The position numbers and the translations under genes were made by a program. Below, piece by piece: positions 1-64,000 of a stretch of 64,000 nt of DNA; position 1 is the first letter of the stretch; each line of letters opens with the position of its first letter. The notes under the pieces were generated by a model that was not told the origin of the DNA, ran no database searches, and worked only from the letters and a program-made list of their open reading frames with translations. Where the stretch lies: positions 196,044,001 through 196,108,000 of the forward strand of contig OZ024741.1 of NCBI GenBank assembly GCA_964016885.1, written 5' to 3'. The stretch is from Eledone cirrhosa (Eukaryota).

Positions 1-408
1 CTCCTTATTTATTTTTTCTTGTAAAACCATGAAACATTCAATCTCTCTTTAATCAAGTATTCTCTCATCTTCATCACTGCATACAATTTATACCCTTGCT
101 TGAAATTAAAATAGAAGTTTTCATGTCATAAGATTTATCACCCTACTTAACTACTAGTGACAGGTAGCATATAAAACTGCAGACTGTAACTACACATGTA
201 CTGAGGTCAATTCAATTGATTGTATCTTTATATTTCTTCTTCACAAATTGGTGGCATCTGTATAAGTTAGAAATTAATATCGATTTGTGACGATGTCAAT
301 ATGATCTACCGATTACAGAGATGATCCAAGGGAAATAACTTGCAATACTCTCGCACATAACAAATCATATCAACACAGTAGAGCCTTGTTTCAACAACGT
401 GTTCAAAT

Positions 409-1665
409 ATGCAGTGCAGATTTTTCCATCCCATATCGTTGTTTAGGTCAATCCAAACATTTTCTCCGCCCAGTTTCACTTCTCTCCGAAATCCTGTAAC
501 TGTGACTACTCTACAACTAGTGAATTACCAGTCGACGGCTACCGAAAAGAAACTTTTTACTCCAGGTCCTCTAAACACTACATCGACAGTGCGTGAGGCA
601 ATGTTAAAAGATCTAGGTTCGCGAGATATTCAGTTTATCCAGTGTGTGAAAAATATTCGGCAGAAAATTCTGGACATCGCAGAAGTTAGCAATCTTGAGT
701 ATACGTCGATACCAGTTCAAGGTAGTGGAACATACGCTGTCGAAGCCGTCCTTCAATCAACAGTTCCTCGGGGCGATGGTAATGTTCTTATTTTGGAAAA
801 CGGTGCCTATGGTAAACGTATTGCAAAAATCTGTGAAATTGCAGGCATTTCAAAACACGTATTGAGTTTCCCTGAAAACTCTGCTGTAGATGTTAATGTT
901 GTTGAAGATATTTTGAAAAATGATTCTACATTTACTCATGTTGCTATAGTTCACTGTGAGACAAGTTCTGGAGTTTTCAACCCTGTCGTGGATATTGGTA
1001 AGATTCTCCAAAAATATTTAAACAATTTTACTTATTTTGTGGATGCAATGAGTAGTTTTGGAGCAGTTCCGCTTGATTTCGCTGCCGGCAACATCGACTT
1101 CATGGTTAGTTCAGCGAATAAATGTTTACAAGGTGTTCCTGGATTCTCTTACGTGGTTGCGAGGACTAGCAAGCTACTAGAATGTCGTGGTTATTCCCGC
1201 TGTCTTACCCTGGATCTTTATGATCAATATGAGAACCTGGAAAAAACAGGTCAGTTTCGGTTTACCCCTCCAACACATACGATGTTAGCATTTCAGCAAG
1301 CTATCGTGGAATATGAGCAAGAAGGGAGCTTAAAGGGAAGGTCTGATAGATATATGGAAAATCGATCTATTTTGGGAAAAGGTATGAAAACACTTGGTTT
1401 CAAAGAGTTACTGGCTGATCCAAACCAACCTAGTTATATTATAACTTCATTTTACTTTCCCAGCGATTCACATTTTGATTTTACTACGTTCTACAACAAA
1501 TTAAACGATTTAGATTTTGTTATATACCCTGGCAAAGTACTGGAAGCAGGCTGCTTTCGAATTGGAACAATAGGTGAAGTTTACCCATCAGATATTAAGG
1601 GTCTATTAAAAGCTATCGAAAGAGTTTGCCTCGAAATGAATATGACACTCCCACTGAACGGTTAA
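409..1665 (+). CDS. phnW: 2-aminoethylphosphonate:pyruvate transaminase (AEP transaminase, PhnW/AepZ family, class V PLP enzyme); single coding exon with N-terminal mitochondrial-presequence-like extension
   Basis: 418-aa uninterrupted ORF with family motifs KKLFTPGPL, DLGSRD, QGSGTYAVEA, NGAYGKR, HCETSSG, VDAMSSFG, SSANKCLQGVPG (PLP lysine ~K238), QFRFTPPTH, IYPGK, FRIGTIG. The first ~45 aa are S/T/R/F-rich with no acidic residues. Confidence 0.95.
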   Translation: MQCRFFHPISLFRSIQTFSPPSFTSLRNPVTVTTLQLVNYQSTATEKKLFTPGPLNTTSTVREAMLKDLGSRDIQFIQCVKNIRQKILDIAEVSNLEYTSIPVQGSGTYAVEAVLQSTVPRGDGNVLILENGAYGKRIAKICEIAGISKHVLSFPENSAVDVNVVEDILKNDSTFTHVAIVHCETSSGVFNPVVDIGKILQKYLNNFTYFVDAMSSFGAVPLDFAAGNIDFMVSSANKCLQGVPGFSYVVARTSKLLECRGYSRCLTLDLYDQYENLEKTGQFRFTPPTHTMLAFQQAIVEYEQEGSLKGRSDRYMENRSILGKGMKTLGFKELLADPNQPSYIITSFYFPSDSHFDFTTFYNKLNDLDFVIYPGKVLEAGCFRIGTIGEVYPSDIKGLLKAIERVCLEMNMTLPLNG

Positions 1666-1774
1666 TGGAAGGCTTAAAAACTTTTTAATTAATATATATT
1701 TAAATATTTTCATATCTAATTTTACAAAATTGTTACTGGGGTAATTATACGATATATATATATATAATATATTA

Positions 1775-1780
1775 AATAAA
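1775..1780 (+). promoter_or_regulatory. Candidate polyadenylation signal of the AEP transaminase gene
   Basis: AATAAA ~110 nt after the stop codon; a second AATAAA at 1831-1836. AT-rich context makes chance hits likely. Confidence 0.3.
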
Positions 1781-2584
1781 TAAAAACATGCAAAAAATGG
1801 AAGAAAAATAAGGGGGAAACATTCGGTTGCAATAAAATTATATTGAAATATTGAAATACATGTTTTTTTCTGTTACTGTCGCATTGATATGTTTGTTTTA
1901 TGTACATAATACACATCTGCACGTTTCATAAATGATACAGCTTCTTATTTCCCTACTCCAGGTCTCATACACCATACTCGACTGTGATTTATAGGGACTA
2001 AATTATTCTATTCTTATATGGTCAGATTATTGAAATATCAATCAAATATCACTAGGTTTTACTTGGATTAAAACTGCTTGTACCTTGATGGTGTATGTTT
2101 AACGGGACATCCAGATGGAATGTTTGCGAGTGAGGAACTCTGTGGTAAGGAATTTTCACATGAATTCTTCTCAAGGTGAACTCTATATATCAATTAGTGT
2201 ACAATATTCTCAAAATGTGAAGTGATCATTCTCATTTTGTGCAGTAATAAAATTACTTGAAAAACCATGTAAATTTTAGATTATTTTCTTTCTCTTTTTT
2301 TTCCTTTACTCTCATAACATACAATTACAGATTTGTCTATTTCACATTTGTCTGCACGAAACAAAATGTATGTGGCTTGATACCTTGCCTTTGGTGTCAC
2401 GATAGCGTCATGATTGATTTCATGGACAGATGCAAAATGTAACACGTCATATGAGCCTCTAGTCATATATATGTATTATATATATATATATATATATCAG
2501 ATTAGGCATGGTGACGTTTAATAAGAATGTACTTTGCTGATAAGGGGCGATAGTGTGGTGATCCACATTTTAAATTATTAATTT

Positions 2585-3220
2585 GGATTGGTAGTATCGG
2601 TAGAGGATCGGATGCTATACTTTGCAGCAAAGAGTTACGGCCCTTTATGGTCTGAGTTCAAATCCCGCCGAGGTTAACTTTGCCTTTCATCCTTACGGGG
2701 TCGATAAAATAAAGTACCAATAATACACTGGGATAATTGCTGGCCTTGTGCCAAAAGTAGAAACAATTATTTTGTCCCCTACTATATATTAAATCAATTG
2801 ACAGAGTCGTTAGGGCATCAGAATAAAAATGCCTCAGTATTTTTTTCCAGCTCATTTCGCTCAGATTTTAAATCTTGCAGAGGTCAGCTTTAGCTTTCAA
2901 CCTTTCGAAGTCAATAAAATAAAGTACCAATCAAGCAGTTATTATTCTGATCCTTACGGGGTCAATAAAATAAAGTACCAGTAATGCACTCTGGGTAATT
3001 GCTGGCCTTGTGCCTAAAGTAGAAACAATTATTCTGGTGGTTTAACAGTATTGGTTGAGCGTCGTGCACCATGATTTGCAGCATAGAGTTATGACTCTTT
3101 ATGTTCCGAGTTCAAATCCCGCTAAGGTTAGCTTTGCCTTTCATCCTTATGGAGTCGATTTAATCGCCTGTCCCCTACCCCAAAATTGCTGGCCTTGTGC
3201 CTATAGTAGAAATCATTATT
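2585..3220 (+). mobile_element. Cluster of tRNA-derived SINE family A copies (full and partial)
   Basis: Repeated units with B-box-like GAGTTCAAATCC, central TTTGCCTTTCATCCTTACGGGGTCGATAAAATAAAGTACC and tail GGCCTTGTGCCAAAAGTAGAAACAATTATT; the same unit recurs throughout the window. Confidence 0.85.
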
Positions 3221-3602
3221 ATTCTGAAGTTAATATATATTCTTAGGACTAGTGACTCATTTAGATTTTACATCAGCTCTTCAAAATTTCAAGAAACCTG
3301 AAAGTTTAATAGAGTTACTTGATCAAATATCATGGTTTGGCTGGGTTGTCTCATTCTGAAATTGGACTGGTCAGATGACCACATCTTGCTTATGTTTCAT
3401 TTTTGTATGGTTTCTATGACTGGATGCCTTCCTAATACCAACTATTTTACCGAGTGTATTTTATTTTGGTAGTTACAGTGTCCTCAGCCAGGCAGTGATG
3501 GGAGTGGAAGCATGGCAAATGTGTAGCAATGGCTACCACATGTTACAGTGGGGGAAGGAGAGGGAAAGTGAGAGCAAGAGTTTGGATTGAGAAGATGTCA
3601 TA

Positions 3603-5740
3603 TCATCATCATCATCATTTTACGTCCGCTTTTCCCTGCTTGCAAGGGTGGGACGGGCCTTATTCAGCACAGCTTCTCTCCACTTGTCACGGTCCTTCAT
3701 CATCTCCACCGTGTGCTTCAGCGATCTGAGGTCTGTTCTCACGACCTCCGCCCATGTTTTTCGTGGTCTACCTTAACCACGTCTTCCTCTCGCACACTAC
3801 ATTCTATCCCCCTCAGACACAGTTTCTCTCTCAACACATCCATGCTTGGTCGTTCACGCACATTGACATTGCACATCCAACGGAGCATGCTTGCCTCAGT
3901 TCTCTCCAGCCGTCGCATATCCTCTGCAGTTGCTGCACAAGTCTCACTACCATGCAGCATCGCGCACCTCACACAGGCATCATATAACCGGCCTTTCGTA
4001 TGCAGGGAGAAGCCCTTCTTCGTCAGCAGAGGAAGCAGCTCCCTAAACTTCTTCCAACCCGTCCTTATTCTAGATACTATGGCTTCAGAACACCCCCTCC
4101 CATGCTAATCTGATCTCCTAGGTACCGGAAGCTATCCACCACTTCTATAGCACCCGCCTGCATTGGAAAAATGTGTCTATCATTGCAACTTCTACTGTCT
4201 AATTTCCCTGTACATCTACTGCATACGTATTTCTCCCTACTTGTTAGTTTGCCTGCTATCCCACTATATCTCTTGTGTACCCAGGATCTGCATTGTGTGC
4301 ATTTTATAGAATTTATGCCAGTTCCTTTTCTGCATATCAAACATGGCCATTTCCCTGACTGAATCAGAGTTTTGTCCTCTTTTCTACTCATCAATACTTT
4401 TGTCTTAGCTAGGTTCACTCTCAGTCCTCTTGCTTCCAACTGCTGTTTCCATAGCCAGAATTTATTCTCTAGCCCCTCTACTAATTCTGCTATAAGAACC
4501 AGATCATCAGCATAGAGAAGTTCCCATGGACAGCCAGTCTTAAACTCCTCTGTTATGGCTTGGAGGACTATAATGAACAAGAGTGGGCTGAGGACCGAAC
4601 CTTGATGTACTCCTACTAGTATCTGGAATTCCTCACTAAACTCCATTCCTACCCTGACTTTACTGACGGCACCTCTGTACAAAGTTTGCACTGTCCTCAC
4701 AAGCCATTCCTCAACACCTAGTTTCCTTAGGGACCACCAGATGACAGATTAGAGTACCCTATCAAAGGCCTTCTCTAGGTCAACAAAAGCTAAGTATAGT
4801 GGCTTATTCTTCTCTAAGAACCTCTCTTGTAATTGTCTCACCAAGAAGAGGGCATCTGTTGTACTTTTCCCAGGCACAAAACCAAACTGCATCTCATCTA
4901 GTTTGACCCTTTCTCTAATTAGTTGAGCTAATATCCTTTCTGCCACTTTTATAACCTGATCCATCAGTTTTATACCCCTATAATTGCACCTCTCCAGAGC
5001 ATCCCCATTACCTTTGTAGCAATTTATGAGAATACTGCTGCACCAGTCTTTGGGTATGACACCGCCATAAATAGCCTGATTGATGATGTGTGTAACCTGT
5101 TTAGTGCGTACGTCCCCTGATGCCTTCAGCATCTCAGCAACTATCCCCGACGGTCCAGCAGCCTTACCATTTTTCATTTCCTTAATCACCTCTTGGACCC
5201 TATATTCGTCAATCTCAGTAGCTGGTCCCTCTGTCAGATCTACTGAGGGTAATTTCTCTCTCTCCCATTCGTTCTCCACATTCATCATGATGACATTTCC
5301 AGGCCCCCTTTTTCTGATCATTCGTGACACTAAGTACACCGGCACCATTCCGGACACATTTATCTCCAACAACATCCTGATTTGCATTGACACACTGCCT
5401 TGCAATGTGGAACACCACACGCCTCTGATCTTCCCATCGCAGAACATTGGCAAACCTCCTACTCTCAGCCTCCCTGCGTGCTAAGTACACCTGACGTCTA
5501 GCTTCTCTCTTAGCGGCTCTATATCCTTCTCTACTCCCACCCTTTTTCCAAGCCTTCCATGCTAGCCTTTTGTCTCTAATGGCCCTATCTACCGTGCTGT
5601 TCCACCACCAGGTCACTCTCTGTCTGGTTGGAGCTCTGCTCCAGCCACAAGTTTCATCAGTAGCCTGCAGTAAGTTGTCACGTAAGAAATTCCAGTTATC
5701 ATCTATGTCATACGTCTCTAAATCGTCTTCTTTTTCGTCA
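3603..5740 (-). mobile_element. RTE-clade LINE, 5'-truncated and frameshifted
   Basis: RT motifs NYRGIKLM, QFGFVPGKSTTDA, FVDLEKAFDRV, GVHQGSVLSPLLF, LLYADDL, FRYLG, AMLHGSETC; (GAT)n tail at 3603-3618 on the minus strand. Confidence 0.93.
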
Positions 5741-5749
5741 TATATATAT

Positions 5750-6023
5750 CTAAAGACATTTTCCCAATTCCAACCTGCCCGTCCCTTCAATCTATCTTAT
5801 TTCTCATTCTTTCTTCTCATGAAGGATAGCGTCCGAAACGTTAAGACCCTCGTCCTGCTATTTCAAGCGTTAACCTACTATGGAAGGAATATATTAGGTT
5901 AACGCTTGAAATAACAGGAAGAGGGTCTTGACGTTTCGGATGCTAGTCTTTCATCAGAAGAAAGAATGAGAAATAAGATAGATTGAGGGGACGGGCAGGT
6001 TGGAATTGGAAAAAATGTCTTTA
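5750..6023. repeat. Fold-back element (arms ~5750-5877 / ~5895-6023) with a decayed hammerhead ribozyme in each arm
   Basis: Arms are reverse complements and TA-flanked. Plus arm: tctt-CTCATGA-a-gga tagcg tcc-GAAA-cg-TT-aaga (5812-5846). Minus arm: tctt-CTGATGA-a-agac tagc atcc-GAAA-cg-TC-aaga (5926-5961). Confidence 0.85.
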
Positions 6024-6379
6024 TATATATATATATTTATATACATACATGCATATATACTTCGTTTTTGTATGTTTTGCAAGATTTCTTATCTGAAAAT
6101 GTGTGTTCAAACAGATATAGTTATGCTTTGGGAGGGTCATGCTGCCAATAAAAACAGCTCACAAAATCAAGATGGTGTAAGACGGAACAAAGAAGAGACA
6201 CAAAATAATAACAAAAGTAATCACAGAACTTTGACAATCAAGAACTAAACTATCCGGATATTAAACTAAACTAACTGACTGGGATTTTATAATAAATTGG
6301 TGCATGTGTTTTTATTGGAAGTTTGACACTCCCAAAGTATAACAATATATATATATTGTTGTAAATATATATATATCCG

Positions 6380-7125
6380 ACTCCCCACGGGTACAAGCCG
6401 AAGCTGAAGCATATAGACAATATGCTCCCACCCCTTCCCACTGCAAAGTGGTCGTGGAGGTGCCATGGCTTAAAAGCACCCAGCCCACACTGTAAAGTGG
6501 GCGTGTAGGCACCACGGGAAAAAAGCACCTAGCACTCACTGCAAATGAGGTTGGTGTTAGGAAGGGCATCCAGCTGTAGAAATCAAGCTAGAATCAGTTC
6601 CCATATGAACAAGACTAGGTCAGCCAACCGGACACTGCTCACAACAGGACAACCCGTCTAACCCATGCTAGAGTGGAAGAACAGACGTGAAACGGTGATG
6701 ATGATGATGATGATACATCATCATCATCATCTTCGTTTAACGTCCATTTTCCACGCTAGCATGGGTTAGACGGGAATTGTCCCACTTGAGGCAAGGTTGG
6801 TCAGGTGACCGTGTCTCGCTCATATAGGACTATCTGGCAGGTTTTCTATGGCTGGATGCCCTTCCTAACACCAACCACATTTACAGTGTGGAACTGGGAA
6901 CTTTTTACCGTGTTACCTACACGGCCACATTACAGCGTGGACTGTGTTTTTTTTGTCGTGACACCTACACGATCTCTAGATCAGGGGAACATGCCAGCCA
7001 GATAGATTATATCCTTACTAGAAGCCAGGATAAAGTGTCTGTTGTAAACACTAAATCCCTCCCCCCGTGAAGAATGCACCTCCCAACATAGCCTAGTAGT
7101 TAGTGACTTCATAGTCAGGAATAGA
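6380..7125. mobile_element. RTE LINE fragments: two 3' ends tail-to-tail (6380-6715 +, 6716-6975 -) plus an endonuclease fragment (6975-7125 +)
   Basis: (GAT)n/(CAT)n tails meet at ~6715; 3'UTR matches 16914-17240; translation RSGEHASQIDYILTR resembles the APE C-terminus. Confidence 0.8.
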
Positions 7126-7298
7126 CGTATAGTTTATGAAATGAAATGATAAATAATTTACAGCAGAGAAAAAAAAAATCTAATAAAGACTTACCTAGCT
7201 AATTCCAACCAGGTTGAAACATCAGGTGGTGGTGTGTGCAAATATTGGCGTGGCCTTTTAGCATTAGTGGGAAGACAACTATCCATGCTCTTAATTAG

Positions 7299-7330
<32 letters not shown>

Positions 7331-7334
<4 letters not shown>

Positions 7335-7451
7335 CTTTATTTGCCACAAGAGCGCACAAGAAAAGGGGACAATACAAGGACATATGCTGGGGATTTTATG
7401 TCCTTGTATTGTCCCACCCTTCTCGCGCGCCCCTGTGGCAAATAAAGAAAT
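7331..7451. repeat. Short fold-back resembling the 3' end of the Tx1-like LINE
   Basis: Imperfect arms 7331-7384 / 7397-7451. The right arm ends GTGGCAAATAAAGAAA+tatatctatttatctatcta, like the Tx1 3' end at ~30620-30655. Confidence 0.65.
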
Positions 7452-7758
7452 ATATCTATTTATCTATCTATATAGATAGATAGATATTATAAAGTGCAAT
7501 GTCAGGAGGCCAAATTTCGTTAATTATATAAAACTACAGGAATAGAGAATAAGAAATAGAATGTAACAAGAAAGTAAGAGTTTAGGTAAAGGATGAATAA
7601 CACAATACAGAGTGGTGGTCATGGGAACACAGACAAATACAGGAATACACAAGCAATAGGGTGTGACATATGTTACACCCTATTTCTTATTTTGTATCCC
7701 TATACTTTTATATTTGGATGTTGATTGTTTATCTTTAACTCCAATGACTTCCACTCTG

Positions 7759-7807
<49 letters not shown>

Positions 7808-8194
7808 CATATATATATATATTTATCATCATCATCATTTTACGGTCACTGACAAGTTTAACTATTAACATCTTGTAATGATTTAGCAGAAAATATCTAA
7901 AAATGGGTTTGTTGATTCAAATGTTTATAGCATATTTACAAGTGGACAAATTGTGAAAATTGTATTGATATATTTAGTATATATATATATTTAGAGAACC
8001 TACAAACATTGGAAAGAAATAAAGCTTGCATGCTTTGATGAACAGTGAAGCATCAATGAAAGGAGAGAAACTGGGCATAAGAGAAGTCATATGCAATGTG
8101 CAGTGGTATGGACATGTGATGCATATGGAGGATGACAGCTGTATAAAATGATGCAGGGCACACAGTCAACAGATATATATAAATATATATATAA

Positions 8195-9710
8195 ACCAAG
8201 TAATACTAAATGGCGTCATACCGAATGATAGGCGCAGCAGCATCATCATTGTCAACTGCTACAAGGGTAAAGGTGATGCACTAAATAGAAGAAACTATAG
8301 AGACATCAAGTTGATGGAACAGGTCATGAAAGTAACAGAAAGAGTTATAGCACAGCTGATTAGGGACCGGGTAAATCTAGATGAGATGCAGTTTGAATTT
8401 GTAACAGGCAAAAGCACCATAGATGCTCTCTTTCTAGTGAAGCAGCTACAGAAGTGCCTAGCTAAAAGTAAGCTGCGCTACCTGGCTTTGTTGATCTGGA
8501 GAAAGCTTTTGACTGAGTCCTCCCCTGTGCCATTATCTGGCGGGCTCTTAGAAAACTAGGAGTAGATGAGTGGCTTATGAAGGCTGTACAAGCCATGTAT
8601 AGGGGAGCAGTCAGCAAAGTTATGATTAACAAAGACTGTAGTGAGGAATTTAGCATACATATTGACATCCACCAAGGCTCTGATCTTATACCTCTCCTGT
8701 TTATTGTCATACTACAGGCTATAACAGAGGAGGTTAAGTCCGGCTGCCCATGGGATTTCCTGTACACAGATGATCTCACACTCATAGCTGAATCTATGGT
8801 GGAACTAGAGAAGAAATTCCAAACCGGGAAGCATGGCCTAGAAACAAAGGGTCTTAAAGTCAACCTGACAAAGGCTAAATAAAAGGGAAAACCAAGCCCT
8901 GATCCCCTCGGGGAAATGACCTTGCCCAGTGTGTAGGAAAAGTGTAGGTAGAAATTCCATCCTTTGTCCCAAATGGAAATTTTGGGTACACAAGAGATAT
9001 AGTAGGATCTCAGGTAGTTTAGCTAAGAATGTAGGTTTTACTTGTAGCTATTGCACCAGAGCAGTAAGCAGGAAATAAGTGCTAACAAAATCTGGGAAGG
9101 TTTAGTAGAAGCAGTAGACAGCTTCTGCTACCTAGGTGACCAAATTAGCAGTGCAGGTGGGTGTTCTGAAAGTACCATAGTCAGAGTGTGAATGGGATGG
9201 AAGAAGTTCAGGAAGTTACTACTACTGCTAGCTACAAAAAGGTTTTCCCTCAAAATGAAAGGCAGTCTGTATGATGTGTGCATATGAACAACAATGTTGC
9301 ATGGCAGTGAGACCTGGGTGCTGTGTGCAGAGGACCTGCAAAGATTAGAAAGAAATGAAGCTTGTGTGCTCTGATGGATGTGTAATAATAATATACATGA
9401 ATGGCAAAGCATTATTGAAATGAGAGAGAAACTAGGCAAAAGAGGAATCAGATGCAGCATGTAAGAGAGGAGATTGTGTTGGTATGGACATGTGATGCAT
9501 ATGAAAGATGAGTTGTATAAAAAGATTCAAAGTTGATGAAAGCCATGCAGTGGGTAGACCTAGGAAGACCTGGGACAAGGTGATAAAAGCTGATCTTGTC
9601 TACTTACACTCCTCAAAGACGATGACACAGGGCTGAGATCTCTGACATTATGTAGTAATACAGAAGACCTGCCTTCCCATGGGCACAGGCTGAAGCTGAA
9701 GCTTACATAT
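8195..9710 (+). mobile_element. RTE-clade LINE, degenerate
   Basis: Same RT motifs as 18102-18755 (ERVIAQLIRDRV, HQGS, LYTDDL) with stops and frameshifts. Confidence 0.9.
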
Positions 9711-9821
9711 AGTATATATATATATATATATATATAGTAATAATAATAAAATTGAAGACTAAAATCCAAAGAGGGTTCGATAAGGAAAATATATATCAAA
9801 TATATAAGAACCGTAGAGCAA

Positions 9822-9952
9822 ATATTTATTAAAATAACAGATTAAAGTTTAAGCAAAGAATCGCTGCTTTCACCCTTAACGGGATCTGATCCCGTTAAGG
9901 GTGAAAGCAGCGATTCTTTGCTTAAACTTTAATCTGTTATTTTAATAAATAT
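9822..9952. repeat. Perfect palindrome, 65-bp arms, 1-nt loop
   Basis: ...CACCCTTAACGGGATC-T-GATCCCGTTAAGGGTG... centred at 9887; followed by (TA)n. Confidence 0.95.
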
Positions 9953-10009
9953 ATATATATATATATATTTATGTATATTTATATATATATATATTTATGT
10001 ATATATATA

Positions 10010-10563
10010 TTTGTGTATAACAAAGTGCAGGGCAATAAAGATAGACGGTAGCCACGGAATAGGCAGACCTAGAAAAACCTGGGATGAGCTGATAAACTCC
10101 GACCTCACACACTTACACCTCTCCAAGACAATGTCACTGGACCGAGACCTTTGGCGGTACTCAGTAACAGAGAAGACCCGCCTTGCCAGTAGGCATCTCT
10201 AACAAAATAGACCCCGTCCCGCCACCACCCCCACCCCATCCACACCACCCCGTTCTATGTAAAGTTATGTTGGTGCCGCGCCATCCAGGCCGAAACAAAT
10301 GAGATCGTGTAGGTGTCACGACAAAAAAACACACAGTCCACGCTGTAATGTGGCCGTGTAGGCAACACGGTAAAAACCTCCCAGACCCACACTGTAAATG
10401 TGGTTGGTGTTAGGAAGGGCATCCAACTGTAGAAAACCTGCCAGACAGTCCTATGCGAGCAAGACAATCACTCTTGCCTCAAGTGGGACTACCCCCGTCC
10501 AAACCCATGCAAGCATGGAACACGGACGTTAAACGTTGATGATGATGATGATGATGATGATGA
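10010..10563 (+). mobile_element. RTE LINE 3' end
   Basis: C-terminal GRPRKTWDE motif, shared 3'UTR and (GAT)n tail. Confidence 0.85.
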
Positions 10564-11112
10564 TATATATTGGTAAACGGAATAGAAAATGCTGACAAAT
10601 TGTTCACAGTGAAAAATAGTTTAATTAGGAAGATGGACGTTAAACGATGATGATGATGATGATGAATGAATAAAAATAACCAGGATTTAATTACATTCAT
10701 CCTTATAGGGTCGATAAAATAAAGTACCAGTAATGTACTGGTAATTGCTGGCCTTGTGCCAAAAGTAGAAACAATTATTTAATAGATTTATGAGCCTTTT
10801 TTTCAAATACAGTAGGAAGTACCATTTTATTCCTCTGTACTGAATTCCTCAGAATCATTGAACAATACAAACATAATTATTTGCCAACTGCATGTCTGAA
10901 CATTTCCATTTTGAAGACGTAAACAGATTTAAAATATAGTAGGGAAAACTTATGGAAGATTCAACACACAAATTAAAATTCATTAGTAAAAATATACTGT
11001 GTAGTAATTAGTTTTTCTCTTAAAACCTCGTATATATATATATATTAGACTCACATAAACATTATAGGAATAAAATTAGAACTTATGAATTTAATGGTCT
11101 CTGATTTAGAAA

Positions 11113-11306
11113 ATAATTGTTTCTACTTTTGGCACAAGGCCAGCAATTAACCCAGTATATTACTGGTACTTTATTTTATCGACCCCGTAAGGATGAAAGG
11201 CAAAGTTAACCTTGGCGGGATTTGAACTCAGAATGGCAAGGGCCGTAACTCTATGCGTCAAAGCATGGCGTCCGACCCTCTACCGATATTGCCAATCCAC
11301 CGCCAT
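11113..11306 (-). mobile_element. tRNA-derived SINE family A, full length
   Basis: Reverse complement of the unit at 37918-38110 (head GGCGGTGGATTGGC, B-box, central domain, tail). Confidence 0.9.
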
Positions 11307-11539
11307 CTGATTTAGAAAATAATGGTTTAATACAAACATTAATAAAGTATATTAAGAAAAATAATACAAAACTTATGGAAGTTTTATTCAGTAATAATGT
11401 ATTAATCAGTAGAATGATTTCTAATTATCAAGAAACTAATTGCCTAAAAATAGTATTTATAGAGGAGAAAAGAATTATTTTTAGAATAAAGTTATGAGTG
11501 AACATTAAGCAAAACACATTAGGCTACACACACACACAT

Positions 11540-12020
11540 ATAGTCCTCAGTTCAAAGATCAGACTGATGCACTCTCCAGTCATGTCCATATTCTTGTATG
11601 ATTGTGAGTCTTGGACAATAACAGTAGATCTGGAAAGAAGAATACAGGCTATGGAGATGAGATGCTTCAGAAAGCTCCTTCGCATCACCTACAGAGACCA
11701 CATATCCAATGAGGAGGTACGAAACAGAATTTGGCAAGCCATCGGGCCCTATGAAGACCTGCTGACTATTGTAAAAAAAAACATGAATTGAGATGGTACG
11801 GAAAAGTGACAAGATCTTCGGGGTCTGCCAAGACTGTCCTGCAGGGAATAGTAGAGGAGGGAAGAAGAGAGGCAGAAAGAGATGGGAGGACAAAATCCCG
11901 GAATGGACAGGCATGAGGCAGGGTGCAACCATGAGGAAGGCAGAGAGGTGAGAGGAATGGAAGGATCTGGTTGCCAGGTCATCTGTGGTGTCCCAATGGT
12001 CCACCAGACTATGGGACAGA
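11540..12020 (+). mobile_element. RTE/BovB-like LINE 3' fragment (second family)
   Basis: FLYDCESWT, RIQAMEMRCFRKLLRITYRDHISNEEVRNRI motifs. Confidence 0.85.
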
Positions 12021-12541
12021 TGAGATATATATATACATACATACAAATATGTACGCTCATATATAGATACATATACATCCACATAGGTACCTATAGATAT
12101 ACATATATACTCACATACACACGTATACCTCTACACATATATATATGTGTGTGTATACCCTCCCATATACTTACAGAGTCACAACACACATTTCCACAGG
12201 CATGGATATAAACATACCAACAGACACACAGTTATACATACACAGACATATATATATATATGTAAAAGGTAAACAAAAATAACAAAATAAATGGCACAGT
12301 ACATGAAAGAAATATATTAGTTTAATGCTTGAAATAGCTGGAAGAGAGTCTGAATGTATCGGACAGTCATCCTTCATCAGAAGATAGGGTTAAAAATAGA
12401 AGATAAATAGAAAACAGTGATTTCCAGAGGTTGGCTAAGGAGATGGGATTTGTTTTATTTCCATTGTCTTTGTCATGTGCAGGCCTATTTTGAATGTGTG
12501 TGTGTGTATATCTGTATATATATCTGTACTATATACTTTGA

Positions 12542-12575
<34 letters not shown>

Positions 12576-12769
12576 TCAAAGTATATAGTACAGGACAAAG
12601 ACAATGGAAAAAAACAACAGAAAGGCAGACATCTCCTCAGCCAACCTCTGGAAATCACTACAGTTTTGGTAAATTAAGGTCAATACCAATCTTTCCAGTG
12701 CACATTAGGACATAACAAAACAGGTAGAGACAAGTTATGCCTTTAGGAAAATTGTTTTTTCCAGAGAAG

Positions 12770-13830
12770 TCCTTTGAGAGCGTACCATGATCTGTCATCT
12801 GGTGGTCCTTTAGGGAAACTAGGTGTAGAGGAATGGCTTGTAAGAGCAGTGCAAGCCATGTATAGAGAAGCTGTTGGGAAGGTGAGAGTAGGCAATAAAT
12901 TTAGTGGGGAATTCAAAGTGCAGTTATGTGTTCATCAAGGCTCAGTCCTTAGCCCATTCCTGTTCATTATAGTTCTCCAGACCATAACAAAGAAATTTAA
13001 GGCATGGGAACTTCTGTATGCCAATAACCTGGTTCTTATAGCCAAATCAGTGGAAGCACAATGTCAATCTTGGATACACAGGAGGAGTAGTGGGGTGGGA
13101 TAGCAGGCAGACTAACAGAAAAGGTAAACTTTGTATGTAGCAGGCGCACAGGGATAGTAAGTAGTAAGAGCAACAGTAAAATAAATGTTTTCCAATATCA
13201 GGAAGTCTCTATAGAAGTGGTTGATAACTTCTGCTACCTAGATGATCAAATTAGTGGGTGTGGTGCAGCTGCAGTGAGAGCATAGTAGCTAGGGCAAGGA
13301 AAATGTTCAGGATGGATAATGTTCAGGGAGCTACCATCTCTGTTAACAACAAAAGGTTTCTTTCTACGAAAGAAAGATTGACTGTATAATATCTGTGTGG
13401 AGAATGCTATATTGCATGGTTGCAAAGCATAAGCAATAAATGCAGAGGATATGTGAAGGCTAGAGAGAAGTGAAGCACGCATGCTCCAATGGATATACAA
13501 TGCTAATGTGCAATAACAACAAAGCATGGATAAGCTGCAAGAAAAACTGAAAAGAGGAATCAGACGTAATGTGTAGGAGAGAAGACTATGCTGGTAATGT
13601 GGTGCATATAGGTGAAGAAGTACCAAGAAATCCCAGTAGAAGGGAGCTACATTAAAGGGACACCAAGTAAGACCTGGGCAGAGGTTGTAAAAGCTGTTCC
13701 CAAATCACTGAAACACAGTCGAGTTGACTAAAGACTGTGACGAGTGGAGGGGTACTATGCTGGAAAAAGATCCATCCAACCCATTATGCAAGCTTAGAAA
13801 AACGTAGGTGGTGGTAATAACGATGATTAT
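12770..13830 (+). mobile_element. RTE-clade LINE, degenerate 3' part
   Basis: LGVEEWLVRAVQAMY, VHQGSVLSPFLF, WELLYANNL. Confidence 0.85.
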
Positions 13831-14766
13831 GAAAACAAGGGAAAAAAAGTGCTCACAGCTTTGTTTGACTTCGTGTATTTCTCCAGTTGATTTTATCGTT
13901 TATTTTTCTTAACTATTGACATAACAAATATCAAGAAAGCGATCGATTGTACCCAATCTCTTAACAAAAAACGTGCCTTGTAAAAAAAAAATATTGAATT
14001 CGTTTTATTAAAACATTTTTTTAAAACACAGCTGGACTTTAACTTCGGGCTAAAATATATTTTAATGACAAAATCTATATTTAATATATTTTAACTTAAT
14101 TTAGAATCGGTTCTGTTCGTAAATTCAATTATACAACAAAAGAATTTAAAAGGATTTATTAGCCTGTTGTACACAATACAAGCTTCTGATTATGAACAAG
14201 GAGTATTCAAATTAAAATAATCTTTCAAAAAGAAAGTAAAATAATCTTCATAGTTATAAAATTTCCCTTCTCAGTAACAAATCATAACAGCTGTAGTTAG
14301 ACATTTCCCAATAAGCGCAACTGGTCGTCTATTGTGACTGAAGTAAAGATTTTAGAATATACATAAGTAGTAAAACTTAGTCGGCTGTTAGTTGTAGTAG
14401 TAACTGATCTGCGCTACAAACTTCTGATTAACTGTCAGTCGAACGGATCGTTAGACGTAGCTTCCTCCAGTAGCCCTGCCCATTTTTGAGTACGGCTAAG
14501 CATTTTCGCTTGGTTAATTTAATTTCAAACCTTATTTATTTTATAAGTATTTACTCAACTATATTACCAGCTGTAGTTTCTTTATTGTAGCTTTGTATTC
14601 GATTTCATACATGCAGTCGTGGCTATATATTGACACTGCTTCTGTCTATATACATATATAGTAAGCTAGACACGCACCGGATCCAGGGAACCGCAACAAT
14701 ACGATCGCTTAACTAAAGAAGCTTCAAACATTTCTCAGCCATAATTTCGATTTTTTAACAATTTCC

Positions 14767-14856
14767 ATGATGTTCCCGGTAACTTTATTCAGCAAACAAC
14801 GTTTTATACAAGTTTTCTTTAAGAATACCAACAAGCTTCGTACTTTGTCTATCCAA
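14767..14856 (+). CDS. Probable first coding exon of phosphonopyruvate decarboxylase (mitochondrial-presequence-like peptide)
   Basis: ATG-initiated 30 codons MMFPVTLFSKQRFIQVFFKNTNKLRTLSIQ (basic/hydroxylated, no D/E) ending at a consensus donor CAA|GTAAGT in phase 0, matching the phase-0 acceptor at 60967. It lies in a repeat-free, CpG-containing island. Confidence 0.6.
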
Positions 14857-15749
14857 GTAAGTATCGCCGTTTTGTATTTTCTTTTCTTTTTTATTCGAAT
14901 TTTCAGGTTAGTATAAACATCTAACAAAAAACTGATGGGAGCCCCGACGCGGTTGTTTAATTTGCTAGAAATAGCTATCAAATCTTCTTCGTATCAAATC
15001 TAGATACACTGTGTCTAATAAAAAAGGGCTGACGGGTCACATTTGGAATACTGATCGTGGCAGATCTGAGGTCTAAACAACACCCGTTGTCACGCAAATT
15101 TCCTCTTTCTCTTTTATTACACAAACACATACATATAGTTGTCCTTAAAAAAATATTTATTAGATTGCCAGAGTAACGTTAGCACCACCTCAACCCATAA
15201 ACTCCGTTGTATGAATGGACATTAAGACAGGGTTGTGTTTTTACACAATTGAATTATTTAGAAATGCAACCATGTCTTAATATTCATATATATATATAAT
15301 ATATATAAAGAGAGAGAGAGAAAAATTCTTTGAGAAGTTCGTATGATTCTAATGAATTTTATGTTAAGAATATTTATTATAGGAATAATGAAAATATTGC
15401 GTAAATCTGCGTATAAAAAAAAAAACATCCTTATGCAACGGCGCTGGCTGAACAGATATAATCTTCAGATATACACTTTAACCGACGAAGCGATCTATTC
15501 GTAGTTGTTCGATCGGCAAGAAATAGCAGACAAATGCCCTCAAACCATAATGTTATCTTGGATATACTTTACCTGAAAAGAAAAGAAGGAAAAAAAACAA
15601 AACAAAAAATATGAATAAACCGCGACATTCATAACTGGAAAGCCCTTGTATAAAAAAAAAAACTTCCAGTTACGACGATTGCGGTTTATACGTACACACA
15701 CACAGACACACACACACAGACACACACATACATATATATGTACGTATGT

Positions 15750-15811
15750 ATAAGAAATCTTGCAAAACAAATACAAAAACGAAGTATATGTTTATGTATA
15801 TACAGTATATA

Positions 15812-15852
<41 letters not shown>

Positions 15853-15856
15853 TATG

Positions 15857-15892
<36 letters not shown>

Positions 15893-16905
15893 CATAATAT
15901 ACATATATATATATATATATATAAATATATATACTGAAAACTTATTGAAACAGATTTGGTTATACTTTGGGAGAGTCATGCTGCCAATAAATCACAAGGA
16001 CCTGTTGGTTTTCACTTCAATTTATTACAATTTTACGATTGGTTGGTTCAATAACCGGATAGTTGTTTATTTATTGTCAAAGCTCTTTCGCCACGCATTC
16101 TATGACCTCCTCAGTGATTGATTGTGATGTGGGTCACCATTATTTAGCGAATCGATGTATTCTTTGCAGGATGAATGATAACAAGAATGATGCAAGAATT
16201 GTGATGTTGACAATGTTTATTTTATAATAACAAAATTCACTTGTTGGTACATCGAATAAAATCGTGACAGTAATTATCACTACATTAATTTCATACTAGC
16301 TACTTCGAGCTAGCATGTATGCATGTATCAAATAAAACGATACAGTAGAAGTTGTGTTATACTTTTCAGTAGTAGAGAAATAACAAGGAAGGCTAAAGGA
16401 TAGATAAGTGTATAAGGGAACAATATAAGGAAACCTACTGTGTGTGTGTGTGTGTTTATCCTTAGCATACGTTGTTCCTGTAGTTGGTCAGTCTGTTTAG
16501 CTTGGTAGTTGTGAGAGAATAGTAGATAGAAAACTGATTCGGGAAGCGATATTCATAGTGTTAGTAGAACGTCCTTCTGTAATATGTTATCACTATCTCT
16601 GCTGGTGTAGTCTGTGGCCGAGAAGGTGAGAGCTTGTAAGGCCAGCAGAGAGAAAGAGAGAGAGAGTAAAAGGTCTGTAGACCCTAATGGGTCTGTAGAA
16701 AGTGAATGTGTTACATTGTTATTCTCTCAAGGACTACTGCTTCGTACCCTCTGGTTCGGTTCTCCAAGCGATTGTATTTATAATAATACCATAGCTAGAA
16801 GGATATGTAAATGGTTTGATTTAGGAGTAGCCATGTGTATTTCATCTGTCAAGTGTCTGGGGTCACAGGTCAAGTGGTATATACGTTTATCATAGTTGTC
16901 TTTTG
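15750..16905 (-). mobile_element. Penelope-like element 3' region (hammerhead-bearing family also seen at 6060-6360, 33335-34035, 47650-48440, 63425-64000)
   Basis: Shared terminal sequence TTTGGGAG(G/A)GTCATG(C/T)TGCCAATAA and a hammerhead at 16077-16117; interrupted by (TA)n. Confidence 0.6.
16077..16117 (-). ncRNA. Type I hammerhead ribozyme (minimal stem III)
   Basis: Minus strand: tca-CTGAGGA-g-gtcat agaatgc gtggc-GAAA-gagc-TT^tga; stem I tca/tga, stem II 5 bp with G-U pairs. Confidence 0.75.
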
Positions 16906-16911
16906 ACAGGA

Positions 16912-18727
16912 CATCATCATCATCATCATCACCGTTTTACGTCCGTTCTTCCACGCTAGCATGGGTTAGACGGGTTGTCCTGTTGTGGGCAGTGTCTGGT
17001 CGGCTGGCCATGCCTTGCTCATACAGGAACTGATCTGGCTAGATTTCTACAGCTGGATGCCCTTCCTAACACCAACCTCATTTACAGTGAGTGCTGGGTG
17101 CTTTTTCCGTGGCGCCTACACGTCCACTTTACAGTGTGGGCTGGGTGCTTTTTTGCCGTGGCACCTCCACGACCACCTTGCGGTGGGGGTTGTGGGGGCA
17201 TATTGTTTATATGCTTCAGCATGTACCCATGGGAGGTCGGGTACTCTGTATTACTGCGTGACGCCAGAGGTCACGGTCGTGTGTCATTGTCTTTGAGAGG
17301 TGTAATTGGGTAAGGTCGGCTTTTATCACCTCATCCCAGGTCATCTTGGGTCTCCCCACTCCGCGGTTTCCATCAACTTCTAGTGCTCTGCACCTTTTTA
17401 TGCAGCTGTCATCCTTCATACGCATCACATGTCCATACCAGCGCAACCGCCTCTCCTGCACACAGCATTTGATTCCTCTTATGCTCAGTCTCTCTCTCAA
17501 TTCATTTATGCTTTGTCGTTCACGTATATTACTGTTACACATCCATCGGAGCATGCAGGCTTCGTTTCTTTCTAATCTACGTAAGTCTTCCACCTTCAGC
17601 GCCCAGGTCTCACTACCATGTAACATCGCTGTTCGGATACACGCATCATACAGTCTGCCTTTCATTCTGAGGGAGAAGCCTTTTGCAGCTAGCAGTGGTA
17701 GTAGTTCCCTAAACTTCTTCCATCCCGTTCTTACCCTAGTTTTTGTACTTTCTGAACACCCACCTCCGTTGCTAATTCGGTCACCTAGGTAGCAGAAGCT
17801 GTCTACTGTTTCTACAGGGCCCTCCCAGAGATTGGTGGTACTTGTTTCCTGTGGCTGTTGCTGCTTGCTGTTTCAGCACAGCTGCTTCATGTGAATCCTA
17901 CATTCTTAATTAAGCTTCCTGAGATCCCGCTACATCTCTTGTGTACCCATTGTTTGCATTTGGGGCAGAGAATGGAGTTCCTACCTACACCTTTCCTACA
18001 TACTGAGCAAGGCCATTTCCCTGAGGGGATCTGGGTTCTGTTTTCTCGTCTACTTACAAGGACCTTAGTCTTTGTCAGGTTGACTTTGAGACCCTTTCTC
18101 TCTAGTCCCTGCTTCCAGGTTTGGAATTTAATAGTTCTACCATAGATTCAGCTATGAGTGCGAGGTCATCAGCATACAGGAGTTCCCATGGGCATCCGGT
18201 CTTAAACTCCTCCGTTATTGCCTGCAGGACTATGATGAACAGGAGAGGGCTAAGAACAGAGCCCTGGTGGACCCCAACCTGTACGCTAAATTCCTCGCTA
18301 TACTCATCGCTAATCCTAACTTTGCTGACTGCTCCCCTATACATGGCTTGTACCGCTTTCACAAGCCATTCATCTACTCCTAGTTTTCTAAGAGCCCACC
18401 AGATTACAGCACGTGGAACTCTGTCAAAGGCTTTCTCAAGGTCGACAAATGCCAAGTAGAGTGGCTTACTTTTAGCTAGGTACTTTTCCTGTAATTGCCT
18501 CACAAGGAAGAGGGCATCAGTGGTGCCTCTTCCTGGTACAAACCCAAATTGCATCTCGTCTATATTCACCCGGTCCCTAATCAGCTGTGCTATAACTCTT
18601 TCTGTTACTTTCATGACCTGGTCCATCAACTTTATACCTCTATAGTTTCCTCTATCTAGTGCATCGCCTTTACCTTTGTAGCAGTTGACAATGATGCTAC
18701 TGCACCAATCTTTTGGTATGGCCCCTT
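16912..18727 (-). mobile_element. RTE-clade LINE, 5'-truncated, well preserved
   Basis: ORFs 18102-18755 (NYRGIKLMDQ, FVDLEKAFDRV, GVHQGSVLSPLLF, LLYADDL) and 17216-17665 (AMLHGSETW, RRLRWYGHVMR, GRPKMTW); (GAT)n tail. Confidence 0.95.
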
Positions 18728-19079
18728 CTAGGACAATGGTAAGAATTCCTAACAATAGGTGGTTTTAGCGGTGAGAACTTAGATTTGGTTTCGAATCTTC
18801 ACCAGGTAAAACATAGTAGAATTCTGTTATATCTTCCTCAGTGATTGATTTGTTATTTTGTGTCTCTCCTTTGTTCTGTCCTACACCATCTTGTTTTGTG
18901 ACAACACACAAAAACTATATGACAAGCAAATTCGAATTTGACAAGCAGCACTCACATTTCTACTGTTTCCATAGGCTTGTATGCCCAACCTTTTCATAGT
19001 TAAAAACATGTGTTGAAGCTGTTAATTTTAAGATAGCATAAATTCAAAACATATACATGAATATATGCATATATATATA

Positions 19080-20364
19080 CACGGTGGTATCAAAAAGTTC
19101 CCAGACTAGTTATGTTTAAAAAAAGCTAATATAGTTTTAACATCATTTCCTTTGAAATAGTACCTTGCGCAGCTATAAACTGGTCCCAGTGTTCCTACCA
19201 CTTTTGGAATCCGGCCTGTAAGTTGTCTTCCATAATTCACTTTGGATCTCGGCAATGGTGTTAAAATGGCGACCTTTGAATTGCATTTTCAGCTTGTAGA
19301 AGAGATAGAAGTCTGCAGGTGCTAAATCTAGCAAATATGGAGTGTGTTGAAGCGATACACTGTTGTTTTTAGTGAGAAACTCACTGGGAAGAGCTCGGTG
19401 ACAGGGTGCATTGTCATTGTAAAGAATCCAATTCTTCGCACTCCACAGATCTGGTCGCTTTTGCCGAATGTCCTCCCTCAAATACCTCAAAACATTGCAG
19501 TAAAACTTTCGATTGACGGTCTGGCCCTGGGGTACAAATTCTCAATGCACAACACTGTGGATGTTGAAAAAAATTGATGAGCATGCTCTTAATCGAACTG
19601 CAGCTCTGTCATACTTTCTTCAGTTGTGGAGATGAAGGGCGTTTCCACTGTGTCAACTGCTACTTCGTCTCAGGGTCATACCGATAGACCCAACTCTCGT
19701 CACAGAAGATGATCCTTGACATGAAGGATGGGCCATCAGCGGCACACTGACGGAGGTCTTGACAGACTACAACGCAATGATCTTTCTGCTCAGTTGTCAG
19801 CAAGCAGGGGACAAACTTGACAGCAACACGCCTCATGTTCAATTCAGATGTTAGGATTGCCTGCATGGACCCATATGACAGACCAACAACATCAGCAATA
19901 TCATTGAGTGTCTTCTGATGATCCTCATGCACCAGCTGATTAATCTTCTCCACATTTCTGGCGGTGATGTTTGTGGCAAGTCTTCCAGATTGTTTTTCAT
20001 CTTCCAGAAAGGTTTCCCTCTTTTGAAGCGCCCATGCCACTTGGAACATTGTGTACGATCCATTGCCTTGTCACTGTTAGCTTGCTAAAGCATGTTCAAT
20101 GTCTCTGTAGCAGACTTCCCAAGTTGAACACAAAATTTCATGTTGGCTCTTTGCTCCAACTTCCTGTTCATGACAAAACTGCAGGCTGCAGCATACACGT
20201 GATCACAAAACACAAATTTCACGACTTACGAAGAGAACACAACAATGTCACTCAGCACACTAGCACATGAAGGTCACTGCTAGCTCTCACTGTATGCACA
20301 ACTATGTGTTGCCAACTGTTGGCATGCTACAGAATGAGTCCAGAAAGCTTTTGATTCCACCTCA
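19080..20364 (-). mobile_element. Tc1/mariner (mariner-type) DNA transposon with pseudogenised transposase
   Basis: Imperfect TIRs CACGGTGGTATCAAAAAGTTCCCAGACT / TGAGGTGGAATCAAAAGCTTTCTGGACT flanked by TA; motifs KFVPCLL, CDESWVYRYDPETK, NDNAPCH, PYLLDLAPADFYLF. Confidence 0.92.
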
Positions 20365-20374
20365 TATATATATA

Positions 20375-20570
20375 TATGTATGTAAAAGGTAAACAGAAAT
20401 AACAACACAATCAGTACAATATATGGAAGGGATATATTAGGTTAATGCTTGATATAGCAGGAAGATGGTCTTAATGTTTTGGACGCTAGTCCTTCATCAG
20501 AAGAAAGAATAAGAAATAAGATAGATTGAGGGGACGGTGGGATGGAATAGGAAAAAATGTCTTTAGATAA
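20375..20570 (-). mobile_element. Copy of the 5750-6023 hammerhead-bearing repeat family (another copy at ~12260-12415)
   Basis: Minus strand 20469-20504: tctt-CTGATGA-a-ggac tagc gtcc-AAAA-ca-TT-aaga (intact stem II, core G mutated); flanks match 5895-6023. Confidence 0.75.
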
Positions 20571-21005
20571 AAATAACAGGTCCATTCATGTTGACATCTC
20601 TTGCAAAACTGCCAGCGCTGTCGTTTTGTGTATGATTTATTTTTTAGAAAAGTGGATGATGGAAGGTGTCTACCTGAAATGGAATAGCAGAGTAACCTGT
20701 TGTTGCTAGGCAATTTTCACCCTAGAGTGACTTTCTTTCAATTATTTTATTCCATATCAGACCATGTCTCCCCCATGATTTCATCTCCCATTACTTATTC
20801 CTGTAACCCATTCCCCATGAATCGTCAATCATCCCCAAGGTGGTTTCTATGGAAATTTACTCAGTTGAGCTGTATGTTGAAGTGGTATCAGTGGCTTGTT
20901 GTGTACTTTAGTGTGAGCATCTTTATATAAACATCAGGTGATCTCTGAGGACATTTCTCTGCTTTATAGTGAAAACAATGTGTGTTTGTATGTATATAAA
21001 TAAAT

Positions 21006-21348
21006 CATCATTTTCATCATCATCATTTCATTTTACATCCGCTTTTCCCTGCTTGCAAGGGTGGGACGGGAACTGATTCTGGCTTGATTTCTACAGCTGG
21101 ATGCCCTTCCTAACACCAACCTCATTTACAGTGAGTGCTGGGTGCTTTTTTGCCGTGGCACCTCCACGACCACTTTACAGTGGAATGATAGGGACCCCAA
21201 TCCCTATCATCTCATTTCTACAGCTGAGTAAACTGGAGCAATGTGAAATAAAGTGTCTTGCTCAAGGAAACAACACATCACCCGGTCTGAGAATTGAACT
21301 CACAACCTTTCGATTGCAAGGCCAATGCTCTAACCACTAAGCCATGTG
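21006..21348 (-). mobile_element. tRNA-derived CORE-type SINE (family B) with RTE-derived tail
   Basis: Head GGCACATGGCTTAGTGGTTAGAGC...GAGTTCAATTC; CORE-like CCTTGAGCAAGACACTT...CAGTTTACTCAGCTGTAGAAATG; 3' part shared with the RTE 3'UTR; (GAT)n tail. Confidence 0.88.
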
Positions 21349-21416
21349 CCTCCAAATGTATGCAAAAAGTGAAGAGAAGCAACAATACAGTACAAAGAAG
21401 AAATATATTAGTTTAA

Positions 21417-22053
21417 TCTTCTATATATATAAAGCTGTGGTTGTCTGTCTGTCTATCGATTTTTGGCACACATCTCCTCTTAGAATCTCTGACGGAATTG
21501 CACCGAAATTGCTATACTTGTACATTGAGCCCTAGCGAAGACATCGGAAAAAAATATTTCAAATTGACCCACCCTGTGTGACGAAATCGAATCTAATGTA
21601 TCGATTTTTGAGCGTAAGTGACGAGTTATTTCCCTTTGTTCTGTTTACATTTTCTGCGTGCAAAAATTAAAAAAATTACGCTGGCTTTCTCAGCGTTTAA
21701 AATGACATTAACACAATACACGAACAGTTGTCGAGCCAGCAAAATTTTGACCTGCAAAATTCATCAGTTCGAACACTAAGCTTCCGTTTTGCTTCATTTC
21801 CATTTAAAAGCCTTTTAAAACAATATTTTTACTTGAAAACAAGTCTATTTAAAGACTACGTAAAACAAGCAAATATTTCGTAAAAAAAAGCAAAAATTAT
21901 ATAAGTTTATTTAAAATATATGTATCTGTAAATTTCGTTAGGCGTGCAGACAGACAGTCGTGCAGACAGACTTTAAGCCAAAAAAGAAACTTAACATTGT
22001 AACTTTAGCACAGCTACTGAGCGACCCCGAGCAACGCCGGGCTTTACTGCTAG
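21417..22053 (+). mobile_element. Non-autonomous Helitron
   Basis: 5' TC(TTCTATATATATAAAG) after an A; internal (TGTC)n; subterminal hairpin CCCG-agcaacgc-CGGG; 3' CTAG followed by T; no TSD. It splits a host repeat (tattagtttaa|tacttaatatag). Confidence 0.8.
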
Positions 22054-22229
22054 TACTTAATATAGAAGGAAAAGCATCAGACATTAGTCCTTAATCAGAA
22101 GATAGAGTAAAAAATAAAAGTAGAAATAGAAATATAGAGAGTGAGAAGAAGAAGGATTGGAAAAACGTTTTTTGGAGAAAGGCACAATTATGTTCTGTCA
22201 GCCATATGGGTATGTGTGAGTGTGTATAC

Positions 22230-22277
<48 letters not shown>

Positions 22278-22919
22278 TTGGCAAGACATTAAACTGCATC
22301 CAGTGGTGAGGCTCCAGTTCAATCATTTTGGGGTTCTGAGGAGTATGGCATTACCCCCTTGTCAACATTACTCCCAAGTCTGCTTTGGTCTGTGGCAGTA
22401 GTACTTGTCAGGGTCCAACCTAACAATTAAATAGTCTTAGTGGCAAGGCTCATCATTCTAAGACCCTGAATCTACCGACATGTTACCCATCCTGATTAAC
22501 TGCCCCCATGCCTTTGAGGAATTTTTTTGAGCCAGAGGCTAGGAGAAGGACACTCTGATGTAAAACCTACAACCCGAGGGCTTCGCTGTCACCGTCCCAG
22601 CTTGCTAGGCCTGAACAGATGAACCCAAGGTGTGAAGGGTGGGATCAGTTCAGCCCACACTGCACTTCACCTAAAACTTAAAGGACATGTCCACGACCAC
22701 CAACCTCTTCAAGCCAGCAATGGGAAAGAGGCGAAAATGGTAGGGGTAAGATAATACTAGAAGCCATAGTCACAATCCTGCATGCAGGCGGTTTAGGGGT
22801 TTGGTCATCTGATGTTGACTTGAAGATGGCAACATCGTTTGCACACCCTGAACGACCAAGCAGCCTTGTCTAGGGACAGCACTGCTTGCTCCACATGGAG
22901 AGGGGTCTAAAAAAGGTGG

Positions 22920-24665
22920 CCTAAACAAAGCTTGTCTCCTACACCCCCAGTTGGCGAACAGCAGTCAACAGGCATCTTCTCATGCAGTCAAAAAACATCA
23001 AGGAAGAAAAGGTACACATCTACCTGCAAGGGTGTGAATGGACTCAAAATCACATACTGGAACATAAGAACCATGCTAGACACAGTCAACAACAGTTGTC
23101 TGGGACGTCAATCTTCTCTAATTGCACACAAGCTGTCAAGACTGAATGTTGACATCGCTGCTCTTAGTGAAGTCTGCTTTCCAAATGAAGGCAGCCTACA
23201 AGATACACTCTCTACTGGTCAGCAGCAGAGAGATGCCTTTCAGGAGTGGGCTTCATGGTTAAGAACTCTATCACTTCCAAACTTGAAAACCTTCCAACAG
23301 GTAATTCTGACATCATCTCTACGCACCTCTCACTGAGTAATCAACAATATGCCACACTCTTCAGTGTGTACTTCCCAACTGTTCAAGCAGGTTCTGCAGA
23401 AAAGAACAAGTTTTACTCTGACCTGCACATTCTCTTACAGGGCATCCCTATGGATGACAAAGTCATAATCCTTGGCAATTTTAATGCCAGAGTGGGCCGA
23501 GATTCTGTAACACAGGGGGAAGTGCTTGCGAGACATGATGTTGGTAACTGCAATGACAATGGATGTGCAGAACATCAACTTGTCATCACAAACACCATCT
23601 TCCAGCAGAAAATCAGTTTGAAAACAACTTGGATGTATCCTCATTCCAAACACTGGCACTTCATTGATTATATCCTAGTTCACCTGTGTGACCTGAAAGA
23701 GATCTTGCATACTAGAGTGATGCTCAGTGCAGAATGTAACACTGACCATCGTTTCATACGCTGCAAACTCAAGCTCCACTTTAAACCCAAATCAAGGTTA
23801 GCAGTTTATAGTCAGTTGAAGTGAAGGCTGACTTCCAGGCTGCTCTTCAGTTGAGGCTTGAAGATGCAATCATTCCCACAGATCTCTCTCATGAAACACT
23901 TTGGGAACATCTGAAAAATGTCATTCTGCAGACATCTGGGGAAGTCCTTGGGTTCACGTCAAAGAGGATCAAAGACTGGTTTGATGAAAACAACAAAGAA
24001 GTTCAAGAATTGCTGATGAAGAAAATTCCACCCACCAGGCTCACTTAACTCAGCCATCTTGTCCTGTGGAGAAATCTGCATTCCATCTTATATGCAGTAA
24101 CTTCCATTGTAAGCTTTGAGAGCTCCAGAACAAGTGGTGGACCAAACTTGCTGAGAGAACTCAGTTGTGCACAGACACCAGAAGCATTAAGGGCTTCTAC
24201 AAAGTCTTAAAGGTTGTATATGGCCCTACATATCAGGTCCAGAGTCCTTTGTGCAGTGCAGACGACCAAGCTCTCCTCATAGACAGAGCTTCCATCTTAA
24301 GCCATTGGTCAGAACATTTCCAGGCATCTTCAGCGATAACCATATTGTCCAGAAATCTGCAATTCCCTGCATTCCCTAACAACCAGTAAAAATGAAGCTG
24401 GATGCATTGCCCACCATTGAAGAGACCACCAAAGCCATAGAGCAGTAAGAAGTGGCAAAGCAGCAGGAGTCAACAGGATTCCACCTAAGATTTGGAAGGA
24501 TGGGGACACAGCACCACACATGAAACTCCACACATGAAACTCCATATATGTATGTTGCTGGGAGCAGGGCAATCTGTCACAAAATCTCTGCGATGCAGTC
24601 ATCATCACCCTGTACAAGAACAAAGAGGAAAAATCAGACTGCTCAAATTATTGGAGGTCTGACTT
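22920..24665 (+). mobile_element. RTE/BovB-like LINE, degenerate endonuclease and start of RT
   Basis: LKITYWNIRTML, DIAALSEV, ILGNFNARVG, KTTWMYPHSKHWHFIDYIL, TDHRFI. Confidence 0.9.
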
Positions 24666-25639
24666 TTCCTCTTTTTTCTTATCCAACCATCTTTCTCGAG
24701 GTCTACCCCTGGGTCTCCTGTCGGTTGGTTTTGTCCATAAAATCTGTCCAGCAATTCTTTCCTGAGACATTCTAACCACATGTCCATAGTATCAGAGCTG
24801 TGATCTCTCAATTCGGAGACTCTCTGATCTCTGAGCTACGCACTCTATTGAGTAACATTACTCCAAAGACCCTTTGGAGGAACCCCATTTCGGCCACTTG
24901 TATTTGCAATCGCATTCTTTCGGTCATTAACCATGAGTTATGACAATAGGTTTACGGTTGGCACAAAAACCAAATTGAAGATAGTGAGTTTGGCTTTTAC
25001 GCCTACCTCCCTTTTTCTGATTACTCAGCGCTGTCTTACTTAAGAGAGGGTCACAGGTGGTGAATAGCAATACGACCACCAAATATGATGGCTAGTTGCG
25101 ATATAAGTGGGCAACTGCTGGATGAATAAGCAACCCTGAACTAATAGCGGTAAACTACTAGGGGAGATAGAAAAATTGGTGACACATGTAGCTCCCCAAA
25201 AAACTCTCACAACCTAGTGACGTAGCTTCAACAAAGCGAGTAAAGGTTGCCTCTAAAAAAGCCTAGTCTTTGTGGGTATAACAAAGTACCAGGTTGGTGA
25301 CTGGTGCAAATAAGACCACTGAAACTCAAACATGCCAAGGAAACCAAAAACGAACCATATGGCATCGTCTTTCATGCAGGATAACAAGGGACATGTTCAG
25401 GCCTTAGGTAGAGGTGCCTGTTCGAAAAATATATTGCAGTCTCTATTTCATGCTGCAAAAACTAGGGCCTGGGTGGCGAAGGAATGGATGCACAAAGTTT
25501 GTATATCTTGAGACCCCCAAAGAGGGTTCAGAAGGGAGCAAACCTTAACAGTTGGAACCTGGAACATCACAACCTTTACAGGTAAGAAGCAGGAACTAGT
25601 GGTGATGTTCCTATACTCGTCCATTGATGTAGATTTTGC

Positions 25640-26480
25640 TGTAGAAAAATGTGTGGAGATAATCAGTGAGAGCATGGTAGAATTCTGTGGAATTGACACC
25701 AGTGAGCTAGGTCTCCTACTTAGACTTACGTGAGATAGGGAATACTTAGATACACCTTATCAGCCTCTGTCCTACAAGGCCAGGGAAGCAGACCACCTAC
25801 CGTTACCTCAATGACCAAGGAGACACATACGGAAAGATGGAACAGGTGGACCAGAGTTATGTGGACCACCCCCACAAAAAAAAACATGACCAAGTAAGGA
25901 AAATGATTCCACATGTGGTGGGGGTCAGTATACGACTAACCCTGAAAGAACATGTTTAAGTTCAATAGCAAAAGATATGCCCAAGAAGAGGGGCGGTCAT
26001 TAGCATTAGCATTGCTGGTGAAGTGACCAACCTCCTTATGGTATGGTGGGACAGGAGATTTAAAGAACGCTTAGATGAGAACTTGACTATGTACCCCCGC
26101 TACATAAATGACATGAATATAGTAGTTAAAATACCCTTATAGGAGAACAGTCATGAATTAGTAAGGAACACCATGGAAAGTATCCAGCAAATAGCAAATT
26201 CCATCCACCAGACACAGAACTCTGGTTAGAACTCTGGTTAGAAACTCGTTATGTAACTACCCTTGCAAACAAGACCTGGCAACTGAGGGAAAGTAACCAT
26301 CAATACACCCTGAAGTGGAAAAAATTATCGAACGCACCCCCATATCGGAGTGGTATGAGAAGCTGTCGATTATGCGACCTTGAGCTGTTCCACATCTTGA
26401 GTTCGAAGAATACGTTACTCAACAATAAAATCGAAAGATCAATTTATTGTAACCATAGACTCAAAGAGAAGTTTTCGCAC
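25640..26480 (+). mobile_element. Penelope-like element fragments (RT core and GIY-YIG C-terminus), highly degenerate
   Basis: Translated pieces SIAGEVTNLLMVWWDRRFKE and MYPRYIND (YxDD-like), then LKWKKII and ELFHILSSKNTLLNNKIE resembling the PLE endonuclease end. Confidence 0.55.
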
Positions 26481-26732
26481 TACAAATCGAACCCTTAACC
26501 TCTTACTACCAACTGACAAACTGCATATACTTAGACTTTATACCCTCTTGTTGAATCTAAAACCTTTTAATTACCCACAAAACCAGTACATATATCGCCC
26601 TCTTCTCCCTCATTCCTCTTCTATTTCTTCGTTTTCTTTCTTCCTTCCTTCCCTCCCCTTCTTGGCTATCTTTTCTTTTCTTCTTTCTCACCCCCATCTT
26701 TGCTTTTATTTTTGTCATTATTATCTTTATCT

Positions 26733-26770
<38 letters not shown>

Positions 26771-26852
26771 GTTATTCCGGGTTGAATCGGAGGTAACCAC
26801 AGTAAGTAAGGTACTCAATACATAGCAGAGTATAACAGTTTTAATATAGAAG

Positions 26853-26903
26853 AGATTCTACAGGACTAGAACTGTTTCATTCATTAGAAATCATCAGGAA
26901 TCT
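26853..26903 (-). ncRNA. Type I hammerhead ribozyme
   Basis: Minus strand: agattc-CTGATGA-t ttc taat gaa t-GAAA-cag ttctagtc ctg-TA^gaatct; 6-bp stem I, 4-bp stem III, GUA cleavage triplet. Confidence 0.85.
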
Positions 26904-26914
26904 GGGTATCAAAA

Positions 26915-27113
26915 AATGAGATGATAGGGATTGGGGTCCCTATCATTCCACTGTAAAGTGGTCGTGGAGGTGCCATGGCAAAAAAAGCACCCAGTACTCA
27001 CTGTAAATGAGGTTGGTGTTAGGAAGGGCATCCAGCTGTAGAAATCAAGCCAGAATCAGTTCTCGTCCCACCCTTGCAAGCAGGGAAAAGCGGACGTAAA
27101 GTGATGATGATGA

Positions 27114-27117
<4 letters not shown>
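26915..27117 (+). mobile_element. SINE family B, 5'-truncated
   Basis: Matches the 3' half of 39450-39773; (GAT)n tail. Confidence 0.85.
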
Positions 27118-27169
<52 letters not shown>

Positions 27170-27329
27170 AAAGTTATATTTAAATTGTTGGGTTACAACT
27201 AGTAAATATTTATAACTGATATAAAAGCACTCAACAAGTATTTGGAGTATATTTACGATATTAAATAAATGGAAACTATATTTATGAAACCATATTTATT
27301 TCATTATATATATTTCAGGGATATCATAT

Positions 27330-27597
27330 TCGTTTTATTTACAATCCTTTAAAATTTATAATGGTATTAGAATGAAATAGTATGGTAGAATATTAAATGT
27401 TAAGTGTTAATTGAACAAGTACTTTCATGCTTTTGCAATTTTCCTGTTCATAATGTATCAGTCAAGTTTGCAATTTGAAAGTTAAAAATTGCAAAAGCAT
27501 GAAAGTACTTGTTCAATTAACACTTAACATTTAATATCCTACCATACTATTTCATTCTAATACCATTATAAATTTTAAAGGATTGTAAATAAAACGA
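27330..27597. repeat. Fold-back, ~113-bp near-perfect arms
   Basis: 27330-27442 is the reverse complement of 27485-27597 (one mismatch seen). Confidence 0.9.
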
Positions 27598-27690
27598 GTA
27601 AATCAGACAAAGTTGGAATTTCTTTTATTAATATAATCTTCTATACACAATCATACACACCTGAGTATATTTATCTATCTATCTATCTAC

Positions 27691-30640
27691 TTGTCCTTAC
27701 CGGCAAGTAAGGCTTACAGGGACCGGATTAGCACTTTAGTTAAGGAGCGGTTGACGGGCGCCATCGTCAACAACAGGTGGTGGGGATCTCTCAAAAGAGA
27801 GATTAGAGTAGTCTCTATAGAATTTAGTAAGGAGTTAGCCTCCAATAGAAATAGGAAGGAAAGGGAGTTGGTAGATAGTGTAGAAGAGGCAATTAGAAGC
27901 GGCGACGTGGCCAGAGTGCTAGCGTCGAGAACGGCCCTGGGCCAGTTCTTCGACGCGAAACATGAAGGCTGCATCGTCCGAAGCAAAATACGTGCTCTGG
28001 GAAACAAGGGAACCAAAGCTGTTAGCTGGGCCCGCGTGACAGAAGCCAAAAGAGGGAGTAGATCCACTATCCGGTCTTTGCGAGACCAGGATGGATGGGT
28101 GATCCTTGAACCTAAGCAGATGTGCGAGGCTTTTCAAAAGCACTTTGCCGGATTGTTCGGAAGGGGCGGGGGGCCGGTTGGGGAAGTGGACTTCGGTCCA
28201 TACCTCGACGGCCTGCCGCGTCTCTCGGACAGGGAGGCGAAGTCCTGCGAGGAGCCGATTTCAGCCGCTGAGATAGAGGACGTGCTGAGCCAATGCGGCA
28301 AACGCAAATCCCCGGGTCTCGATGGTCTTCCATACGAACCATATCTAGCTATGCCGGACTTGTTCCCCGAACTCCTCGAGGCAGTCTACTGCAACTGGCA
28401 ACAGAACGGGAGAATTCCCTGTGCTGTGACCAAGGGCGTAGTCACGCTAGTGAGGAAGGACGAGAACAAGGGGGACGATATAAATAATTTCAGGCCCATA
28501 ACTCTGCTAAATACAGAGTTACAGATTTTGGCTAAGGTGCTAGCAAAGAGGTTGGCACTTGTCGTGGGCAACCTGGTGGGAGATGCGCAGACATGTGCTA
28601 TCCCGTCCAGGTCCATCCACGATAACCTTCACCTCATGCGATACATCATAGAGAGGGTTGGGAACGAACCCGGCTTTGGTGGGGCCCTGATCAACTTGGA
28701 TCAATCTAAGGCATTTGATAGGGTCGACCATGGTTACCTGGATGCGGTGCTAGCAGTGGCAGGCTTCGGACCCGTTTTCAGGGGCTGGATCAATGCCATG
28801 CACAGCAGCCGCATCTGCTCTAGGGTCAAGGTGAACGGCTACCTCTCGGAGCCGTTCGAAATTGCGCGGTCCATCCGACAGGGGTGCCCTCTCTCCTCCC
28901 TTCTGTATGTAGTGACTCTAGAGCCACTGCTGCGGAAGTTGGAATTGTTGCAGGGCATCCCGTTGGAACCGGGATTGCGGAAAGCGGTGTCAGCCTACGC
29001 CGATGACGTAACAGTAATGGTGTCGACAGCCTCGGAAATCGGGGCGATCGGCACCTTACTGGAGGAGTACGAAAGGTTTACAGGGGCTAAGCTGAACCAG
29101 GACAAGTCGATCGGTCTGCAACTCGGCACGTGGAGGGGCAGATCGATGCCCTCCGATGGTGTCGTCGGGCGCTGGACGGAGGGCCCGGTGAAGTTGCTCG
29201 GGGTCTGGTTCGGACCAGACCTCCAGGTGGAGAAGAACTAGGGTGAGGTGACGAACAGGGTGTTTGCACTGACCCAGAAGTGGGCCGAGTGCAAACTGTC
29301 CCTGAAAGGTCGGGCGGAGGTGGCGAACACTTATATAGCGTCCGTCATCTACTACCGCCTGACCGTTGTGCCTTGCCCAAGGGAAACGCTCGCCAAAATG
29401 GAGCGCGCACTCTTCCAATTCCTTTGCAAGAAGCGGGCTCCTATGGTGAGGAGATCCATCTGCTGTCAACACCCTTCGAAAGGAGGGCTGGGGATGCCGT
29501 GGCTAATGATACGTAAACACGCATTAAGGCTACAGCACCTTCAGGTATTCCTCTCCGGTCAACCGGTGTGGGCCCCGTTTGTGAGGCGAGCCTTTCCCAG
29601 ACTCGTCTCACTCACCGAGCTGCAATCCTGGGTCAAGCAAAGACCGAGAAAACTGGGCGCCTGGCACACCGAGTGTGCCCAGGCGCTCACGGCTCTCTGG
29701 CAGGCGGACCCGGCTGTCAGTGGTGAATCCACCTCGTCATTCTATAGAGGGCTGGTGGTTAGCAGGTGCGACGACGCCCTCGGAGAAGCCCTAGGCATGG
29801 AGGAAGACGAACTGGCCAACCTGTTCGGTAGGACATTCAGCCCGGGACCCATGGATAACTTCCAGAGGTCCCTGGCCTGGCAATGCTACAGAAGGGCTCT
29901 GCCCGTTCGAGAAAGGCTCTACAGACACGGGCGCCCGGGTAGGGACCCATCGAAAAAGATCTGTCCCAGATGCGTGTGCGACGAGGAAACCGTTGCACAC
30001 GCATTGGTACACTGCTCGGGCATTGCCGATCTGTGGGGATATGTCGAACAACTGCTGTCAAGGGTAGGACCGATCCGGTTGACCACCGAGTCTATTGTAA
30101 CGATCAAGCCGCCTCCCCTCTTCAAAAACGAAGGAGAGGCGGTGTTTCTGTGCGTAATAGCCATGGCGAAAGAGGTTGTATGGTGGATGCGTCTGAAAGG
30201 ACTGAGGTCAGACACCTTTCTCTCTGGCCAACAACTGGTCCGTTTCTTCCGATATCATTTCGGAAGAAGATCAGGATGGAGAGAGAGGTGCTGCACCCCA
30301 GCCGTTTCTATGAAAGATGGGTGAAAGTGGCGAGAATGGCCCGTGTGAATGGGCCTTCACTCTACATCAGACTATAGGTGAGGAAGATGAAAGACCAAGG
30401 GAGCACTCCTTCTCTGTGCTCCTGAGGAGAAGAGTTGCACACTTTTTTCGGGGGTGTGTGCGACCCCCCAAGGCGCCTCCTCTCTATTGAGGACTTTGTT
30501 ATAAATTTTATTTTTTGTTATATTTTATTTTATTTTTATATATTGTTATTGCCTCCTCCTTATTGAGGACGCCTTGTTTTGTAAACTCCCCTCATTGTAC
30601 TTGTCCCACTTTTGATGCCCTGGTGGCAAATAAAAGAAAC
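27691..30640 (+). mobile_element. Tx1/L1-clade LINE, 5'-truncated, young (ORF2 with one nonsense codon and a distal frameshift)
   Basis: KSPGLDGLP, NFRPITLLN, LDQSKAFDRV, IRQGCPLS, AYADDV, LSLKGR, GGLG, C-terminal CPRC...ETVAHALVHC. A TAG at 29239-29241 separates two in-frame ORFs. GC-rich; flanked by (TATC)n on both sides. Confidence 0.95.
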
Positions 30641-30889
30641 ATATCTATCTATCTATATATGTATATATATATATATATATAATATTTTATATATATATAT
30701 ATATAATATTTTATATATATATATATATAATATTTTGTGTTTACTTCTACACATATTAATATTATAATGCTCAGTATTTATACTTTGAGCTTGTTAATTG
30801 CAGGGTATCTATATGAGTTAATAACTCTATATTTTATTTGTATATATATATATATTTATATATTATATTTTATATATATATATATTAAA

Positions 30890-31900
30890 AAACGTCTGCA
30901 ACTCCAGGGGAGACGGCAACCGTGAGAAGACGCACCACGCAAATACCTCTTCCTCTGTTGGTAACATCTTGGACCGTGAAAGACCGGGGAATCATACAGC
31001 ACGTTCCGGTGATACAGGTGGCAACACCCCTCCGAGCTGTAATTGTAGAAACCCCGGTAGCTTCCCCCTGGAGGGTAGGTGCCTCAGCAGTGGCTTAGTA
31101 TCTGAATGTAGGGTAAATACCAGCAAGCAACCATGCCTTCACCTATATTGGAGCCACGGCTAATAAGTTTTAGGAACGCTGGTACAATCACTGCCACACC
31201 TTTAGAAGAGCTGATAAGAAACACAGCACCGCCCTCTTGGAACTCGTGTGGCGTCTCAAACAGGATAACCTAGAATACACCGTGTCATGGTCCAAGGTAG
31301 CATCGGCCCAACCCTACAGAGAGGGTGGACATGACTTGTGCGATTTGTGTGCCACCGAGATTATGGAAATAATCGAGAGGGGAGCTCAAGTTATCAATAA
31401 AAGGAGTAACCTCTTCGGCACCTGCCTCCACAGATCTTCTGGAACCTTCATCAAACTGTACATACTAGCAACGTAGTGGTGCTAGTTGAAGACTTTTGCA
31501 AACTTGTCCGTGGAAGCCGGGCATGGCCATGCTGCAACCCCAGCGTCAGGTGAACCTTGGATATCTTGTTTGCACACTTGGAGTCTCTATGTGTACTTGT
31601 TTCTTGTCCTTTGTTCCCTATTCCTCTGTTTATATATTTATATACCTACTGTTGTTTTTTTATGTATTTTGTCCTGTTCCTTTATTGTTGTGTTCTCTAT
31701 ATGTGTTCTTGTTACTTCTATTTGTTCCTCTTCCTACTGTCGCTTCCCGTAACTCTCTTCCATGGCCTAACAGCCCTTTTGATAGTATTGTTGCCACTGT
31801 GGTTGGGACTGAATGCTATGGTCATTGCTGGCCTTGTGCCTTACAATGATAGAGGAGGATTGTATTAACTGGGAATGTTTTTATATATATAAATACCCAT
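30890..31900 (+). mobile_element. Penelope-like element GIY-YIG endonuclease fragment and 3' region
   Basis: CNCRN..FPLEGRCL, YIGAT, ERWYNH, ELVWRLK, CDLCATE, INKRSNLFGTCLH. Confidence 0.8.
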
Positions 31901-32935
31901 CTATGTTTCTATCCCATTTTCACCTTCTTGTTTCAACGGACTACTATTGTGGTTAGTTTAATTTTCATGGAAGCGTGGCATTTTTCCTGTTGTCGCAGTC
32001 ATCGTGGTGGGGTCATCGCTGGTGTTGTTGTTGTTATTGGTGTTACCAATGGCTTAATACTGACATAGATGATACCACCACTACTGCGATGAACGTGGTG
32101 GGTGATGGGTGGTGTTGGTGTTTGTTGCCATTGTGGTTGTTACTGTTTGTGGTCATGGTGATTGATACCACCAACTCTGTGTACCCACCTACCTCTAAAC
32201 TCCTTTTTATTGCTTTGGCGTTATCGCTGTTTACGGTCAACAGGGTGGTTCCGTCACTGCGACGACTACAACCTGTATACACGACGCTGGTCTGTGTTTT
32301 TGCTGTTGTTGTCGTTGTAAGTGTTTTTACTGTAGCTGTTGTTTTAGTTGTCAATAGGGTGGTGGTATCAGCACGACTATTGCGACCAGTGTGGACAACT
32401 TTGGTCGGCGGTTTGATGTTATTGTCATTATTGTTGTTGTAGTTGTCGTTGTTGTTGTTGCTGTTGTCTCTAGGTGGTCGTCAACTAAATATATACCCCC
32501 CCCCCCAGAGCTCCTTGTGTTGCTTCAACTGTCTACTGGGTTTTGGTTGCACACAGTTCTTCGTTCTTTTCATCTTTTTTCGTTGATAGCTTTTTCTAAC
32601 AAACGCGACGGCTGGCAAAACCCTTCAAGGAACTCATATGTATGCTGGGCATACATATGGATGGGTGTTTTCCTGACAGTGACATATCAAATATATCGAT
32701 TTTCATCAGAGGAAACCGTTCTCATAATCAACAGCAAATGGAGATTGCATGGAGAGCTGTAGAAATAATTATAATGATTAAACGATATATGTAACCTCAG
32801 CATCTTATTTTAATATTTTTATAAAATTCTCCACCGTAACTAAAACAACGATTGTTGAGAGCTTTCTCCTGATTACTCCTGTTTTTACCAAAACAATCTT
32901 TTCCGAACACTATATAGATATATAATATATAATAC

Positions 32936-33016
32936 ATAAGATCAAAAGATGGTTAAAAGAGTTCCATGTATTTTAATAAAATACATGGAACTCTTTTAAC
33001 CATCTTTTGATCTTAT
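32936..33016. repeat. Perfect palindrome, 40-bp arms, 1-nt loop
   Basis: ...GAGTTCCATGTATTTTA-A-TAAAATACATGGAACTC... centred at 32976; a decayed CTGAAGA motif follows at ~33044. Confidence 0.9.
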
Positions 33017-33105
33017 ATATTATTTATACTCCAGTCATACAAACTGAAGAGTGCTACTTATCCGATATCTCATTGCTTTATTGTACTACAATAAAACTCA
33101 CCTCC

Positions 33106-33151
<46 letters not shown>

Positions 33152-33266
33152 TATATTATATATATATATATATATATGTATACTATAATTTATATTATAT
33201 ATTATAATATACATATTATATATATATACATATTATATTATATATACATATTATATTATATATATA

Positions 33267-33334
<68 letters not shown>

Positions 33335-33336
<2 letters not shown>

Positions 33337-34035
33337 CGTTTCTGAATTTGTTTAGCAAGATTCTTTATCTGAAAACGTGTGTTGAAACCGATATTGTTAT
33401 GCTGTGGGAGGGTCATGTTGCCAATAAGCAACACACGCACCAGTTGCTTTCACTTCAATTTATTATAAATTAAATTTATAAATTTAGGAATTTATAAATT
33501 TCCGGTTGGTTGGTTGGTTCCACAACCAGACGATTGTTCATATATTGTCAAGGTTCTTTCGTCACACATTCTGTGACCTCTTCAGTGACTGGGAATTATT
33601 TTCTTTGTTTTTGTGCCTCTCCTTTATTCTGTCCTATGCCATCTTGTTTTTGTGTGTGTTGTGTGCTTAGTTTGCGCATGTGTTACATCCGGGTGTCTGT
33701 GTGTGTTTATATTTGTTTATTTATTTGTTTATTTATTTGTTTATTTACATGTTACTGGTTGGTTGTTTGTTCTATTTGTGTGTGTGTTTTCATTTTGTCC
33801 TTAATTGTAAGTTGTGATGTTGCTGTTCCATTCATGTTTTTTATTTAATTTTGGTTGAAGAGGTCACAGAATGTGTGACGAAAGAACTTTGACAGTATAT
33901 GAACAATCGTCTGGTTGTGGAATCAACCAACCAACCGGAAATTTATAAATTCCTAAATTTATAATAAATTGAAGTGAAAGCAACTGGTGCATGTGTTTCT
34001 TATTGGCAACATGACCCTCCCAAAGCATAACAATA
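33335..34035. mobile_element. Penelope-like 3' end with inverted partial duplication (arms ~33390-33585 / ~33856-34035)
   Basis: Inverted arms. Minus-strand hammerhead 33547-33589 has U16.1 mutated; the plus-strand copy begins inside the core at TGAAGA (33856). Confidence 0.8.
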
Positions 34036-34067
34036 TATATATATATTTATATGATATTATATTATAT

Positions 34068-34252
34068 TTGGCAGTATTGGTAGAGGGTTGGACGCCATGC
34101 TTTGACGCATAGAGTTTACGGCCCTTTCCATTCTGAGTTCAAATCCCGCCGAGGTCAACTTTGCCTTCCATCCTTACGGGGTCGATAAAATAAAGTACCA
34201 GTAATGTACTGGGTAATTGCTGGCCTTACACCAAAAGTAGAAACAATTATTA
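34068..34252 (+). mobile_element. SINE family A
   Basis: Same unit as 37918-38110. Confidence 0.88.
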
Positions 34253-34406
34253 GTAGCAATCATTGTAAACTGCTGCACTTCTCTTAGACATAGTGGCAAT
34301 CATTGTAAACTGCTGCACTTTTATCACCTTAGTGGCAATCATTGTAAACTGCTGCACTTTTATCACCTTAGTGGCAATCATTGTAAACTGCTGCACTTTT
34401 ATCACC
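34251..34406. repeat. Minisatellite, ~4 x 39 bp
   Basis: Unit TAGTGGCAATCATTGTAAACTGCTGCACTTTTATCACCT. Confidence 0.9.
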
Positions 34407-37400
34407 ACCTTCTTCACTCCCCTTAGTAAATAAGCTTGAGAAAGACATGAAGATCACGTTTCCTTTCTCCTTCTAAAATGTAAAGATTTTGTTGTTGTTC
34501 TTCTTGTTTACTTACTTATTCCTGGGATGATGGTCGTAGGGGCAGATTCCTCAAACACTCCGTGCAGTAGGTCCTGTCAGAAGCAACCATCTCCAATTGA
34601 TTTGGTTAGATCTCCAAGTGAGACCAGCTGAGTTAATTGATGTTATCCAACCATCTTGCTTGGGGTTTAACTCTCAGTGTTCTGCCTGTTGGTTTTGCCC
34701 ATAAAATCTATCCAGCAATTCTTTCCTGAGACATTCTAACCATATGTCTATAATATCAGAGCTGTAATCTCTTGATTCAGAGAAGTAATGGCTCTACCTG
34801 GAATGACTCTTTGATCTCTGAGCTACACACTCTATTAAGTAACCTTACTCGAAAGAAAAATTTTGTAAGGACTTATTTATTAATCTATTTATTATTATTT
34901 TTTCAGATTCCATGCAAGAAAAAAGTTTTATATAAAGCAAGTAACCCAGTGGCTTTATATCACACTTCATTATGTTTAAACACCTTGAAGTCTGTAAGTT
35001 TTTAGTGATTCCTTTTATAAAAAAAAGTTTCTGTAAATATTGCTTTTAAAATATCTTCAGGCAATTGCTTAATACCATGTATGCTATAAGCTTCCTTTTC
35101 TGAAAATGAATGTAGCTTTTGCTGTTCTTTCACCTTTCTAAGTTATATCAATTTCTACATATAACTTGTAATAAATGTTATTCAGTCTTCAGAATAGTAA
35201 AGTGAGGTCGTTCCTCATTTCATTGCTTTTACAATATAGTTTTCTAATAGTTTTTGTTATTTTGGTTTTAAATATTTAAAACAGAAGTGCCATTCATATC
35301 TTGTCCCTGGTTATTATCAATGAATGTTTAGAGAAATAGTTACAAAAGGGAATTGAAATTTAATCATAAACTAGGCTTATGAGTAGTTTGTCATCTTGGA
35401 ATATATTTGTAGTAATATATTTTGTAGGTATAATAGGAATATATTTTCTCATACATTGTGTGTATGTATTTTTAATAATGGTATAATTTCTTAGAGTAAA
35501 AGACTCAGCTCCTTTCAAACCAAAGGAGAAGCCATATTTGGTCAGTGTTTGAAATTAACTCATTTCATTTATGCCTCTAATCACCTTCTCTGCTGAAACG
35601 TAGGCTATTTTTACCTCATGTAAATAAATAAATATTTGTATTAAATTATGAAGTATACTATTAAGAAATAGGTAAACCAATTTCCTTTACATTCACTGAG
35701 TTGGATGTAATGACATACACCATGAACCTAGCAGAGGCTATCCCCTCTTCAGGTTTGAAACAAAACCAATTTCTTCCAGAGAAGGAAAGCATGATAGAGA
35801 GGAAGTGAAATACAAAGGAAGAATTTATCCCAATACTTGACAGGTACTTTTTTTATCTGCTTCAAAAGGATGACAGGCAAAGTTGACCTCGGTAGAATTT
35901 GATCTTAGAAAGTGCAGAGAGTCAGAATGAATACCACAAAGCATTCTGTCCGACATTTTGATAATTCTGCCAATTCACCACAATTGCTTACATTACGAGG
36001 GTCCTTAAAAAGACATGAATATTTTAGGATCTCATTTGTATTCCTTATTAAATTATAGTATACTTGTTAACAAAAAGCTGTAATGTTCATTTTCTTAACA
36101 ACAACCACTATGTTGTGGTTTATCTCTAGCATGAGAGCTTGTGTCCCACTCAACATTGATTTAGTGAACCTTGAACAGACAATTGAGCCAATGCACCAGC
36201 AGTTAGTTCCCCTATGAATGCAAGTTTCACTGAATTTTCATCTGTTCTGATCAGTCGTAAGTATTAACAAAATAGTGTTTGTAGTTAAAACCTTTACTCT
36301 TTGAAAGCAAAGAAACAATTTAAAATAAATATTTAAAAAATAGGTCAACTTTTATTTTCATAGTGTTTCTCTTAACCTTTTCATTACCATATTTCTAATA
36401 AAAAAAAAACTCTACCTATGGTTTTCAAATAATTTTTAAAATAATAAAAAATTTGGAGGAATTTAGTAATATAACTAACTTTCTCATCTGGTGTTTGGAA
36501 CATAAGTTAACAAAGATTCTTACATAAAATTAGCATGGAAGGCTTATAGACACCTTTAGATAAACATCTTAGTATCCCAGAACTAGGGATGGTTTCAGGC
36601 AGTTTGGTATCAAATTCTTATAAAGAAACATTAGGACCATTTGGAAATAAAGGGAAAATTTTTGTTAAATTGTTTGAGATGCTGTTTTTACCACACCATG
36701 TCATACAATGTTTTTCTTCTATAAATTTGTGGCTGAGTGCAGTATCATATGTGTCGGATATCCATCAGTTCCAACAATGAGTGTTCTAGTTGATTTGACC
36801 AATGGAACAGCCTGCTCATAAAGTTAATGTGTAAGTGGCTGAGCATTCCACAGACACATGTACCATCAATGTAGTTCTCGTGGAGATTCATGTGGAACAA
36901 AGCTGACCCCTTCAATTACAAGTACAACTCATTTTCAAAGTTGAGTAGTCTAAAGAGTCTTGCTCAAGGACAAAATGTACCACTGAAAATCAAACTAATA
37001 ACCAAACATGTGCCTTTATAACAAAATAGTGTAAATGGAGGATAACTGAAAATAGAAAGACCAACTGCTCCCATCACATCGGAAAATTATACTGCTGGTG
37101 ATGTTTACAAATCAGAAACTGGTTTTCTTGACATCCCTTGAATGACCAGAAAAAAATTATGATCTAAAACTCAAGTGAATAATTGTGACACATGTTTGTT
37201 CTGGTGTATAGCCTGACATCTCAGTAAATAATGGTGACACATGCACTGCTTTTTCACTCATACCCTACATTGTATACATTAAATATTTTATAGATACGGA
37301 TGTATATAAGATGTATATAAGTCAGTGTCAATAAATATGTGGACATATGCATATATACGCAAATGAAGCAGACAGGCGTGCGTAAATAAAATAATATGAA

Positions 37401-37485
37401 TACGTATATACATACATGCGCATTTACAACAAATAGCCGTGTATATACATATAGAAATATATATATACACACAAAAACTATACAT

Positions 37486-37564
<79 letters not shown>

Positions 37565-37770
37565 GCAAATCCGGCCATTGATTACTCGTATACAGGAAAC
37601 TGACTGGCCAGTCTGCTGATATGTAAATCTGGCTGATCAGTGGATCTGCTAATATGCAAATCTGACTGATCAGCCAGTCTAATAATATGCAAATCAGACC
37701 GATCAGTCACGGTATATTTTAGAAAATAGCATATATTTTCATTAGCTCTGACAGTTGGCAGGTGAACAGA

Positions 37771-37820
37771 GAACTGTACTGATGAAGGATGATGCCCAGA
37801 AACATTAGTGTCTGCAGTTC
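37771..37820 (+). ncRNA. Type I hammerhead ribozyme
   Basis: gaactgta-CTGATGA-a gg atgatgc cc a-GAAA-ca ttag tg-TC^tgcagttc; 8-bp stem I, GUC triplet, weak stem II. Confidence 0.8.
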
Positions 37821-37917
37821 TGTTTACATGCCAAGGTTCATTCTACTGACATGGCTATAAAAATGAGGCTTGTTTGTATAATTGCAAACGAATCGAATGT
37901 TATTATTAATAACATTG

Positions 37918-38110
37918 AGGGCGGTGGATTGGCAGTATCGGTAGAGGGTCGGACGCCATGCTTTCCAGCATAGTTACGTCCCTTTACGATCTGAGTTCAA
38001 ATCCCGCCGAGGTTGACTTTGCCTTTCATCCTTACGGGCTCGATAAAATAAAGTACCAGTAATGCACTGGGTAATTGCTGGCCTTGTGCCTAAAGTAGAA
38101 ACAAAATTAT
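37918..38110 (+). mobile_element. SINE family A, full length
   Basis: GGCGGTGGATTGGCAGTATCGGTAGAG head, GAGTTCAAATCC B-box, central domain, tail. Confidence 0.9.
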
Positions 38111-38926
38111 TAATATTCGAAAAACTCAGATTACATTTATTGTATTCAGCCATGTAGAGCGAAAATTTCCTTTTTTATATATATAAACAATGAGTTATAT
38201 TGTTTGTTGATTATTCAACAAAGTTAATTTTACAACGGATTTGAAGCACACTACAAGATTATTATATTTTATCTGACGAAAGCGTACTTAAATGTTAGTA
38301 CCTTTGAAATATGTATAATAAAATAAATATAGTTTTGTAAAGATATTTTCCATTTATTAATATTGTTAATATTATATATATATATAGGTATATATAGACA
38401 ACACACATACACATGCATATGTACTGTTACATGCATACACATATACATATGTCCACGTATATACACACGCATACACAGACATACAAAAACATGTACATAT
38501 ATACATATATACACACAGACATAAACACAGTTACATATATGATTTCTCCCGAATGAAACAGTTCTAGTCCTGTAGAAGCCATTTCTATATTAAATATTTA
38601 TACTCTGCTATGTATTGAGTACCTTACTTACTGTGGTTACCCCTGATTGAACCCAGGATAAACTTATATATATATATATATATATAAGTTGTATTCCTGT
38701 CTGTTTGTTTGTTTGTTCACGAACTCCTCCTATGGTTTTGGAGATAGACCCCCCATAACCATATATATTCTGAAACTACATTGCCCAGGGTACTTGGATA
38801 AGTATATTTCATTTTAATCAAACGGTTCCCCAGGGGCACAAAACCCCCGCTGAAAATTTTTCCCTTCAATTTATATGAAATTTAAACCATAAGTAAATGA
38901 CAAGAAATTTCAGCAAATTTCAATAA

Positions 38927-39245
38927 GGCACATGGCTTAGTGGTTAGCGCATTGGCCTTGCAATCAAAAGGTTGTGAGTTCAATTCTCAGACCGGGTGAT
39001 GTGTTGTTTCCTTGAGCAAGACACTTTATTTCACATTGCTCCAGTTTACTCAGCTGTAGAAATGAGATGATAGGACTGGGGTCCTTATCATTCCACTGCA
39101 AAGTGGTCGTGGAGGTGCCACAACAAAAAACAGGTTGGTGTTAGGAAGGGCATCCAGCTGTAGAAATCAAGCAAGAATCAGTTCCCGTCCCACCCTTGCA
39201 AGCAGGGAAAAAGCGGACGTAAAATGAAATGATGATGATGATGAT
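38927..39245 (+). mobile_element. SINE family B (CORE-type)
   Basis: Full head, CORE-like domain, RTE tail and (GAT)n. Confidence 0.88.
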
Positions 39246-39449
39246 TAAGACACCCTAATGGGGGTTAAACTCCCTATTAGGGTTCCCCGGAGGCACAAAC
39301 CCCTGCTGAAAATTTTTTCCCTTCGATTTATATGAAATTTAAACCATAGGTAAATGACAAGATATGATACCTATTCACAAAAGTTGTGAATTAATATTTT
39401 GAAAAAAATTATTTACAAGAAACAAAATAAGAATAAGATTTAATAATGG

Positions 39450-39773
39450 AGGCACATGGCTTAGTGGTTAGAGCCTTGCAATCGAAAGGTTGTGAGTTCA
39501 ATTCTCAGACCGGGTGATGTGTTGTTTCCTTGAGCAAGACACTTTATTTCACATTGCTCCAGTTTACTCAGCTGTAGAAATGAGATGATAGGGACTGGTG
39601 TCCCTATCATTCCACTGTAAAGTGGTCGTGGAGGTGCCACGGCAAAAAAGCACCCAGCACTCACTGTAAATGAGGTTGGTGTTAGGAAGGGCATCCAGCT
39701 GTAGAAATCAAGCCAGAATCAGTTCCCGTCCCACCCTTGCAAGCAGGGAAAAGTGGACGTAAAATGAAATGAA
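39450..39773 (+). mobile_element. SINE family B (CORE-type)
   Basis: Near-identical to 21006-21348. Confidence 0.88.
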
Positions 39774-39965
39774 TGTAATTTTGATTTGATATATTACAAA
39801 AAATAATATTTTCCAATTTTTCATGCATTACATTTTACATTGAGTAATATGGAAATGCAGAGTTTTTCTACAAAAATTATTATATCACTAATTTAAAATC
39901 AATCATCATTTTCTTACAAAAAAAAAAAATGTGTGAAACGCAGCAAGGCATGGGTAATTCGGGTA

Positions 39966-40007
<42 letters not shown>

Positions 40008-40068
40008 GTAGAACACTGGAAGGTAATATCCGTAGTGGTAGAGCACTCAGTCCATGGAATGAGTTAGG

Positions 40069-40207
40069 TAGAAGTGGTTACACAACAGTTAGTTCACCAT
40101 ACCGAGAACAATTGTTTCACCTTAGTGGATCCTCAGCTCGTAAAGCTAGGATCTGCTAAGATGAAACAATTGTTCTCGGTATGGTGAACTAACTGTTGTG
40201 TAACCAC

Positions 40208-40212
<5 letters not shown>
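40069..40212. repeat. Fold-back element with a hammerhead at the turn
   Basis: Arms ~40069-40133 / ~40148-40212, followed by (TA)n. Confidence 0.9.
40103..40140 (-). ncRNA. Type I hammerhead ribozyme
   Basis: Minus strand: cgag-CTGAGGA-t cc actaa gg t-GAAA-c aatt g-TT^ctcg; palindromic stem III (ACAATTGT). Confidence 0.8.
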
Positions 40213-40248
<36 letters not shown>

Positions 40249-40327
40249 CACATATACATAGGAAAAATAAGTGTTACTCACATACACATATATACACATA
40301 CATATATATATAAATATATATGTATAA

Positions 40328-40374
<47 letters not shown>

Positions 40375-40623
40375 CACGCAAATACACATACACATACATA
40401 TACATATATGTAATTGCACATAAACAAATACATACATTTACGTAATAAAAAATATACACACAATGTCCAAAAAAGAATTTCATAAAAATGAATTAAATGC
40501 ACATACATATGTGCGTACACCCATATTATATGGGCACATATATACAATACATACATACAATCACACAAAAAAAAAAATAATATACACATCCATACACATA
40601 TACATATATATACATATATATAA

Positions 40624-40819
40624 GGGAAAGAAATCGAAAATGCAACTGGAGTCTTTTTAGAAATATTTATTTGTTTCTTTTACCGATTTCACAGTTCTCA
40701 TGATTTTCAAACTCTCCTTCTCAATTCTACTTTTGAAAAGCATAAGAACTGTGAAACCGGTAAAGGAAACAAATAAATATTCTTAAAAAGACTCCAGTTG
40801 CATTTTCAATTTCTTTCCC
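40624..40819. repeat. Imperfect fold-back (arms ~40624-40702 / ~40741-40819)
   Basis: Inverted arms. The right arm carries GAAA-CCGG-TA-aagg, resembling the 3' half of a hammerhead; no intact CUGANGA found. Confidence 0.75.
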
Positions 40820-40972
40820 ATACACTTTCACTCGTGTAGGACATCTCGTTTCTTTTTCATTTAAAAATACCTCGTTTTCTTATACACACACACACACACA
40901 CACACACATACATACATACATACATACATACATACATACATACATACATACATACATACATACATACATACA

Positions 40973-41008
<36 letters not shown>

Positions 41009-41279
41009 TATATAATTGGAAATTAGTCAAATCGAATCTCTGGCGGTTTGCAAGTGAATTCGGCCTACTTATATGAATGATATATATATATTTACACAAA
41101 AAATAAACATATAAGTATAAAAATACATATATACACATAAAAAGACTACGTACAAAAAAAATATAATCACATACATTTAAAGGCAAATATACACATAAGT
41201 TCATACATAGAAAAAATATTTTAGCGCTCAAAAATATTCATACGTATCTCTGAATATGTTAAGTATATTTTCAGAGAGG

Positions 41280-41950
41280 AGTTCTCGGTGCTATAATTAA
41301 GATTGGGTAAGTGTCATGTGTGAAAGTTATAATTAAGTGTAATTATATATATATGTGTCAAATAGAAAGAAGGAGTGTTCGATGCATCTTATTGAGTACA
41401 AATTGTGAAAGTCAATGTGTGAGCACTGTAGGTATAACAAAAAGCATGTAATCATATGTGAGTGTTGTATGTGTTATGGGTATAACTAAATGTATGGGGT
41501 CGTATTGAATACAAGTTTAAGGTAGTTAGTGAAATAATTGAAATAATGTTCAGTGTGGTTGTGTATCCAAATTGATGTTATGTTTATTCCAACAGGAAAG
41601 AAGATGTGATTTCATGTGTGGGCAAGTTTTAAAAATTTCAGATTTAGAGTTAAGACAAGTATTTGGAGATTTCAGATTTTGTAGGATTCCATATTTCTCG
41701 GTTATGCATAAAGAACATTTTCTTGTACCTTTTTCATATTCTTTTGATTGGTCTAAAATAGACCAATCAATTACATGTGTAATCCCACGTTCTTTCATCT
41801 CCCAGACTGTGTTTGCCAACGCCATAGTTTTCTTTTTTTCTGGGTGTCTGAAAGGAAGCGACATGTGCATAATATGTTTGTTTGAATTTATCTTGAGTCA
41901 TACCCACATATTGGTTGGTGTTTACAGATGTCACTTTAGTTTCATATACA
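41280..41950 (-). mobile_element. Penelope-like GIY-YIG endonuclease fragment
   Basis: FRHPEKK..ALANTVWEMK, IDWSILD, KCSLCITEK, LNSKSEIFKTCPH; related to 56123-56662. Confidence 0.85.
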
Positions 41951-44900
41951 AAGGATATATATATATATATCTTGGTTGTCCATCGTAAACGATGATGACA
42001 TCTTCTTTATTGTTGTTCCCATCTGCCGTGGGCACGAAGGTGGCTGTGGAGGCCGATCCTTGACTTGCAGGTCCGGGGACAGTGGAGGCAGGGGAAGAGA
42101 CCGGAGACAGACCGGCAACTCCCAGAGGTTACCTCCACCTCTCGCCCATTGCCGTAAAATGAAATGATGAATGATGATTGCTCCAGTTTACTCGGTTGGA
42201 GAAAATGAGTTGTATCTGTAATTCAAAGGGTCAGCCTTGTTACACACCGTATGATGCTGAATCTTCCTGAGAACTATATTAAGAGTACTCATATCTGTGG
42301 AATGCCCAGCCACTTTCACGAGCAGACTGTTCCATTGTTCAAACAACTGGAGCACTCATCATCAGAACTGACTGAAGTCCAACCCCAAAATTTTATAGTT
42401 AGAATGCACTTAATTCATATAATACACTTTGTGTGTGGTCTGTTTATTTTTAATGGTTGTATCATGATCAGCATGATCATCATTTTACATTTGTTTTCCA
42501 TGCTGGACTCTGATCTGTCTCTTTTATGATATTTGTATTCATATTGTTGTATAGCTTACTTAGTCATCAAGGTTGTTTCAATACCTGTTGTTCATTAGTT
42601 TTTGTTTTATTCTGTAGATGTCTTTATGCTTTGTTAGTAGAGGAGAATTTAAATGTATTTCTAAGTAAGGATTTCACCAATGACATTTTGTATTTGTGTG
42701 CATACTCAATGTAAGCATAGACAATTATGTGTGCCTTTGGTATAGACATGATGATAAGATCGATTCTTCCCTACAGTGGTTGATATATCTGTTATTTTTA
42801 TCTTAATCTTTATGCCATAAAATGGAATCATTGTATTGCTAGAGGTTTATTTGTATTGATTTGGATTGTTGAATTTTAATACAAGAAAAACATCAGATAT
42901 TGCATAAAAATACACAAACCATACAAAATATATTATATGAATTAAATACATACTAACTATAGAATAGATGAACACATTATAAAACACATCATAAAACAGA
43001 ACACAAAATGCATTGTACCAATCCTTAAATTAATGCTTATGATATACAACAAAAATACTAAAACTAAAACAATTTTATTGTTAATAAACCACAAGCATGT
43101 AAACTTACTAAAGCCTGTAAAGTTACTAATAACCAATCAAATTTAGTTTTAATTGCAAATGGGAAATACAGTGTGTAACACGGTTGGTCGTTTGAATTAC
43201 TGATACAACTGTTATATTGACCATACAAACATAACAGCCTGCTGCCAGATTATCATGCACTTACATTGTATTGCACTACATAAAACAATACAAATTAGAA
43301 TGCGATAGGAACACATTAGTAAACAATACATCTATTTTGTACAGAATTCCCCACAAAGATAGATTATTAATGATGGAATTTCTAAAATAAACACACAGAT
43401 AACACATACTAATCACAAACAAAAATAAAACTCTCTCTGAGTAATGATGTATAAATCTGACAGTCAAACATTTAAATTCAGGCAGTGATGTCCACATCAG
43501 CCATATTGGCTTTACAGAATTTTCAGCATTTTATATTCCAGCCTGTAAGCATTTGAGATGTTTGGGGGAGCTAGGCAACTAACAACAACATTTTTGTCAT
43601 GTTTGGCAGCTTGCCTTACCATGTATCAGTTGATGCCTACAAGAGTGCTTGATTATTCCAGCACCTTAGCTACACTGTCACCCGAGCCAAGTGGTGAATG
43701 TGTTGAATTATCTCAAAGATTATTATAGGGAAGTTCGAGAACCCCTTCTTGTTGCATGTGATTGAGTGTGTGAGCCCTCCACCTCATTTTTTTCTTCCTT
43801 ATTATTGATTTCTTATTTCTTTATTTTTTTAGTACTGCATATATTCATATATTCAGTAGCACATACCATCAATACTTCATTCAGAGGATGGGTGGCTATA
43901 AGTTTTTAATGAATAAAGGGAGGTGTGACATCAATGTAGAAAAATGAGGATAAGAATATTCTTTCCGAGCCAACATCTAATATTTCATTAATAACGAAAT
44001 TGGAAACTACATTCTAATGCAAATAGATAAGTTATGAACAGCCAAAAATACAGGAAAAAAACTGTATTTAACATGTAACTTAATATAGAATAATGGAAGT
44101 TTGCGAAATAGTGTTTAAAGTCATTTTGAGAAACACCAGTCAAAATCAACGATAATGATATGCTATATATGTTTGTATGTATGTTTGTATATTTATAGAT
44201 ATGTCTGTCTGTAACCTTTTACAATTTACATACACAAACACACAATGCATTTCCTATCTCAGTCATGCTGCTACAATAAGAAGTTAGCATTCCAATCACA
44301 AAGGGATGGGTTCTAACCCTACATTTGTCTTTGTAAATAATTATTTCGCGAAAGTTACTCACACATTTATCCTGTATATCCTAGAAATAAATTATTAAAA
44401 TATCATTTTTATATTTAATCACTTCCACGTGTCAGTAATCAACATAAGCTATAAGGTTTCTCTGATGCAAAACATTCATTTATTAAAACACAAATTTCCC
44501 AGTACGTATGATTGTTTTTATATCTAGTAGTCCTGGTATATATGATATCCCAACCTCAGACTCTAATACAATTCTATTGCCGCCATTATTGACAGTGCCA
44601 AGCCCACTAGTTTAACACATAATATATTTATTAATAACTAATTAGGTATGTGACACAGATTACATGAAATAGAGTGTATGAATGCAATATGTGTGTAAGA
44701 TTGAGTCTGTGTGGACATTGTAAAAAAGAGAGAAACATAAAAGAATGTTAATTTCTAGAATTTCTTTTTTTGATTTTCCAAGCATATTCCATTAATATAT
44801 TTGAACTACTATGGCATCAGACTTTCTTTTTCTCTGTTGCTACAATAAGACAGAATTGGTACAGTGTTGATAAAATGTCATTGGGCTATTTGCACTGACT

Positions 44901-45367
44901 CTTTCTTTACATTCTGTGCTTAAATCCCACCAAGGTGGACTTTGTCTTTCATCCTTCCAGGGTCGATAAATAAAGTACCAGTCAAGTACTGGAGATGATT
45001 TTATCTACTTTGCCCTTCCCCTACATTTGGAAGTTCTGAAAAAATGCCCTGTTACAAAATGTCTTACTTAGTTTGTTAGTTCATATTCCTTACCTAGTAT
45101 GACTAGGTGCACAATTCAGACTATCAATATTCAGTATCATTGTATTTTACTTGTGTTTCCATTAGACAAACCTTGCTTTGTCTTTCCATAAGCATGAATT
45201 TCTTTTCACAGCCTCAAGATCCAGTAAGGGTATGTAGTTTCGTCTTGTTTCTTCACTGGTTAAATTATATATGTATACATATATATATATACACACACAC
45301 ACACATATATATATATATAATTGTTTCTACTTTTGGCACAAGGCCAGCAATTACCCAGTGCATTACT

Positions 45368-46103
45368 AAAATAAAACAAGGATAGGTGGTTACTCATTCA
45401 TTACGTTTATTGGTTGGTGACGCACGTTTCACTACCGATCAGCTCAAGGTTCGATCTGTATCGATCTAACCCTACCACACCATCTCTCATTTCAGTACCA
45501 TTGTTTTCTCTGTCATATTTTAACATGTAACCCATTGTAGGATTTGATCCTGTAAATGTCATGTCGCATTCATCATCACCACCACCACCACCACCACCAC
45601 CACCACCACCACCATCACCACCACCACCAAACACATCGCTATACATCCACAACCATCAACCTCACCAACACATACCACATCCCAACAAGGCACGACCATA
45701 CAACAACCAGCAACACACATTTCACCACATATTGTATCTGTAACTTCACCACCACTATTCAACATCATTCCTCATACCCTCTCTACCACCCCTGCGTGCG
45801 CCTGCTGTGTGGTGTGGTGTGGTGTGCATGCAGGTGCATGTCTATCTGTACGTGTGTGATTGTGAGTACCTGTGTATGCGTGGGTGTACTTATGTGCACG
45901 TACTTAGGTGTATGGGTGTACTTAGGTGTATGTATGCGTGCATAAGCGAGGGTTGTACCTATACTTGTGTACGTGTGGTTGCGAGAGCCAGTATGCCCAT
46001 GGGCATGTAAGAGTGTGACCACCTGTCTGTGCGTATACCTTTACAACCATGCTCACAATATGCTCCATCACTTGCGTGAGTGCACACATACGCGAGTATA
46101 TCT

Positions 46104-46178
<75 letters not shown>

Positions 46179-46630
46179 AAATGGGGAGAAGAATACTGCA
46201 GGTTGCACATGGATAACATGTTATAAAATGAGTCCCTCATCAGTGATTTACCAACGGTCATAGGTATTTCATTGCATTAAAAATCATATACCTCACGTTG
46301 GCGCAATAATAACTAAAATAAGTTATTAGGACAATTAAAACGTGTAAAGCGAGTGAGACAAGTAAACAACATAGAGGAAAGCTAACCGAAGATAGGAAAA
46401 GACACAAGCTACATAGTTATTCTATCAGTATAAGCTGGGTGAATATATGAGCGAGTAGAAAATAGACCTTTCGAGATGAATCCGATGTAAGAAAGAAGGA
46501 ATCGTTAACGTCGCGAACGGGGGGAAGTGAGAAGGGGAGAAACAGTGAGTGAGTGAGTGGAAGTGTGAGGAAGAGGTCAGTAGAGAGAAAGTGTTAACTT
46601 ACATGACAGAGGGGACGAAAGAAAGTAAGA

Positions 46631-46699
<69 letters not shown>

Positions 46700-47487
46700 C
46701 GTATATATTTACACATGTATGTGTGTATGGATTATTACGCGTGTGCCTGTGTGTGAGTGTATGTCTACACCCCCACCCACAGCGTCTTCCATCACTTGTT
46801 TGTGCACACATATATACGTTTATCCTACTTATATGTGTGTGTGCGTGTCTGTGTGTACATATTTTTACAAACATGCTCATACCACATATCCCCACTGGTG
46901 TGTATACATATACACATGTGTATGTATATACTATGTGTGTGTGACCGTGTGTATATATGTGTCTATATGCCTTTACATACACTCTGATAATTAACTCCTT
47001 ATAACATGAGTCCCCTTAACAATCCAACTACCACACCTAACACCCCACCCTAAACACCGCAACCTTTCATCCAATATCATAAACCGCAACACTACAACAC
47101 CCACACTACACACAAAAATCAGCCCCAAACTACATGCCAAACTGTCTAGTGACAGTCAATACGCCGTACACCGCCACCCACTTCAATCTATGTCCCGCAC
47201 CACCAACTAATCACCGCACCCACCCCCCAACCTACACTACAGGCAAAAACATCCCTCTGGATTAACCCACCAATCAAAACAAATCTCACTGACCAACATA
47301 GGAACATCAGACTTTCTCGTACACCATGTATAATCATATTTTTATTACCACTAAAAGGGGTTTGATGAGCGGATTAGAGTCGGGCTAGATTGATACAGAT
47401 CGAATCTTGAGGTGATCGGTGGCGAAACGCACGTCACCAACCCATAAACATAATGAAGGATTAACCACTCGTCCTTGTTTTATTTTA
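45368..47487. repeat. Diverged inverted pair (~45368-45472 / ~47381-47487) of a hammerhead-bearing repeat
   Basis: Reverse-complement similarity. Plus copy 47359-47438: ggt-TTGATGA-gc...gc-GAAA-c gcac g-TC^acc (C3 mutated, long stem II insert). Confidence 0.6.
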
Positions 47488-47587
47488 TTATACTACACTG
47501 TCTAGCTCTACACCTCGACACAGAAGTGAACCTAAACATCGAGTACTCACCCGGTTGAACCTACAGTAACTCCATGTTACACTCCCT

Positions 47588-47649
<62 letters not shown>

Positions 47650-47657
<8 letters not shown>

Positions 47658-48440
47658 ATACTTGGGGAGGGTCATATTGTTATAATATTGACAGAAATAA
47701 TAACAGAACACACTTACTGTTTGGTTGGGGTTGGTTTTCGCTTGTAGTCTATAGCATAAGATGTACAGAGGGTACTTACAACTACACACATAGGTGAGAC
47801 AGCTCGAAGCATAGGAGAAAGAATAGACCAACACTGGGGGGAACTGAAAGGACAAAAACCAGTTCAGTACTATATGAACATGCCAGACAAAGATATGATG
47901 GTAATAAAGACAACATAGAAATTAGAATAATATCCAAGCATAGAAATGACTCAACAGGTAGGCAAATCAGAGAAGCAACTGAGATAGAACTAAGAAGACC
48001 GAAGTTGAACAGAAAGAACGAATGGAATAACAACAACAACCATACCCAAACAAACAATACTGACTTAAGGGAAATATAAATAAATAAATATATACACAAG
48101 TACAATAACAACAAACACATATAAACACACACTAGTGAACAAAGATAGAATACAAAACAAAAACACATACACTCAAACGCAAACACACACACTTAACATT
48201 AAACACTCACACAAACACATGTGCAGAGAGAGAGACACGAAGAAATAAATAGATGAATTAAATAAAAATGGCATAGACTTTACAATACAATGGGAGAAAA
48301 CAATAGTACCAACCAACCCAAACCAAACAGTGAGTGTGTTCTGTTATTATTTCTGGCAATATTATAACAATATGACCCTCCCCAAGTATAACAATATTTA
48401 TTTCAAAATACGATTTCATATCAAAAACCTTGCAAAACAA
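47650..48440 (+). mobile_element. Penelope-like GIY-YIG fragment flanked by inverted terminal sequences
   Basis: VVYSIRC...IGETARSIGERIDQH...SVLYEH...RQIREATEIELRRPKLNRKNEW; inverted repeats ~47652-47735 / ~48311-48397 belong to the TTGGGGAGGGTCAT family. Confidence 0.75.
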
Positions 48441-50306
48441 ATATATAAATATATACATATACATATATAATGGTGTATGCATCCCTTTTATTTTAACCTT
48501 GATTCTATTTAATATTCAAAAATATTTGGTACTAACTATTGTTGTACTAACTATTTGATAGACAAGTTTTCATTTTACCAATAATTTTATGCATGTTAAA
48601 AAATTTCAACAAAATTATAGATTTTGTCTATAAATAAACACATCAGATTCTAAGATTGTGTTTATATGTGTATGTATGCATGTAAATCATTGTACATAAT
48701 TTTAGAGAAGGAATAATAACATGTTTATAATGTGATGATTGAAACCAGAATTTAAGAGACACTTTAGGATTTATGTTAATTCTTCCAATACATGTAAATA
48801 ATATAGCAAGAATCCATTTGTCATGCCATCATATTTTAGTTAAGGTCCGAAACACTTGCTTGAATGTGATTTCTTCTCTGAAAACTTTTTGCTGTCCAGC
48901 TCTCTAAGAGTTTCTTATCACTCACATTCTCTAATAACTCATCATGTATTAAAATAAATCTTGAAAATTAACAAATTCTACTAAATTGACTAAATGTTTA
49001 TTGACAATTTTAAATTAAGAAATTTGAGAAAACAGAATTAATTGCATTACAAAATATCCAGTAGTAAAAGAATTGTACAATATACATGCAATAAGGAAAC
49101 AAAAAAATAAGAAAATGAGTAAGAAAACAAAAGAGAATAAAGCAACGAAAGAAAAGACAAGGGGGAGGAGTGACAGACTCTACACCACAGTCTGAGCAGT
49201 GTTTCAACTGTGCCCTGTGGTTAAAATGAAATAGGTATGCTATGGCCAACAACACATGCTGCAATAATTAAGAAATTAAACCTAAATCCTGAGACTTTAG
49301 TAAACTAAATTCGGGACACCCTAATAAGAAGAGTCAGAGCGCCTTCCATTTAACATAGGGTGTCTGACGAAGACAACAATCATTTAATGATTGATATCCT
49401 TAGTGTTAAATATTGGCTCCACTGAAATATTTCTATTTGTAAACAAACATCTTGTGTGAAGCTGGAATTTTCGAACTTATGAAGCATTGAGGTAATAAAT
49501 GTATAAGAAGCTGTAGGCTGCTCAACACAGAAAATAACTGCTGCCAACATTTTTTCCATCTCTAAGAGTCTTTATCTGATTTTTATAAGCTCTTTTTTAG
49601 CGGCTGACTGTAATTGCAGTTCTTTTCTGCACTTGAGCATCCTACATATTCTTATAAATTTCTATTTGTATAATGATAAATTATTATATTAGTGCAACTT
49701 ATTTTAAGAAAATTCTATTTATATTTTGCTAGCCATGGAACATAAGGCTTTATTGAATTAGATGAAGCTTAGATTTTATTTAAGAGTTTTTCGTTTGAAT
49801 ATTGAATATTCAGTATATATTTTTACCATTTATAAATTACTACTATCTAGTTAGCAGTTTTGATTTATTTTCTTAATGGAAATTATAAGACTGTAAAAAA
49901 CAAACAAAAGAACAACAGAACATGAGAGACATGAAAGATGTATTTTAGTTTGAAACATTGTGAACCAAAATAAAAATAAAAAACCATTGGATTATTAAGT
50001 TATATCAAATATAATTTAAAATATTTTCCTTTTGCACTAAACAAGGAATGAAAGATTATGATGCTAACAGCCATGCTGAAATATTTTAACTGAATTGGAG
50101 GTCTTCATCAGCCATTTTGTAGCTGATTGTTTTTCAGTTGTCTGAATATATAAACATTTTGTTAAAAACAGTTGTTTATGTAAAGATAGCGAAAATTGTC
50201 CATAGTTAATTTAATAGACATTTAATGGACATCATCATCACCATCATCATCATCATTGTTTTACATCCGTTTTCTATGCTGGCATGGATCAGACAATTAA
50301 ATTTAA

Positions 50307-50512
50307 CCCTTTAGCATTTAAACTGACCATATCCGACCAGAATTCTCTCACCTCTTCTGTCAAACCGGCTGTAACCGGCCACTCATACTTATGTTAAGGT
50401 ATCATTCTCAAAATAAATAATATCTAAATCTCATAGATTCAATATTATGTGAGGTAAAGCCTTTACCATGAAAATATAATAGTATATATAGAGTAATGTA
50501 AATGCTAAAGGG
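50307..50512. mobile_element. piggyBac-type MITE
   Basis: TTAA|CCCTTTAGCATTTA ... TAAATGCTAAAGGG|TTAA: 14-bp TIRs with CCC/GGG ends and TTAA target duplication. Confidence 0.85.
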
Positions 50513-53232
50513 TTAAAGGAAAATGAATAGGGTGACGCAAGAGCATTAGTTGTGGAAGGAAATAGTTTCAAGTGAAAATTGAAATTATGCTCCAGGATAC
50601 TTATGTCACAACACTTAACAAAATATATCGTAAATTCATTGATTTTGTACTGCATGAAAATATATTGATTTTTTCATACAATAAATCAACATATCAAACA
50701 ATTTTATTCTCATTGTAAAAAAAAAATTTGATTGGGCTATATATATTGCTTTCATAGCCTGGTTAAAATGCTTTAAATACATTTGACGTGCTGAATTAAA
50801 TTTAAGGTATCAAATTTAATATAATTCAATTATTGATATTAATTTATTGGTAATTAAAATAGAATATTTTAAAATTGACACAATGGGAGTGAGGTTAAAA
50901 TTCTGAATTTTGAATATGATTATTATACATTGATTGATTAAGAAAAATGAGACCCAGTTAGTCAGATCTTAACCCTGAAACTCAATTTGTAAGATAAAAA
51001 ATTTCTATATCAGTATTTCATTAACAAAGGAAATGATTTACTACATTTTTTTTATTAGGTCATTATTTCTATGCTGTTTTTTCTATTATCAATATAGGTG
51101 ATAACAATTTTCTAGCTAAAAGGTTCTTTAGTATCTGTTAATATTGCTCCTTTATTGTTTATCTTTGCTAATTAATCTGTGACAAATGCCTTGCTTAACA
51201 CTAAAAGTACCATTTAATGATAAAGTGGTTGAGTATAGTCACCGAAATTGAATTAGTATCTTACTGATACCTAGTGAACTTCCAATGAAATTTCTGATCT
51301 CTCTGATTTAAAATTTCCTCAAGATTGGGAAAATCTGGATTAAGAAAGATGGAATTAAATATTATAATACGCATTCAACAGCCTTGTATAATTCTTTAGA
51401 TGTTTATCTGATAAAATTCATTTGTTATATTTACATTTTGATGAATTGAAACATAAATTACATAAAAATAGAAAGTAATAAAAAATTTAATAATTATATT
51501 TTGGTACTTTTAGTGTTAGCCTTTTCTTGTAATAATGCTTTTGCTTGCTTCTTCATAAAAATAGTGTTCACTTAATAACATCTTCATACACGTAGTTTTC
51601 ACTGAAAGTGTATAGAAAGTAATGAATAAGCATATAACAATAATGTTCAATGTAGTAATGAGCATTAATGAGCTGCACAGTCATAGGGCCATGAGGATTT
51701 ATTGTTAGGGTAGATGATATCCAATGTTATTACCAGAACACTACCTTAAGACAGATCATTATATTATTGTAAATCATGCATTTTGTTTATCTCTATAGGT
51801 TACAGAGAGATGTTAATTTCTAACTAGAGGAGCAATAAGGCTAATTAATCAGATCTGTTTGGTAAGGCAGTGTCATGTGATGGACTTCTGATATTTCCTC
51901 TTCCAGACTATTCACATTGTATTAAACATCTGTTTAATGTTGCAATATAAAAAGCAAAAGAAAATGAAAGAGAAAGAAAACATTATATAGTGAAAGTAAG
52001 GGAAAGCAGAGAGGAAGACACAAATTATACACCCCAGTCAAGGTGGTATATCTCAGCTGTAACCTGTAGACGAAAATGTGTAGGCATTGCTGCAGAGAAT
52101 GGCCAGTGACACCTGGTGCATCAGCCACACCACCTCAGGCAGGATGCACTTCATCCAATTCTGTGGAGGAAAATGGTAGAACAGAAACCAAAGACACCAG
52201 TGGTCTCAACTGCAACCAGCATGAATAGGAAGCAGGCAGTCATGTTCTGGTATTTGACTATCTTGCATTACTGGCAGCAGTACCCAGATTAAACTATGTA
52301 TTAAGCTAGAATAAAGAACTCACTTCTCATTAATTTGCCAAAGTGAAACCCCATTGACATCTTGGTGAGACAATGGTTGATTAATCCTTTTGATACTAAC
52401 CCATCCAAAACCACCTTTAGGTCTATGAAACAAAGCCATCCCTTTTAAAGGATTCCTATTTAAGTTAAAACTTCTAACATATATTTTTACCTTTTGTTAA
52501 GTTATGTTACAAATACTATCAATACAATTTATATAATAAATTTAACTGCAGATATATATAGTACTAAGAAATAAGAAAAAACAAGTGGGGAATAATAAGG
52601 AAGAAAGAAGAGAATGAAATAATTAGGAAAAGAATAATAAGGAAGAAAATAGGAGAGTTTACATAGGGCAAATCAAACTCACTCTCATTGCCAATAATGA
52701 TGAGACCCCCACCATAAGTCAATTAACACATTTAGATATCCATCACATTAAGATCAAAAACAAATTTTGTTTTTTAATATTTGGCAAAGCCAGCCATAAA
52801 ATCACTCAGTATGCAAATAAGACTGATCAGCTTATATATACATTTGAGAATACTTTATATTCTCAGTAGTTCCAGCGGGTTGCAGCAGAGCAGAATACAC
52901 AATCTTGACAAGGAGTAAAACACTCTGAAACAATTGTCAATTGTCAATTATTTTCTCTCAGCTACTACTGGAACAAAAGAATGATGATGTCATCTAACAT
53001 GTGGTGTTTATGAGGCTGTTTGCTTACAAACAAACTGAATATCAATAATATGATATCATTATTCACTCGTGAATACATTTAGGTATCCACCATGTTAATA
53101 GCGAAAATAAATTTTGTTTTTCATATATAATTATATATGTGTAAATGAAGCAATTCCATCGGAAAGGTGCTCGGAGAAAGAGTGCTCTATGTAGGCTTAT
53201 TAGTTATGTAATAAACAACATAAAATAATTAT

Positions 53233-53293
53233 TTCATTTACCAGTGGTTTCTTGAAAGCAGATATTTTATCTGTTTTCAATCGTCAGAATGAA
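53233..53293 (-). ncRNA. Type I hammerhead ribozyme
   Basis: Minus strand: ttcatt-CTGACGA-ttgaaa a cagat aaaat atctg c tttcaa-GAAA-cc act gg-TA^aatgaa. Confidence 0.85.
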
Positions 53294-53544
53294 TAAAAAA
53301 CATGGTGTTTTTATTAAATATGGATTTGAAAACAAAAATATTCAAGAAATATGAAAGTGAGGCTGAGAAACAAACGGACAAAAAGAAGAGTAGAAAAAAA
53401 TATATAAATATATATAAAAAAACAATAAATATCCAGAACGTAAGCAGACACACTAAACCACGCACATATACTTAAAAGGTACGAAGACGTATACTTTACA
53501 CATAAGCGTATTAGCGTTTACAGACTGGGACATAGATATGCAGA

Positions 53545-54468
53545 TGAGCGTTTCCACCGACAACTAAAAGCCACTCTACGGACTTCTCCCGACTCTACGC
53601 GTTGCAGCGAGTACCTCCCTATTGTATTGTTGGGGATTCGGTCATAAATAAAGGAGGACCTTGGGTTCTCCCCGGCCGAATTATTGTATGGTGCTCCTCT
53701 AGCGTTGCCTGGGCAAATGCTTGCCCCTGTCGATCTTGCTGCACAAAATCCGCTTTCCTACGTATCCCGTCTGCGTTCTTATTTTCAGGACCTGCCGCCG
53801 ATGGATACGAGGAAACAAACTGTAAAATCTGCAGTCCCGAGGGATATTGCCTCGTGGACCCATGTGTTCGTAAGGAACGATGCTGTGAGACCACCTCTCA
53901 CACAACCGTACTCTGGACCCTACCGTGTGTTGGCTCGTTCTGATAAACATTTCACTGTAGACATTAAGGGATCCAGAGAGACCATTGCGGTTGATAGGCT
54001 TAAACGGGCCCACACAGATGCTCACACACCTGAGCCACATACACCCCCATCTTTCTCTTTTGCACACACACCTGTTTCTTTGCCACCCCCATCACCAAGA
54101 TATAAGACTACGACCCGTTCCGGTCGGCGGGTTCATTGGCCCAAAAAACTGTAGCATGGTATATTTTTAAACTGCTATTGTGCGGTGCTTTAATCCTGTA
54201 GTGACTTTTGGAACTTTTAGGAAATTGTATTTACATTTTATTACATTTGTTTTTTTTTTCCTTTCACGTTCTTGCATGCTTGTTTAATATGTATTTTTGA
54301 AATTTGTTGTGCCCTTCATGCTCGGTTGGGCTGATTGCTCCTGGGTTTTGAGATTTTTGATTGGTTTCTAATCGGTTTTTCTACATACATGATTCGATGA
54401 ACCGATTTTTATTTAATTTTCTAAAGGTTTGGTGGGAGGCCATGTAGAAGATCACGTCGGGGTCACCA
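53545..54468 (+). mobile_element. Ty3/Gypsy LTR retrotransposon fragment (integrase C-terminus, PPT, LTR start)
   Basis: ERFHRQLKA, VLLGIR, SPAELLYG, HVFVRNDAVRPPLTQPYSGPYRV (GPY/F module), VDRLK, TTRSGRRV; purine-rich GGTGGGAGGCCA followed by TGTAG at 54443. Confidence 0.88.
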
Positions 54469-54907
54469 CTTTAGGCGGGCGATGATCGTCAGTCATCCCG
54501 TCTAATTGGTCATTGTTTACTGGCACATAGTCAAACAAGGAAGAAGGAACATACCTCAATTTTATGTTATAAAAACATTTTTAATAGGAGGAATTACAGA
54601 ATATATACAAATTCATTAGTGCTCCTAGGTTGGGATATATTTAAGTCGTCATATACGTGCTATCTCTATCGTGCTATCTACATGCAGAGATCCAAAGGAT
54701 GACATCACATCATGCGGCAGTATATGACGACTTAAATATATCCCAACTTAGGAGCACTAATGAATTTGTATATATTCTGTAATTGCTCCTATTAAAAATG
54801 TTTTTATAAGATAAAATTGAGGTATGTTCCGTCTTCCTTGTTTGATTATGTGCCAGTAAACAATAACCAATTAGACGGGATGGCTGACGACCATCGACCG
54901 CCTAAAG
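54469..54907. repeat. Fold-back, ~188-bp arms
   Basis: 54469-54656 is a near reverse complement of 54720-54907. Confidence 0.9.
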
Positions 54908-55166
54908 ATACATACACATGAAATAATAAATAAATAAATGAATAAGAACAAAAAATATACAAAGTCAAAAGGGAGACGTGTTGACAGCGATAAGTATGAG
55001 GGTGCGGAGGGAGGGGGGTATAAAAACAACTTAAAAATAAACATATACACGAGATGTGCATATACAAATATATATACATAAATACACACATACACACACA
55101 CACACACACACATATATACATGCATAGATAATCATACACACGTATAAAAACACACACACATATACA

Positions 55167-55222
<56 letters not shown>

Positions 55223-55637
55223 CACATAAAAATATAAAATAAACATACGTACACACACACACATACACATGCTTGCAAAAATAAATATACACATACACAC
55301 GTATATATAAAAACATGAATACAACCATATTACACGCACATCCACATACATACACATAAAGGTCTACAATAAGAGTATAGGTTCATAACCTACGTACATA
55401 CGTAATACACATGAGTGCGCGCGCACACGCACGTAATAAAATCAACACACGCATACAAAAAACCATACGTAAATACATACACACATAATAACCCATATAT
55501 ACAAAAGTATATATACAGCCGCATACACACACATATACGTAACCACATACATATAACCATATAAATAAAATAAACATATGCAAACACACACACATATATA
55601 TATATACACAAACACACATATATACGTATATATATAT

Positions 55638-55668
<31 letters not shown>

Positions 55669-55682
55669 CATATATATGAATG

Positions 55683-55714
<32 letters not shown>

Positions 55715-57769
55715 CACACATACACACACATACAATAAAAAATCAAAATACTATAAATGTATGTACACATACGCCTGTCTGCATAAGCACCCGCACACAA
55801 CCCTATGTAAGTACAATAAAAGACCTAGTGGGTAAGTAAGGACAAAAGGGGAGTAAAACTGAAATAAAATAATAAACACAATTAATAAGAACAGGTAAGG
55901 GAAAAAAGTGTTGTAGAAGGTTTGTGATGAGATCTAGATAAGAGTATCTGGTTAAAAAGTGAACTGAGTAAAGTATAAAGGTGGTGGGTGTGTATGTGTA
56001 AAAAGTAAGGTAGAAAGTATAGGGTGGGGGAATTATAAGTCACTGAAAAAAATTATAAAAATAAAAAGGTATATAGAAGGTGATGGAGAGAGAAAAAGTA
56101 TATATGGGTAGAAAGTATGAGTTCATAAGATTCGTGGTGAGTGGAAGGCGTGATGAGAAATCGTTGGAATGTTAATCCAGTTAAAAAGTAGATGCGATTT
56201 CAGATGCGGACAACATCTGAAGATCTCGGTCGTAGAGTTGAGGCAAGTGGAAGGGGCTTTCAAGTTTTGGAGAATTCTAAATTTTTCCGTGGTGCATAAA
56301 GAACATTTCTTTGTGCCCTTTTGGTATTCGCTTGAATGGTCTAAAATAGACCAATCAATAGTATACGGAATGTTTTTGTCTTTAAATTTCCACACTCTAT
56401 TTGCCAGCACCGTTGCTGTTCTTTTATCAGGGTGTTTGAAAGAAGCGACATGTGCATAATATCTGGTTTTGAATCTGTCCTGAGTCATGCTAACATATCG
56501 TTCACTCCTGGCTGGCTGGTTATTAATCATCGGTGTCAATTTGGCCTCATACACAATGGATTTGGTATTACATTTACCTTGTAATGGGCATTCTTCCGGC
56601 TTCCTGCAACTACATCCTGGATTCACTCTCGTACGATTAGAGTTGGTAATTTTAGTCTTCATTGATGGGCAGCAAGAGTAACTGATTATGACTACATTTG
56701 AACAGCAACGGCGTTGACAAATAAAGTGTGGGAATTTAAAGACACAAATATTCCGTATACTATTGATTGGTCTATTTTAGACCATTCAAGCGAATACCAA
56801 AGGGGCACAAAGAAATGTTCCTTGTGCATCACGGAAAAATTTAGAATTCTCCAAAACTTGAAAGCTCCTTCCACTTGCCTCAACTTCAGATGTTGTCCGC
56901 ATCTGAAATCGCATCTACTTTTTAACTGGATTAACATTCCTACGATTACTCAACCACCTTGAGCTTCTTCTTTACTCATCACGCCTTCCACTCACCACGA
57001 ATCTTATGAACTCATACTTTCTACCCATATATACTTTTTCTCCCTCATCACCTTCTATATACCTTTTTTTTTTGTTTTTTTTCAGTGACATATAACCCCC
57101 CCCCTACTTTCTACCTTACTTTTTACACACCCACCACCTTTATACTTTACTCAGTTCACTTTTGAACCAGATACTCTTATCTAGATCTCATCACAAACCT
57201 TTTACAGCACTTTTCCCCTTACCTGTTCTTATTAATTGTGTTTATTATTTTATTTTAGTTTTACTCCCCTTTTGTCCTTACTTACCCACTAGGTCTTTTA
57301 TTGTACTTACATAGGGTTGTGTGCAGGTGCTTATGCAGACAGGTTTATGTGTACATACATTTATAGTATTTTTATTTTTTATTGTATGTTTGTATATATA
57401 TACGTATATATGTGTGTTTGTGTATATATATATATATGTGTGTGTTTGTATATGGTTATATGTATGTGGTTACGTATATGTGTGTGTATGCGGCTGTATA
57501 TATACTTTTGTATATATGGGTTATTATGTGTATGGATTTACGTATGGTTTTTTGTATGCGTGTGTTGATTTTATTACGTGCGTGTGCGCGCGCACGCATG
57601 TGTATTACGTATGTACGTAGGTTATGAACCTATGCTCTTATTGTAGACCTTTATGTGTATGTATGTGGATGTGTGTGTAATATGGTTGTATTCATGTTTT
57701 TATATATACGTGTATATGTGTATATTTATTTTTGCAAGCATGTGTATGTGTGTACGTATGTTTATTTTA

Positions 57770-57814
<45 letters not shown>

Positions 57815-57849
57815 AGGAGGTTATAGTTCACTTGAAGCATTGTGTAATG

Positions 57850-58151
57850 AGGTATAAACGTTTGTATATGTATAATAAAGCCAAAGCAATGCAGGTATGG
57901 ACATAGAATAAAGAATGCAAATGCAAAAGATATTGTTGACAATTAGTCTATTACCTTAGATTTATTTAGAACACTGGTTTGACAACTTTATTCCCTCTGA
58001 AGAAGAGATATTATCTCGAAAATTTAGGACATTTAAATAAATCTAAGGTAATAGACTAATTGTCAACAATATCTTTTGCATTTGCATTCTTTATTCTATG
58101 TCCATACCTGCATTGTTTTGGCTTTATTATACATATACAAACGTTTATACC
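57850..58151. repeat. Fold-back element (arms ~57850-57968 / ~58034-58151) inserted in (TA)n, with a hammerhead in the loop
   Basis: Near-perfect inverted arms; absent from the mirror arm at ~55180. Confidence 0.9.
57994..58028 (+). ncRNA. Minimal type I hammerhead ribozyme
   Basis: cct-CTGAAGA-a-gagat att atctc-GAAA-at-TT^agg; palindromic AAATTT in place of stem III. Confidence 0.75.
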
Positions 58152-58182
<31 letters not shown>

Positions 58183-58669
58183 TGCATGTGTGTGTTTTTA
58201 TACGTGTGTATGAGTATCTATGCATGTATGTGTGTGTGTTTGTATGTATTTATGTATATATATTTGTATATGCACATCTCGTGTATATGTTTATTTTTCA
58301 GTTGCCCCCCCCCCCCCCCCCTCCACACCCTCATACTTATCGCTGTCAACACGTCTCCCTTTTGACTTTGTATATTTTTTGTTCTTATTCATTTATTTAT
58401 TTATTACTTTATGTATGTGTATGTATTTATGTTCCTGTCTGTAAACGCTAATACGTTTATGTTATAAAGTATACGTCTTCTTACCTTTTAAGTATATGTG
58501 CGTGGTTTAGTGTGTCTGCATACGTTCTGGATATTTATTGTTTTTTATATATATATATATTTTTTTTTCTACTCTTCTTTTTGTCCGTTTTTTTCTCAAC
58601 CTCACTATCATATTTCTTAAATATTTTTGTTTACAAATCCATATTTAATAAAAATACCATGTTTTTTTA

Positions 58670-58730
58670 TTCATTCTGACGACTGAAAACAGATAAAATA
58701 TTTGCTTTCAAGAAACCACTGGTAAATGAA
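58670..58730 (+). ncRNA. Type I hammerhead ribozyme
   Basis: ttcatt-CTGACGA-ctgaaa a cagat aaaat atttg c tttcaa-GAAA-cc act gg-TA^aatgaa; mirror of 53233-53293. Confidence 0.8.
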
Positions 58731-59164
58731 ATAATTATCTTATGTTGTTTATTACATAACTATATATGTTGTTTATTACATAACTATATATGGGAAAAGT
58801 AAACAAGTTGAAATAAATATTTACCAATTTACTTTGATGTCCCAACTGTAGCTTCGCTGTGGAATAGCAGCATTAGATATTTTAATAATTTAAGATATTC
58901 CTCACTGTGAGACTTCACAGCTCCCCAGGGAACTTCTCAATCCAAGAAAAAATTCTTGCAGCTGATCTTTTATACATAAGTACAAACATACATATGAGGG
59001 TGTCCAACTATTACCAGTTTTGCTCAATGAAGGAATTAATTAAAATCAATTAGTCAGAGCATTATAAAATTATTTGTAAGAAAAGTAAACAAGATAGAAT
59101 AAAACATTTACCAATTTACTTCCATATCTCAACTGATATATATATAATTTTATATATGTATTCG

Positions 59165-59281
59165 TTTTATTAAGGCTAAATAGTATATCTTGTTACTCTG
59201 GAGCTTTGCCTGTTTGCCTGACTTTGTGATAAACAGTTGAAACTCCAGAGTAACAAAACACACTATTTAGCTTTAATAAAA
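59165..59281. repeat. Imperfect short fold-back with a hammerhead-like 3' half
   Basis: Arms ~59165-59207 / ~59240-59281; GAAA-ctc ca gag-TA in the right arm; core 5' half decayed. Confidence 0.6.
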
Positions 59282-60966
59282 TGAATATTTAACTCTACTT
59301 TGGTATTGGGTATTCTTTTCTCTCAGCAGTCAACTACATATGGATATATATATATATTTGTTGTATCTCATATATTGTAATGTCATTTTATAAAACTGTA
59401 TCTATGTGCAAAGTATGTTTCCTTACCTAATGTTGGACTGTCTTCCTTCTAACCACATTCATTTATCACATTTGATACATTTTAATGTTCTTTCTATGAA
59501 TCTATCTGCATTTTTCTGCATTGTGCTTGTATTTCAATAAATATTGATGTTGGTAAAAATTAAAAGAAAACTTGAGATAACTTTCTTAGTTAGTCTAAAG
59601 TAGAAAAACAGAGATCAGGGTGCTGTGTTTTACTGGTGAGTTGAGATAGTCATGTGTTATATATTATCATCATTTTATATCTGCTTTTCAAACTTGCATG
59701 GATTGGACAGATTGTCATTGTCTGATACCAAATGGGCTGGAGTGACCTCATCTTACTCAGAAGTTTCATATTTCACATGGTTTCTACAATTGGGTGCCTT
59801 TTTTAAGGCCAATCACCTGACAGGAGGTACAGGGTACAGTTTTATTTATGGCACCACCAATACCACTTTGCAGAGTGTATCGCTTGCATTTTTCATGTCA
59901 CCAGCACTACCATTTTACAGAGTGTACTGAGTGCATTTTATCGTGGTATCAGCACTAGCGAGATTGTTACATGCTCTTTCAGACTGAAGGGTCCTCTCAA
60001 ACCTTATATTTTCTGTTTGATCACCAAGACTGTAGCTTCAAGTCATTCACCCTAACATTGAATGAAGCCCCTGGTCATTCACCCCATTTGCTTTTAGTGT
60101 TGTAGTTCTTGTACTGGTGAGTGCGTCTTTTATATGGTGGCATATTGCCATTCACCTCAGACCTAGGTCATCTCCTTCATGAGGTTCAGTTTCTTGAAGT
60201 CATTCTTCACAACTTCTTCACAAGGATTCCATCCACTTCAAGTGTTCTGCTTTTTTGTTATACAACTCGTGCATCACATAACCATATCAATACAATCATC
60301 TCTCTTGCAGACTACATTTGATTCTTTTTATACTCAGTTTTCTCACAGTTTTTGCACTTAATTCAACCTCCTGCCTTCTATAACTTGTGAATACAGTCCC
60401 GAGATACTTGAACCTGCTTCAGTGGAATTCCATTTACATGTAGAGTGCACTGCACAGGCTTCCTTGAGAGGACGATTGTCTCAGTTTTTGCAGCACTGAT
60501 TTTCATTCCAGGCATCCAACACTTGACATCAAACCTATCGAGTGCAAGTTGATATTAATATTTTATAAATGCAAAATATGTTTGTATCTATGTTTTAGGT
60601 TTTCTTTAGTTGATCTAAACCATTTGATTCCTAGATACTGCTTCACATTTCTGCTATTTTTCATTGTATCTTGTTTTTCCACCCTCAGTTTTTCCTCTCT
60701 CTTCTATAACTGATCTCTTTATACTCTGTATCTTTTTTATTTTGGAGAGTCTTCTGTTTTCTATCTACCCTTGGGGCTCTACTGGAAGAATTAGTTAGGG
60801 AATTTAAGGTTGGTGGCAATGCTGTGTGTGTGGATGTGGGGGTGTATGAGTAAAAGAAAGTTGAACAATAGAAATGGGCATGGAAATTTCACAGAAAACA
60901 TTTCACTATTAAATGTTCAAGTAAAATATGATTTACTCTCATGAAAATTTGTTTATATTTTGGCAG

Positions 60967-61114
60967 CAAGTAGCTGAACAACAAGTACGCAACCAAGAAG
61001 TAGGAATGATGACAGAACTTGTCAGAGACTTTTTAGATCCTGCTGATTTCTGCAAAGCATTGCATAATATAGGCATAGACTTTTTCTGTGGTATTCCTGA
61101 TTCTTTATTAAAAG
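60967..61114 (+). CDS. ppd: Phosphonopyruvate decarboxylase (Ppd/AepY, TPP-dependent) coding exon, N-terminal part of the PYR domain
   Basis: Acceptor ttttggcag|, donor AAAG|gtaatg; translation QVAEQQVRNQEVGMMTELVRDFLDPADFCKALHNIGIDFFCGIPDSLLK contains the Ppd signature DFFxG(V/I)PDSLLK. The gene continues beyond the window. Confidence 0.85.
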
Positions 61115-61419
61115 GTAATGACAAAATGAAGTTAAATATTGATCTACAAAATAAACACATTTATTCTGTATCCATCTGTATATATGCATTTATATGTGTG
61201 CATCTATATGTGTTCATCTGTATGTGTGCATGCATATGGTTGCATTAGTTTAAATATTTACAGCTGTTTAAGGTATTCTATTTATGCAACATATTTTATA
61301 GACAACATCTAGGAAATTCATTGATTGATTGAATGTCTTTAGCATTATGAATATGTTGTGTCCATACTTATGGAGACATATATTATTATTGGCATTTGTC
61401 AGTCTCTAAAGACCATGGA

Positions 61420-63065
61420 TCTGTGCCTGGAGAATTTTGTGTCAGCTGCTGATAGCTGTGCAATGTCTTCTGTGTCTGTACAGGTCCACACGGGAGTGGC
61501 AGTCTTGTATACAGTAACTGCATTTGTAGATGCTCTCCTCTGGCGCTACTGTGTTGATATTATTTTGAGCACGCTTTTCCTCAGAGGCAAGTTTCAGTTT
61601 CTTACCCTTGTACCATCCCTTTGCATAGTACTCGTCTCCATCATTGGTGATCATTAGCAACCTCCTCCCATCTCTGTGTGTCCAGATCTATTAACTTCAT
61701 ATCCCTCATGCAGATGTCTTTGAAACGAAGACGAGGTCATCCTCTTGCTCTTATGTTGGTGGCCAGTTCCCCATACAGTAGGTCCTTTGGGATCTTCCCG
61801 TCTGGCATATAATGTACATGACAGAGCCAGTGCAGATGGTGCAGTTTGAGCAGGGTCTATATGCTGGGTATCTTGGCATGATTGAGGACTTCAGTGTTGG
61901 TGACCTGGTTGATCCACTTGATATCCCAAATGCATCTCAGGCTACGAAGGTGGAAGGCATTGAGGTGTCACCCCTGTCTGGTGTAGAGGCTCCATGTCTC
62001 GCGACTGTAAAGTAGTGTACTGTGGACACACGCCTTGTAGACAGCAATCTTGGTGTTTGTAGTTAGTTTCCTGTTCTCCCAGACACTCTTCTTCAGTCTG
62101 GCAAATGTGGAGGTTTCTTGTCCAACTCCCCTGCTGATCTTGGGGTCTGAGGAAAGGTTGTCAATGATAGTGGAGTCAAGGAAAATGAATTCGTGGACTA
62201 TGTCCAGCTCATAGTTGGTGATGGTGGTGGTGGTGGTGTGTGGGGAGAGGGGGAGTACTTGACACCTTGGCCCAGTACATTGGTTTTCTTCAGACTAATG
62301 GTCAGACTGAATTCCTGGCAGGGCCTTGAGAGTTTGTTCATGAGGTGCTGCATTTGCTCCTCAGAATGCACTGCCAATGCTGCATCACCCACAAACAGCA
62401 TTTCTCTGATGAGTACCTAATGAACCTTAGATTTCACTTTCAGCCTTGACAGACTTTCAGCCTTGACAGCTTCCCATCTGATCTGGTGTGGAGGTAGACA
62501 CCATCAGATGATGTTCCAAATGCTTGTTTTAGCATGACTGCGAAAAGGATGCCAAACAGGGTAGAGCTAGCACACATGTTAAATGCCCCCAAAGAAAAGC
62601 CATCAAATTGAATGATACCTTTCATATATGCATGAAACGATTGGACTATCCTAAGAATTCTTGGAGGACAACTAATTCTGGAAAGGATTTTGAACAGGTC
62701 ATCTCTACTGACTAGGTCAAATGCCTTTGTTAAGTCGATGAAGGTGATGTAGAGTGGTTGCCTTTGTTTTTAGCACTTCTCCTGTAGCTCTCAAAGGGAG
62801 AATATCATGTCGATGGTGGAGCATTCTAACCTGAAACCACACTGAGCAATTTTCTGTAGTCTGTTCAGGACTACACAGCCACAGACCTTCCCAATGATGC
62901 TTAGCAAGGAGATGCCTCAGAAGCTATTGCAGTCGCTTCTGTCCTCTTTGTTCTTATTGAGCGTGACAATGTTGCAGTATCTCATGTCTTGCAGAAATGT
63001 TCCATCCTCCCAGCACTGACACAGTAGTTTCAACAAGTGGCTAAATAGCATTCCCTTTGTACACC
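61420..63065 (-). mobile_element. RTE/BovB-like LINE, degenerate
   Basis: LFGILFAVMLKQAF, GVYLHTRSDGKL, LFVGDAAL, LTISLKKTNV, C-terminal CSYC..DCHSRVDLYRH. Confidence 0.9.
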
Positions 63066-63138
63066 TATTACAAACCCAACAATGTCAATTAACAACTGTT
63101 TACGTCAACTAATGCTTAACCTTATACTGAATCATAAT

Positions 63139-63325
63139 ATAATTGTTTCTACTTTTGGCACAAGGCCAGCAATTACCCAGTACATTACTGGCACTTTATT
63201 TTATCGACCTCGGAAGGATGAAAGGCAAAGTTAACCTTGGCGGGATTTGAACTCAGATCATACAGGGAGGTAACTCTATGCTTCAAAGCATGGCGCCCAA
63301 CCCTCTACAGATACTGCCAATCCAA
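63139..63325 (-). mobile_element. SINE family A
   Basis: Reverse complement of the family unit. Confidence 0.88.
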
Positions 63326-63585
63326 ATATAATAAAGGGAGGAGTGCGGGACTGTGTCCTGAATATATTTTTTTATCCCGTTAGAAAAATAAGTCAGATTA
63401 CTTTGAATAAATAATGAATGAATATTATATATTGTTATACTTTGGGAGGGTCATGTTGCCAATAAGAAACACACGCACCAGTTGCTTTCACTTCAATTTA
63501 TTATAATAAATTTATAATAAATTTATAAATTTATAAATTTCTGGTTGGTTGGTTGCTTCCACAACCAGATAGTTGTTTATATATT

Positions 63586-63628
63586 GTCATAGTTCTTTCG
63601 TCACACACTCTGTGACCTCTTCAGTGAC
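63586..63628 (-). ncRNA. Type I hammerhead ribozyme in a Penelope-like terminal repeat (63425-64000)
   Basis: Minus strand: gtca-CTGAAGA-g-gtcaca gagtg tgtgac-GAAA-g aa c-TA^tgac; 4-bp stem I, 6-bp stem II. Confidence 0.85.
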
Positions 63629-64000
63629 TGGGGATTCCTTTCTTTGTTTTTGTGCCTCTCCTTTGTTCTGTCCTACGCCATTTTGTTTCTGTGTGTGTGT
63701 TGTGTGCTCAGTCTGCGCATGCGCCACATCCGGGTGTCTGTGTGTGTTTATGTTCATTTATTTATTTGTTTATTTACATGTTACTGGTTGGTTGTTTGTT
63801 CTATGTGTGTTTTCATTTTGTCCTTAATTGTAAGTTGTGATGTTGCTGTTCCACTCATATTTTCTATTTAATTTTGGTTGTAATTCTTTTATGTTTATTG
63901 CCTCTGTGATTTGTCTAAACATTGCGTCTTTTCTGTGTGTAGATTCTATTTTTATTTCTATGTTCTCTAATTTACCCTTGTGTTCTATTTTAGCATGTTG

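What the first reader, a model, noticed from the sequence alone, without database searches (positions are those of the whole stretch)
409..61114. Linked phosphonate-biosynthesis genes in an animal genome: AEP transaminase directly upstream of phosphonopyruvate decarboxylase
Seen: the only two host genes I can recognise are an AEP transaminase (409-1665) and a phosphonopyruvate decarboxylase (exon 60967-61114, probable exon 1 at 14767), on the same strand with only repeats between them. Established: Ppd converts phosphonopyruvate to phosphonoacetaldehyde and the transaminase converts that to 2-aminoethylphosphonate. These are steps 2 and 3 after PEP mutase, and AEP is the head group of the ceramide-AEP phosphonolipids of molluscs. 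In bacteria these genes are operonic. Inference: two non-homologous, consecutive-step enzymes as neighbours in a large, repeat-rich genome look like a metabolic gene cluster, which is rare in animals.
Basis: partly seen in the sequence, partly recalled or inferred. Interest (0 to 1): 0.88.

Follow-up and report, generated by a model that had tools for sequence, protein, structure and literature searches.

The report
Octopus phosphonate-pathway gene pair
In this octopus genome, the genes for two consecutive steps that likely make the carbon-phosphorus lipid head group aminoethylphosphonate lie 13 kb apart, a close pairing found so far only in octopods; it likely arose when an intron-less copy of one gene moved beside the other, and shared regulation is untested.

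Summary
Both genes are real. Positions 409-1665 encode an intact, intron-less AEP transaminase, 86% identical to Octopus sinensis. The true gap is 13.1 kb, in which only retrotransposon pieces were found.

The two genes share a chromosome or scaffold in 3 of 3 informative octopods: 6 accessions apart in O. vulgaris, 24 in Argonauta. They lie on different contigs in 25 of 26 other animals. Both are old, vertically inherited genes with different bacterial affinities, so this is a newly formed neighbourhood and not a relic operon. Bivalve and coral transaminases have introns, which suggests retroposition. No PEP mutase lies in the window.

A published supplement lists PEP mutase next to a CDP-alcohol phosphotransferase in a squid-octopus block: a possible second pathway pair and a candidate for the lipid synthase. 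Co-expression is untested, and chance adjacency remains nearly as likely (about 0.4). The scan had not noted this on other DNA.

The parts
409..1665 (+). AEP transaminase (PhnW/AepZ family), single-exon coding sequence, 418 aa, with a predicted mitochondrial-type presequence
   Evidence: 466/450/439 bits against cut-offs 296/400.8/360.8; 86% to O. sinensis; aligns to solved PhnW structures, E 8e-106. Presequence inferred from composition only: 3 R/K and 0 D/E in 45 aa.
385..1848 (+). Extent of one contig of run X4; probable transcript of the transaminase, in one piece
   Evidence: table 8 record 25 (1463 nt, depth 40.6; depth 1.5 in the 2001-2400 bin, where contigs of X1-X3 run on). The run's kind is not on record, so this is a weak hint.
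1831..1836 (+). AATAAA, candidate poly(A) signal of the transaminase
   Evidence: the X4 contig ends 12 nt behind it.
1666..14766 (.). Intergenic gap, 13.1 kb, high-copy repeats with broken reverse-transcriptase pieces (4080-5480 -, 8152-8879 +, 12747-13100 +)
14767..14856 (+). PPD coding exon 1 (ATG ... phase-0 donor GTAAGT)
   Evidence: (70% over 30 aa to O. bimaculoides PPD).
34907..34993 (+).
45212..45229 (+). PPD 18-nt micro-exon (PQDPVR), AG/GT, identical in protein to an alternatively used exon of O. bimaculoides isoforms X1, X2, X4, X5
60967..61114 (+). PPD first core exon, phase 0 to phase 1
   Evidence: (92% over 49 aa, E 2.5e-21); also found by an HMM built from 73 prokaryotic PPDs (E 3e-6).

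Best explanation
An intron-less AEP transaminase gene lies 13 kb upstream of a multi-exon phosphonopyruvate decarboxylase gene, a pairing that likely formed anew in the cephalopod line when an mRNA-derived copy of the transaminase replaced the ancestral gene, and that is likely kept because the copy draws on the decarboxylase's regulatory neighbourhood. Shown: both identities, the exon layout, the gap, vertical descent of both genes, loss of the introns seen in bivalves and coral, same-chromosome linkage in octopods, and no close linkage in other animals. From established chemistry (PMC8942020): PPD turns phosphonopyruvate into phosphonoacetaldehyde and the transaminase turns that into AEP, the head group of the structural lipid CAEP. 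Inferred: the biosynthetic direction; retroposition as the cause of intron loss; arrival next to PPD by the insertion itself or by the later coleoid reshuffling; separate promoters under shared enhancers; matched expression that limits build-up of the reactive aldehyde, with both proteins predicted to enter mitochondria.
For: Single-exon coding sequence. An ENA fragment of a bivalve cluster matches only residues 126-203 with unrelated flanks, as one exon read without splicing would; oyster and mussel isoforms diverge near residues 48, 92 and 369; coral has 4 introns (PMC3640398). A full-length relative from the sister group of octopods sits on a 52.9-kb ENA contig, which suggests intron loss before that split (P0007). 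Same contig in O. bimaculoides, O. vulgaris (CAI9730257.1 and CAI9730263.1) and Argonauta (4.89-Mb scaffold); in the two with ordered accessions the transaminase has the lower number. Different contigs in 25 of 26 other animals. Per-pair chance about 1e-4. A second, separately predicted kind of pairing exists in the same lineage: PEP mutase is listed next to a CDP-alcohol phosphotransferase in a squid-octopus block (PMC9023564 supplement).
Against: Argonauta has 23 accession numbers between the two genes, so they may not be neighbours there. The pathway genes are unlinked in nearly all other animals, so linkage is not needed. Cephalopod-specific microsyntenies are on average not co-expressed (PMC9023564 section 11). 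No thiamine-enzyme family appears in that paper's block table, although blocks need three genes and the old assembly is fragmented. No target-site duplication or poly(A) tract flanks the transaminase. Some consecutive-step pair is adjacent by chance in 3-26% of genomes under my assumptions. The transaminase is closest to catabolic PhnW, so its direction is not shown. No expression data were obtained.
Confidence: 0.5

Rival explanations
1. Neutral neighbours: retroposition or the coleoid genome reshuffle put the two genes together by chance, and they stayed because octopod gene order changes slowly. Each gene has its own regulation.
For: 505 new cephalopod microsyntenies arose by relocation and are not co-expressed more than random sets (PMC9023564). 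Look-elsewhere chance is 3-26% per genome under assumed numbers. Argonauta's 24-accession distance. No linkage in other animals. No PEP mutase in the window.
Against: The per-pathway chance is 2-3e-4, and a second pathway-type pairing (PEP mutase with a CDP-alcohol phosphotransferase) is listed in the same lineage, which chance would rarely add.
Confidence: 0.4
2. Remnant of an ancient molluscan or animal AEP cluster that other lineages broke up.
For: The chiton Liolophura has both genes on one 82.5-Mb chromosome.
Against: They are 415 accessions apart there. 17 of 18 non-cephalopod species with contigs over 8 Mb for both genes have them on different contigs. The coral has the three genes on three scaffolds.
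Confidence: 0.05
3. A bacterial operon fragment or intron-less gene gained by horizontal transfer, or contamination.
For: The transaminase has no introns, and such genes are operonic in bacteria: 54 of 80 prokaryotic PPD loci hold a PEP-mutase motif.
Against: Both proteins nest among octopods inside a clade of animals and their protist relatives (support 100 and 99). PPD has 10-20-kb introns. The transaminase sits in high-copy repeat DNA at single-copy depth. 0 of the 80 best metagenome loci for the transaminase have PPD or PEP mutase.
Confidence: 0.01
4. The transaminase works mainly in the catabolic direction (AEP to phosphonoacetaldehyde), so the two genes are not one biosynthetic unit.
For: Its closest prokaryotic relatives are in phnW-phnX(-pbfA) loci: 38 of 80 share the PhnX cluster. 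The rotifer paper reads these enzymes as catabolic (PMC3499245).
Against: Only one AEP transaminase per octopod species appeared among the best 120 hits and their clusters, and CAEP is a major lipid of molluscs (PMC8708635), so some transaminase must make AEP.
Confidence: 0.04

Closest known systems
Bacterial ppm-ppd-AEPT neighbourhoods, including the 'Burkholderiales CDP-OH' family (Li and Horsman 2022, PMC8942020; passages read)
   Same: Same enzymes of consecutive steps; the bacterial family also holds cytidylyltransferases and phospholipid-synthesis genes.
   Different: Here two genes only, 13 kb apart, one with long introns, probably separate transcripts, no PEP mutase in the window. The animal transaminase groups with catabolic PhnW and not with the AepZ-type genes beside prokaryotic PPD.
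Animal AEP pathway genes of Acropora digitifera (Shoguchi 2013, PMC3640398; passages read)
   Same: Same vertically inherited three-enzyme pathway.
   Different: The coral genes lie on three scaffolds and its transaminase has 4 introns; here two are neighbours and the transaminase has none.
Animal metabolic gene pairs and clusters: vertebrate gadusol EEVS + MT-Ox (PMC4426668, passages), sponge lanosterol synthase + CYP51 and octocoral terpene clusters (as described in PMC13483135, passages)
   Same: Non-homologous genes of one pathway side by side in an animal genome.
   Different: Those are conserved across many species or were tested functionally. This pair is so far octopod-only, was assembled from old unlinked genes, and is untested.
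Cephalopod-specific microsyntenies (Schmidbaur 2022, PMC9023564; abstract, sections 6, 11, 17 and supplement searches)
   Same: New neighbourhoods of old genes in coleoids; the likely background process.
   Different: They are defined by three or more genes shared by squid and octopus, with no pathway logic. This pair is not in their table, and squid conservation is untested.

Membership tests
AEP transaminase (PhnW/AepZ) | Scores above the curated family cut-offs | tested here: met
   NF010006 465.9/296, TIGR02326 450.1/400.8, TIGR03301 439.2/360.8.
AEP transaminase (PhnW/AepZ) | PLP-lysine and substrate-site motifs intact | tested here: met
   D212, K238, R284, T286 and R384 are invariant in 18 of 18 aligned animal sequences and identical in a solved PhnW. 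The roles of these residues are recalled.
AEP transaminase (PhnW/AepZ) | Activity and physiological direction | not testable with these tools
   Needs an enzyme assay; the closest prokaryotic relatives are catabolic.
Phosphonopyruvate decarboxylase (TIGR03297) | Orthology to a protein above the cut-off | tested here: met
   Three exons read together give 77% over 110 columns to P0123; P0123 scores 456.9/312.5. All 32 hits of the core exon are PPD-like or unnamed.
Phosphonopyruvate decarboxylase (TIGR03297) | Whole gene intact, with TPP-binding domain | not testable with these tools
   About 350 residues lie beyond the window; no genome is held.
Bacterial ppm-ppd-AEPT operon | PEP mutase in the neighbourhood | tested here: not met
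   No HMM hit (best E 2.7) and no motif in six frames, while the control PPD HMM found its exon. DNA outside the window was not seen.
Bacterial ppm-ppd-AEPT operon | Tight spacing and one transcript | tested here: not met
   13.1-kb repeat gap; AATAAA at 1831 and a contig end at 1848 (the contig end is a weak hint).
Bacterial ppm-ppd-AEPT operon | Common descent of the linked genes from one cluster | tested here: not met
   The transaminase joins PhnW-like sequences (support 99), apart from the genes beside prokaryotic PPD (quick tree, midpoint root).
Eukaryotic metabolic gene cluster | Non-homologous genes of one pathway as neighbours | tested here: met
   Two genes, 13.1 kb apart.
Eukaryotic metabolic gene cluster | Three or more pathway genes (usual definition, recalled) | tested here: not met
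   Only two in the window; the published PEP-mutase block lists neither gene.
Eukaryotic metabolic gene cluster | Linkage conserved beyond background synteny | tested here: inconclusive
   Same contig in 3 of 3 informative octopods, 6 and 24 accessions apart; coordinates and squid data unavailable.
Eukaryotic metabolic gene cluster | Co-expression or shared regulation | not testable with these tools
   Only contigs of runs of unrecorded kind were served.
Retrogene | Intron-less coding sequence where orthologues have introns | tested here: met
Retrogene | Poly(A) remnant or target-site duplication | tested here: not met
   No A-run of 7 or more in 1666-2500; no convincing flanking direct repeat. 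Decay is expected for an old event.
Retrogene | New position relative to the parent locus | tested here: inconclusive
   Unlinked to PPD in bivalves, but coleoid reshuffling can also explain the move; in-place intron loss is not excluded.

The most novel reading that the evidence does not exclude
Coleoid cephalopods rebuilt the phosphonolipid pathway from old, scattered genes into two new gene pairs: AEP transaminase with PPD (this window), and PEP mutase with a CDP-alcohol phosphotransferase (Euprymna chromosome 42 block; O. bimaculoides Ocbimv22007644/7645). This converges on the bacterial 'CDP-OH' phosphonolipid clusters, and the phosphotransferase is the still unassigned enzyme that attaches AEP to ceramide.
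Probability: 0.25. Interest if true: 0.75.

Novelty: new variant of a known kind. Interest (0 to 1): 0.5.

Why it matters
Metabolic gene clusters in animals are few. A pair assembled anew from ancient unlinked genes, with a likely retrogene as the mover, would show how such clusters can start, and the unlinked bivalve orthologues give a ready control. The by-product matters for lipid biochemistry: the PEP-mutase neighbour is a concrete candidate for making CAEP, a major membrane lipid of molluscs and cnidarians for which my searches found no assigned synthase. If the pair proves neutral, the result is an ordinary annotation: two known pathway genes, four PPD exons and one intron-less gene.

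Tried and rejected
No whole genome is held, so DNA flanking the window could not be searched for PEP mutase. No RNA holder was listed; the four runs are of unrecorded kind, from one study, and contigs only. A metagenome scan with the sister-group transaminase P0007 found nothing among 128 candidates. A viral scan with PPD found nothing among 9. The 69-nt alternative exon of O. bimaculoides isoforms X1/X4 was not found in the window. One PEP-mutase motif match among L081-L160 lies antisense to the phnW gene and was rejected. A bacterial promoter scan was irrelevant. The careful tree did not finish; all three trees are quick trees. A class-V aminotransferase in a Tubby-family block of the published table could not be assigned to this gene. 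Rows dropped before the synteny count: O. sinensis (PPD pieces on unplaced 50- and 38-kb scaffolds), Batillaria and Strigamia (no contig length for one or both genes), Timema (different species), and species with only one of the two genes listed. Supplement searches without a hit: PMC9068888 (1 small file), PMC12407938 (3 files), PMC9712504 (3 files, one scan unread), PMC10329180 (1 file), PMC6386654 (2 files). The Drosophila CPES paper is not held. No structure or complex was predicted, since binding is not claimed. Horizontal transfer, contamination and a pseudo-exon were considered and rejected.
Full report
Observation. Positions 409-1665 are one open frame of 418 aa. It passes three AEP-transaminase cut-offs and aligns to solved PhnW structures. 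Its best relatives are from Octopus sinensis (86%) and Argonauta (78%), and a quick tree places it among octopods with support 99. The window is therefore octopod DNA; no genome is held for it. The exon at 60967-61114 is 92% identical to O. bimaculoides PPD, which passes TIGR03297. Searching the window with that protein confirmed exon 1 (14767-14856) and found exon 2 (34907-34993). A pattern search found an 18-nt micro-exon (45212-45229) that O. bimaculoides uses in four of its six listed isoforms. All have AG/GT sites in compatible phase, and exons 1, 2 and the core exon read together give 77% identity to isoform X3. The pseudo-exon refutation therefore fails. The remaining 350 or so residues lie past the window's end.

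What lies between. The genes are head to tail, 13.1 kb apart. Of 84 ORFs scanned across the window, 13 had Pfam hits, all retroelement or transposon families apart from two sub-cut-off hits. Contigs laid on 1-12000 show depth near 10 over the transaminase and mostly 1e4 to 1e6 over 2.4-11.6 kb in three runs that behave like DNA. In the fourth run one contig covers 385-1848 and ends 12 nt after an AATAAA. That fits a single-exon transcript with its own 3' end, but the run's kind is not on record. An HMM of 45 prokaryotic PEP-mutase-motif proteins found nothing in six frames (best E 2.7), while a control PPD HMM found the core exon at E 3e-6.

Synteny, read indirectly from contig lengths and accession numbers. 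Same contig: O. bimaculoides (80,868,371), O. vulgaris (99,980,488; CAI9730257.1 and CAI9730263.1) and Argonauta hians (4,891,981; GAB1607486.1 and GAB1607510.1). O. sinensis is uninformative because its PPD pieces are on unplaced scaffolds. The O. vulgaris PPD model starts inside the core exon, so its five intervening numbers could be repeat-derived models and direct adjacency is possible (inference). The Argonauta model is full length, so 23 intervening numbers suggest the genes are not neighbours there, if numbering follows position. Outside cephalopods, 25 of 26 species with both contig lengths have the genes on different contigs: 16 bivalves, 2 gastropods, Lingula, Dimorphilus, Priapulus, Periplaneta, Nematostella, Rhopilema and Hydra. 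Among the 18 with both contigs over 8 Mb, 17 differ. The exception is the chiton Liolophura: same chromosome, 415 accessions apart. The bivalves are related and are not independent cases. Acropora has the three pathway genes on three scaffolds (PMC3640398, passages). No squid, cuttlefish or Nautilus position could be obtained.

Origin. Both proteins fall in clades of animals with protist relatives (support 100 and 99; the label Sphaerothecum for the 'Sdes' rows is my reading). The prokaryotic loci closest to PPD carry a PEP-mutase motif in 54 of 80 cases and a distant transaminase (28-37% identity) in 19 of 80; 5 of 6 of those scanned pass TIGR03301. Of the 80 best metagenome loci for the transaminase (47 of 5 kb or more; five short ones are probably eukaryotic transcripts), none has PPD or PEP mutase, 38 share a cluster whose representative is phosphonatase PhnX, and 20 share PbfA. 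The two animal genes thus have different bacterial affinities, and their neighbourhood is not an inherited operon. The transaminase has lost introns: coral has four, a bivalve fragment behaves as one exon at residues 126-203, and oyster and mussel isoforms diverge near 48, 92 and 369. A full-length relative from the octopods' sister group lies on a 52.9-kb ENA contig; ENA entries for intron-bearing genes appear as fragments, which suggests that the loss is old. No poly(A) tract or target-site duplication remains.

A second pair. The supplement of Schmidbaur 2022 (PMC9023564) lists a cephalopod-specific block shared by Euprymna and O. bimaculoides: OST48, a CDP-alcohol phosphatidyltransferase (PF01066), PEP phosphomutase (PF13714), SNF5. 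It spans 389 kb in Euprymna; in Octopus the models are Ocbimv22007640, 7644, 7645 and 7647. I could not get the sequence, so it may be an ordinary CEPT, PIS or cardiolipin synthase. That the insect ceramide-phosphoethanolamine synthase belongs to this family and has molluscan relatives is recalled (one search failed). Neither the transaminase nor PPD is listed in that block, which argues against one three-gene cluster.

Mechanism and odds. I favour, at 0.5, a new pairing kept by shared regulation: a retrocopy needs a promoter and enhancers to survive, and one that lands in its partner's domain would be expressed in the right cells. The move, the sharing and the direction of the reaction are inferred. 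Chance stands at 0.4. A named pair is adjacent with p about 1e-4, but some consecutive-step pair is adjacent in 3-26% of shuffled genomes under assumed gene and pair numbers. Coleoids gained 505 new blocks that are on average not co-expressed, and Argonauta weakens strict adjacency. An ancient cluster (0.05), a catabolic role (0.04) and transfer or contamination (0.01) fit poorly.

Literature. Full-text searches for PPD with molluscs, metazoa or octopus, for eukaryotic phosphonate clusters and for a CAEP synthase found no report of this linkage. The one octopus hit lists PPD in a table of O. maya white-body transcripts (PMC6522055, one passage). Most subscription papers are not searched, and unread supplements of genome papers may list the pair. 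Passages only were read of PMC3640398, PMC8942020, PMC13483135, PMC3499245, PMC8708635, PMC4426668 and PMC10649022; PMC7431532, PMC10574752 and PMC5648825 were seen as listings. The scan's own notes hold only bacterial phosphonate loci for this topic.

Verdict. It is a two-gene, so far octopod-only neighbourhood of known enzymes, and not a demonstrated cluster: a new variant of a known kind, interest 0.5.

Noticed in passing
PMC9023564 supplementary file 4, rows 981 and 1539 (Euprymna Lachesis_group42:22152930-22542162; O. bimaculoides KQ417439:11700-215349): PEP phosphomutase is listed next to a CDP-alcohol phosphatidyltransferase in a squid-octopus block with OST48 and SNF5; candidate second pathway pair and candidate CAEP synthase.
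   Followed up: partly
window 14767-60966: The PPD N-terminus is built from several short exons, including an 18-nt micro-exon kept between octopus species; O. bimaculoides has six isoforms that vary only here, which may change targeting.
   Followed up: partly
L086-L160: The animal AEP transaminase is closest to catabolic PhnW of phnW-phnX-pbfA loci and not to the AepZ genes beside prokaryotic PPD, which suggests that the animal pathway was put together from two sources.
   Followed up: partly
L001-L080: The best-scoring prokaryotic relatives of animal PPD include several Woesearchaeota and Nanoarchaeota loci, usually with a roughly 430-aa PEP-mutase-motif ORF directly upstream.
   Followed up: no
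window 27637-30324 (+): A fairly intact non-LTR retrotransposon in PPD intron 1: a 534-aa reverse-transcriptase frame followed after one stop by a 360-aa frame with zf-RVT.
   Followed up: no
proteins P0009 and P0134 (O. vulgaris): Both public gene models look faulty: the transaminase lacks its N-terminus and an internal stretch, and PPD ends in an unrelated tail after about 135 residues.
   Followed up: no
proteins P0019 and P0172 (Liolophura sinensis): The chiton has both genes on one chromosome, 415 accessions apart; the only non-cephalopod case.
   Followed up: partly
PMC9023564 supplementary file 4, rows 858 and 1121: A class-V aminotransferase lies in a squid-octopus block with two Tubby-family genes; if it is this transaminase, these would be its upstream neighbours.
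   Followed up: partly
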